From the NCBI GenBank assembly GCA_050246635.1, contig JBFWVR010000002.1, forward strand, positions 373,938-437,937: a stretch of DNA of 64,000 nucleotides, given 5' to 3'. The notes under the pieces were generated by a model. The model worked only from the letters and a program-made list of their open reading frames with translations. It did no database searches and was not told the DNA's origin. The position numbers and the translations under genes were made by a program. Below are positions 1-64,000 of this stretch, piece by piece; positions within the stretch are counted from its first letter, which is position 1; each line of letters begins with the position of its first letter. The DNA is from Vicinamibacterales bacterium (GTDB lineage: Bacteria > Acidobacteriota > Vicinamibacteria > Vicinamibacterales > UBA2999).

Positions 1-133
1 CCGGCGCACCGGCGGCCGCGAGGGCGTCGAGCTGCCGGTCGAAGTCGGCCACCGCCAGGGCGTTCACGCCCGGGAACGCCGTCGCGGCGCTGTCGCGCAC
101 GTAGTGGTACATCGCCACGAGGCAGCCACTCAT
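1..133 (-). CDS. partial CDS (first 44 codons, continues off the window): possible polysaccharide deacetylase/deformylase-fold protein
   Basis: Hand translation of the minus strand from ATG 133-131 gives MSGCLVAMYHYVRDSAATAFPGVNALAVADFDRQLDALAAAGAP, open to the window edge. The ATG overlaps the stop of the upstream formyltransferase (tcat at 130-133 = ATGA). The functional guess rests only on my recollection of MYHxV...F..QL-type deacetylase N-termini. Confidence 0.4.
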   Translation of the reverse strand, partial: MSGCLVAMYHYVRDSAATAFPGVNALAVADFDRQLDALAAAGAP

Positions 134-939
134 GCCGCGGGCTCCAGCGAGAGCAGCGACAGCGCCGCATCCCGTGCGTCACGCGCCGACAGGTACTCCT
201 CGATCATGCCGGTCTCGAACTGCTCGTGCAGCCGGCGAACGGCCTGCGCGGAGAAGTCCTTGCGCTGGTACAGGCGTCCGCCCCCCGCCTGGGGGACGGC
301 GCGCACGCCGCCGGCGGCGTGGGCCACGGCGGCGGCGACGAGGACGTCGGCCGCCGCCGTGATGGCCTTGTTCCCGATCTCGTGCGGGCCGTCACCCGTG
401 GCGATCGCCGGGCGCGCGTGCGCGATCATCGGCCCGGTGTCGATGCCGGCGTCGAGGTAGTGAATCGTGGCGCCGACGTACTCGGGCTCGCGGTTCACGA
501 GCGGCCAGAAGTTGGTGCCGGCGCCCCGGTAGTACGGCGAGAGGCCGAGGTGCAGGTTGATGATCCGGCCGGCAAAGCGGTCGATGATGGCCTGGCGGAG
601 CAGCCCCGTCCCGAACACGAGCACGACGTCGGGCGCCAGCGCCGCCATGCGGTCGATCTCGGCAGGATCGTTGATGCAGCCCGGCGCCCCGGTGCGGACC
701 ACGGCCCCGGCGGGCAGGCGCAGGTCTGCATCGGCGCCGAACGCCGCGGCCTCCGCCCGATCGCGCGCGTCGAAGTGCGCGGCGATCACGCGGTGGTCCT
801 CGTCCGATCGCGCGTAACGTGCGGGCACGAACGACTTCTCCTCGCGCCAGACCCCGGCCAGATCGAGCCCCGCCGCCACCCGGTTGGCCACGTGGTGATG
901 CCGGAGGAAGGTGCTCGTGAGGAGGATCACCCGCGTCAT
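130..939 (-). CDS. formyltransferase (Fmt/PurN fold), probable sugar N-formyltransferase
   Basis: Part of ORF 130..1161. I moved the start to ATG 939-937 (MTRVILLTS...), which overlaps the upstream stop by 1 nt; the residues before it are R/G/A-rich. IINLHLGLSPYYRG and YLDAGIDTGPMI match the formyltransferase N-x-H...RG and Asp-loop core. Confidence 0.8.
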   Translation of the reverse strand: MTRVILLTSTFLRHHHVANRVAAGLDLAGVWREEKSFVPARYARSDEDHRVIAAHFDARDRAEAAAFGADADLRLPAGAVVRTGAPGCINDPAEIDRMAALAPDVVLVFGTGLLRQAIIDRFAGRIINLHLGLSPYYRGAGTNFWPLVNREPEYVGATIHYLDAGIDTGPMIAHARPAIATGDGPHEIGNKAITAAADVLVAAAVAHAAGGVRAVPQAGGGRLYQRKDFSAQAVRRLHEQFETGMIEEYLSARDARDAALSLLSLEPAA

Positions 940-2684
940 CACTGCCTCGGGGCCTGCCCGATCATCGTCCGCAGCTTGTTCATGACGGCCGCCGCGAGGC
1001 GCTCGCGCCGCTCGCGGGACTGCCGCACCCGCTTCTCGCGCCAGCGCGCGGCCTTGGCCTTCTCCTTGGCGCGGCGCTCCATCGCCTTCTGGAACCGCTC
1101 GCGCGCGACGCGGCGCGCCCGGTCGGCCTGCGCCGTCCAGTACTGCCGCCGCTTCATCCATCGATGGGCGCGAATCCCGGCGGCGCGCGCCCGCTCCTCC
1201 CGCGCCTCCAGCGGGTCCCAGAGGAGCCGGCGCGTGAGGCGGCCCCGATAGGCGCGCCGCGCAAGCGTGAGGCCGGCGCGGGCCGCGGCTCCGGCCTCGC
1301 GGTCGTCGGCCGGCTGCGCCGGACGTGCCGCGAGGCGCTCGATGGCGGCGACCAGCCGGGGTGTGGCCGCCTCCGCCAGGCCATACGGCCGGAGGAACGC
1401 CTCGACGAACCGGGCACTGCGGCCGGCGTGCCCGGCCGGGTCGGCCAGGACCTCACCGAGCTGGCGTTGGTGCGCGTCCAGCGACCGGGTCGCGTACAAC
1501 AAGCCGCCGCCGACGTTCAGGAGGTAGGGGAAGTGGAGCGTGCCCTCCTGGTTCTCGTGGAACTCGTCCAGCAGCACGGTCAGCACCGGCCGCCCCGCAA
1601 TCGCAGCCTCGAGGAAGGCGGAGGTGTTGAGGCCGACGACCGCGGCGGCGTGGCTGAGCGAATCGAAGTAGTCCGCCTTGGCCTCGGCATCGATGGGGTT
1701 CCGTCCCCAGAGTACGACCGGCCCGAGGCCATCGAGGCTGACCTCGTCCCATTCCTTCAGGCGCGAGGGGTGTGGCCGCACGAGCACCGGGACGTCACGG
1801 AGGGCCGGGTCACCGCTGTTGCGCAGGCCCTCGAGCCACCGCCGGACGAACCGCGCCTCGGACGGGCTGCCGCGGAAGAGCGCGGAGCAGACGTAGAGGA
1901 CGAACCGCGGCGCGGCCGGCAGCCCGACGTGCGCGCAGAACGCCTCGTGCCCGCGCGAGGGCGTGCGATCGAACCACTGGTCGAAGCACTGCGCCCCGGT
2001 GACCTCCACGGCCCCTGGCGGCACCCCGTGCAGCGTCACCGCCTCGTCGCGCTGCGTCTCGTTCCAGACGGCGATGACGTCGGGCACCCATCGGATGAGC
2101 GCCTTGCTCGACAGGTTGTCCCAGCTCCACACGCCGAAGAGCGTGCGGAAGCCGAGCGCCCGCGCGCTGCGCAGGTAGTCGAGCTCGGGCGAGCCGAGGC
2201 CGATGAGGGGCGTGAGCATCACGACGTCCGGCTGCCGTTGCGCCAGGAACGCGTCCACGGCCGGCACCCGCGGGAGGGTGCGCTCGATCTCTCGCAGGCC
2301 GGCCGTGAGGGCGCGCCGGGCGGGCGCCGTTCCCATGCCCGGCAGGGCCGTCAGCCAGAGCATCACGCGCGGCGTGCGCTCCCGGGCGCGGCTGACCAGG
2401 CGCGGGGCGGTCCGGTAGGCCGGCGCCAGGTAGCGGACCCAGTCGAGCGCGAGCCGGATCTTCTCGGTCAGCGTCTCCGACTCGCTGACCGGCCGGCCCG
2501 GCGCCCAGCTGACGCGCAATGCGGGGAACTCGGCCTGCCAGCGGGCCACCATCGCGGCGCCGCCGACCGCGTCTTCCTGGAGCGCCGCCACCTCCACGTC
2601 CTGTCCGTCCTGCAACAGGCGGCGCACGACGCTCTCGTAGTTGCGGAGCGCGGCGAAGTGCCGGGCGACGACCAGCAGGCGCAT
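939..2684 (-). CDS. unassigned GT-B-like paralog family, copy P1 (single domain plus basic helical tail)
   Basis: 581-aa ORF. Motifs present: LDWVRYLAPAY, SWDNLSSKA, VWNETQRDEAVTLHGVP, VLVRPHPS, VVGLNTSAFLEAAIAGRPV, NQEGTLHFPYLL. The C-terminal ~95 aa are R/K/E/A-rich (…ERRAKEKAKAARWREKRVRQSRERRERL…). Confidence 0.85.
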   Translation of the reverse strand: MRLLVVARHFAALRNYESVVRRLLQDGQDVEVAALQEDAVGGAAMVARWQAEFPALRVSWAPGRPVSESETLTEKIRLALDWVRYLAPAYRTAPRLVSRARERTPRVMLWLTALPGMGTAPARRALTAGLREIERTLPRVPAVDAFLAQRQPDVVMLTPLIGLGSPELDYLRSARALGFRTLFGVWSWDNLSSKALIRWVPDVIAVWNETQRDEAVTLHGVPPGAVEVTGAQCFDQWFDRTPSRGHEAFCAHVGLPAAPRFVLYVCSALFRGSPSEARFVRRWLEGLRNSGDPALRDVPVLVRPHPSRLKEWDEVSLDGLGPVVLWGRNPIDAEAKADYFDSLSHAAAVVGLNTSAFLEAAIAGRPVLTVLLDEFHENQEGTLHFPYLLNVGGGLLYATRSLDAHQRQLGEVLADPAGHAGRSARFVEAFLRPYGLAEAATPRLVAAIERLAARPAQPADDREAGAAARAGLTLARRAYRGRLTRRLLWDPLEAREERARAAGIRAHRWMKRRQYWTAQADRARRVARERFQKAMERRAKEKAKAARWREKRVRQSRERRERLAAAVMNKLRTMIGQAPRQ

Positions 2685-2690
2685 CAGGCC

Positions 2691-4925
2691 TCAGTCTCCA
2701 CGCCTGAACTCCGCGTACACCGGCGCATCCGACTTGTCGCGGTCGACGCGGTCGACGAGGGTGAACCCCGCCCGCTGGAGCAGCCCGGTCGCCTCGTTCT
2801 CCAGTTCGCGGTCCAGTTCCACCAGCAGCGCCGTGAGCGAGGGCGCCGCCAGCGTGTGGGCCGCGCCGCGCAGCACCTCGAGCTCGGCGCCGTCCACATC
2901 GAGCTTGATCGCCGTGGGCGGCGGGAGCCTGTAGGCGCCAATCAGGTCGTCGAGCCGCGTCCCGAGCACGGGCTGCTCGTACTTGCCCTGCGACCGCGAC
3001 AACGACTCGCGCGACTCGAGCGCCCGCATCGCATGCCGGCTCTGCCCCGGCGACAGGTTGCGGTACTTGAAGGCCGCGAGCCCGGTGGTCGACCACAGCG
3101 GCAGCTGCACCGGGACGATGCGCTGCTGGCACCCGTTCAGGACGATGTTGTCGCAGAGGTGCGCGAAGGTGGCATACCCCGGCTCGACCGCGACGACCGT
3201 CGCAAGCGGCTCGCGCTTCGCGGCGATCAGCGAGAACGCGCCGACATTGGCGCCGATGTCGTAGAGCACGGTGTCCGGCCGCACGATGCGTTCGATCCAG
3301 TCGACCGTCCAGGGCTCCTTCGCGCAGGGCCGGGCGCGCCAGTTCCGCTCCTCGGGTGACGTCACGCGGATCTGGACCGGCACGGCCTCGTAATCGAGCA
3401 TCACGGTGTCCCCCGCGGTCGTCTCTCCGGCCGGGGGAGCCGCCTCGGCCGCGGGCCGCTCGGCGGCCGCGCGTGCGGCCGCGCGCCTGGCATCACGCGC
3501 GCGCTGGCGTTCGGCCAGCTTGAGGGTCTGCTCGATCTCGTGGACCGCGACCTTGGTCGCGCGCACGTTGAGGCCGTGCGGCCGGATGAAGCTGCGGACG
3601 AAGTCGCGCTGCGCCTCGACGTCGACCTCCCCGCGCACCGCCGCCGCCAGGGCCGCGCAGTGCGTGGCCAGGTCGGGCGACGCCTGCACGAAGCCGCCGT
3701 GCTCCCGCAGCAGGTAGTGGAAGTGCAGCGTGCCACTCTGCCCGTCCGCCAGCTCGTCCGGCGCCGTGATGGTCAGCACCGGCCGCCCCACGATGGCCGC
3801 CTCGAGCTCGGCGCTCGTGTTCAGGCCGACGGCCGCCTCGGCGTGGTGGAGGCACTCGTACAGGAACTGCGCCCCCGAGAACGTCGTGCGCACGACCACG
3901 GCCCGCTCGGCGTCGAACGGACGGGTGACGCGCACCCGCACCTCGCCGTGCCGCGCCTTCCACGCCAGCCGCTCGCCCTCGTCGCCCCACGCGCGGTTCA
4001 GGTCGGGATGGGCCTTCACGAGGATGTTCGCCCGCTCGAGCCCCGGCGTGCGGCGGACCGCGTCGATCCAGCCCGCGATGAAGCGGTCCTCGTGCTCCTC
4101 CGCGATGAACTTCGACGACGCCAGGTAGGTGATCGTCGGCGCGGACGGGTCGAACCCGAAGAGGCGGTCGTACTCCGCCCGCGACAGCGACGGCCGGAGG
4201 CGGAAGAAGTCGTCGAACCGCGGCGCGCCGGTCACCGCAATCCGGTCGCGGGGCACGCCGTGCAGGTCGACGGCCTCACGCGCCTGGAGCTCGTTCCACA
4301 GGAGCAGCCGGTCGGGCACCTCGTGCATGAGGCCCTTGGTCGAGAGGTTGTCCCAGCTGAAGAGGAGCAACGCAATCGGGATGTCCAGCTCGCGGCAGGC
4401 CTTGACGTAGTCGGCCTGGCTCGACCCGATGTCGACGAGGGGTGAGATCAGGACGAGGTCGGGCGCCTCGCTCTGGATCCACTTCTGGATGCCGCGATCC
4501 GCCGGGATGGCGTTCCCCAGCCTGCGGATGGTGTCCTGCAACCGTTCGATCTCGGCCGGCGTGAGGCCGAGGCCGAGCTCCGCGACGCCCGGCACCGGCT
4601 CCCGCGAGCCATGCGAGACGGTCCGGGCCAGCTTGTCGAACGCGCGGGCGCGCAGCTTGCGTGCGCCGGCGAACGGCGGGGTGAGGTACCGCAGGTAGTC
4701 GCCGGACCGTCGCAGCAGGCTCACGTAGTCGCGCCACTCGTCGTGGCGCTTGCTGTCGCAGGTCGTCGCGGAGACGAGCGGCTGGTCCTGCAGGGCCTCG
4801 GGCAGCTCGAGCACGCCGTCCTGCGCCGCAATCCGCACGCCGTGCCCGCGGGCCGCGAGCGTCGCCACCACGCTGGTGAAGTGGCGCATGTAGCCCATCT
4901 GCTTGATGACGAACAGGATCCGCAT
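2691..4925 (-). CDS. paralog family copy P2 fused via a charged linker to a C-terminal FkbM-family methyltransferase domain
   Basis: 744-aa ORF. The N-terminal ~465 aa carry FSWDNLSTKG, LWNELQAREAVDLHGVP, VKAHP, AVGLNTSAELEAAIVGRPV and GQSGTLHFHYLL. The linker is ERQRARDARRAAARAAAERPAAEAA (nt ~3408-3524). The C-terminus carries VLYDIGANVGAFSL…VVAVEP…IKLDVDGAELEVLRG, which is FkbM/Methyltransf_21-like. Confidence 0.85.
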   Translation of the reverse strand: MRILFVIKQMGYMRHFTSVVATLAARGHGVRIAAQDGVLELPEALQDQPLVSATTCDSKRHDEWRDYVSLLRRSGDYLRYLTPPFAGARKLRARAFDKLARTVSHGSREPVPGVAELGLGLTPAEIERLQDTIRRLGNAIPADRGIQKWIQSEAPDLVLISPLVDIGSSQADYVKACRELDIPIALLLFSWDNLSTKGLMHEVPDRLLLWNELQAREAVDLHGVPRDRIAVTGAPRFDDFFRLRPSLSRAEYDRLFGFDPSAPTITYLASSKFIAEEHEDRFIAGWIDAVRRTPGLERANILVKAHPDLNRAWGDEGERLAWKARHGEVRVRVTRPFDAERAVVVRTTFSGAQFLYECLHHAEAAVGLNTSAELEAAIVGRPVLTITAPDELADGQSGTLHFHYLLREHGGFVQASPDLATHCAALAAAVRGEVDVEAQRDFVRSFIRPHGLNVRATKVAVHEIEQTLKLAERQRARDARRAAARAAAERPAAEAAPPAGETTAGDTVMLDYEAVPVQIRVTSPEERNWRARPCAKEPWTVDWIERIVRPDTVLYDIGANVGAFSLIAAKREPLATVVAVEPGYATFAHLCDNIVLNGCQQRIVPVQLPLWSTTGLAAFKYRNLSPGQSRHAMRALESRESLSRSQGKYEQPVLGTRLDDLIGAYRLPPPTAIKLDVDGAELEVLRGAAHTLAAPSLTALLVELDRELENEATGLLQRAGFTLVDRVDRDKSDAPVYAEFRRGD

Positions 4926-4937
4926 GGTGTCGAGGCG

Positions 4938-5954
4938 TCAGCGGGCGAGGCGCGCCAGCATCCGCAGGTTCTTCCCGTAGCCCCCGGCGTTGGCCAGGAA
5001 TTGCAGCGTGTCGGCGATCCGCTCCATCGCGGAGGTGTCCTCGTGATGGAGCTCGCGGCGCTGCCAGAGGTAGTCCACGAAGTCGAGCCCCTCTGTCTGC
5101 ACGAGCTCCACGGAGAGCCCGTGCCGCTCGAGGAACGCGGCGAGGGTGACAGGCGTGTAGTAGTTGAGGTGGTGGGTCGGCCAGATGAAGTGCGCGCCCG
5201 ATCCCATGAGCAGCCGCGAGGCCGAATCGAAGTTCGGCACGTACAGGTAGACGATCCCTCCCGGGCGCAGCAGCCCGAGGCATCGCTCGAGGGTCGCCCC
5301 CGGATGCACGAGGTGCTCCAGCACGTCGAAGAGCGAGATCGCGTCGAAGCTCGCCGGCTCGAAGCCCGCGTCTTCGAGGGCCGCCGTGCGCAGGTCCAGC
5401 CCTCGCTGCCGCCCGAACGCCACCGCCGACGTGTTCAGGTCGATGCCGCAGGCCCGCCACCCGCGCGCCTGGGCCGCCTCGACGACGAAGCCGGTGCTGC
5501 AGCCGACGTCGAGGTAGGACGGCGCCGTGCCCTCGACGAACCGCGCCATTGTCGCGACACGCTCCTCGCCGAAGCGGGTCACGCGGTACTCGTGGCTCGA
5601 CTCCCCGAGGTCCCGCATGATCGTCTGGTAGTCGGTCGAGCCGTACATCTCGCGATAGTGGTCCTCGTCGAAGACCGGGCTGACGTAGACCATGTCGCAG
5701 GCCGTGCACCGCACGATCGTCAGGTGATCCTTCGCCATTTCCTCGCGGCTGGCGTCGCTGCCGCACGAGGGACAGGCACGCGGAACGAGCAGGTCCTCCG
5801 GGATCCGGCCGTAGCGCGCGATGAGCCCGTCGATGGTGTGCGTGCGCCGCGCGAACAGCTGCGCGTAGGAGTCCTTCGGACGCAGCCGTGCCACGTCGAC
5901 GGGCACGTACTCCGACACCGTGCGGTACGGCAGCGACAGCGGCTTCCTGGTCAT
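4938..5954 (-). CDS. class I SAM-dependent methyltransferase with N-terminal Cys4 zinc-ribbon
   Basis: Part of ORF 4938..6344. Start set at ATG 5954 (MTRKPLSL…) with an ATGA overlap on the upstream stop (tcat 5951-5954). Contains CPSCG…CTACD and YLDVGCSTGFVVEAA…ISLFDVLEHLVHP…LRPGGIVYL. Confidence 0.85.
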   Translation of the reverse strand: MTRKPLSLPYRTVSEYVPVDVARLRPKDSYAQLFARRTHTIDGLIARYGRIPEDLLVPRACPSCGSDASREEMAKDHLTIVRCTACDMVYVSPVFDEDHYREMYGSTDYQTIMRDLGESSHEYRVTRFGEERVATMARFVEGTAPSYLDVGCSTGFVVEAAQARGWRACGIDLNTSAVAFGRQRGLDLRTAALEDAGFEPASFDAISLFDVLEHLVHPGATLERCLGLLRPGGIVYLYVPNFDSASRLLMGSGAHFIWPTHHLNYYTPVTLAAFLERHGLSVELVQTEGLDFVDYLWQRRELHHEDTSAMERIADTLQFLANAGGYGKNLRMLARLAR

Positions 5955-8900
5955 CGCGTGTCTCCGGATCCCGAGCGGGCCTGCAGCAGGGCGCCAAGCC
6001 GTCCGCGCGCCTGGCGTGCGCGGCGCGCCGCGCCCCGACCCAGCCGCCTCATGCCGCCGCCGACCCGCGCCGAGCCTTTCGAGGCGGCCTTCTGCAGTCG
6101 GCGCGGGGCCGCGCGTTTTGACAGTTCCTTGAGCCCTTTCGACACCCGCTTGCGCTGGTGGTGGGCCCACAGCCGGCGTTCCTTGCGGGCGGCCGGTCCG
6201 GCCAGCCGGGCGAGCTGGCCGCCCAGCCACACGGGGCCGGCCAGGGCGAGCCGCAGCAGCCGCGCGCCCACGCCCGCTCGGGCAGGTGCGGCTGCCGGAC
6301 GCGCCGCGAGCTCCGCCAGCGTACCCGCCAGGATCGGCACACATGGCCGCTCGAGCCCCCGTGGCCGGATGAACGCCTCGACGAACCGCCGGGTCTCGTC
6401 CCTGGCGGACTCCGGATCGGCCAGCGACGCGGCGAGCTGGGCGAGGTGCTCCTCGAACGTGCGGCCGACGCGGAGGAAACCGCCGTTCTCGGGCAGGAGG
6501 TACCGGAAGTGGACGGTGCCCTCCTGCGTGCCGGCGAAGTCAGGGGTCAGGATCGCGTGGACCGGGCGTCCGACGATCGCCGCCTCGATCATCGCGCTCG
6601 TGTTCACGCCGACGACGGCGCCGCAGTGGTAGAGCGAGTCGAAGAAGTCGGCGCGGTTCTGGTCGTCGGTCGGGTTGTGCTGGCCCTTCGGGAAGATCGC
6701 CGCGGGCCCGAGGTCCGAGAGATCGGCCTCGCGCCACTGCGCCGCGTTGTAGGGGTGCGGGCGGACGAGCACGTTGGCCTCGCGCAGCCGCGCATCGGGC
6801 GACCGGCGCAGCGCCTCGATCCAGCGGCGCACGAACGGCAGCTCGCTCTGCTCGCCCGAGATGAAGAACGAGGACCCGGTGAACAGCACGATCGGCCGTG
6901 CGGGATCGAGGCCGAGCATCGCCGCGAAGGCCTCGCGTGTCCGGCTGGGCTCGCGGTCGAACCAGCGGTCGAAGGGCTGGGCGCCGGTGACCGCGATCCG
7001 CGACGGTTCCACGCCGTGCATGTCGGCGGCCTCGCGGGCCTGGTGGCCGTTCCACACGGTCACCAGATCCGGCTGGACGCGCAGCAGGCCCTTGTTCGTC
7101 AGGTTGTCCCAGCTGGCGATGCACGCGCAGGTGGGCACCCCGAGCGCCGCCGCCGCGCGCACGAGGTCCACCTGCGGCGAGGCCGCCTCGACGAGGGGCG
7201 TGACGCAGAGGGCGTCGGGCTCGTGCTTGTGGACGAACCCGAGCACCGCGTCCGAGACCGGGACGGCACGCTCGAGGCCCGCCAGCCCCCCGAGCAGGGC
7301 ACGGACGAGCGGGCGCGGCAGGCCGGGCACCAGGTCGAGCCACTGCAGCGCCCGCGGCAGGCACTTGCGCTTCATGCGCGCGCGCAGCACCGGCACGTCG
7401 CGCATCTGCGGATCGAGGTACCGCACGAAGTCCATCGTCCCGCGGACCGCGTCGGCGAAACCGGACCAGCGGTCCCCCCGCGGCGGCACGATGCCCGCGA
7501 AGCGGATGCCGTCCCCGCCGCCGGCGAACTGCTCGATGCGGACGGGCTTCCCCTCGCGCTGCGCGTTGACCGCCACCAGCACCTCGGTGCCGCCGGCCGC
7601 GAGGTATCGCAGCGTCTGGTCGTAGAACCGGAGGTACTCCGGTGACGACATGACGAACAGCACACGCCGCGCGCGCGGCTTCTCGCCATCGGCCGTCGGC
7701 CGGCGCGCCGGACGCCGTGCCGCGGCCTGTGCCGCGACGGCGACCGGATACAGGATCCGCCGGACCAGGCCGGCGAGGGCCGGGGCGCGAGGCGCCCGGC
7801 GCGGCGCCGTGGGCAACGACTCCACGACGTCGGCGAAGACCCGGCAGGCCGGCACGTCCAGGCCCTGCGGCCGCACGAACGATCCGATGAACGCCCGCCG
7901 CCCCTGCGTCCCCTGTTCGGGGCTCGCCAGGAACGCGGAGAGCTGCTCGCAGTGCTGCGCCACCGAGTCGGCGACGGTCAGCAGGCCACCGCTGACGCCC
8001 TTCAGATGCTGGAAGTGCAGCGTGCCTTCCTGGGTGGCCGAGAACTCCGCGGCACGGATGCTGTAGACCGGGCGGCCGACGATGCCCGACTCGATGAGCG
8101 CGCTCGTGTTCACGCCGACGACGGCCGCGCTGTAGAACATCGAGTGGTAGTAGTCGTTGCGCGCCTCCTGGTCGACCGGGTTGGCGCCCTCACGCGGCCA
8201 GATCGCCACGTCCGGATAGCCGGAGAGATCGACCGACCGCCACTGCTCCGCGTTCTGGGGGTGCGGACGGATCAGCAGCGCGGCCTCACGCAGTGCCGGG
8301 TCGGCGCTCCCGCGGATGCCCTCGATCCACGACCGCACGAAGCCGACCTCATACGGGGCGATGAACGGCGAGGAGCAGAGGTACAGCAGGATCGGGCGAT
8401 CGGCCGGCAGGCCCACCCGCGCGCAGAACGCCGCACGATCCAGCGACGGCTCGGCGTCAAACCAGTGATCGTAGGCCGTCGCGCCCGTGACGCGCACGAG
8501 GCCCGGCGCCACGCCGTGGAAGCGTCCGGCCTCCACGCGCTGCGCCTCGTTCCAGACAGTGACGGCGTCCGGGATCTCGTGGATGAGCCCCTTCGTCGTC
8601 AGGTGATCCCAGCTCCCGACCGCCAGCATCGTCGGCAGGTGGCGGCGCTTCGCGCCACGGACATAGTCCACCTGTTGCGAGCCGAAGTATAGCAGCGGCG
8701 TCACGACGACGACGTCGGGCGCGACCTCGTCCAGCACCTGGTCCACATGGGGGCTGGGCGGCAGCGAACGCTCGCACATGCGGATGGCCCGGGCCAGGAC
8801 GGCGCGAATGGCCCCGACGCGGGCGAGCGGCAGCTTCGCCAGCGGCGCGGCAAACGCCGGCACCTGTTCCGACGCGCGGCCGCGAAGCGCCGGCGCGGCG

Positions 8901-9175
8901 TCGTACTGCGGATCCAGGTACCGCCAGTAGTCGAGCGACAGGCGGAAGCCGGTTCCCAGCGCGCGCCAGACGTGGGTCTTGGGTGGGGCGACGACGCTCC
9001 ACGTGAAGGCGTCCGGGTAGGCCGCGGCCAGCCGCTCCACGGTGCGCATGCCGCCGAGGCTGTCGCGGCGATCCGCGACCAGGTGGATGCGGTGACCACG
9101 CGCCGCCAGCTCGCGCAGCCCGCTCTCGAAGTTGCGCAGGAAGCCGAAGTGCCCGGCGGCGAACAGGATCTTCAT
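5951..9175 (-). CDS. paralog family, tandem double-domain protein (copies P3a+P3b) with basic C-terminal tail
   Basis: 1074-aa ORF. The full motif set occurs twice: GSWDHLTTKG…LIRPHPQN…VVGVNTSALIESGIVGRPV…TQEGTLHFQHL, then ASWDNLTNKG…VLVRPHPYN…VVGVNTSAMIEAAIVGRPV…TQEGTVHFRYLL. A basic tail follows (…HHQRKRVSKGLKELSKRAAPRRLQKAASKG…). Confidence 0.85.
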   Translation of the reverse strand: MKILFAAGHFGFLRNFESGLRELAARGHRIHLVADRRDSLGGMRTVERLAAAYPDAFTWSVVAPPKTHVWRALGTGFRLSLDYWRYLDPQYDAAPALRGRASEQVPAFAAPLAKLPLARVGAIRAVLARAIRMCERSLPPSPHVDQVLDEVAPDVVVVTPLLYFGSQQVDYVRGAKRRHLPTMLAVGSWDHLTTKGLIHEIPDAVTVWNEAQRVEAGRFHGVAPGLVRVTGATAYDHWFDAEPSLDRAAFCARVGLPADRPILLYLCSSPFIAPYEVGFVRSWIEGIRGSADPALREAALLIRPHPQNAEQWRSVDLSGYPDVAIWPREGANPVDQEARNDYYHSMFYSAAVVGVNTSALIESGIVGRPVYSIRAAEFSATQEGTLHFQHLKGVSGGLLTVADSVAQHCEQLSAFLASPEQGTQGRRAFIGSFVRPQGLDVPACRVFADVVESLPTAPRRAPRAPALAGLVRRILYPVAVAAQAAARRPARRPTADGEKPRARRVLFVMSSPEYLRFYDQTLRYLAAGGTEVLVAVNAQREGKPVRIEQFAGGGDGIRFAGIVPPRGDRWSGFADAVRGTMDFVRYLDPQMRDVPVLRARMKRKCLPRALQWLDLVPGLPRPLVRALLGGLAGLERAVPVSDAVLGFVHKHEPDALCVTPLVEAASPQVDLVRAAAALGVPTCACIASWDNLTNKGLLRVQPDLVTVWNGHQAREAADMHGVEPSRIAVTGAQPFDRWFDREPSRTREAFAAMLGLDPARPIVLFTGSSFFISGEQSELPFVRRWIEALRRSPDARLREANVLVRPHPYNAAQWREADLSDLGPAAIFPKGQHNPTDDQNRADFFDSLYHCGAVVGVNTSAMIEAAIVGRPVHAILTPDFAGTQEGTVHFRYLLPENGGFLRVGRTFEEHLAQLAASLADPESARDETRRFVEAFIRPRGLERPCVPILAGTLAELAARPAAAPARAGVGARLLRLALAGPVWLGGQLARLAGPAARKERRLWAHHQRKRVSKGLKELSKRAAPRRLQKAASKGSARVGGGMRRLGRGAARRARQARGRLGALLQARSGSGDTR

Positions 9176-9199
9176 GGCACGGTCGCGCCGGGGGCGCGG

Positions 9200-10192
9200 T
9201 CAGTCGGCATAACGGTTGTCGCGATACGCGCGATTGAGGAGCTGGGCCCGCGCGGCGTCGGGATCCGGATCCTCCGCCTTGCGCCGCTGCTTCCGGACCA
9301 GGCGCTCCGTCTGCGCCTCGATGGACTGGCGGACCTCCTCAGCCACGTGCGTCCACGGCTCGCCATCCGGCAGGCCCGCGCCCGCGGCGCGCGCCGCGAG
9401 CTCGGCGGCGACATCGAAATGCTTGAAGGCCAGCGCCAGCATGATCTGCTGCGCCAGGCGCCTGGACGCGACGGTCGCGTCCGCGGTCCCTGGATCCGCC
9501 TCCCGCAGGTAGAGGCAGTGCGCCCAGGTCGGCACCCGTCGCGAATAGGCGTCCTTGCGATAGCCGTGGCGCCGCAGCAGCGTGCGGTAGAGGCCGAAGA
9601 GGCCGAAGCCCTCGGCGCGCAGGAAGGCGTCGATGTCGGCGAACAGTGACTGTCCCTTGTAGAAGGGGTGGAAGAGCGCCTCCACGTAGATGCCCATGAC
9701 GCTGCCCAGCAGGCGGGGCCCCGACTGGAGAATCTCGAGCTCCGTGCCCTGGGTGTCGAGCTTCAGGAAACAGGCGTCCTCGAACCCGTATCGCGCGGCG
9801 GCGGTGTCGAGGCGCGTGGTGGGCACCGTGGCCACGCCGGAGTACTCGAAGTCGCGCGCGAGGCAGAAGCGGCCGACGACCTCGGGATCGGGGGGCAGGA
9901 GCGATCCCATGCCCGGGTTGGCGGTGAGGTAGAGCTGCCCGCTTCCCTCCTGCCCGGCAATGGCGTCGGTGATCACCGTGACGGACCGCCACGGGACCTC
10001 CTGCGCCAGCGTCTCGCGGAGCCGCTCGGCCTCACGGGCGTCAGGCTCGCACGTGAAGTAGTCGGCGACGGGCGCGAACGGCAGGAGCTGCGGCACCGCC
10101 GCCCCGCGCCCGCCGACGTCCACGAACTTCAGGCCGGCGCCGGCCAGCAGCCCGGCGAGCACCGGCATGTGATCGAGAGGCTGGTACTTCAC
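9200..10192 (-). CDS. FkbM-family methyltransferase
   Basis: C-terminal 330 aa of ORF 9200..11047. Proposed GTG start at 10192-10190 forms a GTGA overlap with the upstream stop; ATG 10168 is an alternative. Contains FVDVGGRGA…, CFLKLDTQGTELEILQSG and a charged tail. Confidence 0.75.
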   Translation of the reverse strand: MKYQPLDHMPVLAGLLAGAGLKFVDVGGRGAAVPQLLPFAPVADYFTCEPDAREAERLRETLAQEVPWRSVTVITDAIAGQEGSGQLYLTANPGMGSLLPPDPEVVGRFCLARDFEYSGVATVPTTRLDTAAARYGFEDACFLKLDTQGTELEILQSGPRLLGSVMGIYVEALFHPFYKGQSLFADIDAFLRAEGFGLFGLYRTLLRRHGYRKDAYSRRVPTWAHCLYLREADPGTADATVASRRLAQQIMLALAFKHFDVAAELAARAAGAGLPDGEPWTHVAEEVRQSIEAQTERLVRKQRRKAEDPDPDAARAQLLNRAYRDNRYAD

Positions 10193-10947
10193 CGTTTGAC
10201 CAGCATGAGCTGCTCGGTGCGCATGTCCCAGGCCTGGAAGCCGGGCGTGCGCTCGAGGAACTCGACCGTGGCCCTGGGCACGCCCGGGCACTTTCCCGAC
10301 GCGTAGTCGTCCATGACGAAGACGCCACCCGGCACCATGCGGGGCGCGAAGTAGTCGAGGCAGTCCAGCGTCGGCTCGTACAGGTCCGTGTCGATGTGCA
10401 CGAGACGGTAGGCCGACTCGGGCAGGCCGGGCAGCGAGCGCGACACCTCGCCCTTGTGGACCTGCAGCTGCGTGAACGCCGAGAGGTACTCCCGCACGTC
10501 GTCGTAGCTGGTGGCGCCGAACTGCCCGGCGGTGTGGAAGGGATCGTGCTCGGTGATCTTCTCCCCCGGGTGCCCCTCGAACGTGTCGAACACGTGCACG
10601 GGCACCTCCCCGCCGCACATCTCCTGGAAACAGCTCGCGATGAAGAACGCCGAGCCACCGCGGAACGACCCGATCTCGGCGGCAGCGCCCGGCAGGTCGT
10701 GCACGTTGCGAATCGCCTGCCAGAACACATACAGCCGGTCGTAGCCCAGGAGGGTCCGCCCGGACTTGACCACTGGATCGGCCAGCCGGAAGAAATCCTG
10801 GTCGGGCCGGAACGCCAGCGCGTGTTTGCCCTTGCGGTACTTCTCCATCGGCCGGTGGATCCAGAGCGCGGGATCCCGCGGCCGCTTCTCCTTGGCGGGC
10901 GCGGCCGGGGCGGCGTCCACTGCATCCTGCTTGCCGTCTGACGTCAT
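10189..10947 (-). CDS. TylF/MycF-like (macrocin-O-methyltransferase family) sugar O-methyltransferase
   Basis: Part of ORF 10189..11022. Start at ATG 10947 (MTSDGKQ…) with ATGA overlap (tcat 10944-10947). Contains AAEIGSFRGGSA…VHVFDTFEGHP…LVHIDTDLYEPTLDCLDYFAPRMVPGGVFVMDDY, the typical metal-dependent TylF fold signature. Confidence 0.8.
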   Translation of the reverse strand: MTSDGKQDAVDAAPAAPAKEKRPRDPALWIHRPMEKYRKGKHALAFRPDQDFFRLADPVVKSGRTLLGYDRLYVFWQAIRNVHDLPGAAAEIGSFRGGSAFFIASCFQEMCGGEVPVHVFDTFEGHPGEKITEHDPFHTAGQFGATSYDDVREYLSAFTQLQVHKGEVSRSLPGLPESAYRLVHIDTDLYEPTLDCLDYFAPRMVPGGVFVMDDYASGKCPGVPRATVEFLERTPGFQAWDMRTEQLMLVKR

Positions 10948-13268
10948 CGCATCTCCTCGGCGGCCTCCCGGGGCGGGAACGCCGCGGCGTCTTCGACCGG
11001 CACCAGCTGAAGGGGCGCCCACGTGCCCCTCGCGCAGACGGCCGCAATCACGCCGGCCTCCTCGGCCGGCAGGGTCTCGTGGAGGACGGCATAGGCCGGC
11101 GTGCCCTGGGCGGCGGCCAACACGGCCAGATCGCCGTACGGCCCGACGAAGGCGTGCGCCCCTGCGAGTGCACCTGCCTGAGCCTCGAGCGCCTCGGTGC
11201 CATCGAGCCGCACGATCGCACGGCCGCCAGCCACGCGTGTCGCGAGCGCCGCCGGCCCGGCGCCCGATTCGTCCGGCGTGGCCACGACCACGCGGCCGGT
11301 CGCCGCCGGTGCCGCAGGGGCCGGCAGGCGCTCGTGCCGCAGCACCTCCAGCAGGCGGGCCGGCTCGCGGTCACTGTGGATGCGCTGCAGCACGCGGAAG
11401 AACATCAGCGGGTGCAGTGACTGGTAGTCGGTCACGTCCATCATGGCGGCCGCCCGCTGGAGGATGTCCTCATCGAACGGGTACATCACGGCCTGCTTCG
11501 GGTTCTGCTGGCTCTGCGGAACGGTGCGGCTCAGGCCCTCGTCGAACTCGCGGCCACGGAACAGCTCACGGGCATCCAGGTACCGTGGCGCGAGGGCGCC
11601 GTACCAGTCCCGCGCGCCCGCCCGCGAGACCACCGTCAGGCGATCGGGCGCGATGCCGTAGGTCTGCACCGCCCACCGGACGAACGGAATCCAGTACAGC
11701 AACTCCAGCCGGATGTCGTCGAGCCACGGCCCGATGAAGACCGGCCCCGAGGACTCGCGGATTTCCTCCAGTGCGGTGCGGACCGGCCGCAGGGACATGT
11801 TGGTCGCCACCGGACTCGTGTCCGGGGCGGACTGCCCGCCCGCGTGCGCGTATTGGCGGCGCAGCCAGGCACGCAACGCCCAGCGCAACGGCGGATGCCA
11901 GGGCGGCGTGAACCGTCGCGGCGACTTGCGCAGGGCGCCGACCCGCTCGATCTCGTCGGCGAGGATCGGCGAGACCGGCTGCGCGATTCCGCGCGGCCGC
12001 AGGAACTGCTCGGCGAAGGCGCGACTGCGGGCCGACACCTGCGGCTCCCCGGCCAGCAGGGGCGCGAGCTGCCGGTGATGTTCCTCGAAGGACGCGGCCG
12101 GCTGGACGAGGCCGCCGAAGGCCTCGACGAGGTAGCGGAAGTGGATGGTGCCGACCTGCCCCTCGTCGAAGCCCGGAATCAACAGCGTCAGCACGGGCCG
12201 GCCGACGATGGCGGCCTCGAGCATCGCGCTCGTGTTGAGCCCGACGGCGGCGTGCGCGTGATACAGGGAGTCGAAGAGCTCCTGGTCGGCGCCGCGGCTT
12301 GCGTCGAGTGAGAGCGCGACGTTGCCGAGCGACGTGAAGTCGACGGTGGTCCACGACGCTCGGAGGGCGGGATGCGGACGCACCAGCAGGCCACACTCGC
12401 GGACCGCCGCGTCGGGCGACTGGCGCGTGGCTTCGACCCACTGGCGCACGAGCTCCATCTCGTTCGGGCCGGTGAGCTGCGACGATCCCAGGTAGAGGAC
12501 GAACGGCCGCCGCGGATCCAGGCCGTACTGCGCGCAGAACGCGTCGCGGCTCGTCGCCGGCACCCGGGCGAAGAACTCGTCGAAGCGCGCGGCGCCTGCG
12601 ATCGCCACCGCGTCGGGCCGCGCCCCGTGCAGCTCCACGGCCTCGCGGCGCTGCACCTCGTTCCAGACGATGACGCGGTCCGGGTGCACCCGCATCAGGC
12701 CCTTGTTCGTCAGGTTGTCCCAGCTGAAGGGCAGGAACCCGACGGGGATCCCGAGGCGGTGCGCCGCCTTGACGTAGTCCGTCTGGTACGACTCGAAGGT
12801 CACGAGCGGCGTGACGAGCATCAGGTCGGGGTTCTCGTCGCGAACGAACTGCTCGATCGCCGGGTCGCTCGGAATGAGGCGTTCGGCGTAGGCGAGCACA
12901 CCCGCCAGCCGTCGCGCATGTCGCCGGACCCACGCGTGGTTCCGGCAGAACAGCGCGAACCCGGTCGGGGCGATCTCGTAGGCCCGCCGCACCAGGCGGG
13001 TCGCCTGGTCGAACTCCGGCCCGAGGTACCGCAGGTAGTCGCGGGCCCCGCGGAGGCCCTCCACGTACGGACGCCACGCGTCGCTGCGTGTCGTCGGGTT
13101 CTCGCGCGCGGTGACGCCCTTCACCGAGAACTGCCTGGGCAGCGCGAACCGTCCCTTGCGTGGCCGCCCGGTGAGCTGCAGGGTATGGCCCCGGCCGGCC
13201 AGGATCGTGATCGCCTGCTCGAAGTTGCGGATGCGGCTCGTCGCGCCGAGCACGAACAGGATCTTCAT
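10944..13268 (-). CDS. paralog family copy P4 plus an unassigned ~300-aa C-terminal domain
   Basis: Part of ORF 10944..13304. Start at ATG 13268 (MKILFVLGATSRIRNFEQ…) with ATGA overlap (tcat 13265-13268). Motifs: FSWDNLTNKG, VWNEVQRREAVELHG, LLVRPHPA, AVGLNTSAMLEAAIVGRPV, GQVGTIHFRYLV. The C-terminal domain begins …VFIGPWLDDIRLELLYWIPFVRW…. Confidence 0.8.
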   Translation of the reverse strand: MKILFVLGATSRIRNFEQAITILAGRGHTLQLTGRPRKGRFALPRQFSVKGVTARENPTTRSDAWRPYVEGLRGARDYLRYLGPEFDQATRLVRRAYEIAPTGFALFCRNHAWVRRHARRLAGVLAYAERLIPSDPAIEQFVRDENPDLMLVTPLVTFESYQTDYVKAAHRLGIPVGFLPFSWDNLTNKGLMRVHPDRVIVWNEVQRREAVELHGARPDAVAIAGAARFDEFFARVPATSRDAFCAQYGLDPRRPFVLYLGSSQLTGPNEMELVRQWVEATRQSPDAAVRECGLLVRPHPALRASWTTVDFTSLGNVALSLDASRGADQELFDSLYHAHAAVGLNTSAMLEAAIVGRPVLTLLIPGFDEGQVGTIHFRYLVEAFGGLVQPAASFEEHHRQLAPLLAGEPQVSARSRAFAEQFLRPRGIAQPVSPILADEIERVGALRKSPRRFTPPWHPPLRWALRAWLRRQYAHAGGQSAPDTSPVATNMSLRPVRTALEEIRESSGPVFIGPWLDDIRLELLYWIPFVRWAVQTYGIAPDRLTVVSRAGARDWYGALAPRYLDARELFRGREFDEGLSRTVPQSQQNPKQAVMYPFDEDILQRAAAMMDVTDYQSLHPLMFFRVLQRIHSDREPARLLEVLRHERLPAPAAPAATGRVVVATPDESGAGPAALATRVAGGRAIVRLDGTEALEAQAGALAGAHAFVGPYGDLAVLAAAQGTPAYAVLHETLPAEEAGVIAAVCARGTWAPLQLVPVEDAAAFPPREAAEEMR

Positions 13269-14194
13269 GCCCGTCCGCCTTCGGCCGGGCGACGGCGCAC
13301 CCACCCGGGGAACCGCTCGTCCAGCAGCCTGACCGCCGTGCGCAGGTCACGCTCGACCGATGTCCACCACTGCAGCGCTGCCGCCTGGAGTGATCGCGCG
13401 CGGCCGATGGCCGGGCGGCCGCGCCCGCACACCCCGAAATCCCACGCCAGGACGGCGGCGTGCGTCAGGTGCGTCGGCAGGTAGGTCTGGATAGGGGCCG
13501 GCCCGCCGAAGAGCGAGTCCCGCTGCCGCTGTTTGCTGAACCCCTTCCGGATCTCGCGGTACCAGAGCAGCTCCCGCACCTGCCGGAACTCCCCGAGCAG
13601 CGACAGCGCGAGCAGCACCTGGCGGTCGGGCATCAGCACGCGCCGGAACACGCCCGCACGGCCGAGGGCGTTTGCACGGAACAACCCGTAGATCATGTTG
13701 CCGGCCATCATCTGGACGGAGGCCTTGCGGAGGCGCGCGTGCGGATCGTCCAGCCCGCTCGTCTCGAACCCCCTGTTGATCTCCGGCCGGTGGTGCTCGC
13801 GCCGCCGCAGCGCCTGCGGATACGCCAGGACGGCGTCCGGGTGGGCGTCGAGCTCGGCGACGAGCGCCTCCAGCCAGCGGGGATGCCACACGTCGTGATC
13901 GCTGACCCAGGCGAAGTACTCGGCGTCCGGGTGGAGCGCGCGGGCGCGCGCGTAGCACCGCCGCCAGTTGGCAATCATGCCGAGGCGCCGCGGGTTGCGC
14001 TCGTAGGTGAGGCGGGCATCCGACGCAACATACGCCGATGCCACGCGGCCCAGATCGTCGGTCGTCGAGTCGTCCTCGATGACGAGCGCGAAGCGCTCGA
14101 AGGTCTGCGCGAGGAGCGACTCGACCGTCTCCGGCAGCGCGTCCGCCCGGTTGTAGGCGGGCAGGGCGAGCACGACACGAGGCGAGCCGGTCAC
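13265..14194 (-). CDS. GT2-family (GT-A fold) glycosyltransferase
   Basis: 309-aa ORF with a GTG start at 14194 in a GTGA overlap (tcac 14191-14194). VVLALPAYNRADALPETVESLLAQTFERFALVIEDDSTTD is the canonical GT2 N-terminus with an acidic DxD-like motif. Confidence 0.8.
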   Translation of the reverse strand: MTGSPRVVLALPAYNRADALPETVESLLAQTFERFALVIEDDSTTDDLGRVASAYVASDARLTYERNPRRLGMIANWRRCYARARALHPDAEYFAWVSDHDVWHPRWLEALVAELDAHPDAVLAYPQALRRREHHRPEINRGFETSGLDDPHARLRKASVQMMAGNMIYGLFRANALGRAGVFRRVLMPDRQVLLALSLLGEFRQVRELLWYREIRKGFSKQRQRDSLFGGPAPIQTYLPTHLTHAAVLAWDFGVCGRGRPAIGRARSLQAAALQWWTSVERDLRTAVRLLDERFPGWVRRRPAEGGRA

Positions 14195-16815
14195 GCGGCG
14201 CGCCTCCGCCAGCCCAGGCGGTGGACCCGCTCGACCCCGTCACCGGTGCCACGGAAGCCATGCAGGACGGGCATGCCGTCATACCGCGGCACGGGCAGCT
14301 CGTACATCCAGAACCGGCGCGCGAGCACCGCATCGAGCGGCGGCCCGCCGTCCGCAGGCTCGTGGTCGCGCGGCCCCAGCGAATAGAAATAGCGCACGCC
14401 CATCCGGTGCGCGGCCTCGACCGTCGCCTCGCGTGCCGCCGGGGACGTGCGCTCGAGGTACCGCGTGTCGAGCGCCACGTCGAGACCGGCCCCGGCCGGC
14501 GCGTCCGCCAGGGCCGCCTCGGTGGCGAACGCGAAGTCGCAGCCCGACAGGTCACGCCAGAACGCGGCGCCCGGCACCTCGTCATGGAACCGCACGCGCG
14601 CGCCCGGGAAGAGGGTCATGAGGTAGGTCGCCGACGCGATGAGCAGTTCGGGTGCGGCGGTGATCACGTAGGTGGCGTGCGGATACACGGACTTCACGTG
14701 ATAGGCGAGGCCGGCCCAGCGGGCGCCGGGCTGCCAGAACACCGGGGCCGCGCCGGGCTCCGCGAACGGCGTGAGCACGGCCCCACACTCGAGCGCCGAC
14801 AGCACCTCGAAATGCCCGAGCGTCTCGTCGTTGAACAGCCGCTCGCCGTCGTCCGACTCCGCGGCGAACCCGAACCCGCCGAGCAGCGGCGGCTCGGGCA
14901 CGAGGAGCGCCGGAGTGCCGACCTTCAGGAGCCGTCCCTGATCGAGGAAGAAGCGCTTGCGGGCCTCGCCCGCCGCGTCGTACCGGCCCGGGTCTGCGCC
15001 CTCGGCCGCGGCGCCCAGCCGCCGCAGCTCCGACCAGGACGGCGGCGCGGTGTCGCGGAGCGCCGCCAGCACCGCAATCGCCCGCAGCTCGTCCGCGGAC
15101 CGCTCCTGCTCCGGCGCCGACATGCGACACACGTGCTCGCGGGCGATCCGGTAGTTGTCGCACGCGCGCGCGGCCGCCTCGTCCCGCGCGCGGGCTGCCG
15201 CCTCGCTGGCCGCCGCCTTCTGCTCCTGGTCGGCCAGCCGCCGGGCACGGCGTGCCTCACGCGCCTGCCGCGCGCGGTCACGCTCATCCTGGCCGCCGGC
15301 CTTCCGCGCCGCCGGCCTGCCGGCCTTCTTCGCGGGACGGCGTGTGTCACGCGCCAGGCGATCGCGTTCGGCCCGCTCGTACTGCTCGGCAAGCCCGCGC
15401 AGCGCGTTGCGGACGATCGTCGTCCCCCCGCCAGGCCGCGGCGGGGCCGGGCGCGGACCGGCGGCCGTGGCCTCGAGCGCGACGACGAGCCGGGGCGTGG
15501 CGGGCTCGGCCAGCCCAGCCGGCCGCACGAAGGCCTCGACGAAGGCCGATGGGCCGGGGGCCGACGGTGCCAGGACCTCGGCCTCGAGCTGCGCGACGTG
15601 CGTCTCCATGTCGCGCGCCACGGCCAACAGCCCCCCGCTGACACCCGTCAGGTGATGGAAGTGCAGCGTGCCTTCCTGTGTGTCGCGGAACTCCTCGTCC
15701 AGCAGCGTGAACACCCGGCGCCCGACGATGCCACTCTCGATCTGGGCGCTGGTGTTCACGCCCACGACACCGGAGCTGTAGTAGATGGACTCGAAGTAGT
15801 CGGCACGCGACCCGGCGTCGATCGGGTTGCCTCCCACGCGCGGCCAGACACTCACCGCGTCGAGATCACCGAGGTCCACGCCGTCCCAGGCCTCGGTGTT
15901 CTGCGGGTGCGGTCGCACCAGCACGCTCAGCCCGGCCAGCACGGCGGACCGCTCGCGCAGCGCCGTGATCCACCGGCGCACGAACCGCGCCTCGTCCGGT
16001 GCGATGAACCGCGACGAGCACAGATACAGGAGGTACGGCCGGCCGGCGGGCAGGCCCGCGGCGGCGAGGAACGCCTCGCGATCGCGCGCCGGCTGCCACG
16101 TGAACCACTGGTCGTAGGCGGGCGCCCCGGTCACGACAATCCGGTCGGCGGGCACGCCGTGCAGCGTCGTCGCCTCGTGCCGCATCGCCTCGTTCCAGAC
16201 GGCCACGAGATCGAGCGTGTCGTGAATGAGCCCCTTGTTCGTCAGGTTGTCCCAGCTGTACACGCAGAGGGCCGCGGGCACGCCCGCGGCGCGCGCGCTC
16301 CGGACGTAGGTCGACTGCGGACTGCCCGGCTCGACGAGCGGCGTGACCACCAGCAGGTCTGGCGCCTGGTCGCGCACCCAGGCATCCACCTGCGGATCGG
16401 TCGGCAACGCGGCGTCGATCCACCGCAGTCCACCGGCCAGAGCGGCGCGTCCGCGCGGCGACGCCACGCCGGGCACGGCCAGGAGACGCCGGACGAATGG
16501 TGGCGCCGTGCGTTCGGCCCTCGCCCGCAGCTTCGGGGCGGTCGCGTACTCCGGCCCGAGGTACCGCAGGTAGTCGATGCCCCGGCGGACGGCTTCCCCG
16601 AGCAGGCTCCAGCCGTGCGGCCTGCGCGCGGGAACCGGCCCGGTCGTGATCCCCGTGCATGCCTGCGCAAGCCGATCGGCGAGTCCCCCGTCGGCTCCGC
16701 TCTTGTGTGGCGCCGCGGCGACGTGCACCGTGTGGCCACGCGCAGCCAGGAGCCGAAGCGTCGACTCGAAGTTGCGCACGTACACCGTGCTGCGCATGAC
16801 GAAGAGGATCTTCAC
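14191..16815 (-). CDS. paralog family copy P5 plus long charged linker plus unassigned ~320-aa C-terminal domain
   Basis: Part of ORF 14191..17262. Start at GTG 16815 (VKILFVMRSTVYVRNFES…), 16 nt after the upstream stop at 16832. Motifs: YSWDNLTNKG, VWNEAMRHEATTLHGVP, VLVRPHPQN, VVGVNTSAQIESGIVGRRV, TQEGTLHFHHLT. Linker: RAERDRLARDTRRPAKK…RARQAREARRARRLADQEQKAAASEAAARARDEAAAR (nt ~15148-15384). Confidence 0.8.
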   Translation of the reverse strand: MKILFVMRSTVYVRNFESTLRLLAARGHTVHVAAAPHKSGADGGLADRLAQACTGITTGPVPARRPHGWSLLGEAVRRGIDYLRYLGPEYATAPKLRARAERTAPPFVRRLLAVPGVASPRGRAALAGGLRWIDAALPTDPQVDAWVRDQAPDLLVVTPLVEPGSPQSTYVRSARAAGVPAALCVYSWDNLTNKGLIHDTLDLVAVWNEAMRHEATTLHGVPADRIVVTGAPAYDQWFTWQPARDREAFLAAAGLPAGRPYLLYLCSSRFIAPDEARFVRRWITALRERSAVLAGLSVLVRPHPQNTEAWDGVDLGDLDAVSVWPRVGGNPIDAGSRADYFESIYYSSGVVGVNTSAQIESGIVGRRVFTLLDEEFRDTQEGTLHFHHLTGVSGGLLAVARDMETHVAQLEAEVLAPSAPGPSAFVEAFVRPAGLAEPATPRLVVALEATAAGPRPAPPRPGGGTTIVRNALRGLAEQYERAERDRLARDTRRPAKKAGRPAARKAGGQDERDRARQAREARRARRLADQEQKAAASEAAARARDEAAARACDNYRIAREHVCRMSAPEQERSADELRAIAVLAALRDTAPPSWSELRRLGAAAEGADPGRYDAAGEARKRFFLDQGRLLKVGTPALLVPEPPLLGGFGFAAESDDGERLFNDETLGHFEVLSALECGAVLTPFAEPGAAPVFWQPGARWAGLAYHVKSVYPHATYVITAAPELLIASATYLMTLFPGARVRFHDEVPGAAFWRDLSGCDFAFATEAALADAPAGAGLDVALDTRYLERTSPAAREATVEAAHRMGVRYFYSLGPRDHEPADGGPPLDAVLARRFWMYELPVPRYDGMPVLHGFRGTGDGVERVHRLGWRRRAA

Positions 16816-16831
16816 GGGTGCTGGACGCCCT

Positions 16832-19321
16832 TCACCGCGCCACGACCTCGTCGCCCGACGCGAGCTCGAGGTCCATCGGCGCGCCGGGCCGGGTGAAGAG
16901 GCCGTACCACACCCGGTACTCGCCTGCCTTGTTCCGGACCCGAACCCTGGACTGCAGGTGCAGGCCGTGCCCCTCGAGCGCGCCGGTGACGGCATCCGAG
17001 AGCTCGGTGCTGATCTCGATGAGCACCGAGCGAAGGCCGGGCGACGCCAGGACCCGCGCGGCACCGCCCAGCACGGCGAACTCCCCGCCGTCGACGTCGA
17101 GCTTGATGTGGTTCGGCAGCGGCAGCGCGGCCTGCTCGACCAGGTCGTCGAGCCGGAACGTGAGGACCGGTTGCGGGTACACCGTCGGCGCCTCGCCAGG
17201 CGCGCCGGCGCCAAGCGTGTGCCGGGCGCCGCCGGGCGCCAGGCCGATGAGGTTGAGCACACTCGCGGCGTTCGCGTCCGCGAGCGCGACGGGCAGCGGC
17301 GTGATCCGCGACGCCAGGTCGTTGAGCACCACGTTCGCGCAGAGGGCGTTCACGTTGGGATAACTCGGCTCGAACGCGACGACCCGCGCGCCGCCGGCGG
17401 GGTTGGCCGCCGCGACCAGCGAGTAGGCCCCGACGTTCGCCCCGATGTCGTAGAAGACCTCGTCGGGCCGGAACTGCCGGATCCAGGCGACCGTCCAGGG
17501 CTCCTTCGCGCAGGCGCGCAGGCGGACCCGCTCGGCCTTCGACGTGACCCGCATCCGGATCTCCGCATCCGGGAAGTCGAGCCGCTCGGCGTTGGCCCGC
17601 TGCAGCTCGAACCAGAGCTCGGATGGAATGCCGTCGACGATCCGCTCGAAGAACTGGACACGCTCCGCGTGCGACAGGGCCCCGTAGCTGCCCGCGAGCT
17701 CGGTCAGCCGCTCCTCGCGGCTGGCGGCCGCCTTGCGCGCCTCGCGGGCACGCCGCTCGTCCTCCTGCCGGGTCTTCTCGGCGAGCTTCTTCGCGATGCG
17801 CTCCTGCTTGGCCGCCTCCCGCCGCGCCCGGGCGGCATCGCGTTCCGCCTTCGCGCGCTCGGCCGCGTTCGCCTGCGCCTCGAGCTGCGCCGCCCGGCGC
17901 CGCAGCGCCGGCCGCACCGCCGTGGCCCAGGCCGGGGGCCGGGCGCCCGGCGCCCTGGGCCGGGCCGCCAGGCGCTCGAGCGCGTCGACCAGGCGAGGCG
18001 TGGCGGGCTCGCCGCGGCCGAAGGGCCTGACGAACGCATCCACGAACCGGCCACACCGATCGGCGCCAGCACCGGGCGAGGCGAGCTCGGCGTCGAGCTG
18101 CGACAGGTGCTCCTCGAACGACGCGGCCACCTGCACCAGGCCGCCGTTGGCCTGGCGCAGGTGCTCGAAGTGGATCGTGCCCTCCTGCGTGTCGCGGAAC
18201 TCCGGGGCGAGCAGCGTGAACACCGGCCGGCCGACAATGGCGCACTCGATCTCGGCTGTCGTGTTCACGCCCACCGCGGCGGCACAGTGGTAGATCGACT
18301 CGAAGTAGTCGCCGCGCGTCGCGGCGTCGACGGGCGCGGCGCCGGCTGCCGGGAAGATCGTCACGTCGCCGAGGCCCGAGCGGTCGAAGCCCTGCCACTG
18401 CTTCGCGTTCTGCGGGTGCGGCCGCACGAGCACGCCGGCGCGCCGGAGCCGCTCGGACGAGGAGGCCCGCAACTGCTCCACCCACCGGCGGACGAAGGCC
18501 GCCTCGTCGGGGGCGACGAACTTCGACGAACAGAGGTACAGCAGGTAGGGATCCGCCGACGCCAGGCCCGCGCGCGCGCAGAAGGCCTCGCGGGTACCCG
18601 CGGGCTGCCAGTCGAACCAGTGGTCGAAGGGCTGGGCGCCGGTGACGACCACGCGGTCCGCGGGAATGCCGTGGAGCCGGACGGCCTCGTCACGCATCGC
18701 GTCGTTCCAGACGGTCACCAGGTCCACCGGGTCGTGGATGAGTCCCTTGTTGGTCAGGTTGTCCCAGCTGGCGACGCACAGCACGGCCGGCACACCGGCC
18801 GCGCGAGCACTGCGCACGTAGTCGGCCTGCGGCGATCCCGGCTCCATCAGGGGCGTGACGAGCACGAGGTCGGGCCGGAGCTCGCGGACGTGCGCGTCGA
18901 TGGCCGGGTCGGTCGGGATGGCCCGGTCGGCGGCCTCGAGGATCGGCTTCAGCGCCGCACGCGCCAGCGGGCCGCGGCGCGTCCAGGCCAGGTAGCTGGC
19001 CGGGATCTCCCGCTCGACGCGCCGTCGCAGCTTCGGCGCCCGTGCGTACATCGGCGTGAGGTAGCGGAGGTAGTCGAGCACCAGCCGCACCTCCTGCCCG
19101 AGCATGCCCCACCCGTCCTCGCGCAGCGGCACGATGCCCTGCGAGAACGTCGGGTACTGCGCCGACAGCTGTCGCCCGATGTCGGTCGAGTCGAGCAGCC
19201 AGTGCGGCATGCGCGCCTGGAAGCCCACGTGCACGTGGTGCCCGCGGTCGCAGAGCAGGCGGATCGCGGACTCGAAGTTCCGGACGTAGCCGGAATGCCG
19301 CATGACGAAGAGGACTCTCAT
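16832..19321 (-). CDS. paralog family copy P6 fused via a long charged linker to a C-terminal FkbM-family methyltransferase domain
   Basis: 829-aa ORF. Motifs: ASWDNLTNKG, VWNDAMRDEAVRLHGIP, VLVRPHPQN, AVGVNTTAEIECAIVGRPV, TQEGTIHFEHLR. Linker nt ~17687-17914: AERAKAERDAARARREAAKQERIAKKLAEKTRQEDERRAREARKAAASREERL. FkbM part: VFYDIGANVGAYSL…VVAFEP…IKLDVDGGEFAVLGG. Confidence 0.85.
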   Translation of the reverse strand: MRVLFVMRHSGYVRNFESAIRLLCDRGHHVHVGFQARMPHWLLDSTDIGRQLSAQYPTFSQGIVPLREDGWGMLGQEVRLVLDYLRYLTPMYARAPKLRRRVEREIPASYLAWTRRGPLARAALKPILEAADRAIPTDPAIDAHVRELRPDLVLVTPLMEPGSPQADYVRSARAAGVPAVLCVASWDNLTNKGLIHDPVDLVTVWNDAMRDEAVRLHGIPADRVVVTGAQPFDHWFDWQPAGTREAFCARAGLASADPYLLYLCSSKFVAPDEAAFVRRWVEQLRASSSERLRRAGVLVRPHPQNAKQWQGFDRSGLGDVTIFPAAGAAPVDAATRGDYFESIYHCAAAVGVNTTAEIECAIVGRPVFTLLAPEFRDTQEGTIHFEHLRQANGGLVQVAASFEEHLSQLDAELASPGAGADRCGRFVDAFVRPFGRGEPATPRLVDALERLAARPRAPGARPPAWATAVRPALRRRAAQLEAQANAAERAKAERDAARARREAAKQERIAKKLAEKTRQEDERRAREARKAAASREERLTELAGSYGALSHAERVQFFERIVDGIPSELWFELQRANAERLDFPDAEIRMRVTSKAERVRLRACAKEPWTVAWIRQFRPDEVFYDIGANVGAYSLVAAANPAGGARVVAFEPSYPNVNALCANVVLNDLASRITPLPVALADANAASVLNLIGLAPGGARHTLGAGAPGEAPTVYPQPVLTFRLDDLVEQAALPLPNHIKLDVDGGEFAVLGGAARVLASPGLRSVLIEISTELSDAVTGALEGHGLHLQSRVRVRNKAGEYRVWYGLFTRPGAPMDLELASGDEVVAR

Positions 19322-19938
19322 CGCGCGGAGGCGGCGGGCAGCGGCCGTTCGGTGGCCACGTCGGTCCGCAGCAGCAGGAGCTTGCGCCGCGGCACGCCCT
19401 GGCGCACGAGCTCCTGGACGACCTTCTTGGGTTTGTGCAGGGCCGCCACGATGAGCGTGTCGAAGGCGACGCTCGCGTGGTCGGCAATCGGGACAACAGG
19501 CCGCCCGAAGAAGCGCTCACCGGCCTCGGCGTCGAAGACCACGACCGGCTCGAGGCCGAGCTCGTGGAGGGCCAGCATCGCGAGCTCGGCGGCCTCGCCG
19601 GTGCCGTAGATGGCCACGCGCTTCTGGCGGCCGACGCGGCCGTCGAGGTTCTGCCGCACGTGGCGGCGCGCGTCGCGGTAGAGATCCAGCGAGTACTGCA
19701 TGAACTCCATCGTCAGGCGCGCCTTGCGCGTGAGCCCGCGCGGCGTGATCAGGTAGATCAGGCGGTTCGGGCGGACCGAGACGCTCTTGATGTAGCCCTT
19801 GCGGATCAGGCGCTTCAGGTACAGGTTCGTCAGCCCGAGCGCGATGCCCAGGCGCGCCGCGAGCGTCCGCTGCGTCAGCGCGGAGTCCTGCTCGAGCGCG
19901 TCGAGCAGCTGGAGATCGCGTATCGACTCGAGATCCAT
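19318..19938 (-). CDS. winged-helix (MarR/EPS-associated type) transcriptional regulator with C-terminal Rossmann/CoA-binding-like domain
   Basis: C-terminal 206 aa of ORF 19318..20787, starting at ATG 19938 (MDLESIRDLQLLDALEQDSALTQRTLAARLGIALGLTNLYLKRLIRKGYI…). Followed by RVAIYGTGEAAELAMLALHELGLEPVVVFD. Its stop overlaps the downstream start (tcat 19318-19321). Confidence 0.75.
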   Translation of the reverse strand: MDLESIRDLQLLDALEQDSALTQRTLAARLGIALGLTNLYLKRLIRKGYIKSVSVRPNRLIYLITPRGLTRKARLTMEFMQYSLDLYRDARRHVRQNLDGRVGRQKRVAIYGTGEAAELAMLALHELGLEPVVVFDAEAGERFFGRPVVPIADHASVAFDTLIVAALHKPKKVVQELVRQGVPRRKLLLLRTDVATERPLPAASAR

Positions 19939-19952
19939 GCGGGCGCGCTCCC

Positions 19953-20846
19953 TCACAGCTGGTCGACCGACGAGCCTTCCATCCGGTCGAAGTAGATGAG
20001 GCCGCCGGTGAGCACGACGAGCATGACCCCCGTGCTGATGCCGAGGGCCATGGGGTTGAGCTCCGAGCCGGCGCCGATCGTGGCCCACTTGAAGGCCTCG
20101 ATGAAGCCGGCCATCGGGTTGAGGTAGACCAGGTGGCGGTAGTTCTCGGGCACCATCGACACCGGGTAGATCACCGGCGTCAGGTAGAACCAGAAGCGCA
20201 TGACGTAGCGGATGCCCATCTGCACGTCGCGGGCCCGCGTCTGCAGCACGCAGGTCCAGAGGCCGATCGAGATCGCGCAGGTGATCGCCAGCAGCAGGGC
20301 CACCGGGGCCATCAGCAGGCCGAGGTCCATCCGGAGGTACCAGCGGTGGTGGGCGATCAGGTAGAAGGTGATCCCCAGCAGGTACAGGGTGCAGTAGATG
20401 AAGAGGTAGACCATCGCCGGCCCCAGGCCGGACACCGGGATGACGAGGCGCGGGAAGTACACCTTCCGCACCAGGTCCCGGCTGCTGTTCATGCTCTTCG
20501 TGATGAAGATCACGCAGCGCTCGAACACGTTCCAGGTCACCGCGCCGGTGAGGAAGAACAGCAGGTAGGGCACCTCGCCGGAGTCGACCCCGACGACGCT
20601 GCCGAAGATCATGCCGCTCAGGAGGATCGGGAAGAGCGGGCGGGCGAAGAGCCAGAACTTGCCGAGCGCCGTGCCCTGGTACATCCGCTTCACGCTGCGC
20701 GACGCGAGGAACCAGGTGATGCGCCGGTACCGGATGAACTCCTTCAGGCGCGGGATCAACCCGGCGCGCTGCGGCTCGATGGTCCACGTGTCCTTGCGCC
20801 GGTCGCCGGCGCCGGCCAGCGGGAGGGTCACGGCTGTCTCAGGCAT
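19953..20846 (-). CDS. wzm: ABC-2 type polysaccharide exporter permease
   Basis: 297-aa ORF with multiple hydrophobic spans. Typical Wzm/TagG/KpsM features are present (…RRITWFLASRSVKRMYQGTALGKFWLFARPL…VYFPRLVIPVS…YLNPMAGFIEAFKW…). The start overlaps the wzt stop by 8 nt. Confidence 0.9.
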   Translation of the reverse strand: MPETAVTLPLAGAGDRRKDTWTIEPQRAGLIPRLKEFIRYRRITWFLASRSVKRMYQGTALGKFWLFARPLFPILLSGMIFGSVVGVDSGEVPYLLFFLTGAVTWNVFERCVIFITKSMNSSRDLVRKVYFPRLVIPVSGLGPAMVYLFIYCTLYLLGITFYLIAHHRWYLRMDLGLLMAPVALLLAITCAISIGLWTCVLQTRARDVQMGIRYVMRFWFYLTPVIYPVSMVPENYRHLVYLNPMAGFIEAFKWATIGAGSELNPMALGISTGVMLVVLTGGLIYFDRMEGSSVDQL

Positions 20847-22095
20847 TCTGAATCTCCGTCGGCGTCAGGAGCTTCCAGTCCAGGCGCGGGGCGAGCAGGG
20901 CCCCCTTGAGGAGCTTGCGCCGCCCCTCCACCTGTTCGGCGGTCGAGTAGCTCATGAACGACAGCGCCTTGTAGATGATGAGCGAGGACTCCTTGCCCTC
21001 GTGCTCGACGATGAGGAAGGCGTTCACGCTGTAGACGATCTCGGTGAGGAAGTGCGCCGGGATGCGGACCCAGGCCTCGTAGCCCCCGGCCTCGTCGATC
21101 GCGTGGGCCTCGGGCTCCATGCTGCGGAAGATCAGCGTCGACCGGTAGTTGACGTCGACCCCGGCCTTGATCGTGATGTTCGGCTTCCGCACGACGAAGC
21201 GGATGCGCACGAAGACGTCCTCCGATTGCGGCGCCGCGCCAATCTCCTTGCCGGCGGCGGTGACGAGGCGCGCGCCGATGAGCTCCGCGTAGCGGTTCTC
21301 ATGCCGGCCCTTCTCGCCGGCCGTGGCCTCGTTCCGCGCCCACGCCGCGTTCTGGTACTCCAGCACCACGTCGTCCGGCTCGCCGATCTTCACGACCTGC
21401 CCGGCGTTGATCCACATCACCTGGTCGCAGACGCGCGAGATGGCCTCCATGTCGTGCGAGACGAACAGGACCGTCAGGCCGTCGTGCGCGAGCTCCGCGA
21501 CGCGCTCGAGACAGCGCTCCTGGAACGCGAGATCACCCACGGCCAGGATCTCGTCCGCGAGCAGGATGTCGGGCTGCATGTTGATCGCGACCGAGAAGGC
21601 CAGCCGCAGGTACATGCCGCTCGAGAAGAACCGCAGCTCCGTCTCGACGAACTCCCCGATCTCCGCGAACTCGACGATCTTGTCGAAGTTCCGGTCGACG
21701 TCGGCCTTCGGGATCCCGTACAGCGCGGCGTTCAGGTAGACGTTCTCGCGCGCCGACGCGTCGGGGTTGAAGCCCGCGCCGAGCTCCAGCAGCGAGACCA
21801 CGCGGCCGACGCCGTGCACGCGTCCCTCGCTGGGCGGCGTCACGCGGGCGATGACCTTGAGCAGCGTGCTCTTGCCGGCCCCGTTGGCCCCGATGATGCC
21901 CAGCACGCGTCCCGGCTCCGCCCCGAAGGAGACGTTGCGCAGCGCCCAGAACTCCCGCCCCCCCGGCCCCGCCTCGCCCTTCAGGAAGCTGGTGACCGAT
22001 CGCCACGACAGCTTCGGCAGCAACGCGTTCGCGTTCTTGTCCGACTTGCTGATGTGGTAGCACTTGCCGAGATTCTCGACGGTCAGGTTGTTCAT
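20839..22095 (-). CDS. wzt: ABC exporter ATP-binding protein with C-terminal Wzt-type glycan-binding domain
   Basis: 418-aa ORF. Walker A GANGAGKST, signature FSSGMYLRLAF, Walker B ILLADEILAVGD, H-loop VSHD. An extra ~160-aa C-terminal beta-rich domain follows (…VFVRIRFVVRKPNITIKAGVDVNY…WVRIPAHFLTEIVYSVNAFLIV…). Confidence 0.9.
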   Translation of the reverse strand: MNNLTVENLGKCYHISKSDKNANALLPKLSWRSVTSFLKGEAGPGGREFWALRNVSFGAEPGRVLGIIGANGAGKSTLLKVIARVTPPSEGRVHGVGRVVSLLELGAGFNPDASARENVYLNAALYGIPKADVDRNFDKIVEFAEIGEFVETELRFFSSGMYLRLAFSVAINMQPDILLADEILAVGDLAFQERCLERVAELAHDGLTVLFVSHDMEAISRVCDQVMWINAGQVVKIGEPDDVVLEYQNAAWARNEATAGEKGRHENRYAELIGARLVTAAGKEIGAAPQSEDVFVRIRFVVRKPNITIKAGVDVNYRSTLIFRSMEPEAHAIDEAGGYEAWVRIPAHFLTEIVYSVNAFLIVEHEGKESSLIIYKALSFMSYSTAEQVEGRRKLLKGALLAPRLDWKLLTPTEIQNA

Positions 22096-22108
22096 GGTCG
22101 TTCTGTCG

Positions 22109-25100
22109 TCACTTCACCCCGCGGCCGCGCACGAACGTGCCGACGTGGTACCGCGCCTGCCGGGGAATGCGGGTGATCTGCCTGGCGAGCCGGCGCAGGC
22201 GCTCGCCGCCCGTGCGGCCCGCGTGCCCGGCGCCCTTGCGCAGGTGATGGAGCGATTGCCGCGCCGACTTGCGCGCCGCCGCGAGCCGCGCGTCCCCGGC
22301 CATGCGCCCCCGCACCGCGACCCCCCCTGCCAGCAGGAGCACCACCGGCAGGAGCGCGAGGCCCGCGGCACGCGCCGCAAGGGAACGCGCCCGCCCACGG
22401 CCACGCAGGCTGATGAGGCGGGTGGCCAGCGCATCGACGTCGCCGCCCGGCACCGGCGGCCAGAGTGCCTCGCCGGCATACCCGGTGAGCCGCGCGACCT
22501 CGCCGGCCGGGTCGGCCAGGGCCTCGCGGAGTTCGTCCAAGAGCGCGCTCGCGGACGCGCCGTGGCGCAGCCCGCCGCCGTTGGCACGGAGCAGCCACGT
22601 GAGCGGCTTCGCCACCGGGGCGGCAGGACTCGCGGGCGGCAACGCGAGAATCGCGGGCCGGCCGGCGGCCACCGCGCCGAGCAGCGCCGTGACGTGTCCG
22701 CCGACGACGGCCCTCGCGCCAGCCACCGATGCGTAGAGGAGCGCGTCGTCGCCCCGGCCGTCGGCCGGGTAGCTGGTGGGCCACAGCACCACGCCGTCGC
22801 GGTCCGCGATACCCGAGGCGTCCCACTCGGCGGTGCGCCCGGGCGCCGGCCGGATCACCACCGCCAGATCCCGCAGCCGGCTGTCGCCGCTCGTGCGCAG
22901 CGCGTCAACGAAGCTGTCGGCCAGCCGGACCTCCTGTCGAGTCGCGGCAAACGTGCCAGGTGACGCCACGTACAGGACGTAGTCACGTTCCGCATCGAGC
23001 CCGCACTGGGTTCGCAGGTCCGCGACGGCCTCCGGGGACACCCCGCGGAACGATTCCAGCGCGGTGGCGCCACTGACAACAACGGCGGCCTCGTCGACCA
23101 GTCCCGCCGCCGCGAGCGCGTGCCGATCGGCGGGGCTCCAGACCGACACCAGCGTGGGTCGGCCAAGCAGGAGGCCGTGATTGACGCCGTGCTCCCCACC
23201 GGATGCCAGGGCCGCTGCCGGCACGCCAAGCTGTCGGGCAGCCTTGAGGAGATCGATCTGGCCGGCGCTCGCCTCGGCCGCCGTCACCAGGTCCATCGCG
23301 GGCAGGACGAGCAACACGTCCGGCCGCTCGGTGTCCATCAACCCGCGGGCGCCAGCCGGGACGGGGACCGCGTGCTCGAGCAGGCCGAGCCGCCGCACGA
23401 GCCGCAACGCGCCATCGACGCCGGCAGCAGCGGTGTCCTGCAAGCCCACCGGCAGCAGGTGCCGGCGCACGCGGGTGTTCCAGTCGCCGTCCGCCACCGG
23501 CTCCTCCACGGCCGGCACGACCGGCACCAGCGTGGCAAGCCCTCCGAGCGCGGCACCGACCTCACCCCAGACACCGGTCGCGGCCGGGACGGCGCCGCGG
23601 ATCCGCGTGCCGTCCGCGGCGATCTCGAGTTGCTCGGACGGCCGACCGCGCCGCTCGCGCCCCGGCGTGTAGGTCACCGCGAGCCCGCACCCGTGTTCCC
23701 GGAGCGCGGCCAGCAGCGGCGCGTGGTGTGCGAGCGCCGCGGCTGACGGCGTGGCGACGAGCACGCGTGGAGACGCAGCCGCCCCCATCGTACTTGCGGG
23801 CCGCCTCCCCGTTGGCCACACCGCAGAGAGGATGGCCAGCGCCGCCCGTGCCACCCGATCTTCCCTCGGCGCGGGTCGCGCCGCGGGGTATCGGGCGACT
23901 TCCTGAATCAGCCGCTTGGCGGCGGCCAGCTCCGGTGCGGGCACCGGGCCGTGCGGACGGACGTACGCCCTCGCGGACCGAAGCGCCAAGGTCGACACGT
24001 CACCGCGGAACACGGCGGCCAGGTGCCGCATCGACTCGCCAATGGTGGTGGCCATGAGCGGCCAGCCGCGTCCCCGGCCGTGCAGGGCCTCGAACCGGGT
24101 GAGCTCCTCCCCCGTGTCGCTGCCGGGCAGGGCCAGGGCAATCACCGGCACCCGCACGGCCGCGCCGTCCAGCGCCGCGGCCAACCCGGTCGTGACGATG
24201 GCGTCCGCATGCTGGCAGGCTGCGGCCCACCGGGCGTCGCCGTGCCGGGCGCCTCGGGCATCCATCACGGCAACCGGCCCGAGCGCGGGCGGCAAGGCCA
24301 TCGACGCCGCGTCCGGGATCAGCACGGCGGCGCCGGCAACGTGCGCGTCTTCGTGCGTGCGGAGAACCCGCAGCCACTCCGCGACCCACGCCGTATTGGC
24401 GGCCACTGCGTCCTCCACCGACAGGACGATGAGCCTGGAATCGACGGGCAACCCCAGCGCGGCGAGCACCTCCGCGCGCGGGGGCGGATCCGCGAAGAGG
24501 TGGTTGAAGTCGGGCGCGCCGAGCACACTCACGCGTTGCGGAGGCATGCCGTGCAGGTCGATGGCTTCCCGCCGCTGTTCGCGGTTCCACACGCTGATCG
24601 CGTCGGGCCGTTCGTGCAGGTGCGCGCCGCAGGCGAGGTCGTCCCACCGGGCGGTGAGCGCCAGCGTGCTGGCACCGCGACGGTGGGCGGCGCGCGCATA
24701 ATCGACCTGCGCGCTTCCGTGCTCGAAGGGCGAGGCAAGCACCACGACGTCGGGCCGGTGCCGGTCGAGCAGCTCTGTCACGGCCGGGTCGACGGGCAAC
24801 GCGCGTTCCAGGCGGGTCAAGGTGCGGAGAGCCAGGTCGCGCGCCAGTGACAGTCCCCGGGCATCGACCGCCCGATCACGGAGTCGCAGCTGGTCGATCG
24901 CGGACCGCACCGCCGCGGCGGCCCGGGTCCTGCGTGGCGAGGCCGGCGGTGGCGCGTACCCGAGCGAGATGCGAGACGTGGTCCGCGCGAGGGCGCCAAT
25001 CGCGGTGAGCTCCTCATTGGCCGCGACCCGCTCGGCGACGACGTGCACGCGGTCGCCGCGGGCCGCGAGGCCGCGCAGCAGCCCCAGGTGCGGCGCCGCC

Positions 25101-25141
25101 GCCCCCAGGCTCGACACCACGAATACGACGCGCTCCGGCAT
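22109..25141 (-). CDS. motif-degenerate tandem double-domain member of the paralog family (D1) with predicted C-terminal membrane anchor
   Basis: 1010-aa ORF. Homology to the family is visible (RPDVVVLASPFEHGSAQVDYARAAHRRG…ARWDDLACGAHLHERPDAISVWNREQRREAIDLHGMPPQRVSVLGAPDF) but SWDNLT-KG, RPHP and QEGT-HF are not conserved. C-terminal hydrophobic stretch AAGLALLPVVLLLAGGVAV is followed by a basic tail. Confidence 0.7.
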   Translation of the reverse strand: MPERVVFVVSSLGAAAPHLGLLRGLAARGDRVHVVAERVAANEELTAIGALARTTSRISLGYAPPPASPRRTRAAAAVRSAIDQLRLRDRAVDARGLSLARDLALRTLTRLERALPVDPAVTELLDRHRPDVVVLASPFEHGSAQVDYARAAHRRGASTLALTARWDDLACGAHLHERPDAISVWNREQRREAIDLHGMPPQRVSVLGAPDFNHLFADPPPRAEVLAALGLPVDSRLIVLSVEDAVAANTAWVAEWLRVLRTHEDAHVAGAAVLIPDAASMALPPALGPVAVMDARGARHGDARWAAACQHADAIVTTGLAAALDGAAVRVPVIALALPGSDTGEELTRFEALHGRGRGWPLMATTIGESMRHLAAVFRGDVSTLALRSARAYVRPHGPVPAPELAAAKRLIQEVARYPAARPAPREDRVARAALAILSAVWPTGRRPASTMGAAASPRVLVATPSAAALAHHAPLLAALREHGCGLAVTYTPGRERRGRPSEQLEIAADGTRIRGAVPAATGVWGEVGAALGGLATLVPVVPAVEEPVADGDWNTRVRRHLLPVGLQDTAAAGVDGALRLVRRLGLLEHAVPVPAGARGLMDTERPDVLLVLPAMDLVTAAEASAGQIDLLKAARQLGVPAAALASGGEHGVNHGLLLGRPTLVSVWSPADRHALAAAGLVDEAAVVVSGATALESFRGVSPEAVADLRTQCGLDAERDYVLYVASPGTFAATRQEVRLADSFVDALRTSGDSRLRDLAVVIRPAPGRTAEWDASGIADRDGVVLWPTSYPADGRGDDALLYASVAGARAVVGGHVTALLGAVAAGRPAILALPPASPAAPVAKPLTWLLRANGGGLRHGASASALLDELREALADPAGEVARLTGYAGEALWPPVPGGDVDALATRLISLRGRGRARSLAARAAGLALLPVVLLLAGGVAVRGRMAGDARLAAARKSARQSLHHLRKGAGHAGRTGGERLRRLARQITRIPRQARYHVGTFVRGRGVK

Positions 25142-25168
25142 GACTTCTGTGAGTGGCGCGAGCGGCGA

Positions 25169-25645
25169 TCAGGCCAGCGGCTCGTTCGGTGACGCCTGTG
25201 GCCCGTGCTTGATGGCCCGCTTGCGTGCCTTGGCCTCGGCGCGCTCGGCCTCGGCCCGGGCACGCGCCGCGGCGTCGGCCGCCTCGATGCGCGAGCGGAA
25301 ACGGCGGATGACGCGGCCGGCGCACGCCACGCCGGCGCGCGACTCGAGGGGACGCGCCCGGCCGATCACCTGCATCCGCGCCAGGCCTTCGGCCACCGCC
25401 GCGACCTGCTCCGCCGTGAGCGCGGGTGTCGCGAGCGCCGGCACCTCGATCACCCGCACCGACGGCAGACCGGTGGCCGCCAGCGCTGACACCCGCTCGG
25501 TGGCCCCGGGCACCAGCACCCAGTCGGCTCCGCGCGTCGGCGTCGCGGTTACGCGGAGCACGCCGGCCGCGAGGCCGGCCGCGGCGGCCGCGGCCTCGAG
25601 CTGGCCGGCCACCGCCGGCGCTGCGCCGATGACGAGGATGCGCAC
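25169..25645 (-). CDS. small hypothetical protein (short Rossmann-like N-terminus plus A/R/E-rich tail), partner of D1
   Basis: Part of ORF 25169..25693. GTG start at 25645 (VRILVIGAAPAVAGQ…), 4 nt after the upstream stop. Third codon positions are very G+C-rich in this frame. Tail: EAADAAARARAEAERAEAKARKRAIKHG. Confidence 0.55.
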   Translation of the reverse strand: MRILVIGAAPAVAGQLEAAAAAAGLAAGVLRVTATPTRGADWVLVPGATERVSALAATGLPSVRVIEVPALATPALTAEQVAAVAEGLARMQVIGRARPLESRAGVACAGRVIRRFRSRIEAADAAARARAEAERAEAKARKRAIKHGPQASPNEPLA

Positions 25646-25649
25646 CGAC

Positions 25650-26831
25650 TCAGACCGCCTGCACGGCGGCGTCGAAGAACGCCGCCTCGACACCCATCGC
25701 GGCGCATGTGCGCCGGATCTCGTCCAGGTAGTTGGTGTTCATCACCAGCACCGCGAGCCGCCCCTCGGCGGTCCGCAGTGCGTCGGGCGCGTCGATCCGG
25801 CGCCCCGAAAGCGGGACGAAGCACCCCTGCTTGTTCGTGTTGACGTCCACGGCCAGGTCGAGCAGCCCACCGGCGTCGCGATCGACCAGCAGCGAGAAGA
25901 TCACGCCCTTGGTGGCCATGCCCCAGACGACCGTCCGCATCCCGGACGCCTTGAGGGCCTCGAGCCGGGCCCGCGTCTCGGCGATCCGCTGGCGTTCGCC
26001 GGCCGCGTAGGCCTGAAGGGCGCTGACGAACGCCGCGGCCGCCTCGTCGGGCGCAGGCGTCGCGGGCTCGGCAGCGACCGCCTCCATCCACCGGTACTGG
26101 TTGCCGAAGGCCACGCGCGTTGCCGTCGGCGCGAAACCGGCGCGGGCCAGGACCGAGCCGAGGCTGGCCGGGCTGAAGTAGTTGCAGTGCTCGTAGCAGA
26201 AGTCCCAGAACGTCTGCTCGTGGACGATCCACCCCGCATCGGGCACCTCGACGAAGAGGGGCACGCCGGCGCGGTCGCCGAGCGCGTCGCGGAGGTCGCG
26301 GACGAAGGGCACCGGCTGCGGGATGTGCTCCAGCACGTGACGGCAGACGAAGAGGGACGGCACGTCCTCGAGCAGGTCGTCGTGGAAGACGCCCTTCACC
26401 AGCCGGACGCGGCCATCGGCCTCGGTCGAGTCACCCGGCAGCGCCGGGTCGACCCCGAGGCCCCGGCACTCGGGCCAGACCCGCGCCGCGGCCTTGAGGA
26501 ACGTGCCGTTGCCGCAGCCGATGTCCACGAGGTAGCCGCGCGCCAGGTCGTACTTCTCGCCGAGATAGCGGGCAATCTCCTCGTAGTACGCCGCCATCAC
26601 CGCCGAGGGCACCGCGTTGTCGTACCCGGCGTCGTAGTCGAGGCGCGCGGGATCGAACGTGCCGTTCCACGCGAAGCTGCAGTGGGGACAGACCGACAGG
26701 GTGAGCACCCCCCGCTTCGCGCCGAGCGCCGCCTCACGCGTCCGGTACACGTAGTTCTGCATCGTCGGGAGCGGATCCCGGGTGACCGTGACCACCGCAT
26801 CGGTGGCGCCGCAGACCGGACAGGCCGTCAT
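25650..26831 (-). CDS. NDP-hexose C-methyltransferase family protein (TylCIII-like, divergent paralog)
   Basis: C-terminal 393 aa of ORF 25650..27752. ATG 26831 is in an ATGA overlap (tcat 26828-26831). Contains an N-terminal Cys4 (CPVCG…CPHCS), LVDIGCGNGTFL, FVCRHVLEHIPQP and a C-terminal Rossmann-like module (VVWGMATKGVIFSLL…NTNKQGCFVP). Confidence 0.75.
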   Translation of the reverse strand: MTACPVCGATDAVVTVTRDPLPTMQNYVYRTREAALGAKRGVLTLSVCPHCSFAWNGTFDPARLDYDAGYDNAVPSAVMAAYYEEIARYLGEKYDLARGYLVDIGCGNGTFLKAAARVWPECRGLGVDPALPGDSTEADGRVRLVKGVFHDDLLEDVPSLFVCRHVLEHIPQPVPFVRDLRDALGDRAGVPLFVEVPDAGWIVHEQTFWDFCYEHCNYFSPASLGSVLARAGFAPTATRVAFGNQYRWMEAVAAEPATPAPDEAAAAFVSALQAYAAGERQRIAETRARLEALKASGMRTVVWGMATKGVIFSLLVDRDAGGLLDLAVDVNTNKQGCFVPLSGRRIDAPDALRTAEGRLAVLVMNTNYLDEIRRTCAAMGVEAAFFDAAVQAV

Positions 26832-27820
26832 GCCCTCCCCCATCGCTCGAACCATGCCTGGTACCAGGTGACCGTCTCGCGCAGGCCGGCCTCGAAGGAC
26901 GTCCGTGGCGTCCAGTCCAGGAGCGTGCGCGCCTTGTCGGCGGCGAGCCACTGCTCGCGGATCTCGGCGCGCGCCGTGCCCCGGATGTCGGGCACGAGGT
27001 CGGCGCGTCCCATCACGTCCTGGATCGCCGCGATGACCTCGAGCACCGTGCGCCGCGCGTCGCCACTGAAGTTGACGGCATGGCCGGCGCGGCCGCCGGC
27101 GGCGGCCTCGGCGAGCGCGAGGTAGGCGGAGGCCGCGTCCTTCACGAAGAGGTAATCGCGGACGAACGTGCCGTCGCTGCGCACGATCGGCCGTTCGCCG
27201 CGGGCGAGCGAGCGAATGGTGCCCGGCACGATGCGGCTCCAGTTGAGGTCGCCGCCGCCGTAGATGTTGCCGCAGCGCGCGACGTTCACCGGCAAGCCGT
27301 ATGTCTCGTGGTAACTCTGCGCGAGCAGGTCCGTGCACGCCTTCGAGACGTCGTACGGGTGCCGCGCGCGCAGCGGCGTGTCCTCGGTGTACGGCAGGAC
27401 GTCGGCCGCACCGTAGGCCTTGTCGCTCGACGCGACGGCCACCGCCGTCACCACCTCGCGATGGGCCCGGCAGGCCTCGAGCACGTGGTAGGTGCCGCGG
27501 ATGTTCGCCTCGAAGGTCGTGAGCGGCGATCGCACGGCGGGGCCGACGAGCGCCTGCGCGCCCAGGTGGATCACCGTGTCCACCTCCCACATCCCGATCG
27601 CGCGCTCCACCGCACCGTAGTCCTCGAGCGCGCCGTAGACGATCTTGATCCGGGACACGTCGCCGCCCGAGACGAGCTCCGACTGGGGATCCAGGTCCAC
27701 GACCAGCGCGACGACCGTCGCGCCGCGCTCGAGCAGCTGCTTCACCACCCACGAGCCGACCACGCCACTCGCGCCCGTCACGAGCACGCGGCGCGCGCGC
27801 CAGAAACCGTCGGCCGCCAT
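26828..27820 (-). CDS. rfbG: CDP-glucose 4,6-dehydratase
   Basis: Part of ORF 26828..27895. Start at ATG 27820 (MAADGFWRARRVLVTGASGVVGSW…). SDR signature present: TGASG, SSDKAYG…YDVSKAC. FWRxxRVLVTG is the typical RfbG/DdhB opening. Sits next to the cytidylyltransferase pathway genes. Confidence 0.85.
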   Translation of the reverse strand: MAADGFWRARRVLVTGASGVVGSWVVKQLLERGATVVALVVDLDPQSELVSGGDVSRIKIVYGALEDYGAVERAIGMWEVDTVIHLGAQALVGPAVRSPLTTFEANIRGTYHVLEACRAHREVVTAVAVASSDKAYGAADVLPYTEDTPLRARHPYDVSKACTDLLAQSYHETYGLPVNVARCGNIYGGGDLNWSRIVPGTIRSLARGERPIVRSDGTFVRDYLFVKDAASAYLALAEAAAGGRAGHAVNFSGDARRTVLEVIAAIQDVMGRADLVPDIRGTARAEIREQWLAADKARTLLDWTPRTSFEAGLRETVTWYQAWFERWGRA

Positions 27821-28587
27821 CACTTCACCCGCCGCAGCCAGGCCTGCGGCCAGTGCGTCACGTTCTCGCGGAGCTCGCTCTCGTTGAAGGGCCACGCGGG
27901 CTGCTCGAGCACGAACTCCGGGCGCGTGGCCAGGAAGTCGTGCACTGCCGAGATCGGGTTGTCCTCACGCCATTCCGGCGTGCCGCGCGGCGCGTCGGCC
28001 ACCTCCTGCATCACGCCGTCGGTCGCGACGATGTAGGAGCCCGGCGTCACCATGTCCCAGTACGCCTCGAGCTCCGCCCGCACGTGCGCCCGGGAGTGGT
28101 TCGAGTCGAGCAGCACGAGCACGGTCTCCCCGGGCGCGACGAGTCCCTTCACCCGGGACACGAGCGCCGGATCGACCGAGCTGCCCTCCACCAGCGTGAT
28201 GTACTCGAAGAGCGGGTGCGCCTCGAGGGCCTGGCGGTTGTGGGGCCGGATCTCGATGTCGATGCCGACGACGCGGCCGCGGCCCATCGCCTTGCAGAGG
28301 CTGGCGTAGTAGATCAGCGACCCGCCGTGCGCGACGCCGGTCTCGACGATCACGTCGGGGGCCACCGCGTGGATGACCTCCTGCAGCCGGACCATGTCGT
28401 CCGGCAGCTGGATGACGGGACGGCCCATCCAGCTGAACGTGTAGGTGTACTTCTGGTTCCAGCCCACCTTCAGCCAGAGCCGGGAGAGGATCTCGAAGCC
28501 CTCGCGCGAGTAGAGCGGGATCTCGGTCGTGCCGTCGCCGCCCGGCACCGCGATCGTCTGTGCCGCCGTGTCGATTGTGTAGGTCAT
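27820..28587 (-). CDS. CmcI ('cephalosporin hydroxylase') family methyltransferase, rhamnosyl-O-methyltransferase-like
   Basis: Part of ORF 27820..28620. ATG 28587 is in an ATGA overlap (tcat 28584-28587). Contains WMGRPVIQLPDDMVRLQEVIHAVAPDVIVETGVAHGGSLIYYA…VLVLLDSNHSRAHV, characteristic of the CmcI family. Confidence 0.8.
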   Translation of the reverse strand: MTYTIDTAAQTIAVPGGDGTTEIPLYSREGFEILSRLWLKVGWNQKYTYTFSWMGRPVIQLPDDMVRLQEVIHAVAPDVIVETGVAHGGSLIYYASLCKAMGRGRVVGIDIEIRPHNRQALEAHPLFEYITLVEGSSVDPALVSRVKGLVAPGETVLVLLDSNHSRAHVRAELEAYWDMVTPGSYIVATDGVMQEVADAPRGTPEWREDNPISAVHDFLATRPEFVLEQPAWPFNESELRENVTHWPQAWLRRVK

Positions 28588-29504
28588 GCCCCTGCCGTTC
28601 CCAGTCGTCGTTCCCACCACGCCGCGGTGTCCTGCAGCCCCGCGCGCAGGCCGAACCGCGGCGTGAAGCCCACGTCCCCGTGGAGGCGCGCGACGTCGCC
28701 GACCACCAACGGGTATCGATCCTCGCCGGCGTCCGGCACCGGCTCGAGCCGCAGCGGGCGGCCGAGCGCCTCGGCGACGTGCGCCGCCAGCGTGGCCAGG
28801 CTCACCGCCTCGCCGGACGCGATGTTCACCGGGCCGTCGACGGGCGCGTCGACGAGCGCCGCGAACGCCCCCGCCACGTCGTCGACGTGCAGGTAGTCAC
28901 GCACCTGCGCCGGGTGGCGCAGGCGCATCGGCGCCCCCGTCGCGACCGCCCGCACGATGGCCGGGACGAGCCGCTCCGGCGCCTCCTCGGGCCCGTGCAG
29001 GAAGAACACGCGGCCCCAGGCGAACCCGACCCCCTCCTGCGCCGCCAGCCGCCCGACGATGCCGGCGAGCCCGTGTTTGCTCGCCGCGTACAGCGTGGCG
29101 GGCTCGAGGGGCGTGACCGCCTCCGAACAGTAGCCGTAGCGCCAGTCGTACTCGGCACAGGTCCCCGCGCCGACCACCCGCCGCCCCCCTTCGCGCACGA
29201 AGCGGTCGACGAGCGCCAGGCTGGACTGCACCCAGGGCAGGTTCTCGCGGGACGTGACGTAGGCCCCTGGCGTGACGTCCCACGCGAGATGCAGCAGCAC
29301 CTCGGGGCGCACGCGCTCGACGAGCGCGGCCGCCGCGCGGTGGTCGTGCAGGTCGACGGCGTGGACGTGGAGGTGTGGCGACGCCACCGGTAACGGCCGG
29401 CGCGTGACGGCGTGCACCTCATGGCCACGCGCGATCAGCGGCTCCAGCGTGCGGCGGCCGATGAACCCGCCGGCGCCCGTCACGAGGACCCGCGACGGCG
29501 TCAC
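28584..29504 (-). CDS. NAD(P)-dependent epimerase/dehydratase-family SDR, probable NDP-4-keto-sugar reductase
   Basis: C-terminal 306 aa of ORF 28584..30173. GTG 29504 is in a GTGA overlap (tcac 29501-29504). Contains VLVTGAGGFIGRR and YAASKHG (YxxxK). Confidence 0.8.
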   Translation of the reverse strand: MTPSRVLVTGAGGFIGRRTLEPLIARGHEVHAVTRRPLPVASPHLHVHAVDLHDHRAAAALVERVRPEVLLHLAWDVTPGAYVTSRENLPWVQSSLALVDRFVREGGRRVVGAGTCAEYDWRYGYCSEAVTPLEPATLYAASKHGLAGIVGRLAAQEGVGFAWGRVFFLHGPEEAPERLVPAIVRAVATGAPMRLRHPAQVRDYLHVDDVAGAFAALVDAPVDGPVNIASGEAVSLATLAAHVAEALGRPLRLEPVPDAGEDRYPLVVGDVARLHGDVGFTPRFGLRAGLQDTAAWWERRLGTAGA

Positions 29505-30031
29505 GGGCGGAGCGGGCCCCAGCCGCGGTCCTGATCCGAGAGGCCGGTGGGTGCGAGCGGCCACGCGATGGCCAGCGTGGGATCGTCCCAGCGGATGCCG
29601 TCGCCGGCCTCGCGGGCATAGTACGCGCCGATGTGATAGAGCACGGTCGTCTCGTCGGCAAGCGTCTGGAACCCGTGCGCCACTCCTTCCGGCATGAAGA
29701 CCAGGCGGCGGTTGGCGGCGGTCAGCTCGAAGCCTTCCCAGCGGCCGAAGGTCGGCGACCCGGGACGGATGTCGGCGACGACGTCGAAGAAGGCGCCGCT
29801 GACGCAGGTGACCAGCTTGGCATCGGCATGCGGGGCACGCTGGAAGTGGAGGCCGCGCAGGGTGCCGCGGCGCGCGTTGTGCGACAGGGCCGTGCGCACG
29901 AACCCGCCGGTCCAGCCGGCGGCGGCGAGCGCACGCGCCTGGAACAGCTCCGCGAACCAGCCCCGATCGTCGGCGGCCACCGGCGGATCGACGAGGAACA
30001 CGCCGGCCAGGCGCGTCTCGTGCAGCGTCAC
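29501..30031 (-). CDS. NDP-4-keto-6-deoxyhexose 3,5-epimerase (RmlC/RfbC cupin family)
   Basis: C-terminal 176 aa of ORF 29501..31099. GTG 30031 is in a GTGA overlap (tcac 30028-30031). Contains DDRGWFAELF…RGLHFQ…KLVTCVSGAFFDVVADIR…, the RmlC signature. Confidence 0.85.
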   Translation of the reverse strand: MTLHETRLAGVFLVDPPVAADDRGWFAELFQARALAAAGWTGGFVRTALSHNARRGTLRGLHFQRAPHADAKLVTCVSGAFFDVVADIRPGSPTFGRWEGFELTAANRRLVFMPEGVAHGFQTLADETTVLYHIGAYYAREAGDGIRWDDPTLAIAWPLAPTGLSDQDRGWGPLRP

Positions 30032-31260
30032 AGCACGCGGACCTTCGGGATCGCCACGAGGAACCGCCCGCCGGCCTCGCGATACGCGGCCTCCTGCCGG
30101 AGCACCTCGTCGGCGAGGTTCCAGACGAAGAGCAGCACGTAATCCGGCCGCCGCTCCGCGATGGCCGAAGCATCGACGATGGGGATGCCGCATCCCGGCA
30201 TCCGACGGCCCTGCTTGTGCGGGTTGCGATCGGCGACGAAGTCGACGAGCTGGTCGTCCACGCCGCAGTAGTTCAGGAGGATCGTGGCCTTGGCCGCCGC
30301 GCCGTACCCGGCAATGGTCGCGCCCCCCGCCTTCAACTCGGCCAGCGTGCGCGTCAGGTCCGCCCGCACGCCTTCGACCGCGCGGCGGAACGGCTCGTAG
30401 TAGGCGGCCTCCTGCATGCCGAGCGCACGCTCCTCGTCCAGCAGGGCCTGCGCGGAGGCGCCATGGGCCGTGCCGAACCCGATCGTCAGCCGCAGCGAGC
30501 CGCCGTGGATGGGCACCCGGACGACGTCCTCCAGGACGAGGCCGTGCCGCTCCACGAGCGCCGCCACCGCCGTCACGGAGAAGTACGACAGGTGCTCGTG
30601 GTAGATCGTGTCGAACTCGACCTTCTCCACCATGTCGCGCACGTAGGGCGCCTCGATGACGATCACGCCGCCCGGCTCGAGCATCGCCCGGGCGCCCGCG
30701 ATGAACCCGTTCGGGTCCGGCACGTGCGCGAAGACGTTCAGCCCGAGGATCACGTCGGCTCGACGGCCCTCGCCGGCGAGTCGCGTCCCGAGCTCGCGGC
30801 CGAAGAACGCATTGAGGGTGGGGATGCCGCGTTCGCGTTCCGCGACCGCCGCGATGTTGCCGGCCGGCTCGATGCCGAGCACCGGCACGCCCTGCTGCTT
30901 GAAGTACTGGAGCAGGTAGCCGTCGTTGCTCGCGATCTCGACGACCAGGCTGTCGGCGCCCAGGCCGCGGCCCTGCACGAGGCTGGTGGCCAGTGCCTCG
31001 GCGTGGCGCAGCATCGACCCGGAGTACGACGAGAAGTACAGGTACTCCGAGAACATGTCCTCCGGCGGGACCACGTGGCGGAGCTGCACGAGCGAACACG
31101 CCGGGCAGAGCGCGACGTCGAGCGGGAACCGCGGCTCTTCGCGGGACGCGTCGGCCGCGGGGTACGCGTTGGCCAGCGGCAGCGTCCCGAGCGAGACGAT
31201 CCCGGTGAGCGGGCCCGCGTCGCAGGCGAGGCAGCGCTCGCGCGCCAGCGGCGCGCTCAC
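30028..31260 (-). CDS. NDP-hexose C-methyltransferase (TylCIII-like)
   Basis: Part of ORF 30028..31275. Preferred start is GTG 31260 (GTGA overlap, tcac 31257-31260); GTG 31275 is an alternative. Contains CLACD…CPACSLVQL zinc motif, VVEIASNDGYLLQYF, LNVFAHVPDP and a C-terminal module IAGYGAAAKATILLNY…DRNPHKQGRRMPG. Confidence 0.85.
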   Translation of the reverse strand: MSAPLARERCLACDAGPLTGIVSLGTLPLANAYPAADASREEPRFPLDVALCPACSLVQLRHVVPPEDMFSEYLYFSSYSGSMLRHAEALATSLVQGRGLGADSLVVEIASNDGYLLQYFKQQGVPVLGIEPAGNIAAVAERERGIPTLNAFFGRELGTRLAGEGRRADVILGLNVFAHVPDPNGFIAGARAMLEPGGVIVIEAPYVRDMVEKVEFDTIYHEHLSYFSVTAVAALVERHGLVLEDVVRVPIHGGSLRLTIGFGTAHGASAQALLDEERALGMQEAAYYEPFRRAVEGVRADLTRTLAELKAGGATIAGYGAAAKATILLNYCGVDDQLVDFVADRNPHKQGRRMPGCGIPIVDASAIAERRPDYVLLFVWNLADEVLRQEAAYREAGGRFLVAIPKVRVL

Positions 31261-32030
31261 GCCCACACCTTCCACGGCGCGTCGCCGCGTTGCCAGAGCT
31301 CCTCGAGCATCATGCGCTCACGCAGCGTGTCCATGCACTGCCAGAACCCCTCGTGGCAATAGACCGACAGCTGCCGGTCCCCGGCGAGCCGCTCGAGCAC
31401 GTCCTTCTCCAGGCTGTTGGTCGTGTCGTCCATGTAGTCGAAGACCTGCGGCTCGAACACCATGAAGCCGCCGTTGATCCACCCCTCGCCAATCTGCGGC
31501 TTCTCGACGAACTCGGTGACGATGTGGCCGTCGAAGGCCAGGCCGCCGAAGCGTGACGGCGGGCGCACGGCGGTGATGGTGCCAATCGTGCCGTTCCGCC
31601 GGTGGGCGGCGAGCAGCGCGTCGAGGTCCACGTTGGCGACGCCGTCGCCATAGGTCAGGAAGAACGGCCCATCACCCAGCCACGGGCGCAACCGGTGGAC
31701 ACGCCCGCCCGTCCCGGTCTCGAGTCCGGTCTCGACGAGGTGCACCCGCCAGTCCTCGATGCCGTCGCCGTCGTGCAGCTGGCTGTCCCCCGACGCGAAG
31801 TCGACGGTGAGCGACGCGCTCAGCAGCTTGTAGTTGAGGAAGAACTGCTTGATGACGTGGCCCTTGTAGCCGAGCGCCAGCACGAACTCGTCGTGCCCGG
31901 CACTCGAGAAGTGCTTCATGATGTGCCACATGATCGGCCGGTCGCCGATCTGCACCATCGGCTTCGGCAGCACTTCGGTCAGTTCGGCCAGGCGGCTGCC
32001 CCGGCCTCCCGCGAGGATGACGGTTTTCAC
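31257..32030 (-). CDS. rfbF: glucose-1-phosphate cytidylyltransferase
   Basis: Part of ORF 31257..32150. GTG 32030 is in a GTGA overlap (tcac 32027-32030). VKTVILAGGRGSRLAELTEVLPKPMVQIGDRPIMWHIMKHFS…GFWQCMDTLRE… matches RfbF/DdhA closely. Confidence 0.9.
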   Translation of the reverse strand: MKTVILAGGRGSRLAELTEVLPKPMVQIGDRPIMWHIMKHFSSAGHDEFVLALGYKGHVIKQFFLNYKLLSASLTVDFASGDSQLHDGDGIEDWRVHLVETGLETGTGGRVHRLRPWLGDGPFFLTYGDGVANVDLDALLAAHRRNGTIGTITAVRPPSRFGGLAFDGHIVTEFVEKPQIGEGWINGGFMVFEPQVFDYMDDTTNSLEKDVLERLAGDRQLSVYCHEGFWQCMDTLRERMMLEELWQRGDAPWKVWA

Positions 32031-33289
32031 GACAGGCTCTCCGTGACCGCGGCGCCCAGGCGGCGGGCGTTCCACGGCTTGAGTGACTCGAGGCTTGGCA
32101 TCTCGACCGGGCTCCCGCCCGACGGCACGCGCGGGTGGGACTCGGCCCACGCCAGCGCGTCGAACACGCTGTCGAACCCGCTGCCCGCCGCGGCCAGTGC
32201 CCCCGGCTCCGCCGCGCCGTCGGGCCCCGGCTCCGGATCCCCCGCGCCGCCGGGCAAAACCGTGGTCGCGTCCAGGTAGACCTGCCGCGTCCGCACGAAC
32301 GCCTGCACGTCGTCGTCCTCGAGCGCGAGGCCGGCAAGCAGCAGGTCGTAGTCATCGCTGAGCTCCGCCCCGCCCCGCGCCGCGCGGACGTAGTCCGTCA
32401 GGCAGCCGGCGTAGTACTGGCGCCGGTCCGGCTCATACGGCGCGAAGACCTCCGGGAGGGCCTGCTTCAAGCGCAGGAAGTCGTTGAGCGTCAGGGCGTG
32501 GGTGAAACAGGCTTCGGTCGGCGCCAGGCCGACGACGTCGCGCCAGGTCATCCCCAGATCCGCGAGGAACCGCTGCGCCAGCTCCCCGCGGTGCCGGAAG
32601 GCCGAGCCGTTGCCGCGCCCGCAGCTCACGAAGAGCCCGTCGTCCAGCAACACCATGCGGGGTGTATGGGCCAGCATCAGGAACCCCGACGTGAAGTCGG
32701 GCGCCACCGGCAGGCACACGCGACCCAGGGCCGACGCGCGGATGGCGTCGAGCACCGAGTGGTGGCACACCGCGCTCATCAGCTTGGGCACCATCTTCGT
32801 CGCCGACTTCGGGTGGCCGCTCAGGAAGTAGTGCAGGACCTCGGCGGTGTCGAGCGTGTACTCCCGGAGCGTGGACTTGCGCCGCCGGAACTCGCGGCCC
32901 GCGGCGTCGCCGCCGAAGCGGTCGGGAAACCAGCACACGAGGTGCGAGCCGGTGCGCGCGGCCACGTCGTGGGCCGTCTGGAGCGCGTCGCGGCGCAGCA
33001 CGGACCGGTCGGTCAGGATGCCCACGAACTCGCCGCGCGTGTCACGGACGGCGTGCTCCCAGTTGTCGGGCATCGACAACCGCCCGTTCGTCCGGACGTA
33101 GCGCACCCGCGGGTCGTCGAAGGCCGCGGCCGCGGCTGCGGTCTCGGCCACGGCCGCCTCGTCGCTGTTGTCGCAGACGATTACTTCCAGGTCGCCGAAG
33201 GTCTGCTCCAGCACGCTGCGGATCGCGTTCCGCATCCGGTCCGGCCGGTTCTTGCAGGGAATGGCAATGCTGAAGAACGGGCGGCTCAC
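32027..33289 (-). CDS. GT2-family glycosyltransferase with long C-terminal extension (paralog of 42482..43729)
   Basis: Part of ORF 32027..33427. GTG 33289 is in a GTGA overlap (tcac 33286-33289). Contains FFSIAIPCKNRPDRMRNAIRSVLEQTFGDLEVIVCDNSD. Confidence 0.8.
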   Translation of the reverse strand: MSRPFFSIAIPCKNRPDRMRNAIRSVLEQTFGDLEVIVCDNSDEAAVAETAAAAAAFDDPRVRYVRTNGRLSMPDNWEHAVRDTRGEFVGILTDRSVLRRDALQTAHDVAARTGSHLVCWFPDRFGGDAAGREFRRRKSTLREYTLDTAEVLHYFLSGHPKSATKMVPKLMSAVCHHSVLDAIRASALGRVCLPVAPDFTSGFLMLAHTPRMVLLDDGLFVSCGRGNGSAFRHRGELAQRFLADLGMTWRDVVGLAPTEACFTHALTLNDFLRLKQALPEVFAPYEPDRRQYYAGCLTDYVRAARGGAELSDDYDLLLAGLALEDDDVQAFVRTRQVYLDATTVLPGGAGDPEPGPDGAAEPGALAAAGSGFDSVFDALAWAESHPRVPSGGSPVEMPSLESLKPWNARRLGAAVTESLS

Positions 33290-34758
33290 CGCGCGACCCC
33301 TTCCCCATCGAGCGTCAGGCCCGGCACGAGCGCCGTCACGGCGGGCGTCGCGGCGCCGGCGTGTGGCAGCGCGGCCCGTTCGATCACGTCGGCGACGATC
33401 CCGGCCGCCGGTGTCGTGTCGCCGCACGGGCGGATGAACCAGCGCACGAAGTCACGCCGGCCCTCGCGACGCTCGTCTGCACCGTCGAGGATGCGCGCCA
33501 CCCGGCGGGCGACCTCCCCCGCATCGGCCGACACCTCGAGGAACCCGCCCTGCAGCAGGTGCCGGAAGTGCCCGGTCCGTCCCTGCGCTCCGTGGAACTC
33601 ATCGGCCACGATCGTCAGGCATGGCCGGTCCGCCACGACCGCCTCGAGGAACGCCGTCGTGTTGAGGCCGAAGACGGCGGCCGACTGGGCGAGCTGGTCG
33701 AAGTACTCCTGCCAGGCGGCCGGGGTGTCGGCCTGGTCGCCCTGCCGTGGGTGCACGACGACCCCGGGTCGCGTGTACTCGGCGAAGGGGAACGGATTGG
33801 TCGGGTGTGGCCGCACGACGAGGGTCGGCGCCGCCCCGGCGGGGAACTGCCGCTCGAGGGCGTCGACGAGCCGGTTCACCAGGGGCACCTCGTCGGCGAA
33901 GATCGTGCGCGAGCTGCAGAGGAACACGAGGAACGGGCGGTCGTCGGGACAGCCCATGCGCGCGCACAGCTCCGCGCGCGAGGCGACCGGCCGCATCCCG
34001 AAGAAGTGATCGAGATGGGGGGCGCCGGTGATGCGAATCGTCCCGGGTGGCACGTCGTGCAGGTCGACGGCCTCGCGGGCCAGCGCCTCGTTCCACACGA
34101 TGTAGGTCTCCGGCAGGACGTGGATCGTGCCCTTGCTGGTCAGGTTGTCCCAGCTGTTCAAGTAGCCGATGGTCGGCAGGCCGAGCGCCCGCGCCGCGCG
34201 GATATAGTCCGCCTCGACCGGGGACTTCGGCCAGATTGTCGGCGAGGCCACGACGACGTCGGGGGCCACCTCGCGGAGTAACGCCGTCACCGAGGGGCTG
34301 GGGGCGCTGGCCGCCTCGATCCAGCGCCACGCCCGCAGGCCGGCGGGCCGGCGCAGGACGGCCTTCCAGGCGGGGGCGTGGACACGCGCCCGCCAGGCCT
34401 CCGGCAGCTCCTTTTCGATGCCATCGACGGTGCGCTCCGGAGCCGGATGGTCCGCGCGGAAGTAGGTGGCCCGGTTCATCACGAGGCGGCCGGTCAGCAG
34501 CGCGCGCTGCCACGGCTCGTCCGGCTCGGGGCGGTAGCCGGTGGTGACGCCGGGGATCTCGGACTGGGCGACCTGGAGGCCCCGCGTCATCATCGCGATC
34601 TTCTGGGCCTTGCGCTCGTTCAGGTCCTTGAGCCGGGGGTCGTCGAGACGGGTGCCATGAAGGAAGACGACGTCATGGCCCCGCGCGGCCAGCTCGCGCA
34701 TGACCGTGTCGAGATTGCGGAAGAAGTTGACGTGCTGGACGATGAAGAGCGTCTTCAT
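33286..34758 (-). CDS. paralog family copy P7 (subfamily 2, single domain)
   Basis: Part of ORF 33286..34794. Start placed at ATG 34758 (MKTLFIVQHVNFFRNLDTV…) by homology with P8/P9; ATG 34794 is an alternative. Motifs: NSWDNLTSKG, VWNEALAREAVDLHDVP, LVVRPHPTN, VFGLNTTAFLEAVVADRPC, GAQGRTGHFRHLL. Confidence 0.85.
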   Translation of the reverse strand: MKTLFIVQHVNFFRNLDTVMRELAARGHDVVFLHGTRLDDPRLKDLNERKAQKIAMMTRGLQVAQSEIPGVTTGYRPEPDEPWQRALLTGRLVMNRATYFRADHPAPERTVDGIEKELPEAWRARVHAPAWKAVLRRPAGLRAWRWIEAASAPSPSVTALLREVAPDVVVASPTIWPKSPVEADYIRAARALGLPTIGYLNSWDNLTSKGTIHVLPETYIVWNEALAREAVDLHDVPPGTIRITGAPHLDHFFGMRPVASRAELCARMGCPDDRPFLVFLCSSRTIFADEVPLVNRLVDALERQFPAGAAPTLVVRPHPTNPFPFAEYTRPGVVVHPRQGDQADTPAAWQEYFDQLAQSAAVFGLNTTAFLEAVVADRPCLTIVADEFHGAQGRTGHFRHLLQGGFLEVSADAGEVARRVARILDGADERREGRRDFVRWFIRPCGDTTPAAGIVADVIERAALPHAGAATPAVTALVPGLTLDGEGVAR

Positions 34759-34862
34759 CTGGTCGCGTACAGGCGTCCGCCCTCTCAGTCCCATCGGGGC
34801 TGCGGCGGGTCATGGCGGGCTGGGTGTGGCCAGGCGGCAGGCCGCCGCGGGGCGGCGACCCT

Positions 34863-34877
34863 GTTCAAAATTTGAAC
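34863..34877. promoter_or_regulatory. AT-rich perfect inverted repeat GTTCAAA-a-TTTGAAC (candidate operator)
   Basis: Read directly at 34863-34877 in the divergent intergenic region, which is the most AT-rich spot I noticed. It lies immediately downstream of the candidate minus-strand promoter. Confidence 0.4.
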
Positions 34878-34882
34878 GACGT

Positions 34883-34911
34883 ATTGTCGTCCGCTCCCCG
34901 CCAATTGTCAA
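34883..34911 (-). promoter_or_regulatory. candidate sigma70-like promoter for the 34758-to-1 operon (TTGACA-17 nt-GACAAT)
   Basis: The minus strand reads GCATTGACAATTGGCGGGGAGCGGACGACAATACGTCGTTCAAATTTTGAAC. -35 TTGACA maps to plus 34906-34911, the spacer is 17 nt, and -10 GACAAT maps to plus 34883-34888. Confidence 0.35.
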
Positions 34912-34954
34912 TGCGGGCAATTCCGGGCCGCCCCCCTTGAATCCCCCCGTCCGC

Positions 34955-35707
34955 GTGCACGATCATGCCTCCGTGATCCCGACGATCGATCGGCTGGCCC
35001 CAGCCGCCAGCCGTGCCGCCGCCGCGAGCGCCCTGGCCGCCGCGGGGCGGGCCCCCGCCTACCCCCTCGAGTTCCGTTCGCAGTTCGGCGAGGACGCCCT
35101 CATCTGGACGCTGACCGGCGGCCAGCTCGAGGGCTTCTTCATCGAGGCCGGCGCCTTCGACGGGTATCGGTATGCCGCCACCTACGCCCTCGAGTGCCTC
35201 GGCTGGACCGGCCTGCTCGTCGAGGCCATCCCCGAGCGCGCCGAGGAGTGCCGGGTGCGCCGCCCACGATCCCGCGTCGTCCATGCCGCGCTCGGCGAGA
35301 TCGCCGGTGGCGAGACCACCTTCACGGTCACCGAGGACCCCTACGGCGGCCTGCTCTCCTACGTCGACCCGAAGGCGGTCGGCAAGAAGAGCGTCACCGC
35401 GATGAAGAGCCGCGCGGTGACCGTCCCCACGACGACGCTCGACGCGCTCCTCGAAGGACACCAGGGCGAGATCGACGCGGCCGTGCTCGACGTCGAAGGC
35501 GTCGAGATCCCCCTGCTTCGCGGATTCGACCTCACGCGGTTCCGGCCGAAGCTGCTCGTCATCGAGGACAACAGCCGCGGCGCCGACCCCGCGTTGGCCG
35601 ACTACATGGCCGGCCATCCCTACGTGCAGATCGCCTGGCTCAAGGTCAACCGCGTGTACGTGCGTGAGGACCTGGCGGAGGCCTATGCGGCCAGGCTGCC
35701 CCGATGA
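34955..35707 (+). CDS. FkbM-family methyltransferase
   Basis: C-terminal part of ORF 34700..35707. The in-frame GTG at 34955 (or 34973) is the probable start. Contains FGEDALIWTLTG…GFFIEAGAFDGYRYAATYALE…GWTGLLVEAIPER and AAVLDVEGVEIPLLRGFD. Confidence 0.7.
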   Translation: MHDHASVIPTIDRLAPAASRAAAASALAAAGRAPAYPLEFRSQFGEDALIWTLTGGQLEGFFIEAGAFDGYRYAATYALECLGWTGLLVEAIPERAEECRVRRPRSRVVHAALGEIAGGETTFTVTEDPYGGLLSYVDPKAVGKKSVTAMKSRAVTVPTTTLDALLEGHQGEIDAAVLDVEGVEIPLLRGFDLTRFRPKLLVIEDNSRGADPALADYMAGHPYVQIAWLKVNRVYVREDLAEAYAARLPR

Positions 35708-37029
35708 GCGGCGGCGATCCGGTCGAGCGGCTCCTCGCGTCGGCCGGTGCACTGCGTCGCGAAATTGCTGAGGCCCGCGCGCAGGTGTCGCGTCTCGGCG
35801 AGTCACTCGACGCCGCCCGGGCCGCCAACCGGCAGCAGGTCAAGACGTGGCGCCGCGACACCACGAGACGCGTCCGCGAGCTCGCGGGCACCACGCCGAC
35901 CATCGCCGCCGGCGTCGTCGAGATCACCGGGAGCCCGCCCCGGCGCGCCGCCGTCCGCACCCTGACAGCGGGGACGCCCGTCGCGATTCCCCTGGCGCAG
36001 TGGACGGGCATCACGCGGGTGGCCGATGCCGCACTGGATGTGCGCGCCGACTGGAACCAGTTGCTGGCCTCGGAAGCCGCGGCTTCGCAGGGACTCCTGC
36101 ACTCCGCCCCCGCGCGGGTTCTCGATCTCGGGCCGGCCGCCCTCTGGCGGGACGGCACGGGCATGCGGGCGGCGCTGCTCGAATCCACCCCGGCGGCCCC
36201 GGACATCGCGGTGCTGGCGGTGCCGCGGTTCACCTGCAACGTCTTCCCGCGCAAGCTCCGCAACTTCGGCCACTGGCTGCTCGACTACCTGCCGCAGGTC
36301 GTCGCCCTCCGCCACCTCGCCCCCGGCGCCATCGTCCTGCTGCCGCCCGGTCTCGGTGGTTTTCACGCCGCAACGCTGGCGCTGACCGGCGTGGGCGACG
36401 GAGAGGGCCGGCCCTGGGAGGGTGAACGCCTCACGGCGGGGCGGCTGCTGCTGCTGGATCACGATGGACGCCTCGGCGGTGGCCGTCCCCTCTCGCTGCT
36501 CCGCGAGATGCAGACCGCACTGGGCGCTCCCCCGCAGCCGCCGGCTCCCGGGGAGCGGCTGTACGTCTCCCGCCGCGACGCCCGCAAGTCGCGACGGTGG
36601 ATCACCAACGAGAAAGCCGTCGAGGGCGTGTTCGCGCGCCACGGGTTCCGCATCCTGCGTTTGTCCCTCTGCCCGCTGCCCGAGCAGGTCCGGTTGTTCC
36701 GGGACGCGCGGGTCGTGGCGGGCGTGAGCGGGGCCGGCCTCTCGGACATGGTCTTCGCGCCGGCCGGCGCCCACCTGATCGTCCTGCACAGCGATGGCCT
36801 CATGCGCTGGTACACGGAAGCGGATCGGTCGCGCTCGCACTGGACCGACGCCGCGGCCGCCCGGGACGGGGAACTCGCCACGCTCGGCGACTCGCCGCGC
36901 TTCTACGCCCACATGGCGGCCGCGCTCTCCCAGTCCTGCCACTCGTTCCTTGGCGCGGACGAGGTGCCCCTGCACGAGCTCGAGGCATTCCTCACGGAGG
37001 TCCTCCCGGCGACCGCCGCACGCCCCTGA
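35704..37029 (+). CDS. GT61/DUF563-family glycosyltransferase
   Basis: 441-aa ORF. ATG 35704 is in an ATGA overlap with the previous stop. Contains the hallmark NFGHWLLDYLPQV and LYVSRRDARKSRRWITNEKAVEGVFARHGFRILRLSLCPLPEQVRLFRDARVVAGVSGAGLSDMVF. Confidence 0.8.
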   Translation: MSGGDPVERLLASAGALRREIAEARAQVSRLGESLDAARAANRQQVKTWRRDTTRRVRELAGTTPTIAAGVVEITGSPPRRAAVRTLTAGTPVAIPLAQWTGITRVADAALDVRADWNQLLASEAAASQGLLHSAPARVLDLGPAALWRDGTGMRAALLESTPAAPDIAVLAVPRFTCNVFPRKLRNFGHWLLDYLPQVVALRHLAPGAIVLLPPGLGGFHAATLALTGVGDGEGRPWEGERLTAGRLLLLDHDGRLGGGRPLSLLREMQTALGAPPQPPAPGERLYVSRRDARKSRRWITNEKAVEGVFARHGFRILRLSLCPLPEQVRLFRDARVVAGVSGAGLSDMVFAPAGAHLIVLHSDGLMRWYTEADRSRSHWTDAAAARDGELATLGDSPRFYAHMAAALSQSCHSFLGADEVPLHELEAFLTEVLPATAARP

Positions 37030-37066
37030 CACGCCAGTCGAGTCCTGCGCTGGCGGCCCCGGGCGC

Positions 37067-37072
37067 TACAAT
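37067..37072 (+). promoter_or_regulatory. candidate -10 element TACAAT upstream of 37099
   Basis: gggcgcTACAATggcg lies in the 69-nt gap between CDSs. It is followed by a GAGGA Shine-Dalgarno at 37087-37091 and GTG 37099. Confidence 0.3.
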
Positions 37073-37098
37073 GGCGCCTGCTCGAACGAGGACACCCC

Positions 37099-37929
37099 GT
37101 GGACGACCCCTCGCGGACGGACGACTCAGGCAAGGACGCACGCCGGGCGCAGAAGATGGCGGACAGGGCGGCGGCCCGCGCGCAGGCCGCCTCGGAGCGC
37201 ACGCGCCAGCGGCTGGAAGCCAAACTCGCCCTGCGGGCGGAGGAAGAAGCGCGGCGCGCCGCAGGCTACGGGTACTACCTGAGCGGGGCCGAGAAGAAGA
37301 TCGACGTGCGGACGCTGCGTCCCTTCGGCGAACTGGCGGCGCGCGTCATCGCCGAGGAGCAATCGACCATGGACGTCGACCGCTTCTACACGCTCTGGCA
37401 GGCCGTGGGCCTGGCGCCGCGGGGCTTCCCATTCGTCGAGGTCGGCGCCCACAAGGGCGCCTCGGCGCGCTTCATCGCACTGGCGATGGAGGAACACCAT
37501 CACGCGCAGCCGTTCTACGTCTGCGACACCTTCGCGGGCCATCCGCGCGCCGATCCGATCCTCGACCCGGTCCACTACGGATCGGAGAAGTTCACCGACA
37601 CCTCGCCCGCCGCGGTCTCGGCCTATCTCAGCCCGCATGCCAACGTCCGGCTGGTCGTGGGGGACTTCATCGAGACGAGCGCGTCTTTGCCGGCTGAGGC
37701 GCGCTTCGGCCTGGTGCACGTCGATGTCGACGTGCACCCGGCTACCGCGTTCTGCCTCGACTTCTTCTCGTCGCGACTGGCGCCCGGCGGCTGGATCGTC
37801 GTGGACGACTACGGCTTCCTGACGTGCCCCGGCGCGAGGCGCGCCGTGGACGACTTCGTCGCCACCCACCCGGCCTTCCGCATGCTTCACCTGCTGACGG
37901 GACAATGCCTGCTGGTGCGTCCGTCGTGA
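37099..37929 (+). CDS. TylF/MycF-like O-methyltransferase with charged N-terminal extension (paralog of 10189..10947)
   Basis: 276-aa ORF with a GTG start preceded by GAGGA. Contains FVEVGAHKGASARF…FYVCDTFAGHP…LVHVDVDVHPATAFCLDFFSSRLAPGGWIVVDDY. N-terminal ~60 aa are R/A/E-rich. Confidence 0.8.
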   Translation: MDDPSRTDDSGKDARRAQKMADRAAARAQAASERTRQRLEAKLALRAEEEARRAAGYGYYLSGAEKKIDVRTLRPFGELAARVIAEEQSTMDVDRFYTLWQAVGLAPRGFPFVEVGAHKGASARFIALAMEEHHHAQPFYVCDTFAGHPRADPILDPVHYGSEKFTDTSPAAVSAYLSPHANVRLVVGDFIETSASLPAEARFGLVHVDVDVHPATAFCLDFFSSRLAPGGWIVVDDYGFLTCPGARRAVDDFVATHPAFRMLHLLTGQCLLVRPS

Positions 37930-37942
37930 TCAGGGAGGCGGC

Positions 37943-38656
37943 ATGAGCCCCGCGTGGCCCTGGCGACGCGCAGGGCGGGATGATCGCGGCGTCGAGGCGC
38001 TGGCCGCCGAGCAGGCGGCGCTCGGCCGTGAGCTTCGCGAGCTCACCGCCGGCATCGACCGGCTGGCGCGCGTGGCTGACGGCGTGCGACTGCAGACCGA
38101 GCGCCTCGCCGCCGTACAGGCGGAGGAGCTATCGGCCGCTGCGGCGCTCGAACCGCTCGCACCGCTCTTCGCGCTGGACCGCATCGCGGTCCACGTGCGG
38201 GAGGCGGTCGCCAGCAGCGCGGACCACGCGGGCTCCCTGGAGGTGCCGGCGCTGTTTCCGCCGGAGACCGCCATCGCCCTGGCCGCGGCGGTGCCGCCGG
38301 CCCTGTTCTTCGACGAGGGGCCGGCCGGCGGTCGTCGAATCGACCTCCCGCTCCGCCTGGCGCCCCTTGCCTCGATGGTGGCGTGGGAGTTCGTGCTCGA
38401 GCAGGTCGTCACGCCGATTCTCGTGCCGGTGCTCCTGCAGCGCCTCGCCGTGCCAGCGGAGGTGGATCTCATGGACGCGCACCTCCTGCTCGCGGATCCG
38501 GACACGCCGACGGCGCGCGCGGACCACGACGGGGCCGGCTGGACCGTCGACATCGAACTCGTCGCGGACGGCTGCAGGCTCACCGCCCGCCAAGGTGGTC
38601 GCGCAGCGGCGCCGGTCTCTGGCCCGGTCCTCACCTTCCGGCTGGCGCCGCGCTGA
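37943..38656 (+). CDS. hypothetical protein (coiled-coil-like N-terminus)
   Basis: 237-aa ORF preceded by GGGAGG (37933-37938). Its composition is protein-like, unlike the S/R/A-rich antisense ORF 37930..38634. I recognise no motif. Confidence 0.55.
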   Translation: MSPAWPWRRAGRDDRGVEALAAEQAALGRELRELTAGIDRLARVADGVRLQTERLAAVQAEELSAAAALEPLAPLFALDRIAVHVREAVASSADHAGSLEVPALFPPETAIALAAAVPPALFFDEGPAGGRRIDLPLRLAPLASMVAWEFVLEQVVTPILVPVLLQRLAVPAEVDLMDAHLLLADPDTPTARADHDGAGWTVDIELVADGCRLTARQGGRAAAPVSGPVLTFRLAPR

Positions 38657-38663
38657 ACGCGGA

Positions 38664-41600
38664 TCAGCGGGCGCGAAGGCCGCGCCGCAGCACGCCGAGG
38701 TTGTAGCGCACACGGCGTCCCGCGCGGCGCACCATTGCCGGCGCGCGCCCGATGGCGTGCCCGATCGCGCGCCCCTGGTTACCCAGCCGCCGCGACAGTC
38801 GGCGGGCCACGCGCTGGGCCCCCTTCCCCGCGCCCCTGAAGATCTGGTGCCGCGCGAGCGCCACGGCACCAAGGCCGAGCACCGTCGCGCCGAGCATGGG
38901 CAGCCGCAGCAGGGCCACCGCGGCACGCGGTGGGGGCAGGGTCTCGGCGCGTGCCGCCGCCTCGATGCAGCGGGCGCTCGCAAGCGTCGGCCCCTCCCCC
39001 GCGACCAGGAAACGCGCCGCGGCCCACTTGTGTATCCGGCGATCCTCGGGCGAGCGCCGCCGCCCCAGCGCCTCACGCGTCTGCCGCACGAGTTCCGCCA
39101 CGTCCTGGGCGCTGGCAGCCGGGCCGCCGCCCAGACTCGAAAACGCGTCGATGGGCCGCGTGCCGGGATGGTCACGCGACGAGTCCGACGCGACGAACAC
39201 GATGCAGTGCGTGCCCGTCAACTGGGCCAGCGCCAGCGCGAGCGGATTCGCCCCGATCACGACAGCCGCGGCGGCGATCGTCTCGCGCAGCAGGACCAGG
39301 TCGAGCGCGCCGGACCGGTCGTAGTCGCGCGGCATCAGCACGACGTCGCCGAGGTTCGAGAAATCGGCCGCCTGCCACGGCTTCGTCTTGCCGGGCGCCG
39401 GGCGCACGACCACGGTCAGATCCCGCAACGCGGGCAGCTTCGAGCCACGCAGCGCCGCAAGGTACTCGCGCAGCAGCAACGGTTCGAGCGCGGGTTCGGC
39501 CGAGAGGCCAGGAGACCCGGCGAAGAACGCGAACGGGCGCCCGGCTTCGAGTCCGAGGAACTCCCGGAACTCCTCGGTGGACAGCAGGTCCGCCCCGGCC
39601 CCGGACGCATAGTCCGCGAGGATGGCGCCGGTCCGGTGAACGCGCGAGCGTGACGAGACACGGAGGCTCTCCGCCTCGCTGGCGGTGGCGGGGTTCCACA
39701 CCAGCCAGTCCTCGGGCTGCGCGAGCACCACCGCTGGGTTGACGCCGGCGTCCAGCAGATCGGCGCTGGCCACCGTGGGGATGCCGGCTGCGCGGGCCGC
39801 CTGCATGAGCGCGACCTGCTCCAGCCCGGAGTCGACGGCGGTAGGCAGGTCCAGGGCCGGGAGGACCACGACGACGTCCGGCCGCTCCCGGCGGATCAGC
39901 GCCCGTGCCGGGGCCGAGACGGGGACCGCCGAGGCCATTGCGGCAACCAGTCGGGCCAGGCGTCGCCGGACCCAGGCGGGGCTCCCGTAGAAGCGGTCGA
40001 TCCAGCGCAGGCCCGGTGGCAGCAGCGTGCGCTGCACGCGGGTGCGCCAACGGGCCTCCCGCGGCCCGAGCCGCGGATCCAGGAATCGCATGGCGGCCGC
40101 CGCACCGAGCAGGGCGCCGGCGGCCTCCGCCCACATGCCGGTGCGCCGCGGGACGACACCCGCCGTGCCGGCATCGACGAAGTCGCCGGCACGGTCGAAG
40201 GCCTCGAGGGGCTGCTCGCGCCCGGCCGTGAAGACCACGACGACGTTGTGCCGTTCCTTCTGCAGCACACGCACGAGCGGGGCGTAGGCTTCCAGCTGGC
40301 CACCGGACGGCGCCGCCACGAGCACGTTCAGTGACTGCGCGCGGCCGCGGCGCGCACCCGCGGCGGCGCCCGACAGCCTCGCTGCGGCGGCCAGCACCTG
40401 GAGGAGCAGGCGCCGGGCCGGGCCCGGGACCGGCCGGGGCTCGGGAGCGTGCGCGGCCTCGACGAGATCGCCAAGCACCGTGCGCACGATCACGCGAGCG
40501 GGCACAAGACGGGGACCGTGCGGCCTGGCCCAGGCCGATGCCGCGGCGCGCGTCCGGTCCAGCTCCCCGTCGCGGTTCTCGGCGATGGCGGCCAGGCGTT
40601 CGACATGCGCCTCCCACGACCTGGTCATGGCGGGCCATGCGGCCGTCGCGGCGCACCGCACGAACGTCTCGAGGCGCTCACCGGCCTCCGGGAGATCCGG
40701 CAGCACCAGCGCGACGACCGGCATGCCACGCCACGCCGCCTCGGTCATCAGGCGCGGGTCGAGCGCCACGAGGATGGTGGCCCCGTCGAGCACGGTGGCC
40801 ACGTGCCGTGCCGTGTCGTCGCCCACACGGCGGGCGACCACCTCGACGCCGGCATGCCGGTCGGGCACACCGCGCCAGGCCTCGACGTCACCTGGCGACG
40901 CCGACACGACGACCCGCGCGCCGGCGAGCGCCGGGCTGCCGTGCGATCGCACGCGCCTGACCCAGTGCTCGAAAGCAGCCACCTCCCGATCCGGGTCGCC
41001 ATCCTCGGTGCCGGCGAACACGACCGTGGGCGCCTGTCCGGGCTCGGTCTTGACCGGTGCCGGCACCTCGTGCCCGCCGCCGATGCTGCCGACGACGAGC
41101 GTATGCCGCAGGCGGGAGCCCCAGGCCCGCATGAGGGCGCGTCGCTGGGCCGTGTTCCACAGGCAGATGCAGTCCGGCGCGTCGTGGAGGACGCCGCTTG
41201 CCGCGCCGTCGGCCCAGCTCGTGGCGACACCGAGCGTGGGGATCCCGAGGACACGCGCGGCCCGCACGAAGTCGGTCAGCCCTCCCCCAGGGGGCGAGAC
41301 GGGCGCCAGCAGGATCGCCTCGGGCCGGAGGTCCTCGAGCAGGCGCAACAGCACGGGCGGCACGGGAAGCTGGCGTTCGAGCGCCTCGGCGGCGGCGAGG
41401 GCGGCGAGGCGCGTCCGGTCGTGCCGGACGATGAAGGAGGCCGCCACCCACCGGGCCAGCCGCGGCGCCGTCTCGATCCGACCGGGGCGGCGGGCCGCGG
41501 GCGAGAGCAGGACGTCCACACACCCGCGCAGCGCGATGGAGAGGGCGCGGAAGGGGCCGGCCAGTCGCGGGACCCGGCCCAGGGTGAGGCTCTCGCACTC

Positions 41601-41756
41601 GTGCGCGAGCGTACGCAACTCGGGACTGGACCGCGGGTCCTGCGCCTCGACCAGGACGTGGACATCGTCGCCCTTTGCGGACGCGAGCCGGATGATGTTG
41701 GAGAGCGCCACGGCGGACTCACAGTCCGCCGCGAAGGCAAGGAGACGGCGCGCCAC
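38664..41756 (-). CDS. motif-degenerate tandem double-domain member of the paralog family (D2) with hydrophobic/basic C-terminus
   Basis: 1030-aa ORF with a GTG start 3 nt after the upstream stop. Family-like blocks are present (…FVRAARVLGIPTLGVATSWADGAASGVLHDAPDCICLWNTAQRRAL… and …RPDVVVVLPALDLPTAVDSGLEQVALMQAARAAGIPTVASADLLDAGV…) but RPHP is replaced by SASPGD/RPAPGK. C-terminus: LPMLGATVLGLGAVALA plus a basic tail. Confidence 0.7.
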   Translation of the reverse strand: MARRLLAFAADCESAVALSNIIRLASAKGDDVHVLVEAQDPRSSPELRTLAHECESLTLGRVPRLAGPFRALSIALRGCVDVLLSPAARRPGRIETAPRLARWVAASFIVRHDRTRLAALAAAEALERQLPVPPVLLRLLEDLRPEAILLAPVSPPGGGLTDFVRAARVLGIPTLGVATSWADGAASGVLHDAPDCICLWNTAQRRALMRAWGSRLRHTLVVGSIGGGHEVPAPVKTEPGQAPTVVFAGTEDGDPDREVAAFEHWVRRVRSHGSPALAGARVVVSASPGDVEAWRGVPDRHAGVEVVARRVGDDTARHVATVLDGATILVALDPRLMTEAAWRGMPVVALVLPDLPEAGERLETFVRCAATAAWPAMTRSWEAHVERLAAIAENRDGELDRTRAAASAWARPHGPRLVPARVIVRTVLGDLVEAAHAPEPRPVPGPARRLLLQVLAAAARLSGAAAGARRGRAQSLNVLVAAPSGGQLEAYAPLVRVLQKERHNVVVVFTAGREQPLEAFDRAGDFVDAGTAGVVPRRTGMWAEAAGALLGAAAAMRFLDPRLGPREARWRTRVQRTLLPPGLRWIDRFYGSPAWVRRRLARLVAAMASAVPVSAPARALIRRERPDVVVVLPALDLPTAVDSGLEQVALMQAARAAGIPTVASADLLDAGVNPAVVLAQPEDWLVWNPATASEAESLRVSSRSRVHRTGAILADYASGAGADLLSTEEFREFLGLEAGRPFAFFAGSPGLSAEPALEPLLLREYLAALRGSKLPALRDLTVVVRPAPGKTKPWQAADFSNLGDVVLMPRDYDRSGALDLVLLRETIAAAAVVIGANPLALALAQLTGTHCIVFVASDSSRDHPGTRPIDAFSSLGGGPAASAQDVAELVRQTREALGRRRSPEDRRIHKWAAARFLVAGEGPTLASARCIEAAARAETLPPPRAAVALLRLPMLGATVLGLGAVALARHQIFRGAGKGAQRVARRLSRRLGNQGRAIGHAIGRAPAMVRRAGRRVRYNLGVLRRGLRAR

Positions 41757-41759
41757 GGG

Positions 41760-42485
41760 CTACGGTTCCTCGACGCTCAGGCTGGCAGGCCCACCCCACC
41801 GCACCGATTTCCGCACGAGACGGTAGGCGGGCCTGAGGCGGGGACTCTTCGGCGGACGGCGATCGAACAAGGGCTGCGGCCCGGACGGACGCTCCGCGAC
41901 CAACTGGGGCGTTGACGGGCCCGGGGCGGCGGCGCGCGCCGCGGCCGCTTCCGCCCGTGCCGCCCGCGCGGCGGTCGCTGCGATCTTCGCGGCCTGGCGC
42001 TCCTCCAGCTTCTTGCCGCGCGCCGCCTCGCGCGCCGCCAGGATCGTCTCCCTCCGCGCCTCGTCGCGGGCCGCGCGCGAGATGTCAGAGGTGCCCGCGG
42101 CGGCGGAGCGTTCCCGACGATGGTCCACCGAGGTTTTCCAGCGCCTCGCCACGACACGAGCGGCACCGAGGAGCAGCGGGGAAAACGGACGCCGGTGTGG
42201 CCCAATCTCGGTCATCCGGCGCATCAGTTGCTCGAGCGCATCCGGAGGCGCCGAACCGTCCGGCCCCAGCAGTCCGGCGTCGACCACCCGGTAGGGAGGC
42301 AGCGCGCCACTGGCGAGGGCACGTGCACGGTCGCCCGGCGAGCCGGCGATGCACCAGTCGCACGTGGCCGGGCCACCAGGCTCCCACGGCTCCACGAGCT
42401 CCGCTCCTGGTGTCCTGCCCGCGGCCTCGCGCAAGGACTCCCGCAGTCGCGGCGTCGGGCCCACGCAGCCGATGCGCACGCTCAT
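41760..42485 (-). CDS. small hypothetical protein (N-terminal RI-VG module plus A/R/E/K-rich tail), partner of D2
   Basis: Part of ORF 41760..42593. ATG 42485 (MSVRIGCVGPTPRL…) is in an ATGA overlap (tcat 42482-42485). Tail: RAARDEARRETILAAREAARGKKLEERQAAKIAATAARAARAEAAAARA. Confidence 0.55.
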   Translation of the reverse strand: MSVRIGCVGPTPRLRESLREAAGRTPGAELVEPWEPGGPATCDWCIAGSPGDRARALASGALPPYRVVDAGLLGPDGSAPPDALEQLMRRMTEIGPHRRPFSPLLLGAARVVARRWKTSVDHRRERSAAAGTSDISRAARDEARRETILAAREAARGKKLEERQAAKIAATAARAARAEAAAARAAAPGPSTPQLVAERPSGPQPLFDRRPPKSPRLRPAYRLVRKSVRWGGPASLSVEEP

Positions 42486-43729
42486 GCGACTGCACCGCCG
42501 CGGGACGGCGCGTCCCACTGCTTGAGCGCATCGAGTGGCGGCATCGTCAGCGTGTGCCGGGGAGACGGCTGCCGGGGATGCGTCTCGGACCACGCCAGCG
42601 CGTCGAACACCGTCGCGAACTCACGCGCCGGACCGCTGTCGCCACCTTCGACCTCGGCGAGCTCGCCGCGCGCTCGCGACACGGGCAGCGCAGAGATGCC
42701 CTGCAGGTACAGCTGCGTCGACTGGACGAACACCCGCACGTCGTCCCGCTCGAGCGCGAGGCCGTCGGTGAGCGCGTCGAGATCCTCCCAGCGATCGGAG
42801 CCGAGCCTGGCGGCCCGCTGGTAGTCACCGAGGCAGCCCACGTAGTACTGGGCGCGGTTCAACGCCAGGCCGGCGAAACGGTCCGGCAAGGCGCGGGCAA
42901 CCCGCTCGTAGTCGTTCAGCACGAGCGCGTGCGTGAAGCAGGCCTCGGTCGGCATGAACTCGACGAGCTGCTTCCATGAGAGCCCGAGGTCCCGCATGAA
43001 GCGATCGGCCAGGACCCCGCGGCGCCGGAACGACGCGCCGTTGCCCACGCCACAGCTCACGAACAGGCCATCGTCGATCAACAGGAACTCGTCGGTGTGC
43101 GCCAGCATCAGGAACCCGGACGTGTAGTCCGGGCAGACCGGCGGGCAGATGCGGCCGATCGCCGACGCGCGAACCGTGTCGATGACCGATCGGTGGCACG
43201 CCGACGTCATGAGCTTCGGCAGGACCTTCGACCCGAACTTGGGCTGGCCGTTCAGGTAGTAGGCGAGCACGCGCCGGCTCTCGAAGCGGTACTCCTGGAG
43301 CGAGCAGAGACGCCGGGTGAAGACCGACTGCGGATCGCCGGCGCGCTTCGGGGCGAAGCGATCGGGGAACCAGCCGAACAGGCGCAGCCCCGTCGAGGCC
43401 GCCCGCTCGTGCACCAGGGCGAGCGCGTCCCGGCGCAGCACCGACCGATCCGTGAGGATGCTCACGAACTCGCCGCGCGCGGCCGAGACCGCGTGCTCCC
43501 AGTTGTCGGGCATCGACAGGGTGCCGCCCGTGCGCACGTAGCGCACCCGCGCGTCCTCGAAGCCCGCCGCGACGGCGGCCGTCTCGTCGGCCTCGCCGGC
43601 GTCGCTGTTGTCGCACACGACGACCTCGAAATCGCGGAAGGTCTGGGCGAGCACCGACTGGACCGCGTCCCGGAGGTGGAGGGGGCGGTTCTTCGTCGGG
43701 ATGGCAATCGTGAAGAACGGCGCGCTCAT
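42482..43729 (-). CDS. GT2-family glycosyltransferase with long C-terminal extension (paralog of 32027..33289)
   Basis: Part of ORF 42482..44071. ATG 43729 (MSAPFFTIAIPTKNRP…) is in an ATGA overlap (tcat 43726-43729). FEVVVCDNSD is present and the protein is colinear with 32027..33289 over its whole length. Confidence 0.8.
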   Translation of the reverse strand: MSAPFFTIAIPTKNRPLHLRDAVQSVLAQTFRDFEVVVCDNSDAGEADETAAVAAGFEDARVRYVRTGGTLSMPDNWEHAVSAARGEFVSILTDRSVLRRDALALVHERAASTGLRLFGWFPDRFAPKRAGDPQSVFTRRLCSLQEYRFESRRVLAYYLNGQPKFGSKVLPKLMTSACHRSVIDTVRASAIGRICPPVCPDYTSGFLMLAHTDEFLLIDDGLFVSCGVGNGASFRRRGVLADRFMRDLGLSWKQLVEFMPTEACFTHALVLNDYERVARALPDRFAGLALNRAQYYVGCLGDYQRAARLGSDRWEDLDALTDGLALERDDVRVFVQSTQLYLQGISALPVSRARGELAEVEGGDSGPAREFATVFDALAWSETHPRQPSPRHTLTMPPLDALKQWDAPSRGGAVA

Positions 43730-45213
43730 CGGGCCGCCTCCGGCGAGGCCAGCGCGAGCCCGGGCACGAGGGCCTCGGGACGGCGGGGGCCGGCGGTCAT
43801 CGCCGCGGGCGCGCCGACCATGCTCTCGAGCAGATCGGCGACGACGTCGGAGGCGGGCGTGTCCACGCCGCAGGGGCGCAGGAACCACCGGACGAAGCCG
43901 CGCCGGCCCTCCCGCTGGACGTCGGCGCCCTCCCGCACGATCCGCCAGACCCGCTCGGCGATCTCGTCGTGTGTCGCGCTCACCTCGAGGAACTGCCCCT
44001 TGAGGAGGTGCCGGAAGTGGCCGGTGCGTCCCTGCGACGGATAGTACTCGTCGGCGACGATCGTGAGGCACGGTCGATCAGCCACGGCGGCTTCGAGGAA
44101 GGCGGTCGTGTTGAGGCCGATGGTGCCGGCCGCCAGCGCGAGCTGATCGAAGTAGGCCTGCCACGCCTCCGGCGTGTCTGCCTGGTCGCCCTCGCGCGGA
44201 TACACGACCACGCCACGGCGGGCGTAGCCGTTCCACGTGTCCGCGTTCGTGGGATGCGGCCGCACGACGATCGTTGGCGCCGCGTCCCCGAAGCGACGGT
44301 CGAACGCGTCGGCGATCCGCGTCACGAGCGGCGTCTCGTCCGGGGCCAGGGTGCGCGATGAGCAGAGGAACACCACGTATGGCCGGTCGTCCGGGCAGCC
44401 CATGAGCGCGCAGAGCGCCTCACGCGTCGCGGAGGTCGAGAAGGTGAAGAACCGATCGAGGTGCGGCGCGCCCGTGATACGCACGAGCTCCGGCGGGATG
44501 TCGTGCAGGGTGACCGCCTCCTCGGCAAGCGGCTCGTTCCACACCACGAAGACGTCCGGCAGCACGTGCACGGTGCCCTTGCTGGTGAGGTTGTCCCAGC
44601 TGTTGACGTACCCCACAGTGGGGATCCCGAGGCAGCGCGCGGCGTGGAGGTAGTCGGCCTCGACCGGGTTCTTGGGCCAGATGGTCGGCGAGACGAGCAC
44701 CACGTCGGGTGCCGCCTCCCGCAGGAGGTCGACGACGGTGGGGCTTGGCGGGCTGACGCTCTCGAGCGCGCGCCAGGCCTGCAACGTGCCGCGCCGCCAG
44801 ATCGTCGCGCGGGCGGCGCGCGACCGCACGAAGCGCTGCATGCGCGGCGGCATCTCGTGCTCGAGGGCCTCGGTCACCCGCTCTGGCGACGGATGCCAGG
44901 GACGCATGTAGGTGCCTCGGCTGAGCACCTGCCGGCCCATCATGAGCGCCTCGTACCACGGCTCGGGCGGATCCGGCCGGTAGCCCACCTCGACGTCGGC
45001 AATCGCCTCCTGCGCCGCGCTCAGCCCGCGCCCCAGGTAGGTCATCTTCTTCCGGCCGACCTTCTTCTGCTCGACACGCGCCATGAGCCCGGGATCGGTC
45101 ATCTTCGTCCCGTGCAGCACCGCGACGCGGTGGCCGCGACGGTGGAGTTCCCGCAGCACCGTATCCAGGTTGCGGAAGAAGTTCACGTGCTGCATCACGA
45201 AGAGGGCCTTCAT
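43726..45213 (-). CDS. paralog family copy P8 (subfamily 2, single domain)
   Basis: 495-aa ORF: MKALFVMQHVNFFRNLDTVLRELHRRGH…, NSWDNLTSKG, VWNEPLAEEAVTLHDIP, IVVRPHPTN, TIGLNTTAFLEAAVADRPC, SQGRTGHFRHLL. Confidence 0.85.
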   Translation of the reverse strand: MKALFVMQHVNFFRNLDTVLRELHRRGHRVAVLHGTKMTDPGLMARVEQKKVGRKKMTYLGRGLSAAQEAIADVEVGYRPDPPEPWYEALMMGRQVLSRGTYMRPWHPSPERVTEALEHEMPPRMQRFVRSRAARATIWRRGTLQAWRALESVSPPSPTVVDLLREAAPDVVLVSPTIWPKNPVEADYLHAARCLGIPTVGYVNSWDNLTSKGTVHVLPDVFVVWNEPLAEEAVTLHDIPPELVRITGAPHLDRFFTFSTSATREALCALMGCPDDRPYVVFLCSSRTLAPDETPLVTRIADAFDRRFGDAAPTIVVRPHPTNADTWNGYARRGVVVYPREGDQADTPEAWQAYFDQLALAAGTIGLNTTAFLEAAVADRPCLTIVADEYYPSQGRTGHFRHLLKGQFLEVSATHDEIAERVWRIVREGADVQREGRRGFVRWFLRPCGVDTPASDVVADLLESMVGAPAAMTAGPRRPEALVPGLALASPEAAR

Positions 45214-45222
45214 GTGCAGGCG

Positions 45223-45231
45223 ATTCTAGCA
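45223..45231 (-). promoter_or_regulatory. candidate extended -10 promoter (TGC-TAGAAT) 9 nt upstream of ATG 45213
   Basis: The minus strand reads CCCCCTTGCTAGAATCGCCTGCACATG in the 67-nt gap. That spacing implies a very short or absent 5' leader. Confidence 0.35.
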
Positions 45232-45280
45232 AGGGGGCTCGACCGGCTCCCGACAAAATCGTGCACGCCGGCGTCGGCAC

Positions 45281-46354
45281 TCAGGCGGGGACGAGAACGA
45301 GGTCCGTCTTGTGCCCCCGGCCGTCGGCCAGGTACCCAAGCGCCTCCGGGAGGTCCGCCACGGGACGCAACCGCGAACCGTCCGCGGCGGGGTGGAGGTC
45401 GATGAAGCGGGTGAAGTGCGCGGCCAGGCGGGCCAGCAGGTCCTCCGGTGAGCCACCCGCGGCGCGCAACAGGGGCGGGTCGATCTCCAGCTGCCAGGCG
45501 ATGTGCCGGCACGCGAGCACCCCCGGGGCGCCCTCCAGCACGTGCGGCTCCCATCCCTGCACGTCCACCTTCACGAAGTGCACGGCGTCCAGATCGATCC
45601 GGCGGTCGGCAACCCACGAGTCGAGGCGACGGCAGGGCACCGCCACGGCATCACGCACCTTGCGGCCACCGGCGCCTATGGTGTGGCCGCCGATGTACTT
45701 CCCGCGGCGGAGGGTCACCTCGCCGTCGGCCGATCCGATCGCGCACTGCTCCGGCAGGACGAGCCCGGACAGGCCGTTGATGATCAACGTTCGCACCAGG
45801 CTCTCGAAGTTGCCGGGGTCGGGCTCGGCCGCGTAGGCGACGCCGCAGTCGCCGAGCACCGTCCGGAGCAGCGACGTCCGGCCGATGTTGGCACCGACGT
45901 CCAGCATGATCGGGCCCACCGACACCTCGCGCGTCTGCAGCAGGGCGCGCAAGGGTAGTCCCTGGGCCCGCAGGCGCTCGGCGCGGTCCGGCTGGCGTGC
46001 GCTGGCCGGTGCGCACCAGGTGATGCCGCCCAGCTCCACCGCGATCCCCGCGTCCGCGCCCTGCCGGGCCACCTCGACGGCGTGGCGGTACGCATCGACG
46101 TGCTGCATCCACGCGGCATGCCGCGCACGCGCGGCCGGACTGCTCGCCCGCCGGCGCGCGGAGGCCACGCGCGCCGGCAACAACACCTGCAGCGACTCGG
46201 TCGCGGGAATGCGACGATGTGCGTCGCGTGCCGAGACCCGTGCCCCGGCAGCGGCAGACTTCCAGTGCTGCAGGGCCTCGCGGGTGGCCAGGAGATCAGC
46301 CTCGAGGTGGCGGGCCGCCGGCATGAGCCAGCGCCGCACGGGGGAGTCCGGCAT
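45281..46354 (-). CDS. FkbM-family methyltransferase with ~150-aa N-terminal extension
   Basis: 357-aa ORF containing IMLDVGANIGRTSL…YAAEPDPGNFESL…FVKVDVQGWEPHVLEGA. Confidence 0.8.
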   Translation of the reverse strand: MPDSPVRRWLMPAARHLEADLLATREALQHWKSAAAGARVSARDAHRRIPATESLQVLLPARVASARRRASSPAARARHAAWMQHVDAYRHAVEVARQGADAGIAVELGGITWCAPASARQPDRAERLRAQGLPLRALLQTREVSVGPIMLDVGANIGRTSLLRTVLGDCGVAYAAEPDPGNFESLVRTLIINGLSGLVLPEQCAIGSADGEVTLRRGKYIGGHTIGAGGRKVRDAVAVPCRRLDSWVADRRIDLDAVHFVKVDVQGWEPHVLEGAPGVLACRHIAWQLEIDPPLLRAAGGSPEDLLARLAAHFTRFIDLHPAADGSRLRPVADLPEALGYLADGRGHKTDLVLVPA

Positions 46355-46362
46355 GGCAACCT

Positions 46363-46384
46363 CGGAAACCGGGGACGGTTTCCG
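46363..46384. other. intergenic stem-loop (8-bp stem cggaaacc/ggtttccg, 6-nt loop)
   Basis: Read directly: cggaaacc-ggggac-ggtttccg, between stop 46391 and ATG 46354. There is no U-tract, so it is not a canonical terminator. Confidence 0.4.
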
Positions 46385-46390
46385 GGGATC

Positions 46391-48898
46391 CTACACCGCC
46401 TCAGCCCCCCCGGTCCGTTCGGCGCGAGGCCTGCCTGCCACCGCCGGTGCCCGACGCCGCAGGAGCCCCGGCAGCGAGGTCCGGCCCCGCACCAGCCGCG
46501 ACGAAGCCGCCGTCGGGGAGGCCCGGTGTCTCCCCGTACGCGCGCAGATGCGCGTCAGCGCCCGCGCGGCCAACGCGACCACGGGGCGTGGCAGCCGCGT
46601 GGCCGCGTCACGCGCCGCCGCCGGCCGGGACGCGGCGTCACGCACGGCCGCCAGCACGAGGTCGGCGGATGGGTAGTCAGGGCCCAGGAAGTGCGCGGCC
46701 GCCCACCCTGCGTCTGCCCTCGCCGGCACGTGCCCGCCGTCGAGGGCGTCCGCGACGTGGCGGACCAGCTCGGCGGCGCTCGAGGCCGCGCGCGCCGGAC
46801 CACCACCCGCGTGGGTGAAGTCATCGACTGGCGCGATGCCTGCCGGCCCCGTCTCCGTCGCCACGAGGCCGACGGCCGGACGGCCGCTGAGGTGCGCCAG
46901 GGTCAACGCCAGTGGATCGGCGCTCACGACAACGGCCGCGCCGCGGATCATCTCCCTGAGCAGCACGCTGTCCAGGCTGCCGGATCGGTCGTAGCGGGTC
47001 GGGCAGAGGATCACATCCCCCAGCCCCGTGAAGTCGGCGCCGCGCCACGCCCGCGCCGCCGATGGCGCGGGGCGGATCAGCACGAGCAGGTCGCGCAGGC
47101 CACGACGGCGACTGCCGCGCAACGCCGTCAGCCACTCGCGCACGAACGGCGCCTCCGGCGGCCGGCCGCCAAGCCCGCCTGCGCCCGCAAACAGCACGAA
47201 TGGACGACCGGGCGCGATGCCGAGCAGGCGCCGGAACTCGGCATCGGTGATCGTCTCCGCGGAATCATCCTCGGCGTACTCGTGGAGCGGCGCACCGGTG
47301 ACGGCGAACACCGTGCCGCGGCCGGTCCACAGCCGGGCCGGCTTCTGCTGCGAGCGCGTCCACAAGAGCGCGACGTCCGGGCGCAGGTGCAGCGCGACCG
47401 GGTTCACGCCCGAATCGAGACAGCCGGCCGCGGCGACGACCGGCACACGCGCGGCGGCCGCGGCGGCCGCCAGCGACGCTTGTTCGGGCGCCGTGTCGAC
47501 GGCCATCGGGAGGTCGAGCGCCGGCAGCAGCAACAGGACGTCCGGCCGCACCTCCTGGACCAGGGACGAGGCGCCGGCGTCGGGCGGCACCGCCCGCGCC
47601 AGGCGCGCCGTCCAGCGGGCCAGGCGGGCGCACGCCGCGTGCCGGCCATGCCAACGGTCCACCGCCTGGAGCTCGGGTGGCAGGATCCACCGCAGCATGC
47701 GGCGCCGCCACCGGGACGCCTGCGGGGCGAGTTCGCCATCGAGCAGCGCGGTCGCTGCCGCCAGGCGAAGCAGCCGGTCGCTCACCGGTCCCCAGCCATC
47801 GTCGCGCCGCGGCACCACGCCGACAGGAATGACACCGCGCAGGTCATCGAGGCGGTCGAACAGCTCGAGGGGCTGGCCGGAGCGGGCGGTGAACGCCACG
47901 AACACCGTGTGGCCGTCGGACCGCAGCCGCCGGAGCCAGGCGCCATACTGTTCGAGGTACGCGACCGATGGCGTGGCGACGAGCACGGCCAGTCGCGCCC
48001 CTCGAGGCGCCGGCAGGTGCCGGACGCCACGGTCCACCCGGCGCGCCAGACCTGACATCAGCGCGATGGCGCGGGCAGCGGATCGGGTCGGCTCACGGTG
48101 CGCCCGCGGCGGCTGCCGCGCGGCCAGCACCGCGGGCAGCACGGTCTGCACCAGCGCGCGCCCGGGGGCCGGCGCCGCCGGTCCGTGCGTGACCCCGCCG
48201 CCGTCGAGCACGATCACGGATCGGGAGTCGATGCCGAGGGCGGCCACCAACAGGTCGCGATGCGCGTCGCTCCACGCGCAATGCCAGTCAGGCGCCTCGT
48301 GCGGCGTCCCGCCGGCGGCAGGTTCGTCTCCGCACGCGGGCACGGAGAGGGTCGGGATGCCGAGCACCCGCGCCGCGCGCACGTAGTCCGCCTGGGACGA
48401 GCCCGCTTCGAGGAGCGAGGTCAGGATGATCGCGGCCGGCGCCTCGGTGCGCAGGAAGTCCACGACGCCTGGGTCGAGGGGCAGCACCCGCTCGAGCGCC
48501 CGCGCGCCGCGGAGCAGACCGCGACGGACGGCGCCCCTCCGCGCACCGGGTACGTGGGCGAGGACACGGACGAGCGGCGGCACGGCCCGGAGAACGTCCT
48601 GGTGGGCGGGGGGCGGCGGCTGCGCGAGGTCGTCCAACCGCAGGACCTCTATCAGGCCGCGCAGCGTCGCGGCCAGCGCCCGGTGTGGAGACAACCCTCG
48701 CGGTTGGGACGCATGACTGAGCGACGGATACTCGCGTTCGAGGGCACGAAGTGGCTCGGAAGCCGCGACGTCATTCCGGGCCAGGGCGAGACGTACGTGG
48801 GCCCCCGATGCCAGCAGCGCGGGCAACATGTCGCCAGGCCCCAGCACGGCCGCCGAGTCGGGAGCCAGAACCAGGATGCGCTCACCCATGCCGCTCAC
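46391..48898 (-). CDS. motif-degenerate member of the paralog family (D3): N-terminal half-domain plus one degenerate full domain, basic tail
   Basis: 835-aa ORF. GTG 48898 is in a GTGA overlap (tcac 48895-48898); ATG 48889 is an alternative. Family-like blocks are …SSQADYVRAARVLGIPTLSVPACGDEP… and …RPDVLLLLPALDLPMAVDTAPEQASL…LIRPAPSAARAW…. The canonical motifs are lost. Confidence 0.65.
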   Translation of the reverse strand: MSGMGERILVLAPDSAAVLGPGDMLPALLASGAHVRLALARNDVAASEPLRALEREYPSLSHASQPRGLSPHRALAATLRGLIEVLRLDDLAQPPPPAHQDVLRAVPPLVRVLAHVPGARRGAVRRGLLRGARALERVLPLDPGVVDFLRTEAPAAIILTSLLEAGSSQADYVRAARVLGIPTLSVPACGDEPAAGGTPHEAPDWHCAWSDAHRDLLVAALGIDSRSVIVLDGGGVTHGPAAPAPGRALVQTVLPAVLAARQPPRAHREPTRSAARAIALMSGLARRVDRGVRHLPAPRGARLAVLVATPSVAYLEQYGAWLRRLRSDGHTVFVAFTARSGQPLELFDRLDDLRGVIPVGVVPRRDDGWGPVSDRLLRLAAATALLDGELAPQASRWRRRMLRWILPPELQAVDRWHGRHAACARLARWTARLARAVPPDAGASSLVQEVRPDVLLLLPALDLPMAVDTAPEQASLAAAAAAARVPVVAAAGCLDSGVNPVALHLRPDVALLWTRSQQKPARLWTGRGTVFAVTGAPLHEYAEDDSAETITDAEFRRLLGIAPGRPFVLFAGAGGLGGRPPEAPFVREWLTALRGSRRRGLRDLLVLIRPAPSAARAWRGADFTGLGDVILCPTRYDRSGSLDSVLLREMIRGAAVVVSADPLALTLAHLSGRPAVGLVATETGPAGIAPVDDFTHAGGGPARAASSAAELVRHVADALDGGHVPARADAGWAAAHFLGPDYPSADLVLAAVRDAASRPAAARDAATRLPRPVVALAARALTRICARTGRHRASPTAASSRLVRGRTSLPGLLRRRAPAVAGRPRAERTGGAEAV

Positions 48899-50772
48899 AC
48901 CTCACCGGCATCCGGCGGAGCAAGGCCCTCCCAGCGCACCGCACGTCCGGCGAGCCGGACAGCCCGGGCCGGCCGCGGGGCCTCGGACGTGCGCTCCGGA
49001 CGCCGCTGCGCATGCGGGACCTCCGCCACGCGCGAGGCCGCGGCCGCCAGGCGCGCGGCCTGCACCTGCCGCCGGGCGGCGCGCACCTGCTCGGCCGCCC
49101 GTTCACGCGCCGCTCGTTCCCGGGCGGCGGCCGCGCGCTGGGCGTCACGCAGGGCCCTGACCGGCGCCAGGCGGGCGTTACGCGCCTCGAGCTTCCGCGC
49201 ACGCGCCGCCGCCCGCGCGGCCATCGTCAGCGCCTGCCGGGCGTCGTCGCGAGCGGCCCGCGAGAACTCGTCCGGCGTCGCGGCGCCGGCCCGCCGCTCC
49301 ACGCGCCAGCGCCACGCCCCGACGAGCGCCCGCAGCCCCCTTCCGCGTCGCGGCGCCGCCGCGGCTGCGGGACGCCTGGCCAGGTTCTCGACGAGGTCGG
49401 CCACCACCGCGGCCGCGGGACGATCGATGCCGCAGGGCCGCAGGAATTGCCGGACGAAACGGCGACGTCCCTCGCGCCGCTCGTCCGCGCCGTCGCCGAC
49501 GATGTGTCCGACACGCGCGGCGACCTCATCCCAGGTGGTGCAGGTCTCGAGGAACCCGCCCGCCAGCAGGTGACGGAAGTGCCCGGTGAATCCCTGTGAC
49601 CCCGTGTACTTCTCCGCCACGATCGTGAGGCACGGACGATCGGCCACCGCCGCCTCGAGGAAGGCGGTCGTGTTGAGCCCGACCGCGCAGGCCGCCAGGG
49701 ACAGCTGATCGAAGTAGGCCTGCCAGGCGTCCGGCGTGTCGGCTTGATCGCCCTGGCCCGGGTAGACGACGACCCCGCGGCGCGAGTAGCGTGCCCAGAT
49801 CTCGGCATTCGTCGGATGGGGCCGCACGACGATTGCCGGCGCCGCCTCGCCAAACCGGCGGGCGAACGCCTCCGCCAACGCGGTCACCAGCGGCGTCTCG
49901 TCGGGGGCGAGCGTACGCGACGAACAGAGGAAGACGACGTAGGGCCGGCCGTCCGGGCACCCCATGGCCGCGCAGAGCGCCTCGCGCGTCGTCGAGGTCG
50001 AGAGGGCAAAGAAGCAATCGAGGTGTGGCGCGCCGGTGACGCGAATGGCGTCGCGCGGCACGTCGTGCAGGCCGGCGGCCTCCTCGGCCATGGGTTCGTT
50101 CCACACGACGAAGGCGTCCGGCAGGACGTGCACCGTGCCCTTGCTCGTCAGGTTGTCCCAGCTGTTGACGTAGCCGATCGTCGGGACGCCGAGCGCGTGC
50201 GCCGCGTGCAGGTAGTCGGCCTCGACGGGATCCCTCGGCCAGATCACGGGCGAGACGAGCACGACGTCGGGTGCGTGGCGCCGCAGCGTGTCGACGACCG
50301 TCGGGCAGGCGGGCCCCGCCGCCTCGATGCTGCGCCACGCGCGGAGGGCCCAGGGCCGCCAGAGCACCCGCCGCCAAAGCGGCGAGCGCACGAAGCGTCG
50401 CATGGCGGGAGACATCTGCTCCTCGAGGCCCTCGGTGACACGCGCGGGGGACGGATGCCACGGCCGCATGTAGATGCCGCGGCTGAGCACCTGGCGCCAC
50501 ATCATCAACCGTTCGTGCCAGGCGCCGGGCGGGTCGGGACGGTAGGCCACATCGACGTCGGGCAACGCCTGCCGGGCCGCCTGCAGCCCGCGCCCGAGGT
50601 TGGTCACCTTCTTCGTGCGCCGCGGCAGGTCACGCCGATCCCGCAGGTTCGGCTCCTTGATCGCGGTGCCGTGCAACACCACGATCTGGTGCCCGCGCGC
50701 ATGCAGCTCGCGCAGCACGGTGTCGAGGTTGCGGAAGAAGTTCACGTGCTGCAGGACGAAGAGCACCTTCAT
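48895..50772 (-). CDS. paralog family copy P9 (subfamily 2) with ~125-aa A/R/E-rich C-terminal tail
   Basis: Part of ORF 48895..50997. ATG 50772 (MKVLFVLQHVNFFRNLDTVLRELHARGH…) is in an ATGA overlap (tcat 50769-50772). Motifs: NSWDNLTSKG, IVVRPHPTN, AVGLNTTAFLEAAVADRPC, SQGFTGHFRHLL. Tail: …ARKLEARNARLAPVRALRDAQRAAAARERAARERAAEQVRAARRQVQAARL…. Confidence 0.85.
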   Translation of the reverse strand: MKVLFVLQHVNFFRNLDTVLRELHARGHQIVVLHGTAIKEPNLRDRRDLPRRTKKVTNLGRGLQAARQALPDVDVAYRPDPPGAWHERLMMWRQVLSRGIYMRPWHPSPARVTEGLEEQMSPAMRRFVRSPLWRRVLWRPWALRAWRSIEAAGPACPTVVDTLRRHAPDVVLVSPVIWPRDPVEADYLHAAHALGVPTIGYVNSWDNLTSKGTVHVLPDAFVVWNEPMAEEAAGLHDVPRDAIRVTGAPHLDCFFALSTSTTREALCAAMGCPDGRPYVVFLCSSRTLAPDETPLVTALAEAFARRFGEAAPAIVVRPHPTNAEIWARYSRRGVVVYPGQGDQADTPDAWQAYFDQLSLAACAVGLNTTAFLEAAVADRPCLTIVAEKYTGSQGFTGHFRHLLAGGFLETCTTWDEVAARVGHIVGDGADERREGRRRFVRQFLRPCGIDRPAAAVVADLVENLARRPAAAAAPRRGRGLRALVGAWRWRVERRAGAATPDEFSRAARDDARQALTMAARAAARARKLEARNARLAPVRALRDAQRAAAARERAARERAAEQVRAARRQVQAARLAAAASRVAEVPHAQRRPERTSEAPRPARAVRLAGRAVRWEGLAPPDAGEV

Positions 50773-52847
50773 CGTGGGGCTGCATCTTCCTCCCGGCGTC
50801 GCGGACGGATCCAGCTGCCGGCCAACACGAAAAGCGTCATCGCCAGGACGGCCCCGGCCACGGCGGTTGCCACACGACGGCCCGCCGGCGCATAGTCCAG
50901 CTGCAGGTGCGCAATGCCCGGCGGAACCTCGACGCCGATGAGGCCGCCCGCGACCCCGCGAACCGGCAGCTCCGTCCCGCTCGCGGCCGCGCGCCACCCG
51001 TCACGGTACATCTCGCCGATCACGACGACCGTCGCCGAGTCCTGCGGCTCGAGCCGCACGGTGATGGTGCCGTGAGCACGTTCGGTGCGGGCGTGCGCAC
51101 CTGGCAGCCGCGCGGCGTCGAGGGCCGTGAAGTCACGGCAGAGCAGGCCGCGCGTGGGACAGTCCGCAAGCAGCGGCGGTTCGCCCACCGGCACGGAGGC
51201 GGGAACCACCAAGGCCGCTGCCGCCTCCGGCACCCGGTACAGGACCAGGTCCCCGCGCGGAGTCGTCAACGACGACACGGGCTCGAGGACCTGCGCGACC
51301 GGCTCGTCCCGGAACGCGACGACGTACCGCAGCCCGAGGACACGCAGGCTCGGCGCCGACTGCTGCAGCGGCGCGACCGACTCGATGCGCCCGTAGGGCA
51401 GCGAGGCGTCCGGGGACACGGGCGCGGTCGAGACGCCCTTGAAGACCCCGCTGACCACCCGCAGGCCGTGGTACGCCGGGGTGTTGCGCCAGAGGCCCTG
51501 GTCGATGAAGTCGCCGGAATCGACGAGGCGATCCACCTGCACGGAGTAGTAGATGCGTCCCACGCCGGCGTCGGTGTTGGCCACGAGCCAGCGCACCGCC
51601 GGGCCGGGCTCCACGAAGAGACGCCACGGCTGGCGGCGCTGCGGATCCAATGTCACGGCGAGGAACGGCCACGCGGCCGCGGCAAGGGCCGCCAGCTGCA
51701 GGACGACAAGCGCACTTGCGAGGCCCCGACGGCCACGCCGCAGCAGGTGATCCACGACAAGCGCCGCCAGCAGCAGCCCGAACAGGATCATCGGGTCACG
51801 GAAGAGCGAGGTCGCGGGAAAGATCTTGAGCGCCGAGAGCCCGGGCGTGCAGAGCAGGACGAAGCTGACGACGAAGGCCGCCCCGATGTCGAGGCGCCGC
51901 CGGCGCACGGCCAGGCCCGACACGACCGCGCCGACCGCGAGCAGGGCGAACGGCGGACCGAAGAAGGCCACCCGCGCGCCGCGCCGCAGGATGGCGTCGC
52001 GCCAGCCGCCGTCGATGCCAAGCGGAAGGGGCCGGACGAACAGGTCCCAGAGGCCCGCCCACCGCAGCGGGTCGTCGTAGTTGGCACGCGGGAGTCCGGG
52101 TGCGAACCGGCCGACCTCGGTCCCGACCTGCAGGATCGTCGGGCCTGCGACGGCCAGCATGATGATCGTGGCCAGCGCCCACCAGCGCCAGTCCCGGAGC
52201 AGGCGCCGCCAGTGGACCGCGACACATGCCACCACGGGCGCGCCGTACACGGTCATGTAGCCGGGATGACCGTTGTCGATCGCCAGGCCCGCGACCAGGC
52301 CCAGGCCGCACGCGAGCAGCCGCCGCGCCCGGTCATCGGGCGCGCCGACGAGGCGCAGGATCAACCCGACGATCCACGGCATCAGGGTCCAGCCCACCAG
52401 GCCCGATGGCCAGAAGTCCGTCAGGACGAAGTTCTGCGTCGTCGAGGCGAGCAGGAAGGTGGCGGTGGCCACGGCCGAGGGGGCCGGGCCGAGACCGATG
52501 ACCCGGCCAAGCCACATCACGCCGGCGGCCCCGACGATGGTGTGGGTCACCAGCAGCAGCACCACCCAGCGATCGGGGCGTAACACGGTGAGCAGCGGCA
52601 TCAACGGATGCCACACGAAGTTCTGGCCCAGCGGATGCGGCATGCCGAGGCCGAGCTCGGACGTCCAGTACGGCCAGGCCGCATCCGCCATGGCCCGTGC
52701 ATGGAGCAGCGTCGTCAGGATGCTGAAGCGATACTCTTCCTCGTCCGGCGTGCTGCCCCACACGAACCCGGCCGCCAGGAACACGGCAGCGGCCACGACG
52801 ATGAGACCGGCCACGAGACGCTGCCTGGTCCGCACGGGTGGCGTCAT
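50769..52847 (-). CDS. polytopic membrane protein, YfhO-like GT-C-type putative glycosyltransferase
   Basis: Part of ORF 50769..53021. ATG 52847 is in an ATGA overlap (tcat 52844-52847). It has about 10 or more hydrophobic spans, then a ~240-aa soluble domain, then a final TM (VATAVAGAVLAMTLFVLAGSWI). This is the YfhO-type architecture. Confidence 0.65.
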   Translation of the reverse strand: MTPPVRTRQRLVAGLIVVAAAVFLAAGFVWGSTPDEEEYRFSILTTLLHARAMADAAWPYWTSELGLGMPHPLGQNFVWHPLMPLLTVLRPDRWVVLLLVTHTIVGAAGVMWLGRVIGLGPAPSAVATATFLLASTTQNFVLTDFWPSGLVGWTLMPWIVGLILRLVGAPDDRARRLLACGLGLVAGLAIDNGHPGYMTVYGAPVVACVAVHWRRLLRDWRWWALATIIMLAVAGPTILQVGTEVGRFAPGLPRANYDDPLRWAGLWDLFVRPLPLGIDGGWRDAILRRGARVAFFGPPFALLAVGAVVSGLAVRRRRLDIGAAFVVSFVLLCTPGLSALKIFPATSLFRDPMILFGLLLAALVVDHLLRRGRRGLASALVVLQLAALAAAAWPFLAVTLDPQRRQPWRLFVEPGPAVRWLVANTDAGVGRIYYSVQVDRLVDSGDFIDQGLWRNTPAYHGLRVVSGVFKGVSTAPVSPDASLPYGRIESVAPLQQSAPSLRVLGLRYVVAFRDEPVAQVLEPVSSLTTPRGDLVLYRVPEAAAALVVPASVPVGEPPLLADCPTRGLLCRDFTALDAARLPGAHARTERAHGTITVRLEPQDSATVVVIGEMYRDGWRAAASGTELPVRGVAGGLIGVEVPPGIAHLQLDYAPAGRRVATAVAGAVLAMTLFVLAGSWIRPRRREEDAAPR

Positions 52848-53818
52848 GCTCCGGAGCCCGGCTTGATCGCGATGATCCGCATGTTGGACGAGCGCCCGAG
52901 GGCGCTCGGCAGCAGCTCCAGCGCCAGGCAGGCGCCCAGCGCCAGCGGGTTGTCCATGCTGAAGAACCGCTGCACGGCCGGCGGCCAGCCCCGCCGCTGC
53001 GCGACGTGGTTGAGCGACCACGCCCAGACGACGGCCGCCGCCGGCGTGGAGACGTGCACGACCTCGAAGCCGATGTCGTGGAGCAGGCGCGACAGGGAGT
53101 GCGGGTCGAACAGCGTCCAGTGCCGCGGGAAGTGATAGCCTCCCCAGTCACCACCCGCGAAGAACCGCCGATCCCAGCCGTCCATGTTCGGGGTCTCGAG
53201 CAGGCACGCACCGCCCGGCGCCAGCGCGCCGAACATGCGCCGGAGCACGTCCCGAGGCGCGGCGACATGCTCGATCACCTGGATGAGCGTGCACACGTCG
53301 ACGCTGCCGGCGTCGAACGTGGCGTCCTCGGCACGGCCCAGGACACCCCGCATGCCACGGCGCTCGAGGGCCTCCACCGCCTGCGGATCCAGCTCCAGTC
53401 CCGTCAGGTGCGCGGCCGGCACGCCGGCGGCGCCGAACGCCCGCAGCAGCGAGCCATCGCCCGCGCCGACGTCGAGGACCCGCAGGTCCCGGACCGCCCG
53501 ACGCTGGGTCGCCAGCACCTGCCGCACCTTGCCGCGATCGCGGCGGGCGCGCGCGCGCAGCACGACGGGATTTCCCTCCTCCTCGAAGCTGTAGGAGTAG
53601 TAGTCCTCCCGGGCGTAGATGACGGGCAGCATCTCCACGGTGGGGCGCGGGTTGAGGTAGTACGTCCCGCAGGCGCGACATTGCACCAGGCGGAAGACCT
53701 GATCGCCGCAACAGTGGCAGTCGTAGTCCGGGCCGCTGGCGATCGCGACAGCCTGAGTTCCATCGCAGGCCGGGCACGGGACTTCTTCGACGGCGATCTG
53801 TCGTGCGGCGCTGGTCAT
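52844..53818 (-). CDS. class I SAM-dependent methyltransferase with N-terminal Cys-rich zinc-ribbon
   Basis: Part of ORF 52844..54355. ATG 53818 overlaps the upstream stop by 1 nt. Contains CPACDG…CRACG, VLDVGAGDGSLL and TLIQVIEHVAAP…LAPGGACLL. Confidence 0.85.
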   Translation of the reverse strand: MTSAARQIAVEEVPCPACDGTQAVAIASGPDYDCHCCGDQVFRLVQCRACGTYYLNPRPTVEMLPVIYAREDYYSYSFEEEGNPVVLRARARRDRGKVRQVLATQRRAVRDLRVLDVGAGDGSLLRAFGAAGVPAAHLTGLELDPQAVEALERRGMRGVLGRAEDATFDAGSVDVCTLIQVIEHVAAPRDVLRRMFGALAPGGACLLETPNMDGWDRRFFAGGDWGGYHFPRHWTLFDPHSLSRLLHDIGFEVVHVSTPAAAVVWAWSLNHVAQRRGWPPAVQRFFSMDNPLALGACLALELLPSALGRSSNMRIIAIKPGSGA

Positions 53819-55140
53819 CAGATGAACCGCGTGCGAGGCGCCGCGAACAGCACCATCCGCAGCAGCAGCCAGCCGTGCGCCCACCGGCGGATGTTGGTCG
53901 TGCCGTAGGTCCGTTCGCGGTAGCGGATGGGGAGCTCCACCATCTTCAAACCCAGCCGCGCCGCCCCGAACAACAGGTCGAAGTCGCCGAAGGGGTCGAA
54001 GTCGCCGAAGTAGGCGCGGCTTGCCGCCAGGCGACCGTAGCTCGCCCGCGACAGCACCTTGGTGCCACAGAGCGTGTCCTTGAATCGCTGGCCCAGGAGG
54101 AACGAGAACGCCAGCGCGAACGCCTTGTTGCCCAGGATGTTGAAGAACTGCATCGAGCCCTCCTCCATCGGGTAGACCAGGCGGCTGCCGTTGATGAAGT
54201 CCCCGGTCCCCGAGGCGATGGCCCGGTAGAACTTCGGCAGCTCCTCCGGCGGCACGGTCATGTCCGCATCGAGGATCATCAGGATGTCCTTCGTCGCGAC
54301 CGCGAAGCCCGCCCGCACCGCGTCGCCCTTGCCCCGCCCCGGCTGCTGCAGGCAACGGATCCGCCGCGCCGGGTACCGCGCGGCCACGTCCTGGATCGTC
54401 GTCCAGGTCGCGTCGCTCGAATGCCCCTCGACGAAGATCAGCTCGTCGTCCGGGCCCATCGCGGGAAGCCGCTGGACGAGCGCCTCGATGTTGCCGGCCT
54501 CGTTACGCGCCGCGACCACCACCGAGACCGACGGCGGCCGCTCCCACGCCGGGCCCGTGGGCCGCGCGACGGCGATGTTCGCCAGCGCCAGCGCCCGGAA
54601 ACCGGGCAGCGGGGCCAGCCAGCGATTGCAGAACGCCGAGACCAGCGGGATCCAGCACGGCACCAGCACCCGCGGCTGGTTGGTGACGAGCTCGAAGCCC
54701 GAGAGCCGGAGCAGGTTCACGAGGTCGGACGGCGCAATCCAGTTCTGGTCCGGCCCCTTCGTGCGCACGCCGAAGCGGCGCACGAGGCTGAACAGCGGCT
54801 TCCAGAGCGAACTGTAGTAGCAGATCAGCAGCCGCGTGGAGGGCCGCGTGCCGGCGCGCAGGCGCTCGAGGAACGCCTGGATGTCGGGCTCGAAGTGCAG
54901 GCAGCCGTTCAGGATCAGGCAATCGGCCTCCGCCAGCCCGGCGTCGCCGACGATCTCACCGGCGTCGAAGACATCGGTGGCCGCTGGCGCGAACACCCGA
55001 ACCTGGTGTCCGGCGAGCGCGTCGGCGAGTGCCCGGTGCCGGGGCGCGACCTCCACGACGCGGGCGCCGTGGGGAATGAAGAACGCGAGGTAACGCGCGA
55101 CGAGCCCGTACAGGTAGCGGCGGAGCGCCTCGAACATCAC
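53818..55140 (-). CDS. bifunctional methyltransferase-like / GT2 polyprenyl-phosphate glycosyltransferase (DPM1/ArnC/GtrB-like)
   Basis: 440-aa ORF. The N-terminal ~190 aa are MT-like (…LILNGCLHFEPDIQAFLERL…). The C-terminal part carries VSVVVAARNEAGNIEALV…ELIFVEGHSSD…GKGDAVRAGF…ILMILDADMTVPPEEL…, typical of GT2 Und-P-sugar synthases. Confidence 0.8.
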   Translation of the reverse strand: MMFEALRRYLYGLVARYLAFFIPHGARVVEVAPRHRALADALAGHQVRVFAPAATDVFDAGEIVGDAGLAEADCLILNGCLHFEPDIQAFLERLRAGTRPSTRLLICYYSSLWKPLFSLVRRFGVRTKGPDQNWIAPSDLVNLLRLSGFELVTNQPRVLVPCWIPLVSAFCNRWLAPLPGFRALALANIAVARPTGPAWERPPSVSVVVAARNEAGNIEALVQRLPAMGPDDELIFVEGHSSDATWTTIQDVAARYPARRIRCLQQPGRGKGDAVRAGFAVATKDILMILDADMTVPPEELPKFYRAIASGTGDFINGSRLVYPMEEGSMQFFNILGNKAFALAFSFLLGQRFKDTLCGTKVLSRASYGRLAASRAYFGDFDPFGDFDLLFGAARLGLKMVELPIRYRERTYGTTNIRRWAHGWLLLRMVLFAAPRTRFI

Positions 55141-55151
55141 GGCACGACCGC

Positions 55152-56045
55152 CTACCGCAGCTCCGCGAACTGGCGCGCGAACGTCCGCAGGTACCCGGCC
55201 GGCGCCTGCTGCTCCGGGCCGAAGGCGAATCCCCGGCGGCCCAGTTCGTCATGCGCCCAGGCCAGCTGGTAATACGGCACGTCCGGCATCACGTGGTGCT
55301 CGAAATGGTGGGCATACCCATAGGGGGCGATCGTCAGGTACTCGAACCAGGTCGGTCGCGTGGTGCGCATGGCCTCGGCCCCGCCACGCGTCGCGTGGTG
55401 CTCCACGAACGTCCGGATGCGGTTCACCGCGAAAGGCACCGTCGCCAGTGGCGCGAGCCACACCACACCGTACGCCCACCAGTAGCCGGTCACGGCATAG
55501 GCGCCGGCGGCAATCAGCAGTTGCACCACGGCAAACGCGGCCAGACGGCCAGGGCCGGCGCCCGCCCGGGGCTGGCCGTAGCGCCGCAGGAACGCCGTCA
55601 GCGCGGTCACCCCCGTGAGATCCCGGATGAAGCCCGCCACGAGCTGCCTCCGGCGATCGTAGGGACCGTACAGGTCGTAGTACGGGTCGGTCGGTCCGCA
55701 ACAGTCGCGGTGGTGCATCAGGTGCTCGCGGCGGTAGCCCTCGACCGTGTTGAGCACGGGCAGGCAGACCAGCGCGTTCGCGAGCCGGTCGTTCCAGATG
55801 CGGTCCCGGTGCATGAAGTAGTGCGACGCCTCGTGCGTCAGGATGCCCAGGCCGTTCTGGACGAACCCGGCGACCAGACCGAGCGCGATCAGCCCCCAGA
55901 GCGGGTCCAGCGTGACGGCCACCACCGCCGCGAGCAGCAGCGGGGCCACCGTGAGGCCGTAGGCGAGCGCGAACCGGCGGGTGGGATCGTTCGGCAGCTC
56001 CCGGCGCGCGACCCGGATTCCGGTCCGGACTCGGTCGAGATCCAT
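55152..56045 (-). CDS. membrane fatty-acid desaturase family protein
   Basis: Part of ORF 55152..56072. ATG 56045 is preferred because GGAAGGAGGG lies 9 nt upstream. Three His boxes are present: HEASH, HLMHH, HHFEHH. Confidence 0.8.
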   Translation of the reverse strand: MDLDRVRTGIRVARRELPNDPTRRFALAYGLTVAPLLLAAVVAVTLDPLWGLIALGLVAGFVQNGLGILTHEASHYFMHRDRIWNDRLANALVCLPVLNTVEGYRREHLMHHRDCCGPTDPYYDLYGPYDRRRQLVAGFIRDLTGVTALTAFLRRYGQPRAGAGPGRLAAFAVVQLLIAAGAYAVTGYWWAYGVVWLAPLATVPFAVNRIRTFVEHHATRGGAEAMRTTRPTWFEYLTIAPYGYAHHFEHHVMPDVPYYQLAWAHDELGRRGFAFGPEQQAPAGYLRTFARQFAELR

Positions 56046-56070
56046 CGAAAGGCGCCCTCCTTCCGGCGTC

Positions 56071-56076
56071 ATTCTA
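56071..56076 (-). promoter_or_regulatory. candidate -10 element TAGAAT upstream of the desaturase gene
   Basis: The minus strand reads GCCCTGTAGAATGACGCCGGAAGGAGGGCGCCTTTCGATG, giving -10-like, then SD, then ATG 56045 in sensible order within a 53-nt gap. Confidence 0.35.
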
Positions 56077-56098
56077 CAGGGCGGGGGCCGCCAGGACG

Positions 56099-56623
56099 TC
56101 AGCGGGCGGCGATGGCGGCATCGGCCGCGGTCGAGGCCGCCCCGGGGGGCGCCCCGGCATCGGCGAACGCGCGCGCGAGCTCCGCGCCCAGCGACGCCTT
56201 CGTGTCGGCCGGACGATCGGGCCGCGACAGCAGCGCGTAGAACACGGTGGCGACGCGCGTCGCGGCCGCGTCACCCGGCTGGGTGCCAGCCAGGGCCTGG
56301 CGCGCCGCCTCGGCCAGCGCCCGCGCCGTGCCCGGATCGGGCGCCGGATCCGTCAGGCCCTGGAGGTCCGACACGAGATCGTCGAAGGCGCCGGCCTGTC
56401 CGGCCGCGAGCGCCTGCAGGTCGCGGCCGAGGTCGAACAGCTTGTTGCGCTGCTCGGCGCTCGGCTCGGGGGCGCCGAACAGCTCCGACGAAGCCGGCGC
56501 CGCGACCGCGCCCGCGGCGGCATCCGGCGTGCCCGCCGGGGCGGCGGGGTCGGACGAGGAGCCCCCACAGGCGACGGCCCCCAGCAGGACGGCCAGCATC
56601 GACGTGCGAATCAGGGAGGTCAC
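56099..56623 (-). CDS. putative lipoprotein (Ala/Pro-rich)
   Basis: Part of ORF 56099..56947. GTG 56623 is preceded by GAGGA; ATG 56599 is an alternative. Signal peptide plus lipobox: TSLIRTSMLAVLLGAVA-C-GGSSS. Confidence 0.65.
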   Translation of the reverse strand: MTSLIRTSMLAVLLGAVACGGSSSDPAAPAGTPDAAAGAVAAPASSELFGAPEPSAEQRNKLFDLGRDLQALAAGQAGAFDDLVSDLQGLTDPAPDPGTARALAEAARQALAGTQPGDAAATRVATVFYALLSRPDRPADTKASLGAELARAFADAGAPPGAASTAADAAIAAR

Positions 56624-56634
56624 GATCGTGATCC

Positions 56635-57630
56635 TCAGTGTCCCTCGATGGCCGCGACGTCGAGCGGGTTCGCCTTGAGCCGCTCGATATCGGCGTCGAC
56701 CATCATGCCCACCAGCTGCTCGAACCCCACCGCGGGTTCCCACGCCAGCTGCCGGCGCGCCTTGGCGGCATCGCCGACGAGGAGGTCGACCTCGGCGGGC
56801 CGCAGGAACCGCGGATCGACCTTGACGTGCTTCTGCCAGTCGAGCCCCGCGTGCGCGAACGCCACCTCGACCAGCCGGCGCACCGACTGCGTCTGTCCGG
56901 TCGCGATCACGTAGTCGTCCGCCGTGTCCTGCTGCAGCATGAGCCACATCGCCCGGACGTAGTCGCCGGCAAACCCCCAGTCGCGCTGCGCGTCGAGGTT
57001 ACCCAGGCGAAGGTCGTCGGCCAGCCCCAGCTTGATGCGGGCGACGCCGTCGCTGACCTTGCGGGTCACGAACTCCAGCCCGCGACGGGGTGACTCATGG
57101 TTGAACAGGATGCCCGACACCGCGAACATCCCGAAGCTCTCCCGGTAGTTCACCGTGATGTAGTGCCCGAAGACCTTCGACACGCCGTACGGGCTCCGCG
57201 GGTAGAAGGGCGTGTCCTCGGACTGCGGCACCTCCCGCACCTTCCCGTACATCTCGCTGGAGGACGCCTGGTAGATCCGGATGCTCGTGTCGACGTGCCG
57301 GATCGCCTCGAGCACGCGGGTGATGCCCAGCGAGTTGAAGTCGCCGGTCAGCAACGGCTGATCCCAGGAGGCGGGCACGTACGACATCGCCGCCAGGTTG
57401 TAGAACTCGTGGGGGCGGAAGTCCTCGACAATCCGCAGGATCGAGAACTGGTCGAGCAGGTCGGCGGGCCGCAGCGTCACGCGGTCGAGAATGTGCTGGA
57501 TGCGCCAGAGATTGGGCGCGCTCGAGCGCCGCACCACGCCGAGCACCTCGTACCCCTTCTCGAGCAGCAATTCCGCCAGATACGAGCCGTCCTGACCCGT
57601 GATGCCGGTGATGAGGGCGCGCTTTGACAT
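56635..57630 (-). CDS. gmd: GDP-mannose 4,6-dehydratase
   Basis: 331-aa ORF: [25 protein letters not shown]…NLAAMSYV…YGVSKV…[12 protein letters not shown]…[16 protein letters not shown]. This is an unambiguous Gmd signature. A GAGGGA SD lies 5 nt upstream of the ATG. Confidence 0.95.
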
Positions 57631-57642
57631 AACGATCCCTCA

Positions 57643-57671
57643 ATGATGGCGGCGGCGCCCCGCCTTGTCAA
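57643..57671 (-). promoter_or_regulatory. candidate sigma70-like promoter upstream of gmd (TTGACA-17 nt-CATCAT)
   Basis: The minus strand reads GAATTGACAAGGCGGGGCGCCGCCGCCATCATTGAGGGATCGTTATG. It shares the 8-mer ATTGACAA with the 34906 element. The -10 sits very close to the SD/ATG, so the call is weak. Confidence 0.25.
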
Positions 57672-57712
57672 TTCTCACCGTGCGCCGGCTGCGCGCCCGC
57701 CGCCGCGCTGCG

Positions 57713-57718
57713 TAGAAT
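57713..57718 (+). promoter_or_regulatory. candidate -10 element TAGAAT overlapping the annotated ATG 57717
   Basis: gctgcgTAGAATGaacggcGTGaga. If this element is functional, transcription would start near the in-frame GTG 57726 and the mRNA would be leaderless. Confidence 0.3.
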
Positions 57719-58523
57719 GAACGGCGTGAGAGCCATCCAGCGTCTGCTGCTCGCCGCCTACGCCCTGGCCTGCCGCCTGGGACTCCTGCGGCTGCCAGGC
57801 GCCTCCCGCATCGTCCTGACCGCGTACGAGGCCTACAAACGGCGGATCGAGGCGCCCTTCCTGCCGGGCATGGCTCCCCTCGTCACCCCCGGCTCGCTCG
57901 CCCTCGACATCGGCGCCAACGTCGGCTTCTTCACCGAGCCGTTCGCGCGCTGGGCCGGACCGGAGGGACGCGTCATCGCGGTGGAACCAGACCCCGCCAA
58001 CTTCGCCGCGCTCGCGCACCGGGTCTCGTCGCGAGGCCTGGCGACCACGGTGACCCTCGTGGAAGCCGCCGCCGCCGCGACGGCCGGCCCGGGGCTGACC
58101 CTCGCGCAGGACCCCGACCATCCAGGCAACCATCGCCTCGCCCCGGACGGCCTCCCCGTGCGCGGGGTCACGGTCGACGAGCTCGTGGCCCGCGTCCCGG
58201 ACCACCGCGTTTCGCTGATCAAGATCGACGTGCAAGGGGCAGAGCTGCTCGTCCTGCGTGGCGCGGCGCAGACCCTGGCCCGCCACCGTCCCGCCCTGCT
58301 CGTCGAAATCGACGATGACGCGCTACGGGCGCTCGGAGCGTCGGCCGGCGAAGTGTGCGACTACCTTGCCGGCGCCGGGTATGCCCCGCATGCCGTGTCG
58401 GCCCGCGGCGTGGGGGAACCCCTCGCGCGCGGCGAGGTGGTCGAACGTTCCGCGCGCGGCGAGTACCTCGACGTGCTGTTCGTCAGCGGCGCCGCTACCG
58501 GCGGGGACGGGCCACGAGGTTGA
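57717..58523 (+). CDS. FkbM-family methyltransferase
   Basis: 268-aa ORF containing ALDIGANVGFFTEPFA…VIAVEPDPANFAAL…LIKIDVQGAELLVLRGA. The start may instead be GTG 57726. Confidence 0.8.
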   Translation: MNGVRAIQRLLLAAYALACRLGLLRLPGASRIVLTAYEAYKRRIEAPFLPGMAPLVTPGSLALDIGANVGFFTEPFARWAGPEGRVIAVEPDPANFAALAHRVSSRGLATTVTLVEAAAAATAGPGLTLAQDPDHPGNHRLAPDGLPVRGVTVDELVARVPDHRVSLIKIDVQGAELLVLRGAAQTLARHRPALLVEIDDDALRALGASAGEVCDYLAGAGYAPHAVSARGVGEPLARGEVVERSARGEYLDVLFVSGAATGGDGPRG

Positions 58524-59334
58524 TACCGGCGCCGTGCGGCACCGATGCGACGAGGCGCCGCAGATCTCCCACCGGCCGCAGATGGTCGTCGAGAAGATCA
58601 TACCCGCGGCTGGTGAAGAAGCCGGGCAGCGACTCCGGCGCCTCGCCCCGTTCCTCGATCAGATAGGGACAGAACTCGAAGACCACCGTCGGGCGCAGGC
58701 GCTCGACGACGGCAGTCGCCCCGGCAACGATGGGGAGTTCGTGACCGTCGACGTCCAGCTTGACGAGATCGATGGCGTCGAGCCCGAGGGAAGCCGCCAG
58801 TCCGTCGAGCGTCATGAACGCCGCGCCACCGGCAGGTGCGCCCACCCCGCCGTGCACGGGGTGCCGCTCACCACCCGGCGTCAGGGGCCAGCCGGAGAAG
58901 TAGCGTTCCTCGACGATGCCGCCAGGCGCGCCCAGCGCGGCGTGCACGGCCGTCACCCGATCCGCCAGCCCCGGGTTCAGCGCGACGTTGCCCCGCAGCC
59001 GATCGAAGGCGGCCCGCGACGGTTCGACCGCCACGACCCGCCCGGACGGTCCGACCGCGGCGGCCAGCGGCAAGGCATGGGCCCCGACGTTCGCGCCAAT
59101 GTCGACGACGACCGATCCCGGTGACACCAGGTGCCGCAGCAAACGGCCCGCGCCGGCCTCGTAGGTGCCGAGGTAAATCCCGAGCTGGACGCCTTCGCTG
59201 ATGTCGAGCGCCCAGCGGACCCCGCGCCGCCGGCAGATGACCTCGGAGCCCGGGCGGCCGACCAGTCTCCGCGCCGTGCGCACGACCTGGTACAAGCGGC
59301 CGGCAATGGTCAGCTTCGCGCGTGTCGTCAGCAT
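58495..59334 (-). CDS. FkbM-family methyltransferase
   Basis: 279-aa ORF containing VVDIGANVGAHALPLA…VVAVEPSRAAFDRL…LVKLDVDGHELPIVAGA. Its 3' end overlaps the convergent 57717..58523 gene by 29 nt. Confidence 0.8.
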   Translation of the reverse strand: MLTTRAKLTIAGRLYQVVRTARRLVGRPGSEVICRRRGVRWALDISEGVQLGIYLGTYEAGAGRLLRHLVSPGSVVVDIGANVGAHALPLAAAVGPSGRVVAVEPSRAAFDRLRGNVALNPGLADRVTAVHAALGAPGGIVEERYFSGWPLTPGGERHPVHGGVGAPAGGAAFMTLDGLAASLGLDAIDLVKLDVDGHELPIVAGATAVVERLRPTVVFEFCPYLIEERGEAPESLPGFFTSRGYDLLDDHLRPVGDLRRLVASVPHGAGINLVARPRR

Positions 59335-59335
59335 C

Positions 59336-60103
59336 TCAAATGTCGCGGCGCCGGAGACGGATCACGGCGAACATCGCCAGGTGGGGCATGAGCGGGCCGA
59401 GGGCCTCCTCGATCCGGCGGCAGAGACCGAAAGACCAGCCGGGTACGAACCGCGCGCGGGTGACCCCACCCGACAGCAGGTAGGCGAAGGGCATGCACGG
59501 GTCGACAGCCTCGATGCGCCAGGCGGGGAACTCGCGTTCGAATTGCGCCCGGTCCCGCCCGAACACCAGCCAGGGCAGGGCGCCGTTGGCCGCGGAGAGC
59601 CGGCCGGTACCCGGCAGTTCCCAGGCCGTGGCATCGGGTTCGAAGGGCTCGTGGTGCAGCCAGCGGTAGACCACCCGCGACCAGGCCGAGACCCAGGGCT
59701 CCACCATGATGATCACCCCGCCGGGCCTGACCACCCGCGCGGCGTCGGCGAAAAACGCCCGCGGCCGCCCGACGTGGTGCAGCACGTTGGTCATCACGAT
59801 GGCCTTCAGGCTGCCCCCGGCCAGCGGCAGCGCCGTCGCGTCGAGCGCCAGGCGGGCCGGCCGGACCGGGACGATTTCGGACGCGATGAGACCGGGAACC
59901 CGCTCGTCGAGAAACCCGCCGCCCGCCCCCACCTCGAGCACCCGCCCGGGCCCCGACGGCAGGGCCGCCTGGATCCGGTCGTACCACTCGTCATAGACGC
60001 GGCGCAGGAACGGCTTGGACCGGACGATGGCGCCATGCACCGGCACGAGGCCGGGATCGTCGGGGGCGAACCCGCGCGCCAGCGGATGGGTCAACAGGCT
60101 CAT
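59336..60103 (-). CDS. class I SAM-dependent methyltransferase
   Basis: Part of ORF 59336..60442. ATG 60103 is in an ATGA overlap (tcat 60100-60103). Contains VLEVGAGGGFL…AIVMTNVLHHVGRP…VRPGGVIIMVEP. Confidence 0.8.
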   Translation of the reverse strand: MSLLTHPLARGFAPDDPGLVPVHGAIVRSKPFLRRVYDEWYDRIQAALPSGPGRVLEVGAGGGFLDERVPGLIASEIVPVRPARLALDATALPLAGGSLKAIVMTNVLHHVGRPRAFFADAARVVRPGGVIIMVEPWVSAWSRVVYRWLHHEPFEPDATAWELPGTGRLSAANGALPWLVFGRDRAQFEREFPAWRIEAVDPCMPFAYLLSGGVTRARFVPGWSFGLCRRIEEALGPLMPHLAMFAVIRLRRRDI

Positions 60104-61257
60104 GCCCGCCCCTGGGGGCTCGCGGGCGCGGCGCCCGTCACCGCCGTGATGACGCGTGCCTGCTCCTCGTCGGTGAGCTGGTAGAAGAGCGGCAGGCGGA
60201 CCAGGCGATCGGCCACGTCCTCGGTCACCGGGCACTGGCCGTCCTGCCCGCCGAACCGCCGGCCCATCTCGGAGAGGTGCAGCGGCTGGTAATGGAAGAC
60301 GAGCAGGATGCCGTCGGCCCGGAGCCGCGCAATCAGGGCGTCCCGGTCCGCGAGCGAGGGCAGCAGCATGTAGAAAAGGTGTGCGGGGTGCCGGCAGCCG
60401 TCGGGCACGGCCGGCAGGCCCACACCCGACGCCGCCGCCCACGGCGCGAGCGCGTCGGCATAACGCGCCCAGATCACCTGCCGCCGCGCCTGGATGGCGT
60501 CCCGCGCCTCGAGCTGGGCCCAGAGATAGGCGGCCAGCAGGTCGGACGGCAGGTAACTCGACCCGAGGTCCGCCCAGGTATACCGGTCGACTTCGCCGCG
60601 GAAGAACCGGCTCCGGTTCGTGCCCTTCTCGCGGATGATCTCGGCGCGCTCCACGTATCGCGGGTCATTGATCAGCAACGCGCCGCCCTCGCCGCACGTC
60701 AGGTTCTTGGTCTCGTGGAAGCTGAGCGTCGAGAGCGCACCGAGGCTGCCGAGCGGGCGGTCCCGGTAGCTGCCGAACAGGCCGTGGGCCGCGTCCTCCA
60801 CAATCGGCAGGCCGTGGCGGGCCGCGATCGCCCCGAGGGTGTCCATCGCACAGGCCACCCCCGCGTAGTGAACGACCAGGATGGCCCGGGTGCGCGGGGT
60901 GATGGCGGCTTCGACCAGGCGCTCGTCCAGGTTGAGGGTGTCGGGCCGGACGTCGACGAACACCGGGCGGGCGCCGCGCAGCACGAACGCGTTGATCGTC
61001 GACACGAAGGTGAAGGCCGGGCAGATCACCTCGTCGCCGGGCGCGATGTCGAGGAGCAGGGCCGCCATCTCGAGCGCGTGCGTGCACGACGTGGTCAGCA
61101 GCGCCTTGCGGCTGCCCGTGACGGCCTCGAGCGCCGCGTGGCACCGTTTCGTGAACGGGCCGTCGCCGGAGATGTGCCCCCCGGCCAGCGCCTCGCGCAT
61201 GTAGTCCAGCTCGCGGCCGGTCACCGCCGGCCGGTTGAACCAGATCGGATGCTGCAA
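60100..61257 (-). CDS. wecE: DegT/WecE-family NDP-4-keto-6-deoxyhexose 4-aminotransferase
   Basis: Part of ORF 60100..61452. TTG 61257 is preceded by GGAGG. IWFNRPAVTGRELDYMREALAGGHISGDGPFTKRC…SCTHALEMAALLLDI…FTFVSTINAFVLRGARPVFVDVRPDTLNLDE…SFHETKN…REKGTNRSRFFRGEVDKYTW-like blocks are colinear with E. coli WecE as I remember it. Confidence 0.85.
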   Translation of the reverse strand: MQHPIWFNRPAVTGRELDYMREALAGGHISGDGPFTKRCHAALEAVTGSRKALLTTSCTHALEMAALLLDIAPGDEVICPAFTFVSTINAFVLRGARPVFVDVRPDTLNLDERLVEAAITPRTRAILVVHYAGVACAMDTLGAIAARHGLPIVEDAAHGLFGSYRDRPLGSLGALSTLSFHETKNLTCGEGGALLINDPRYVERAEIIREKGTNRSRFFRGEVDRYTWADLGSSYLPSDLLAAYLWAQLEARDAIQARRQVIWARYADALAPWAAASGVGLPAVPDGCRHPAHLFYMLLPSLADRDALIARLRADGILLVFHYQPLHLSEMGRRFGGQDGQCPVTEDVADRLVRLPLFYQLTDEEQARVITAVTGAAPASPQGRA

Positions 61258-61467
61258 CGAACCTCCGTGCCCACGCCGGGCCCCGCCGTCCCGGGCCGCG
61301 CGAGGCTGGCCTGCCGGGCAGGGGTGGCCTATACTTGGGGCCGTCCCTGGGCCCCGTGGGGCCCGTTCAACCGAGTCAACGCGACGTACGACGGTGTCAC
61401 CCCGCGGCTCCGCCACCGCCGCCACCCGGCGGCCGGTCGGCACCGCGCACACGCCACTAGGTTACCA

Positions 61468-62982
61468 GTGAACGCCTCCGTCATCGTGCCGCCGGTGGTC
61501 TGCCACAACCTGGACGTGCACACGGGGATCCCGTTCATGCCGCACATGGCGGGACACCTGGCCGGCATGCTCCGTCACGCCGGCCACGCCGTGCACGTGG
61601 TCGACTGCTTCGGCCTGCAACCCAACCACCGCCGGGTGTCGGAGCCGTTCATGCTCATGGGTGCCGACGTCGATGGCGTGCCGGCCCGCCTGCCCGCCGG
61701 CACCCGGGTTGCGTTCATCTACTGCCGGACGATCGCGGAGTTCATCGCGGTCGAGCTGATCATCGCGGCCCTCCGCCGTGAGCGGCCCGAGATCGGCATC
61801 GTCCTGTTCGAGAACGTCCAGGCCGTGACGTCCTACTCGCTCCGGCACGTGGCGGACGAGTTCGTCGCCCACGGCGCGGACGTCGTGATGCTCGGGGAAC
61901 CGGAGTCGCGCGCCGACGCGGTGGCCACCGCGCTGGCGGCGGGCGCGCCCCTCGACCACGTGCCGGGCCTCGTCTTCCGCGCGCCGGACGGCACCCGCCG
62001 CACGGGCGACGATGTGCTCGAGCGCGACCTGAACGCGCTGCCGTTCCCGGCCTGGGACCTGTTCCCGCTCGAGGGCTACTGGTCGGCGGGCTTCGCCCAC
62101 GCCCCGGTCCGCCGCGGCGAGAAGTTCGTGCCCCTGCTCACGTCGCGCGGGTGCCCGTACCGGTGCACCTTCTGCATCGCGCCGGAGGTCAACCCCACCT
62201 GGCGGTCCCGCACGGCGGCCAATGTCGTCGACGAGATGGAGCATGTCCACCGGACGCTCGGCGTCACCGACTTCCACGTCTCCGACCTCGACCCGACCGT
62301 GAGCGATCGCCGCACGCAGGAGATCTGCCGCGAGATCATCCGCCGGCGGCTGCCCGTCACGTGGAAGCTGGCGCAGGGGACGAAGATCGAGACGATCAAG
62401 AGCGAGGCCACCCTCGACCTGATGGCCGAGGCCGGCTGCCGGTTCGTCTCGTTCTCGCCCGAGAGCGGCTCGTCGCGGCTGCTGAAGATCATGAACAAGC
62501 CGTTCGACCACGAGCACGCGCTGCGCATGGCCCGGCACATGCACCGCCTCGGCATCCGGATGCAGGCCGTGTTCATCGGCGGCGTGCCGGGCGAGACCGA
62601 GGCCGACCGCGCCGAGAGCGTGGCCTACGCGCGGCGGCTGATCCAGGCCGGCGTCGACGAGATCTCCCTCGTGATCTTCACCCCGCTGCCGGGCGCCGCC
62701 CTCTCGGGCGCCATCTCCGGCTATCGCCACTACTCGGAGTGCACGCCGTCACCGGCCTGGCGCGAGGATTACGGCGAGCTGATGGCGTACCGGCGGCGGA
62801 TGTACGTGAACTTCTTCCTCTCGAAGCTGCGGTGGCAGCCGCGCAAGGTGCTGCGCGAGGCCGTCGGCCTGGTGACCACGCGCTTCGAGACCAAGATGGA
62901 GATGTCGCTCTTCAAGCAGGTCAAGCTGTATGGCCTGCGCTACTTCCCCGCCCTCTTCCCGTCGCTCCGCGAGGCCCGGTGA
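61468..62982 (+). CDS. B12-binding-domain radical SAM protein (class B rSAM, possible methyltransferase)
   Basis: C-terminal 504 aa of ORF 60277..62982, with a GTG start at 61468 (VNASVIVPPVV…). Has an N-terminal flavodoxin-like B12 module and a CPYRCTFC radical-SAM cluster motif. The upstream part of the ORF is antisense to wecE. Confidence 0.75.
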   Translation: MNASVIVPPVVCHNLDVHTGIPFMPHMAGHLAGMLRHAGHAVHVVDCFGLQPNHRRVSEPFMLMGADVDGVPARLPAGTRVAFIYCRTIAEFIAVELIIAALRRERPEIGIVLFENVQAVTSYSLRHVADEFVAHGADVVMLGEPESRADAVATALAAGAPLDHVPGLVFRAPDGTRRTGDDVLERDLNALPFPAWDLFPLEGYWSAGFAHAPVRRGEKFVPLLTSRGCPYRCTFCIAPEVNPTWRSRTAANVVDEMEHVHRTLGVTDFHVSDLDPTVSDRRTQEICREIIRRRLPVTWKLAQGTKIETIKSEATLDLMAEAGCRFVSFSPESGSSRLLKIMNKPFDHEHALRMARHMHRLGIRMQAVFIGGVPGETEADRAESVAYARRLIQAGVDEISLVIFTPLPGAALSGAISGYRHYSECTPSPAWREDYGELMAYRRRMYVNFFLSKLRWQPRKVLREAVGLVTTRFETKMEMSLFKQVKLYGLRYFPALFPSLREAR

Positions 62983-63965
62983 GCGCGACCGACGCCAGCG
63001 CGCGCGTGGCCCCCGGCCGGCCGGCCCTCGCCGACCTCGTCGCCATCGCCCGCCCCGAGCAGTGGACGAAGCACATCTTCATCCTGCCCGGGCTGCTCAT
63101 CGCCTACACGCTGACCGACGGCCGGCTTGCGGCGCTGCCGGTCGTCGCGGGCCTCGCCGCGGCCTGCCTCATCGCCTCGGCCAACTACGTGCTCAACGAG
63201 TGGCTGGACGCGGAGTTCGACCGGCACCACCCGTCGAAAGGCGCCCGGCCCGCCGCCGTCGGGCGGTTGACGCCCCTGGTCGTGTACGTCGAGTACGGCC
63301 TGCTCGCGCTGGCGGGCCTGGCGCTGTCGGCCACCCTCTCGCGGGCCTTCCTCGTGACGGCCGTCCTGTTCCTCTTCGGCGCGGTGGCCTACAACGTCCG
63401 CCCGCTGCGCACCAAGGAGCGGGTGCACCTCGACATCGTCTCGGAGGCCTGGAACAACCCGCTCCGGCTCCTCTTCGGCTGGTTCATGGTCGACCCGACC
63501 GGCGTGCCGCCGTTCAGCCTCGTGCTCCTGTACTGGACGGCCGGCGCGTTCCTCATGGCGACGAAACGCCTGGCCGAGTACCGCTACCTCGTCGACGCCG
63601 GCGGGCACGAGCGGGCCGTGAGCTACCGGCGCTCGTTCGGCGGCTACGACACGAACCGGCTGGTCGCCGCCTGCCTGCTCTACGGCATGCTGTCGTTCTT
63701 CTTCCTGGCGGTCTTCCTCACGAAGTACCGCGCCGAGCTCGTCCTGTCGGTGCCCCTCTTCGCCTGGCTCTTCGTCCACTACTTCAGCACGGCGATGCGG
63801 CGGACCAGCCTCGCCGAGGCGCCGGAGCACTTCTACAGCCAGCCCGGCGTGCTGCCGCGGCTGCTGGCGCTCGTCGCCGCGGTCGTCGTCCTGTCGCTGG
63901 TGGACATCCCCGTGATCGAACAGCTGGTGAACAGCCGCTTCACCGTGATCAGCCTCGCCCCATGA
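62979..63965 (+). CDS. UbiA-family prenyltransferase, decaprenyl-phosphate phosphoribosyltransferase (DPPR synthase)-like
   Basis: C-terminal 328 aa of ORF 62151..63965. GTG 62979 is in a GTGA overlap with the rSAM stop. Contains RPEQWTKH, YVLNEWLDAEFDRHHPSKGARPAAVG (NxxxDxxxD…HPxKxxRP) and ATKRLAEY, with multiple TM spans. Confidence 0.75.
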   Translation: MSATDASARVAPGRPALADLVAIARPEQWTKHIFILPGLLIAYTLTDGRLAALPVVAGLAAACLIASANYVLNEWLDAEFDRHHPSKGARPAAVGRLTPLVVYVEYGLLALAGLALSATLSRAFLVTAVLFLFGAVAYNVRPLRTKERVHLDIVSEAWNNPLRLLFGWFMVDPTGVPPFSLVLLYWTAGAFLMATKRLAEYRYLVDAGGHERAVSYRRSFGGYDTNRLVAACLLYGMLSFFFLAVFLTKYRAELVLSVPLFAWLFVHYFSTAMRRTSLAEAPEHFYSQPGVLPRLLALVAAVVVLSLVDIPVIEQLVNSRFTVISLAP

Positions 63966-64000
63966 AGGTTCCCGAGCTGTCGCGCACCCGCCGGTTCTAC
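63962..64000 (+). CDS. partial CDS (first 13 codons MKVPELSRTRRFY, continues off the window)
   Basis: ATG 63962 is in an ATGA overlap with the UbiA-family stop and the frame stays open to the window edge. It is too short to assign a function. Confidence 0.35.
   Translation, partial: MKVPELSRTRRFY

Follow-up and report, generated by a model that had tools for sequence, protein, structure and literature searches.

What is one protein domain doing in twelve genes of a single sugar-polymer gene cluster? The cluster comes from a member of the Vicinamibacterales, an uncultured soil acidobacterium, and lies in the window, by which we mean the whole 64-kb stretch of DNA analyzed here. An initial annotation had proposed that twelve coding sequences share about 16 copies of an unassigned GT-B-like domain, and both counts held: the twelve genes, all on the minus strand, carry 15.5 copies of a domain of ~460 aa, here called X. 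All 12 are intact open reading frames with a single terminal stop, a GC3 of 0.87-0.95 and the codon-position GC that genes of this genome (70-76% GC) typically show. In pairwise BLASTP, the nine canonical X proteins matched one another across ~450 aa at E values of 1e-40 to 0, and the three "degenerate" proteins, with two copies in each, gave 1e-9 to 1e-65 against those nine. An X HMM built from the ten canonical domains and searched across the window recovered ten full canonical copies (two of them in CDS 5951-9175) and diverged copies in the three degenerate proteins, with no other matches. No transmembrane segments are predicted in the canonical proteins. The canonical copies and the domains attached to them are as follows.

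1305..2684, minus strand: canonical X in CDS 939-2684, with a 126-aa charged tail (66% A/R/E/K/Q) behind it
3498..4925, minus strand: canonical X in CDS 2691-4925, HP context K-A-H-P
2808-3260, minus strand: C-terminal FkbM methyltransferase domain of CDS 2691-4925, in the same protein as X
7781..9175, minus strand: canonical X, first of the intact tandem pair in CDS 5951-9175
6278..7669, minus strand: canonical X, second of the intact tandem pair in CDS 5951-9175
11913..13268, minus strand: canonical X in CDS 10944-13268
11079..11783, minus strand: second unassigned domain, Y, in the tail of CDS 10944-13268
15436..16815, minus strand: canonical X in CDS 14191-16815, followed by a charged linker of ~110 aa
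14203..15174, minus strand: unassigned SAM-methyltransferase-like domain, Z, in the tail of CDS 14191-16815 (consensus VWEIGAGWGG...SFQEM)
17936..19321, minus strand: canonical X in CDS 16832-19321, with a charged linker (73% A/R/E/K/Q) behind it
17006-17449, minus strand: C-terminal FkbM methyltransferase domain of CDS 16832-19321, behind X and the linker
33346..34758, minus strand: canonical X, subfamily A, single-domain protein 33286-34758, directly upstream of the GT2 gene 32027-33427 and a CDP-glucose cassette
43789..45213, minus strand: canonical X, subfamily A, single-domain protein 43726-45213, directly upstream of the GT2 gene 42482 to about 43730; the copy modeled with AlphaFold2
49354..50772, minus strand: canonical X, subfamily A, in CDS 48895-50772, with a 155-aa charged tail behind it

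The linkers and tails behind X span 95-155 aa with 64-73% A/R/E/K/Q and, judged by composition, are probably coiled-coil. Three methyltransferase domains (FkbM, FkbM and Z) are fused to X modules, two of them clearly behind long charged linkers. The model of the Y domain bears a weak resemblance to GT9 heptosyltransferases; compared with the Y family profile, the copy attached to X in CDS 10944-13268 carries an internal deletion.

Aligning the ten canonical copies gave 45 invariant columns, and all ten motifs listed in the initial annotation are positionally conserved among them. The invariant columns include S205-W206-D207, W225-N226, H320-P321, G366-x-N368-T369, Q394/T397/H399-F400 and R446-P447-x-G449. 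We scored 16 key residues (S205, W206, D207, K212, W225, N226, E232, R318, H320, P321, N368, T369, E374, Q394, H399 and R446), and these, together with R14, are kept in 10/10 canonical copies, save that R318 is K in 2691-4925, where the otherwise invariant R-P-H-P reads K-A-H-P. By their sequences, the ten copies look active.

The AlphaFold2 model of X from 43726-45213 (pLDDT 81.7, pTM 0.84) contains two beta/alpha/beta halves, with an order of strands and helices that fits two Rossmann halves. Searched against the PDB with Foldseek, it returned 225 matches at E <= 1e-3, and GT-B enzymes make up nearly all of the first 50, dozens of them at a probability of 1.0, with 10-14% identity. UDP-GlcNAc 2-epimerases (1.5e-11) head the list, followed by MshA, CalG1/3 and TagF 3l7j (8e-9). 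As modeled, X is a canonical GT-B fold of two Rossmann-like domains, in line with the initial annotation. The best structural matches of X are 2-epimerases and not transferases, an observation that runs against reading it as a transferase.

The fold leaves the question of family. No window copy of X reached any family cut-off in the Pfam/NCBIfam scan, X profiles found no related chain among PDB sequences, and close homologues are named "hypothetical protein" in all sources. The closest named relative, a remote one, is the group formed by the BFO_1060 family glycosyltransferases (NCBIfam NF046086) and TIGR04396 ("surface carbohydrate biosynthesis protein"). NF046086 is matched by 63/66 family members (best E = 4.6e-15) and TIGR04396 by 29/66; the best NF046086 alignment is colinear over profile positions 40-297, and that of another relative runs from 102 to 345 of 365. 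The curated cut-off of NF046086 is 200 bits, compared to 16-35 bits for the window copies and 48-56 for the best relatives. Among the 66 relatives, Pfam matches at E <= 1 were to Glyphos_transf (PF04464; 17/66, best 2.5e-6), Epimerase_2 (PF02350; 13/66, best 3.7e-6) and Glyco_transf_4 (35/66). A KpsC/KpsS-type beta-Kdo transferase identity (Capsule_synth, GT107) is not supported, with no Pfam match in the window copies or the 66 relatives and non-significant hhalign comparisons to KpsS (33 columns, probability 29%) and KpsC (78 columns, 0.4%). The resemblance to DUF354 (PF04007) suggested earlier had to be dropped: it is absent at E <= 1 from the matches of the nine canonical proteins and from the families listed for the 66 relatives, and at E <= 0.1 from those of the three degenerate proteins. 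The initial annotation found no named GT, TagF-like or KpsC/KpsS family to which X belongs, and our searches of Pfam, NCBIfam and the PDB agree, with no full-length match at E < 1e-20 to a characterized family. Its suggestion of a new family needs qualifying. The window copies match nothing in Pfam or NCBIfam at cut-off level, and X is also a remote homologue of BFO_1060/TIGR04396 with subthreshold links to TagF-like proteins and UDP-GlcNAc 2-epimerases. On these comparisons, X is an uncharacterized sequence family inside the known GT-B fold, new with respect to Pfam, NCBIfam and the PDB.

The X HMM placed two diverged full copies in each of 22109-25141 and 38664-41756; in 46391-48898 it found the N-terminal half of one copy and the whole of a second.

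23870..25132, minus strand: degenerate X, first copy in CDS 22109-25141; HP segment deleted; N368/T369, E374, Q394 and H399 lost
22475..23767, minus strand: degenerate X, second copy in CDS 22109-25141; SWD changed to G-G-E, HP His to Ala
40440..41705, minus strand: degenerate X, first copy in CDS 38664-41756; D207 changed to Ala, R-P-H to S-A-S
39051..40325, minus strand: degenerate X, second copy in CDS 38664-41756; HP His changed to Ala; S205/W206, T369, E374, Q394 and H399 lost
48215..48829, minus strand: degenerate X, N-terminal half only (profile positions 19-225), in CDS 46391-48898
46607..47986, minus strand: degenerate full X, second copy in CDS 46391-48898; HP His changed to Ala; NT, E and Q/H motifs lost

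H320, T369, Q394 and H399 are lost in 6/6 of these copies, and N368 and E374 are each lost in all but one. Because they lack the C-domain (donor-side) motifs, the six copies in the three tandem proteins are probably non-catalytic; they may serve as scaffolds or acceptor-binding modules, or may be decaying paralogues.

Beyond this genome, the X family comprises 8,259 clusters at 50% identity across many phyla, and the best 78 genome loci are all from MAGs, so far as these sequences tell a family that is widespread in uncultured bacteria. X usually occurs in multi-copy arrays adjoining a Wzm/Wzt ABC exporter: two or more full X domains lie within +/-10 kb in 53/78 loci, Wzt is present in 40/78 and Wzm in 35/78, and arrays reach eight domains per 21 kb. 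In other genomes, 187/209 copies retain 15 or more of the 16 key residues. For eight of the ten canonical window copies, orthologues in other genomes (57-72% identity) are closer than the nearest window paralogue (38-57%), which fits specialized, non-redundant modules. The earlier idea that each copy adds a different residue is supported to this extent, but cannot extend to the six copies without the presumed catalytic or donor-binding residues. X and GT2 are also paired in locus L001 and at two places in L002; in L004, X accompanies the cassette, without a GT2 match. In L001 and L004, most genes of the cassette show synteny with X genes of subfamily A.

The genes around X bear out the initial description of an ABC-transporter-type glycan locus, an arrangement that recurs in other genomes. 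The exporter genes sit within the X array itself.

19953..20846, minus strand: Wzm-type ABC-2 permease (PF01061) with four hydrophobic segments
20839..22095, minus strand: Wzt/TagH-type ABC ATPase (PF00005) with a C-terminal extension of ~165 aa
25650..32150, minus strand: nucleotide-sugar cassette, comprising the next six features
31257-32150, minus strand: glucose-1-phosphate cytidylyltransferase
30028-31275, minus strand: C-methyltransferase
ORF 28584-30173 (domain ~28750-29490), minus strand: epimerase/reductase
27820-28620, minus strand: methyltransferase of the rhamnosyl-O-methyltransferase type
26828-27895, minus strand: CDP/dTDP-glucose 4,6-dehydratase-like protein
ORF 25650-27752 (domain ~25700-26580), minus strand: methyltransferase
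32027..33427, minus strand: GT2 glycosyltransferase paired with X 33286-34758
13265-14194; 42482 to about 43730; 53818-55140: further GT2 genes
34700..38656, plus strand: block comprising the next four features
34700-35707, plus strand: FkbM methyltransferase
35704-37029, plus strand: GT61
37099-37929, plus strand: TylF-type O-methyltransferase
37943-38656, plus strand: ORF without an assigned function

The C-terminal extension of Wzt (~165 aa) matched no known carbohydrate-binding module. A glucose-1-phosphate cytidylyltransferase, a GDP-mannose 4,6-dehydratase and a WecE-type aminotransferase scored above NCBIfam cut-offs, and the locus totals about sixteen methyltransferase genes or domains and about twenty GT modules. 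No initiating polyprenyl-phosphate glycosyl-1-phosphate transferase of the WecA/WbaP type was found in the scanned ORFs of the 64-kb window; one may lie outside it, and the locus may extend beyond the window.

From fold and context together, we think it likely that X modules are cytoplasmic Leloir-type transferases building a heavily methylated deoxyhexose glycan for Wzm/Wzt export. The ten intact modules, soluble or peripheral, would work in the cytoplasm together with the four GT2 enzymes, a GT61 and the GT9-like Y domain, each contributing one specific residue or linkage as a lipid-linked glycan grows at the membrane's inner face. The sugars, mainly 6-deoxyhexoses derived from CDP-glucose and GDP-mannose by locus-encoded enzymes, would probably be O- and C-methylated by the methyltransferases, and the finished polymer would leave via the Wzm/Wzt ABC transporter. 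Related GT-B enzymes suggest, by analogy, that the catalytic base could be the invariant S-W-D aspartate and that the R-P-H-P histidine could contact the donor phosphate, while G-x-N-T-S-A...E and Q..T.HF may bind the nucleotide. About twenty GT modules are far more than an ABC-dependent O-antigen typically needs; therefore, the product may not be a simple repeat polymer, or several copies may be redundant.

Three other readings were weighed against this one. X could be a TagF-like phosphotransferase that moves alditol- or sugar-phosphate from CDP donors into a phosphodiester-linked, teichoic-acid-like polymer without glycosidic bonds. Subthreshold PF04464 matches in two window copies (E about 0.03) and in the 17 relatives noted above, a precomputed PF04464 match on two close homologues, and TagF 3l7j among the Foldseek matches all point that way, as do the best NCBIfam matches of Wzt, which are TagH teichoic-acid exporters below cut-off, and the presence of a cytidylyltransferase. 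The invariant HP histidine, which we take to resemble the second conserved histidine of TagF, may be counted on the same side. However, the window copies score 13.5-13.9 bits against a gathering cut-off of 22.1 bits, and hhalign to the E. coli CFT073 TagF-like protein spans just 15 columns (probability 0.8%). The sole cytidylyltransferase among the scanned window ORFs is of the glucose-1-phosphate type, and Pfam/NCBIfam scans of these ORFs found no glycerol-3-phosphate or ribitol-5-phosphate cytidylyltransferase or reductase for CDP-alditol supply. The position of the TagF catalytic His is apparently Asp (SWD) in X, on an approximate mapping that uses profile coordinates. We regard a phosphotransferase as unlikely.

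Both remaining readings are more improbable still. An enzyme of the 2-epimerase or hydrolyzing epimerase type, modifying nucleotide sugars on a GT-B fold, or a non-catalytic binding module, would explain why UDP-GlcNAc 2-epimerases top the Foldseek list, why Epimerase_2 appears below threshold in 13/66 members, and why X and E. coli WecB align colinearly across 276 columns that include PDVVLV, TG..D, H.NP and G..EA..G.PV. That alignment is non-significant, with an hhalign probability of 1.4%, and PF02350 gave no match for the window copies in the Pfam scan. Conventional SDR-type tailoring enzymes are already encoded in the locus, and at least ten specialized paralogues with tandem and methyltransferase fusions and long linkers are typical of polymerases and terminators rather than of sugar-nucleotide tailoring; a non-transferase role is, in our judgment, very improbable. 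Slightly less probable again is a CMP-dependent transferase of ulosonic acids (Kdo or nonulosonic acids) akin to the Tannerella BFO_1060 relatives, which have the best named similarity to X (NF046086 and TIGR04396); X has an HP motif and may have a counterpart of the conserved acidic residue described for bacterial sialyl-/NulO-transferases (PMC5420450). Against this stand scores of 16-56 bits for a cut-off of 200, ~140 additional N-terminal residues and a helical insert outside the coverage of the BFO_1060 model, and the lack of any NeuB/PseI-type synthase or CMP-sugar synthetase in Pfam/NCBIfam scans of the window ORFs. With ten intact copies here and as many as eight per 21 kb in other genomes, this reading would entail poly-ulosonic chains made with no supply pathway.

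Returning to the Leloir-type transferase, a bolder version can be put forward tentatively, although we think it rather doubtful: that X founds a new CAZy GT family and that X, Y and Z form an unrecognized modular toolkit spread across many phyla. If so, uncultured soil and sediment bacteria would use this toolkit to build heavily methylated deoxyhexose glycans. At least the subfamily of 33286, 43726 and 48895 (subfamily A) would take CDP-hexoses from the syntenic CDP-glucose/C-methyl cassette, extending the cytidine-nucleotide preference of the TagF/NulO-transferase clade to CDP-sugars, and the tandem pseudo-X proteins, blind to donors, would serve as scaffolds on which the growing chain is held.

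Among known systems, the closest comparison is with BFO_1060-type proteins, which carry HP and acidic motifs and are genetically linked to Pse/Leg transfer (PMC5420450). Their prototypes are the TagB-like pseudaminic- and legionaminic-acid transferases Tanf_01245 and TFUB4_00887 of Tannerella forsythia. Significant remote homology, colinear across both Rossmann halves in the best cases, connects BFO_1060/TIGR04396 with X, and both occur in surface-glycan loci and have an HP motif; the acidic residues that they conserve in the N-domain may correspond, the motif being S-W-D-N in X and D/E-D/E-G in BFO_1060. Unlike BFO_1060, X has no nonulosonic-acid pathway nearby; its N-terminal addition includes a helical insert of ~80 aa, and it comes in arrays adjoining Wzm/Wzt where BFO_1060 is a single terminal transferase. 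TagF/TagB (PF04464) share with X a GT-B-type two-domain fold, a conserved His (HP) opening the C-domain, subthreshold profile matches spanning VWNE to RPHP, and an ABC exporter partner of the TagGH/Wzm-Wzt type; the cut-off, hhalign, donor-supply and apparent Asp-for-His differences given above set X apart. Non-hydrolyzing UDP-GlcNAc 2-epimerases (WecB/MnaA) resemble X in the order of motifs along the chain and in structure (Foldseek E = 1.5e-11, TM ~0.5 by query and 0.65 by target), and differ from it in sequence (10-14% identity) and in its multi-copy, fused, polymerase-like genomic behavior.

At the level of the locus, the nearest parallels are ABC-dependent O-antigen systems, whose coiled-coil terminator architecture is paralleled by the X-linker-methyltransferase fusions (PMC11231755). 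WbdA/WbdD of E. coli O9a, WbbB of Klebsiella O12 and ORF6 of Klebsiella O7 likewise combine tandem GT modules in one polypeptide, GT and methyltransferase modules spaced by long charged, coiled-coil-like segments, export by Wzm/Wzt with a C-terminal extension on Wzt, and methylation that likely terminates or decorates the chain. A coiled-coil ruler and carbohydrate binding by Wzt belong to those systems and would be putative in the X locus. Their GT modules belong to GT4, GT2, GT99, GT102 and GT103, with which X has no apparent family-level homology, and with about 20 GT and about 16 methyltransferase modules the X locus exceeds these comparators several-fold.

The twelve coding sequences singled out in the initial annotation are intact minus-strand ORFs with a GC3 of 0.87 to 0.95, a mark of genuine genes in this genome (window G+C, 70 to 76%). 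Nine of their products, the canonical proteins, are mutually similar across ~450 residues (pairwise BLASTP, E = 1e-40 to 0); one of these, encoded by 5951-9175, comprises two full copies of the GT-B-like domain, here called X. The three degenerate proteins (22109-25141, 38664-41756, and 46391-48898) contain two copies each, which match the canonical ones at E = 1e-9 to 1e-65. Searching the window with an HMM built from the ten canonical domains recovered those ten along with five full but diverged copies and a single N-terminal half, 15.5 copies in total, and no further X. The repeated domain is thus real, and all motifs listed in the initial annotation were recovered, in unchanged order, in the ten-copy canonical alignment, which has 45 invariant columns. 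Every canonical copy retains R14 together with the 16 key residues that were scored (S205, W206, D207, K212, W225, N226, E232, R318, H320, P321, N368, T369, E374, Q394, H399, and R446), with R318 replaced by Lys in the copy of 2691-4925.

The locus had been read as holding about 16 transferase copies; the domain family and the locus stand, but only ten of the sixteen look competent. In the six degenerate copies, the C-domain motifs are lost. Three have Ala and one has Ser in place of the HP His, a fifth has lost the residue by deletion, and the last, being an N-terminal half, does not extend to the HP region. T369, Q394, and H399 are missing from all of them, N368 and E374 are each kept in just one, and the N-domain residues P169-D170 and W225 are often kept. 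Because the C-domain binds the nucleotide donor in GT-B enzymes, these copies are probably donor-blind. Compared to canonical proteins, the pseudo-X proteins have higher GC1 and GC2 and lower GC3, and contain more Ala, Leu, Arg, and Gly and less Lys, Asn, Phe, and Tyr, a shift that suggests relaxed constraint. They may represent either a scaffold function or decay. The 22109-25141 protein has syntenic, likewise degenerate orthologues in L001 and L004, two related X-bearing loci from other genomes, and is the sole pseudo-X protein with such counterparts; 38664-41756 has no close homologue but itself among 5.8 billion clustered proteins.

No above-cut-off family was found for X (Pfam on all twelve proteins; NCBIfam on eight of the twelve), nor did profiles of 10 and 66 sequences identify a related PDB chain; matches to an OmpR regulator, protein A, and ribosomal uL13 were short and spurious. 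The AlphaFold2 model of X (pLDDT 81.7, pTM 0.84) comprises two β/α/β halves, with a helical insert of ~80 residues in the N-domain. Foldseek matched this model to many GT-B structures at probability 1.0, with only 10 to 14% identity; UDP-GlcNAc 2-epimerases ranked top (1.5e-11), followed by MshA, CalG1/3, and TagF. Given these halves and matches, the modeled structure is a canonical GT-B fold, upholding the earlier twin-Rossmann reading. Among 66 diverse X members, subthreshold matches to the GT-B clan comprised Glyco_transf_4 (35/66), Glyphos_transf (17/66), and Epimerase_2 (13/66), and NCBIfam NF046086 ("BFO_1060 family glycosyltransferase") was matched by 63/66 and TIGR04396 by 29/66. The best relatives align colinearly with the BFO_1060 profile at positions 40-297 and 102-345 of 365, scoring 48 to 56 bits against a family cut-off of 200 bits. 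BFO_1060 proteins are pseudaminic- and legionaminic-acid transferases of Tannerella forsythia, described as TagB-like and as having the HP and acidic motifs of bacterial sialyltransferases (PMC5420450).

Comparison of the 66-sequence X profile by hhalign to WecB of E. coli, a CFT073 TagF-like protein, KpsS, and KpsC, all single-sequence templates of limited sensitivity, was non-significant, in agreement with the initial annotation, which had reported no TagF-like or KpsC/KpsS match; clan motifs only are common to these proteins and X (PDVVLV, TG..D, HP, and G..(S/T)..EA..G.P). From the subthreshold profile, BFO_1060, and hhalign results, X is, as judged by sequence, a separate family and remote kin of the HP-motif branch of GT-B enzymes. 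The claim that X could not be placed is therefore correct in that no family scores above cut-off, but a remote named relative does exist, in the NulO-transferase/TagB-like branch. The loose resemblance to DUF354 was mistaken, with zero matches at every threshold applied. A divergent sister subfamily in related loci L025, L029, L036, L037, and L044 (127 to 170 bits against the X profile) has G-W-D for S-W-D and A-S for N-T and keeps the HP motif; Q394 is also substituted in four of the five. This subfamily might form a bridge from X to known families.

The X array encloses genes for an ABC-2 permease of Wzm type and a Wzt/TagH-type ATPase, a pairing seen in related loci, which confirms the proposed ABC-transporter-type glycan locus. 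Neither Pfam nor PDB sequences gave a match for the C-terminal extension of Wzt (~165 aa; 20842-21333, minus strand); extensions of this kind, in characterized systems, bind carbohydrate and recognize the end of the chain. ORFs 37943-38656 and 41760-42593 are without PDB sequence relatives. Other glycosyltransferases in the window comprise four GT2 enzymes and one GT61, grouped with which is a YfhO-like polytopic membrane protein at the flank of the array, and ~16 methyltransferase genes or domains are of FkbM, TylF/NovP, rhamnosyl-O-methyltransferase, C-methyltransferase, and generic SAM types. Glucose-1-phosphate cytidylyltransferase, GDP-mannose 4,6-dehydratase, and a WecE-type 4-aminotransferase score above NCBIfam cut-offs, and a CDP/dTDP-glucose 4,6-dehydratase-like enzyme and a formyltransferase are also encoded. 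The locus likely makes a polymer that is rich in 6-deoxyhexoses and carries many methyl groups. The following genes flank the array:

50769-53021, minus strand: YfhO-like polytopic membrane protein with nine hydrophobic segments
55152-56072, minus strand: fatty-acid desaturase
~61450-62982, plus strand: B12-binding radical-SAM enzyme, HpnJ/P-methyltransferase-like
~62990-63965, plus strand: UbiA-family prenyltransferase

The formyltransferase gene spans 130-939 (minus strand); its start lies not at 1161 but at 939, where it shares an ATGA stop/start with X gene 939-2684. On a matching 3.3-kb contig, L081 (1989-2936), the next gene after the formyltransferase encodes a polysaccharide deacetylase, beyond the window's left edge. 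An extra gene absent from the initial annotation, 10189-10941 (minus strand), is masked by overlapping ORFs and was recognized by its frame-specific GC3 of 0.91 to 0.96; its product matches TylF/NovP/MycF/CalS11-type sugar O-methyltransferases in the PDB (E = 1e-13). Between 16832-19321 and wzm, within the apparent operon, ~19320-19950 (minus strand) is occupied by a small ORF of the winged-helix type (HTH_24/MarR-like).

When 1.84 billion representative proteins were scanned in full with HMMER, 8,259 clusters (at 50% identity) fell in the X family at E <= 1e-3, of which 2,346 passed E <= 1e-30, with two to four X-matching stretches in many proteins. SWDNL[TS][SNT]KG is encoded in at least 596 stretches of GTDB contigs (one genome per species). 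The best 78 X loci are from MAGs without exception, spanning Acidobacteriota, Actinomycetota, Chloroflexota, Desulfobacterota, Nitrospirota, CPR, Melainabacteria, Verrucomicrobiota, Planctomycetota, and Gemmatimonadota. X proteins are named "hypothetical" in every source, including a database entry 100% identical to the 43726-45213 protein; among the papers searched, none uses the SWDNL motif in any relevant context, and those on Vicinamibacter glycan loci and new GT families contain no description of the family. At least two full X domains lie within ±10 kb in 53 of these 78 loci, some with up to eight; Wzt is found in 40 and Wzm in 35. Dense loci with six to eight full X domains in 17 to 21 kb (L066, L068, L035, L059 [16.6 kb], L070, and L076) come from Actinomycetes, Actinomycetota, Verrucomicrobiota, Vicinamibacteraceae, and Acidobacteria bins, among others. 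The extreme copy number of the window is thus typical of the family and not unique.

The observations establish the homology, fold, distribution, motif pattern, and genomic context of X, whereas its catalytic properties are inferred. We propose that a nucleotide-activated donor would supply one residue to each intact X module, which would transfer it to a lipid-linked glycan on the cytoplasmic side. Judging by related GT-B enzymes, the Asp of SWD could serve as the base and the His of HP could contact the donor phosphate, with G-x-N-T-S-A...E and Q..T.HF binding the nucleotide. The chain may be decorated or capped by methyltransferases, some tethered to X modules, and once finished would be exported via Wzm/Wzt. 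Weak PF04464 and TagH-type signals could instead point to TagF-like phosphotransfer, which we consider unlikely given that CDP-alditol genes are absent among the scanned window ORFs. That epimerases are the best structural matches would suit an epimerase-like or other non-transferase role, but the genomic behavior of X is polymerase-like, making such a role very improbable. Least credible is transfer of CMP-ulosonic acids: the closest named relatives have this activity, but the scanned window ORFs include no supply pathway and X copies are too numerous.

In line with specialization of the modules, eight of the ten canonical copies have orthologues elsewhere at 57 to 72% identity, compared to 38 to 57% for the nearest window paralogue; 43726 and 48895 are the only recent-looking pair (71% identity). 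Locus L001 shares with the window the gene order 33286-type X, GT2, glucose-1-phosphate cytidylyltransferase, C-methyltransferase, rhamnosyl-O-methyltransferase type, 4,6-dehydratase, second methyltransferase, and pseudo-X. L004 keeps this order minus GT2 and the second methyltransferase, and the X+GT2 pair is found twice in L002, from an actinomycete MAG. The conserved cassette order and X+GT2 pairs suggest that the 33286-type subfamily may handle a CDP-glucose-pathway product.

Canonical X proteins have no predicted transmembrane segments. In most, X is followed by an Arg/Ala/Glu/Lys-rich segment of 95 to 155 residues (64 to 73% A/R/E/K/Q), and four carry a further domain, including two unassigned ones, Y and Z:

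16832-19321, minus strand: X, long charged linker, FkbM methyltransferase
2691-4925, minus strand: X, shorter segment (~40 aa, 68% A/R/E/K/Q), FkbM methyltransferase
14191-16815, minus strand: X, linker, methyltransferase-like domain Z (14203-15174)
10944-13268, minus strand: X, segment of 35% A/R/E/K/Q (not notably charged), domain Y (11079-11783)

Y (consensus VGPWLSEVGFELLYWIPF...TYGGLSYLAP) is without a match in Pfam or among PDB sequences. The AF2 model of Y, built from an alignment of database homologues (pLDDT 84), bears a weak likeness to GT9 heptosyltransferases (Foldseek E = 9e-4, TM ~0.4). Fused and free-standing copies number 99 in 37/78 best related loci (e.g., L038:18722-19636 and L049:15405-16244); the window copy carries an internal deletion. 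Z (consensus VWEIGAGWGGFAYQFK...SFQEMT) resembles SAM methyltransferases, with subthreshold Methyltransf_12 matches in 14/34 members, and its 43 copies in 33/78 best related loci often stand as separate genes.

Judged against Pfam, NCBIfam, and the PDB, X is a new, large, uncharacterized family whose fold and assembly strategy are well known. Should X modules prove to be transferases, a function would be gained for thousands of proteins now labeled "hypothetical", a dominant yet invisible part of how uncultured soil bacteria build surface glycans would become readable, and a new CAZy GT family would probably have X as its founder. The locus offers small single-domain members fit for biochemistry, a natural set of specialized paralogues for the study of linkage specificity, conserved, putatively "donor-blind" pseudo-transferases, and a possible source of enzymes using rare CDP-activated or methylated deoxysugars for glycoengineering. 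The succession of GT, long charged linker, and modifying enzyme resembles that of proteins which act as coiled-coil terminators in ABC-dependent O-antigen systems (PMC11231755), the linkers of X proteins being putative coiled coils as predicted from composition only.

Follow-up and report, generated by a model that had tools for sequence, protein, structure and literature searches.

Organization of the locus

The window analyzed here is a 64-kb stretch of DNA from a Vicinamibacterales (Acidobacteriota) MAG, belonging to an uncultured soil bacterium. It contains a compact, export-type glycan locus of about 62 kb with approximately 48 genes, which were called by GC3 and all scanned against Pfam. 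The genes are tightly packed, nearly all of them are on the same strand, and the GC content is uniform across the window (genes named below are on the reverse strand unless marked +). The window contains no tRNAs, and the Pfam scan of the ~48 open reading frames recognized no unrelated genes.

The center of the locus is formed by an exporter and its neighbors. A MarR/EPS-type HTH regulator (19318..19956; HTH_24, TIGR04176 sub-threshold), which is kept in the related loci L030, L031, and L032, lies next to the ABC-2 permease Wzm (19953..20846; PF01061, 62 bits) and the ATPase Wzt (20839..22095; ABC_tran, TagH/Wzt-like). Wzt has a C-terminal extension of ~160 amino acids, which is possibly a carbohydrate-binding module; its Wzt_C match is not significant (E 0.1) and no relative was found in the PDB. 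Wzm and Wzt are the sole exporter pair, as the Pfam scan detected neither Wzx/Wzy nor a second exporter in the window. An initiating polyprenyl-phosphate sugar transferase, a WaaL ligase, and an outer-membrane export component are also absent from the window, and no hydrolase was recognized in the locus.

Four related metagenomic loci show synteny with the core of the locus, which includes the HTH regulator, Wzm/Wzt, a GT-B–FkbM protein of ~820 amino acids, a GT-B–NanM protein of ~850 amino acids, a GT2 glycosyltransferase (GT), a TylF-type methyltransferase (MT), and additional GT-B proteins. Related loci vary in the number of units and of Wzm/Wzt genes: L001-L005 have two Wzm, and L031 has two ABC ATPases.

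Nucleotide-sugar enzymes and glycosyltransferases

Enzymes of three nucleotide-sugar routes are encoded in the locus, one of them with a CDP-hexose 3-C-methyl branch. That route is represented by a glucose-1-phosphate cytidylyltransferase (31257..32150; TIGR02623 327 bits, cutoff 300), an NDP-hexose 4,6-dehydratase-like SDR (26828..27895; CDP- and dTDP-glucose 4,6-dehydratase models at 186 and 181 bits, sub-threshold), an RmlC-type 3,5-epimerase (29501..30031; TIGR01221 167 bits, cutoff 156), and an SDR epimerase/reductase that is a candidate 4-ketoreductase (28584..29564; Epimerase 120 bits). The second route has a GDP-mannose 4,6-dehydratase (56635..57630; TIGR01472 431 bits, cutoff 415). 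The third has a WecE-type dTDP-4-keto-6-deoxyhexose 4-aminotransferase (60100..61452; NF008687 574 bits, cutoff 375) and a sugar N-formyltransferase-like protein (130..942; Formyl_trans_N 60 bits, with ArnA-N and dTDP-Qui4N formyltransferase models sub-threshold).

The locus encodes about 22 GT modules, comprising 16 GT-B modules, GT2s, and a GT61. The GT-B module of ~450 amino acids, which occurs in 12 proteins, has no GT family assignment. Its predicted structure (pLDDT 87) matches GT-B enzymes with Foldseek E-values of ~1e-11, and UDP-GlcNAc 2-epimerases are among the top fold matches. Proteins with two modules are encoded at 5951..9175, 22109..25141, and 38664..41756. The region 46391..50997 encodes two further proteins, one of 835 amino acids with two modules and one of 700 amino acids that carries a single module plus a charged tail. 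A single module is combined with a charged helical tail in 939..2684, and with a 320-amino-acid C-terminal domain without recognized function in 10944..13304. Two paralogous gene pairs, 32027..34794 and 42482..45213, each combine a GT2 (32027-33289 and 42482-43729) with a GT-B module protein (33286-34794 and 43726-45213), and the pairs are 56% and 61% identical. The GT2 of the conserved core (13265..14194) has orthologs in L030 and L031, and the GT61-family protein is encoded at 35704..37029 (+; PF04577 72 bits). A membrane protein with ~9 transmembrane segments (50769..52847) may be a YfhO-like GT-C enzyme that glycosylates in the periplasm, based on the segment count and a sub-threshold YfhO match of 25 bits.

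Proteins combining GT-B modules with methyltransferase-fold domains

Three proteins have the order GT-B module, spacer, and MT-fold domain. In 2691..4925, a GT-B module (amino acids 1-475, identified by module paralogy) is followed by a C-terminal FkbM MT (amino acids 556-706; PF05050 49 bits, TIGR01444 91 bits) with the motif I LYDIGANVG; the protein also has a weak Pfam match to RfbT. In 16832..19321, a spacer of ~80 amino acids rich in E, R, K, and A (amino acids 464-544) separates the GT-B module from an FkbM MT (amino acids 625-772; PF05050 46 bits, TIGR01444 79 bits). This protein of the conserved core is a candidate chain terminator; over 3000 homologs are 55-60% identical to it, and one Vicinamibacterales MAG protein matches it 100%.

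The third protein, 14191..16815, consists of a GT-B module, a charged helical spacer (amino acids ~508-562), and a NanM-like class I MT-fold domain (amino acids ~553-874), which the preliminary description listed as a possible MT. The C-terminus has no match in the Pfam scan. Nevertheless, all 11 of 11 homologs of this region match TIGR04371, "putative sugar O-MT", and class I MTs are the sole fold matches of its AF2 model (pLDDT 84), SpnF-type cyclases with the MT fold among them. The class I fold and the family are thus upheld, but the SAM-binding loop has decayed in this genome: motif I reads QPGARWAG, in contrast to EIGAGWGG in the family, and the orthologs keep the loop.

Long charged helices form the spacers of 16832-19321 and 14191-16815, similar to those of WbdD-type chain terminators, and the linker of 2691-4925 is shorter. 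The layout of GT-B module, charged helix, and MT fits the terminator layout described in PMC11231755. The spacer may be a single alpha-helix instead of a coiled coil.

Methyltransferases of the locus

The preliminary description claimed a very high MT density with 17-18 domains, 15 of which score above the curated Pfam gathering thresholds; the other claimed domains are weaker. All 15 firm domains lie where they had been placed, and only start codons differ. They comprise seven FkbM, two TylF, one CmcI/rhamnosyl-O-MT, two sugar C-MT, and three generic class I domains, which are the families of known sugar O- and C-methyltransferases. Motif I is canonical in 14 MT domains, and the MT genes have coding-type GC3 values of 0.86-0.96. 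Methyl-adding enzymes make up about one-third of the genes in the 62-kb cluster.

In addition to the two fused domains, FkbM (Methyltransf_21, PF05050) MTs are encoded at 9200..10291 (53 bits; FVDVGGRG motif; 55% identical ortholog in L030), 34826..35707 (+; 53 bits), 45281..46354 (55 bits), 57717..58523 (+; 83 bits), and 58495..59334 (60 bits). The pairwise identity of the seven FkbM paralogs is 31-47%, which points to an ancient divergence instead of recent copying. One TylF-type sugar O-MT (10189..11022; PF05711 80 bits; 69% identical ortholog in L030) has NovP, MycF, and CalS11 as its nearest solved relatives, and the other (37099..37929, +; TylF 50 bits, Methyltransf_24 58 bits) carries a charged helix at its N-terminus. 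The CmcI/rhamnosyl O-MT is encoded at 27820..28620 (PF04989, RMNT_CmcI, 243 bits). An NDP-hexose 3-C-MT of the TylCIII/TcaB9 type (30028..31275; Methyltransf_13/23/14) matches the solved MtmC, KijD1, and TcaB9 with E 2e-86, and 25650..26951 encodes a divergent sugar C-MT-like enzyme (Methyltransf_23 67 bits, Methyltransf_14 28 bits; E 1e-10 to MtmC). The generic class I SAM MTs are 4938..6170 (Methyltransf_23 72 bits, Methyltransf_11 59 bits; motif I YLDVGCSTG), the true start of which is probably near 5954, 52844..53818 (Methyltransf_23 91 bits; nearest PDB relatives CalS10, UbiG, and CgnL), and 59336..60103 (Methyltransf_11 38 bits, Methyltransf_23 34 bits; motif VLEVGAGGG).

The full tally of 18 is weakened at three points. 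SAM loops are degenerate in two of the 18 domains: that of 14191-16815 and the N-terminal domain of 53818..55140, which is MT-like but reaches only 21 bits against Methyltransf_23 (gathering score 27) and has a motif I, VVEVAPRHR, without the glycine loop. The C-terminal part of the latter protein is a GT2 similar to AglJ and polyprenyl-phosphate-hexose synthases. The third point is a class B (B12-binding-type) radical SAM protein (61468..62982, +; Radical_SAM 84 bits) with a CxxxCxxC motif at amino acid 229 (CPYRCTFC). Its residues 5-412 match many B12-dependent radical SAM families sub-threshold, which agrees with the proposed protein type; any methylase activity is putative. It is followed by a UbiA-family prenyl/phosphoribosyl transferase similar to decaprenyl-phosphate phosphoribosyltransferase (62979..63965, +; UbiA 70 bits), and the same pair adjoins the core in the P0002 locus of another MAG. 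An FA_desaturase-family protein is also present in the locus.

HMMs built from the MTs of the window detect 16 MT-like open reading frames in its 64 kb (2.5 per 10 kb). The same models find nine in 455 kb of 29 other Wzt-centered loci (0.2 per 10 kb), a control biased towards close relatives. L030 has eight MT-like open reading frames within 22.5 kb, and the MT density of one related MAG equals that of the window.

Comparison with known systems

Among the closest known systems is the ABC-transporter-dependent assembly of O-polysaccharides with coiled-coil terminators, as in E. coli O8/O9a (WbdD) and in K. pneumoniae O12 (WbbB) and O7 (ORF6). It shares with the locus a Wzm/Wzt exporter, multi-module GT polymerases, and proteins that carry MT and GT modules on one polypeptide with a long helical spacer between them. 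In ORF6 of K. pneumoniae O7 the order is MT, kinase, coiled coil, GT2, and GT2 (PMC11231755; PMC3482155). In contrast, the GT modules here are unclassified GT-B rather than GT4 or GT2, and the MT is of the FkbM type, C-terminal, and without a kinase domain. There are three terminator-layout proteins instead of one, nothing in those systems corresponds to the 12 or more additional MTs, the carbohydrate-binding module of Wzt is not recognizable, and the host is an acidobacterium. The common polysaccharide antigen (D-rhamnan) of P. aeruginosa is similar in its Gmd, Wzm/Wzt, and GT-B-type GTs. Its locus has adjacent WbdD-like MTs, and the product contains methylated 6-deoxy sugars (PMC3560663). 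However, it has two MTs, a simple trisaccharide repeat, and neither a C-methyl branch pathway nor GT-MT fusions.

The predicted glycan resembles mycobacterial MMP and MGLP in its many O-methyl groups. The machinery is different, as previously proposed: the MMP cluster consists of four genes, MeT1, MmpH, pMeT3, and ManT (PMC9883506), whereas the 48 genes of the locus described here encode a transporter and ~22 GT modules, and no hydrolase was recognized among them. PMPS are described as cytoplasmic (PMC9883506; PMC2674218).

Deoxysugar tailoring of actinomycete antibiotics employs the same TylF/MycF/NovP O-MT and TylCIII/TcaB9/MtmC 3-C-MT families, and 30028-31275 is a full-length homolog of solved sugar 3-C-MTs, but in the window sugar activation is CDP-based, the predicted product is an exported polymer, and aglycone and PKS machinery are missing. 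Everninomicin is a heavily methylated oligosaccharide antibiotic. Vibrio cholerae RfbT/WbeT and rhizobial NoeI are FkbM-family sugar 2-O-MTs; they are single cap or Nod-factor MTs, whereas the locus encodes seven FkbM paralogs, two of which are fused to GT-B modules.

Predicted glycan and alternative explanations

The window is probably a single Wzm/Wzt ABC-transporter-dependent locus for a cell-surface glycan; the large set of different MTs would reflect many distinct sites of methylation in a complex heteroglycan, or in several glycoforms. Since the host is a Gram-negative-type acidobacterium, the product is most naturally seen as an O-antigen, capsule, or EPS; the literature yielded no product chemistry for any Vicinamibacterales glycan. 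The claim that the MTs exceed the needs of a terminal cap is borne out by the count, although part of the load would be cap or termination machinery, because three MT-type domains are on terminator-layout proteins. The preliminary description also predicted a heavily O- and C-methylated product. O-methyl and C-methyl-branched sugars are a sound prediction, given that sugar O- and C-MT families occur together with an exporter in a glycan locus, but gene number counts sites rather than heaviness. The hydrophobic polysaccharide or glycolipid that it also proposed is a tentative reading; PKS- or acyltransferase-type genes for lipid assembly are absent from the window. In MMP, one putative 3-O-MT together with one end-capping MT accounts for the polymethylation (PMC9883506). 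Two MTs thus suffice for polymethylation, and the many MTs imply many distinct sites; the glycan predicted from the gene content would be unusually complex, with methyl groups at many different positions.

From the gene content we infer substrates and an order of action. CDP-glucose would be converted by the 4,6-dehydratase-like SDR, the 3-C-MT, the second C-MT-like enzyme, the 3,5-epimerase, the reductase, and the CmcI-type O-MT to a C-methyl-branched, O-methylated 6-deoxyhexose. GDP-mannose 4,6-dehydratase would supply GDP-6-deoxyhexoses, and the WecE-type transaminase with the formyltransferase an N-formyl 4-amino-4,6-dideoxyhexose. The GT modules would build the chain on the cytoplasmic face. 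About 12 sugar O-MTs (FkbM, TylF, and class I, stand-alone or fused) would each modify one chemically distinct residue or position. One or more of 16832-19321, 2691-4925, and the decayed 14191-16815 may terminate the chain and control its length according to the WbdD/WbbB/ORF6-O7 paradigm, before export by Wzm/Wzt. The polyprenyl-phosphate-hexose synthase and the YfhO-like GT-C may decorate the glycan in the periplasm.

It is unlikely, but a real prospect, that the locus is an island for several polysaccharides or glycoforms, each with its own terminator or cap MT and one or two methylated sugars, so that the MT count reflects ordinary systems placed side by side or duplicated. The three GT-B/spacer/MT-fold proteins, the duplicated GT2 and GT-B pairs (56-71% identity), the differing numbers of units and Wzm/Wzt genes among relatives, and the number of GT modules, which is far above the usual for one repeat unit, point in this direction, as do the two partly redundant MTs of the P. 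aeruginosa antigen (PMC3560663). The single exporter pair, the tight and nearly single-stranded gene order, and the old divergence of the FkbM paralogs argue for the single locus.

Two further explanations are improbable. Many MT domains could be non-catalytic scaffolds or carbohydrate-binding pseudo-enzymes, or decaying redundancy, with few real methylations. As two MT-like domains are degenerate, having lost the glycine loop or the EIGAGWGG loop that orthologs keep, others might be inactive too, and SpnF-type cyclases illustrate the MT fold among the structural matches. Against this stand the canonical motif I in fourteen domains, the scores above family thresholds, the coding-type GC3, and several MT orthologs kept at 55-69% identity in L030. 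Least probable is that the MTs act chiefly on a lipid, polyprenol, or small molecule, to which the FA_desaturase-family, UbiA, and B12-type radical SAM proteins, and the linkage of the last two to the core in another MAG, would point. However, the window lacks PKS, NRPS, acyltransferase, and terpene-synthase genes, and the MTs belong to typical sugar families, with two joined to GT-B modules in single polypeptides. GTs, NDP-sugar enzymes, and a polysaccharide ABC exporter account for the rest of the locus.

Gene organization of the locus

The GC content is 71-74% across the whole window, and raw ORF lists are therefore crowded with shadow frames. Genes were called as stop-to-stop frames scored by GC3 and GC2. 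Of the roughly 48 genes obtained, almost every one lies on the minus strand, and they are packed closely or overlap. No genes unrelated to a glycan locus were recognised among the window ORFs, and a few small ORFs and C-terminal domains have no assignment. The window contains no tRNA genes and no breaks in composition, and thus lacks these signs of a mobile island. In a genome scan with the Wzt ATPase, the closest genomic relatives were found in Acidobacteriota/Vicinamibacterales MAGs, at 49-54% identity, and the product of 16832-19321 is 100% identical to a protein from a Vicinamibacterales MAG. The host is therefore an uncultured acidobacterium from soil; an actinobacterial origin, to which the 72% GC and the parallel with mycobacteria had pointed, was rejected on these grounds.

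Methyltransferase domains

All ORFs of the window were scanned against Pfam, and a methyltransferase (MT) domain was considered firm if it scored at or above the curated gathering score (GA). Fifteen domains pass, at the positions where the preliminary description had placed them. Seven belong to the FkbM family (Methyltransf_21, PF05050) and are encoded by 2691-4925 and 16832-19321, in both cases as the C-terminal domain, and by 9200-10291, 34826-35707, 45281-46354, 57717-58523, and 58495-59334. Two are of the TylF family (10189-11022 and 37099-37929), one is of the RMNT_CmcI family (27820-28620), two are sugar C-MTs (25650-26951 and 30028-31275), and three are generic class I enzymes (4938-6170, 52844-53818, and 59336-60103). 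The preliminary description had counted 17-18 MT-type domains of at least five families, and the number holds when one domain recognised by its fold only, one doubtful domain, and one radical SAM (rSAM) protein are added to the 15 firm domains.

The seven FkbM ORFs have scores of 46-83 bits (GA 22.7), and the two fusions of FkbM to a glycosyltransferase-like GT-B module also match TIGR01444, with 91 and 79 bits. The SAM-binding motif I (hh[DE]hGAxxG) is present in 7/7 FkbM domains, for example as FYDIGANVG, MLDVGANIG, or FVDVGGRG, and its canonical form is found in the firm MT domains (intact in 14). The FkbM paralogs of the window are mutually only 31-47% identical, which is consistent with distinct specificities. 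The TylF domains (PF05711, GA 23) reach 80 and 50 bits. The closest solved relatives of the product of 10189-11022, named TylF277, are the deoxysugar O-MTs NovP, MycF, and CalS11 (E 1e-9 to 1e-4). The protein encoded by 27820-28620 covers positions 1-206 of 206 of the CmcI/rhamnosyl O-methyltransferase profile (PF04989) with 243 bits. Its score against the NCBIfam equivalog RhmsylMtase is only 74 bits, with a cutoff of 400, and it is therefore a member of the CmcI family and not an ortholog of the mycobacterial enzyme. The C-MT encoded by 30028-31275 contains all three diagnostic Pfam domains: the zinc-binding Methyltransf_13, the class I core, and Methyltransf_14. It is homologous over its full length to sugar 3-C-methyltransferases of known crystal structure (MtmC, KijD1, and TcaB9), aligning to 4rv9 over residues 13-412 with an E-value of 2e-86. 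The product of 25650-26951 is a distant 3-C-MT homolog of partial architecture (E 1e-10), without a Methyltransf_13 match.

The C-terminus of 14191-16815 has no match in Pfam, NCBIfam, or PDB sequences. A homolog search retrieved 11 relatives (E 1e-17 to 1e-83), and 11/11 match TIGR04371, a NanM-like "putative sugar O-methyltransferase" model (best E 1.7e-28), whereas the window copy does not match it at E<=0.1. An AlphaFold model built on the homolog alignment (pLDDT 83.7) finds only class I SAM MTs among PDB folds, and the domain is thus, as modelled, a genuine MT-fold domain. The SAM loop at residues ~692-700 reads QPGARWAG, compared with EIGAGWGG or EIGGGWGG in the homologs; the orthologs in L030 and L031, two metagenomic loci from related MAGs, retain WEIGGGWGGFA. 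In this genome the domain probably no longer binds SAM, and the degeneracy of the loop looks like lineage-specific decay of one MT amid many. When all proteins of the window were searched with the NanM profile, 14191-16815 alone was found. The N-terminus of 53818-55140 is sub-threshold for Methyltransf_23 (21 bits against a GA of 27), yet covers positions 6-163 of 164 of the profile. Its motif I is VVEVAPRHR, without a glycine loop, and the domain is treated as MT-like and degenerate.

The rSAM protein encoded by 61468-62982 matches Radical_SAM (PF04055) with 84 bits and has the CxxxCxxC motif CPYRCTFC at residue 229. The Pfam B12-binding domain was not matched in this protein. It aligns to many B12-rSAM NCBIfam models over residues 5-412, with all scores far below the cutoffs. 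The best matches mix methylases (P-MTs, HpnR) with non-methylases (BchE, HpnJ, AprD4), and the protein therefore may or may not be a methylase.

Methyltransferase density in other loci

Searched with HMMs made from its own MT domains, the 64-kb window shows 16 MT-like ORFs (2.5 per 10 kb), against nine in a comparison set of 29 other Wzt-centred loci, which come from many phyla and total 455 kb (0.2 per 10 kb). This control favours close relatives and so overstates the contrast, but the enrichment is still large and extends over 60 kb. High MT density is not unique to the MAG of the window: L030 has eight MT-like ORFs in 22.5 kb, another related locus, L032, has at least four MTs detected with Pfam, the locus P0002 from a related MAG has five among 17 genes, and L031 has three MT-like ORFs.

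Glycosyltransferases

A GT-B module of ~450 residues occurs in 16 copies in 12 large proteins, encoded by 939-2684, 2691-4925, 5951-9175, 10944-13304, 14191-16815, 16832-19321, 22109-25141, 33286-34794, 38664-41756, 43726-45213, 46391-48898, and 48895-50997. No Pfam family matches the module above threshold, the one match to Glyco_transf_4 (24 bits) being below GA, and its scores against the BFO_1060 glycosyltransferase model are a faint 16-35 bits, with a cutoff of 200. A search of PDB sequences with the module profile gave no meaningful relative, and the informative search is that by fold alone. The AF2 model of the module (pLDDT 86.6, pTM 0.88) matches UDP-GlcNAc 2-epimerases, MshA, and CalG1/4 in Foldseek with E-values of 1e-11 to 1e-9 and TM-scores of 0.5-0.56. 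The module is confidently predicted from this model to have a GT-B fold of two Rossmann-like domains. Its profile matches 9,093 cluster representatives among 1.84 billion, 2,223 of them at E<=1e-30, and proteins with two to three modules are frequent among the matches. The module probably represents an unclassified glycosyltransferase family.

The window also encodes three stand-alone GT2s, the GT2 domain of 53818-55140, and one GT61. The GT2 and GT-B pair of 32027-34794 is duplicated as 42482-45213, with identities of 56% and 61%, and a third GT-B paralog, in 48895-50997, is 71% identical to 43726-45213. The duplicated genes indicate expansion within the locus.

The C-terminal 320 residues of 10944-13304 have no Pfam or PDB match even at E<=10, and neither do the tails of 939-2684, 48895-50997, 22109-25141, 38664-41756, and 5951-9175. 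No additional MT domains were found in these six unassigned C-terminal regions. Residues 466-786 of 10944-13304 form a domain that is conserved in the L030 and L031 orthologs and has a motif similar to GPWLDD..LELLYWIPFVRW.

Export and proposed chain termination

The export system consists of the Wzm permease (19953-20846, PF01061) and the Wzt ATPase (20839-22095, PF00005 and TagH/Wzt-like models). Wzt has a C-terminal extension of ~160 residues, a candidate carbohydrate-binding module, which matches Wzt_C weakly (E 0.1, 13 bits, profile positions 4-127 of 143) and has no relative among PDB sequences. A MarR/EPS-like regulator is also present in the locus. The 48 ORFs of the window include no gene for an initiating polyprenyl-phosphate sugar transferase, a ligase, or an outer-membrane export partner; such genes frequently lie in another part of the genome. 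In the related Vicinamibacterales loci L001-L005 and L007, Wzt is followed by two tandem Wzm genes (at about 11.2-13.0 kb in each locus), whereas the window has one, and L031 has two ABC ATPase genes. L032 encodes a sulfotransferase (Sulfotransfer_3, 6890-8116) between the HTH regulator and the GT-B/FkbM core, and relatives may swap methylation for sulfation at some positions.

Three proteins join a GT-B module to an MT-type domain (2691-4925, 14191-16815, and 16832-19321). In 16832-19321, a helix of ~80 residues rich in E, R, K, and A (residues 464-544) separates GT-B from FkbM, and a similar segment is present in 14191-16815 (residues 508-562). The linker of 2691-4925 is shorter, with a helix of ~25 residues and then a segment rich in Pro and Ala. 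Charged helical tails are also found in four other proteins, 939-2684 (residues 508-568), 48895-50997 (591-666), 25169-25693 (123-162), and 41760-42593 (172-224), and a further segment at the N-terminus of the TylF protein 37099-37929 (residues 8-57) brings the number of proteins with such helices to seven. Each segment may form a coiled coil or a single alpha-helix, and a role in organising a multi-enzyme complex or as a chain-length ruler is possible.

In ABC-transporter-dependent O-polysaccharide systems, the terminator is a methyltransferase, a kinase-methyltransferase, or a Kdo transferase, and the protein that carries it always includes a coiled-coil molecular ruler and in some cases GT modules as well (PMC11231755; PMC3482155). 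Only terminated chains are exported, by means of the carbohydrate-binding module of Wzt (PMC11231755; PMC3482155). The ~820-residue GT-B-FkbM protein encoded by 16832-19321 is the most conserved element of the locus, with over 3,000 homologs that share 55-60% identity with it, and it adjoins HTH/Wzm/Wzt in L030-L032. Because its layout is like that of known terminators and because it is conserved beside HTH/Wzm/Wzt, we infer that 16832-19321 is the chain terminator. The remaining stand-alone MTs would, from the layout of the locus, modify internal or side-chain residues or NDP-sugar precursors.

Predicted sugar precursors

The contiguous operon 25650-32150 is based on CDP-glucose and holds the genes of a CDP-hexose branch. 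They encode a glucose-1-phosphate cytidylyltransferase above the equivalog cutoff, an RmlC-type epimerase above cutoff, a 4,6-dehydratase-like SDR, the two C-MTs, a second SDR, and the CmcI O-MT. The operon is predicted to produce a 3-C-methyl, O-methyl 6-deoxyhexose, which we take to be reminiscent of CDP-vinelose. A GDP-mannose 4,6-dehydratase also scores above cutoff, and a WecE-type 4-aminotransferase (574 bits) and a formyltransferase are present. The formyltransferase-like gene 130-942 and the WecE-type gene 60100-61452 are separated by 59 kb, one at each end of the window. The aminotransferase would supply the substrate for the formyltransferase-like enzyme. The locus may extend past both window edges.

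Predicted nature of the product

The mycobacterial polymethylated polysaccharide (MMP) is polymethylated by a four-gene cluster (MeT1, the hydrolase MmpH, pMeT3, and ManT), which includes a single putative 3-O-MT and one end-capping MT; the product is described as cytoplasmic, with no exporter (PMC9883506). Because MMP is polymethylated with so few MTs, the number of MT genes reports chemically distinct sites and not the degree of methylation. The preliminary description of the product as heavily O- and C-methylated is well grounded in the enzyme families as far as O- and C-methylated sugars are concerned, but the gene number does not speak for how heavily they are methylated. The locus differs from the MMP cluster throughout in its architecture; it has an exporter, and no glycoside hydrolase was detected in the window. 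The preliminary description further proposed a hydrophobic polysaccharide or a glycolipid; no lipid-assembly enzymes are present in the window. The locus would work like Wzm/Wzt-dependent O-antigen and capsule systems with methyl termination.

The ~12 O-MTs and ~22 cytoplasmic GT modules point either to a repeat unit of great complexity or to a long glycan without repeats. The main alternative is that several glycoforms or polymers are made from the one island, and it is favoured by the three terminator-like proteins of the window and by the GT2 and GT-B pairs duplicated at 56-71% identity. A fuller picture can be offered tentatively, as a possibility more likely wrong than right in its entirety. 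Vicinamibacterales, widespread in soil metagenomes, would be coated with an exported heteroglycan of a class not yet described, O-methylated at at least 10 distinct positions and carrying C-methyl-branched sugars. Its assembly would be carried out by a multi-enzyme complex of the new GT-B family, organised by charged helical or coiled-coil spacers and several methylating terminators. Decoration with methyl groups would be a trait of the lineage, adjusting how hydrophobic the surface is and how well it withstands glycosidases in soil.

The enzyme families of the locus are already known. The novelty lies in the size of the MT complement, in the fusions of GT-B through a spacer to FkbM or NanM domains, in the unclassified GT-B family, in a CDP-based branch for C-methyl sugars within a polymer locus, and in the lineage of the host. 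Literature searches on glycan methylation or FkbM in Acidobacteria/Vicinamibacteria returned nothing relevant, and no paper describing these novelties was found. The locus provides a solid, unusual prediction of a methylated glycan, which, if true, would be made with the richest set of sugar MTs in a single bacterial glycan locus known to us. To our knowledge, the envelope chemistry of this lineage, common in soil metagenomes, has not been described. Glycans rich in methyl ethers are resistant to many glycoside hydrolases and make the surface less polar, which could affect how long bacterial necromass persists in soil and how well desiccation is tolerated there. The locus would offer regiospecific sugar O- and C-methyltransferases, some of them as GT-MT fusions, and a large GT-B family without classification, with about 9,000 cluster representatives and 16 modules in the window alone. 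It would also test the reach of the coiled-coil terminator model beyond Proteobacteria.

Additional membrane and candidate tailoring genes

In 61468-63965, the B12-type rSAM gene is translationally coupled to a gene of the UbiA family (decaprenyl-phosphate phosphoribosyltransferase-like). The same pair, together with an extra rSAM-SPASM gene, is found immediately next to the glycan core of locus P0002, which is 74% identical. Possible roles of the pair are in providing a lipid carrier or a pentofuranose donor, or in C-methylation. The region 50769-55140 encodes an AglJ/ArnC-like polyprenyl-phosphate-hexose synthase GT2 fused to the degenerate MT-like domain, next to a candidate YfhO-like GT-C with nine transmembrane segments and a class I MT, an arrangement similar to that of CsbB/YfhO-type units for periplasmic glycosylation. 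Inside the glycan locus, 55152-56072 encodes a membrane di-iron protein of the FA_desaturase family, the closest matches of which, all sub-threshold, are the GntB hydroxylase and carotenoid ketolases/hydroxylases.
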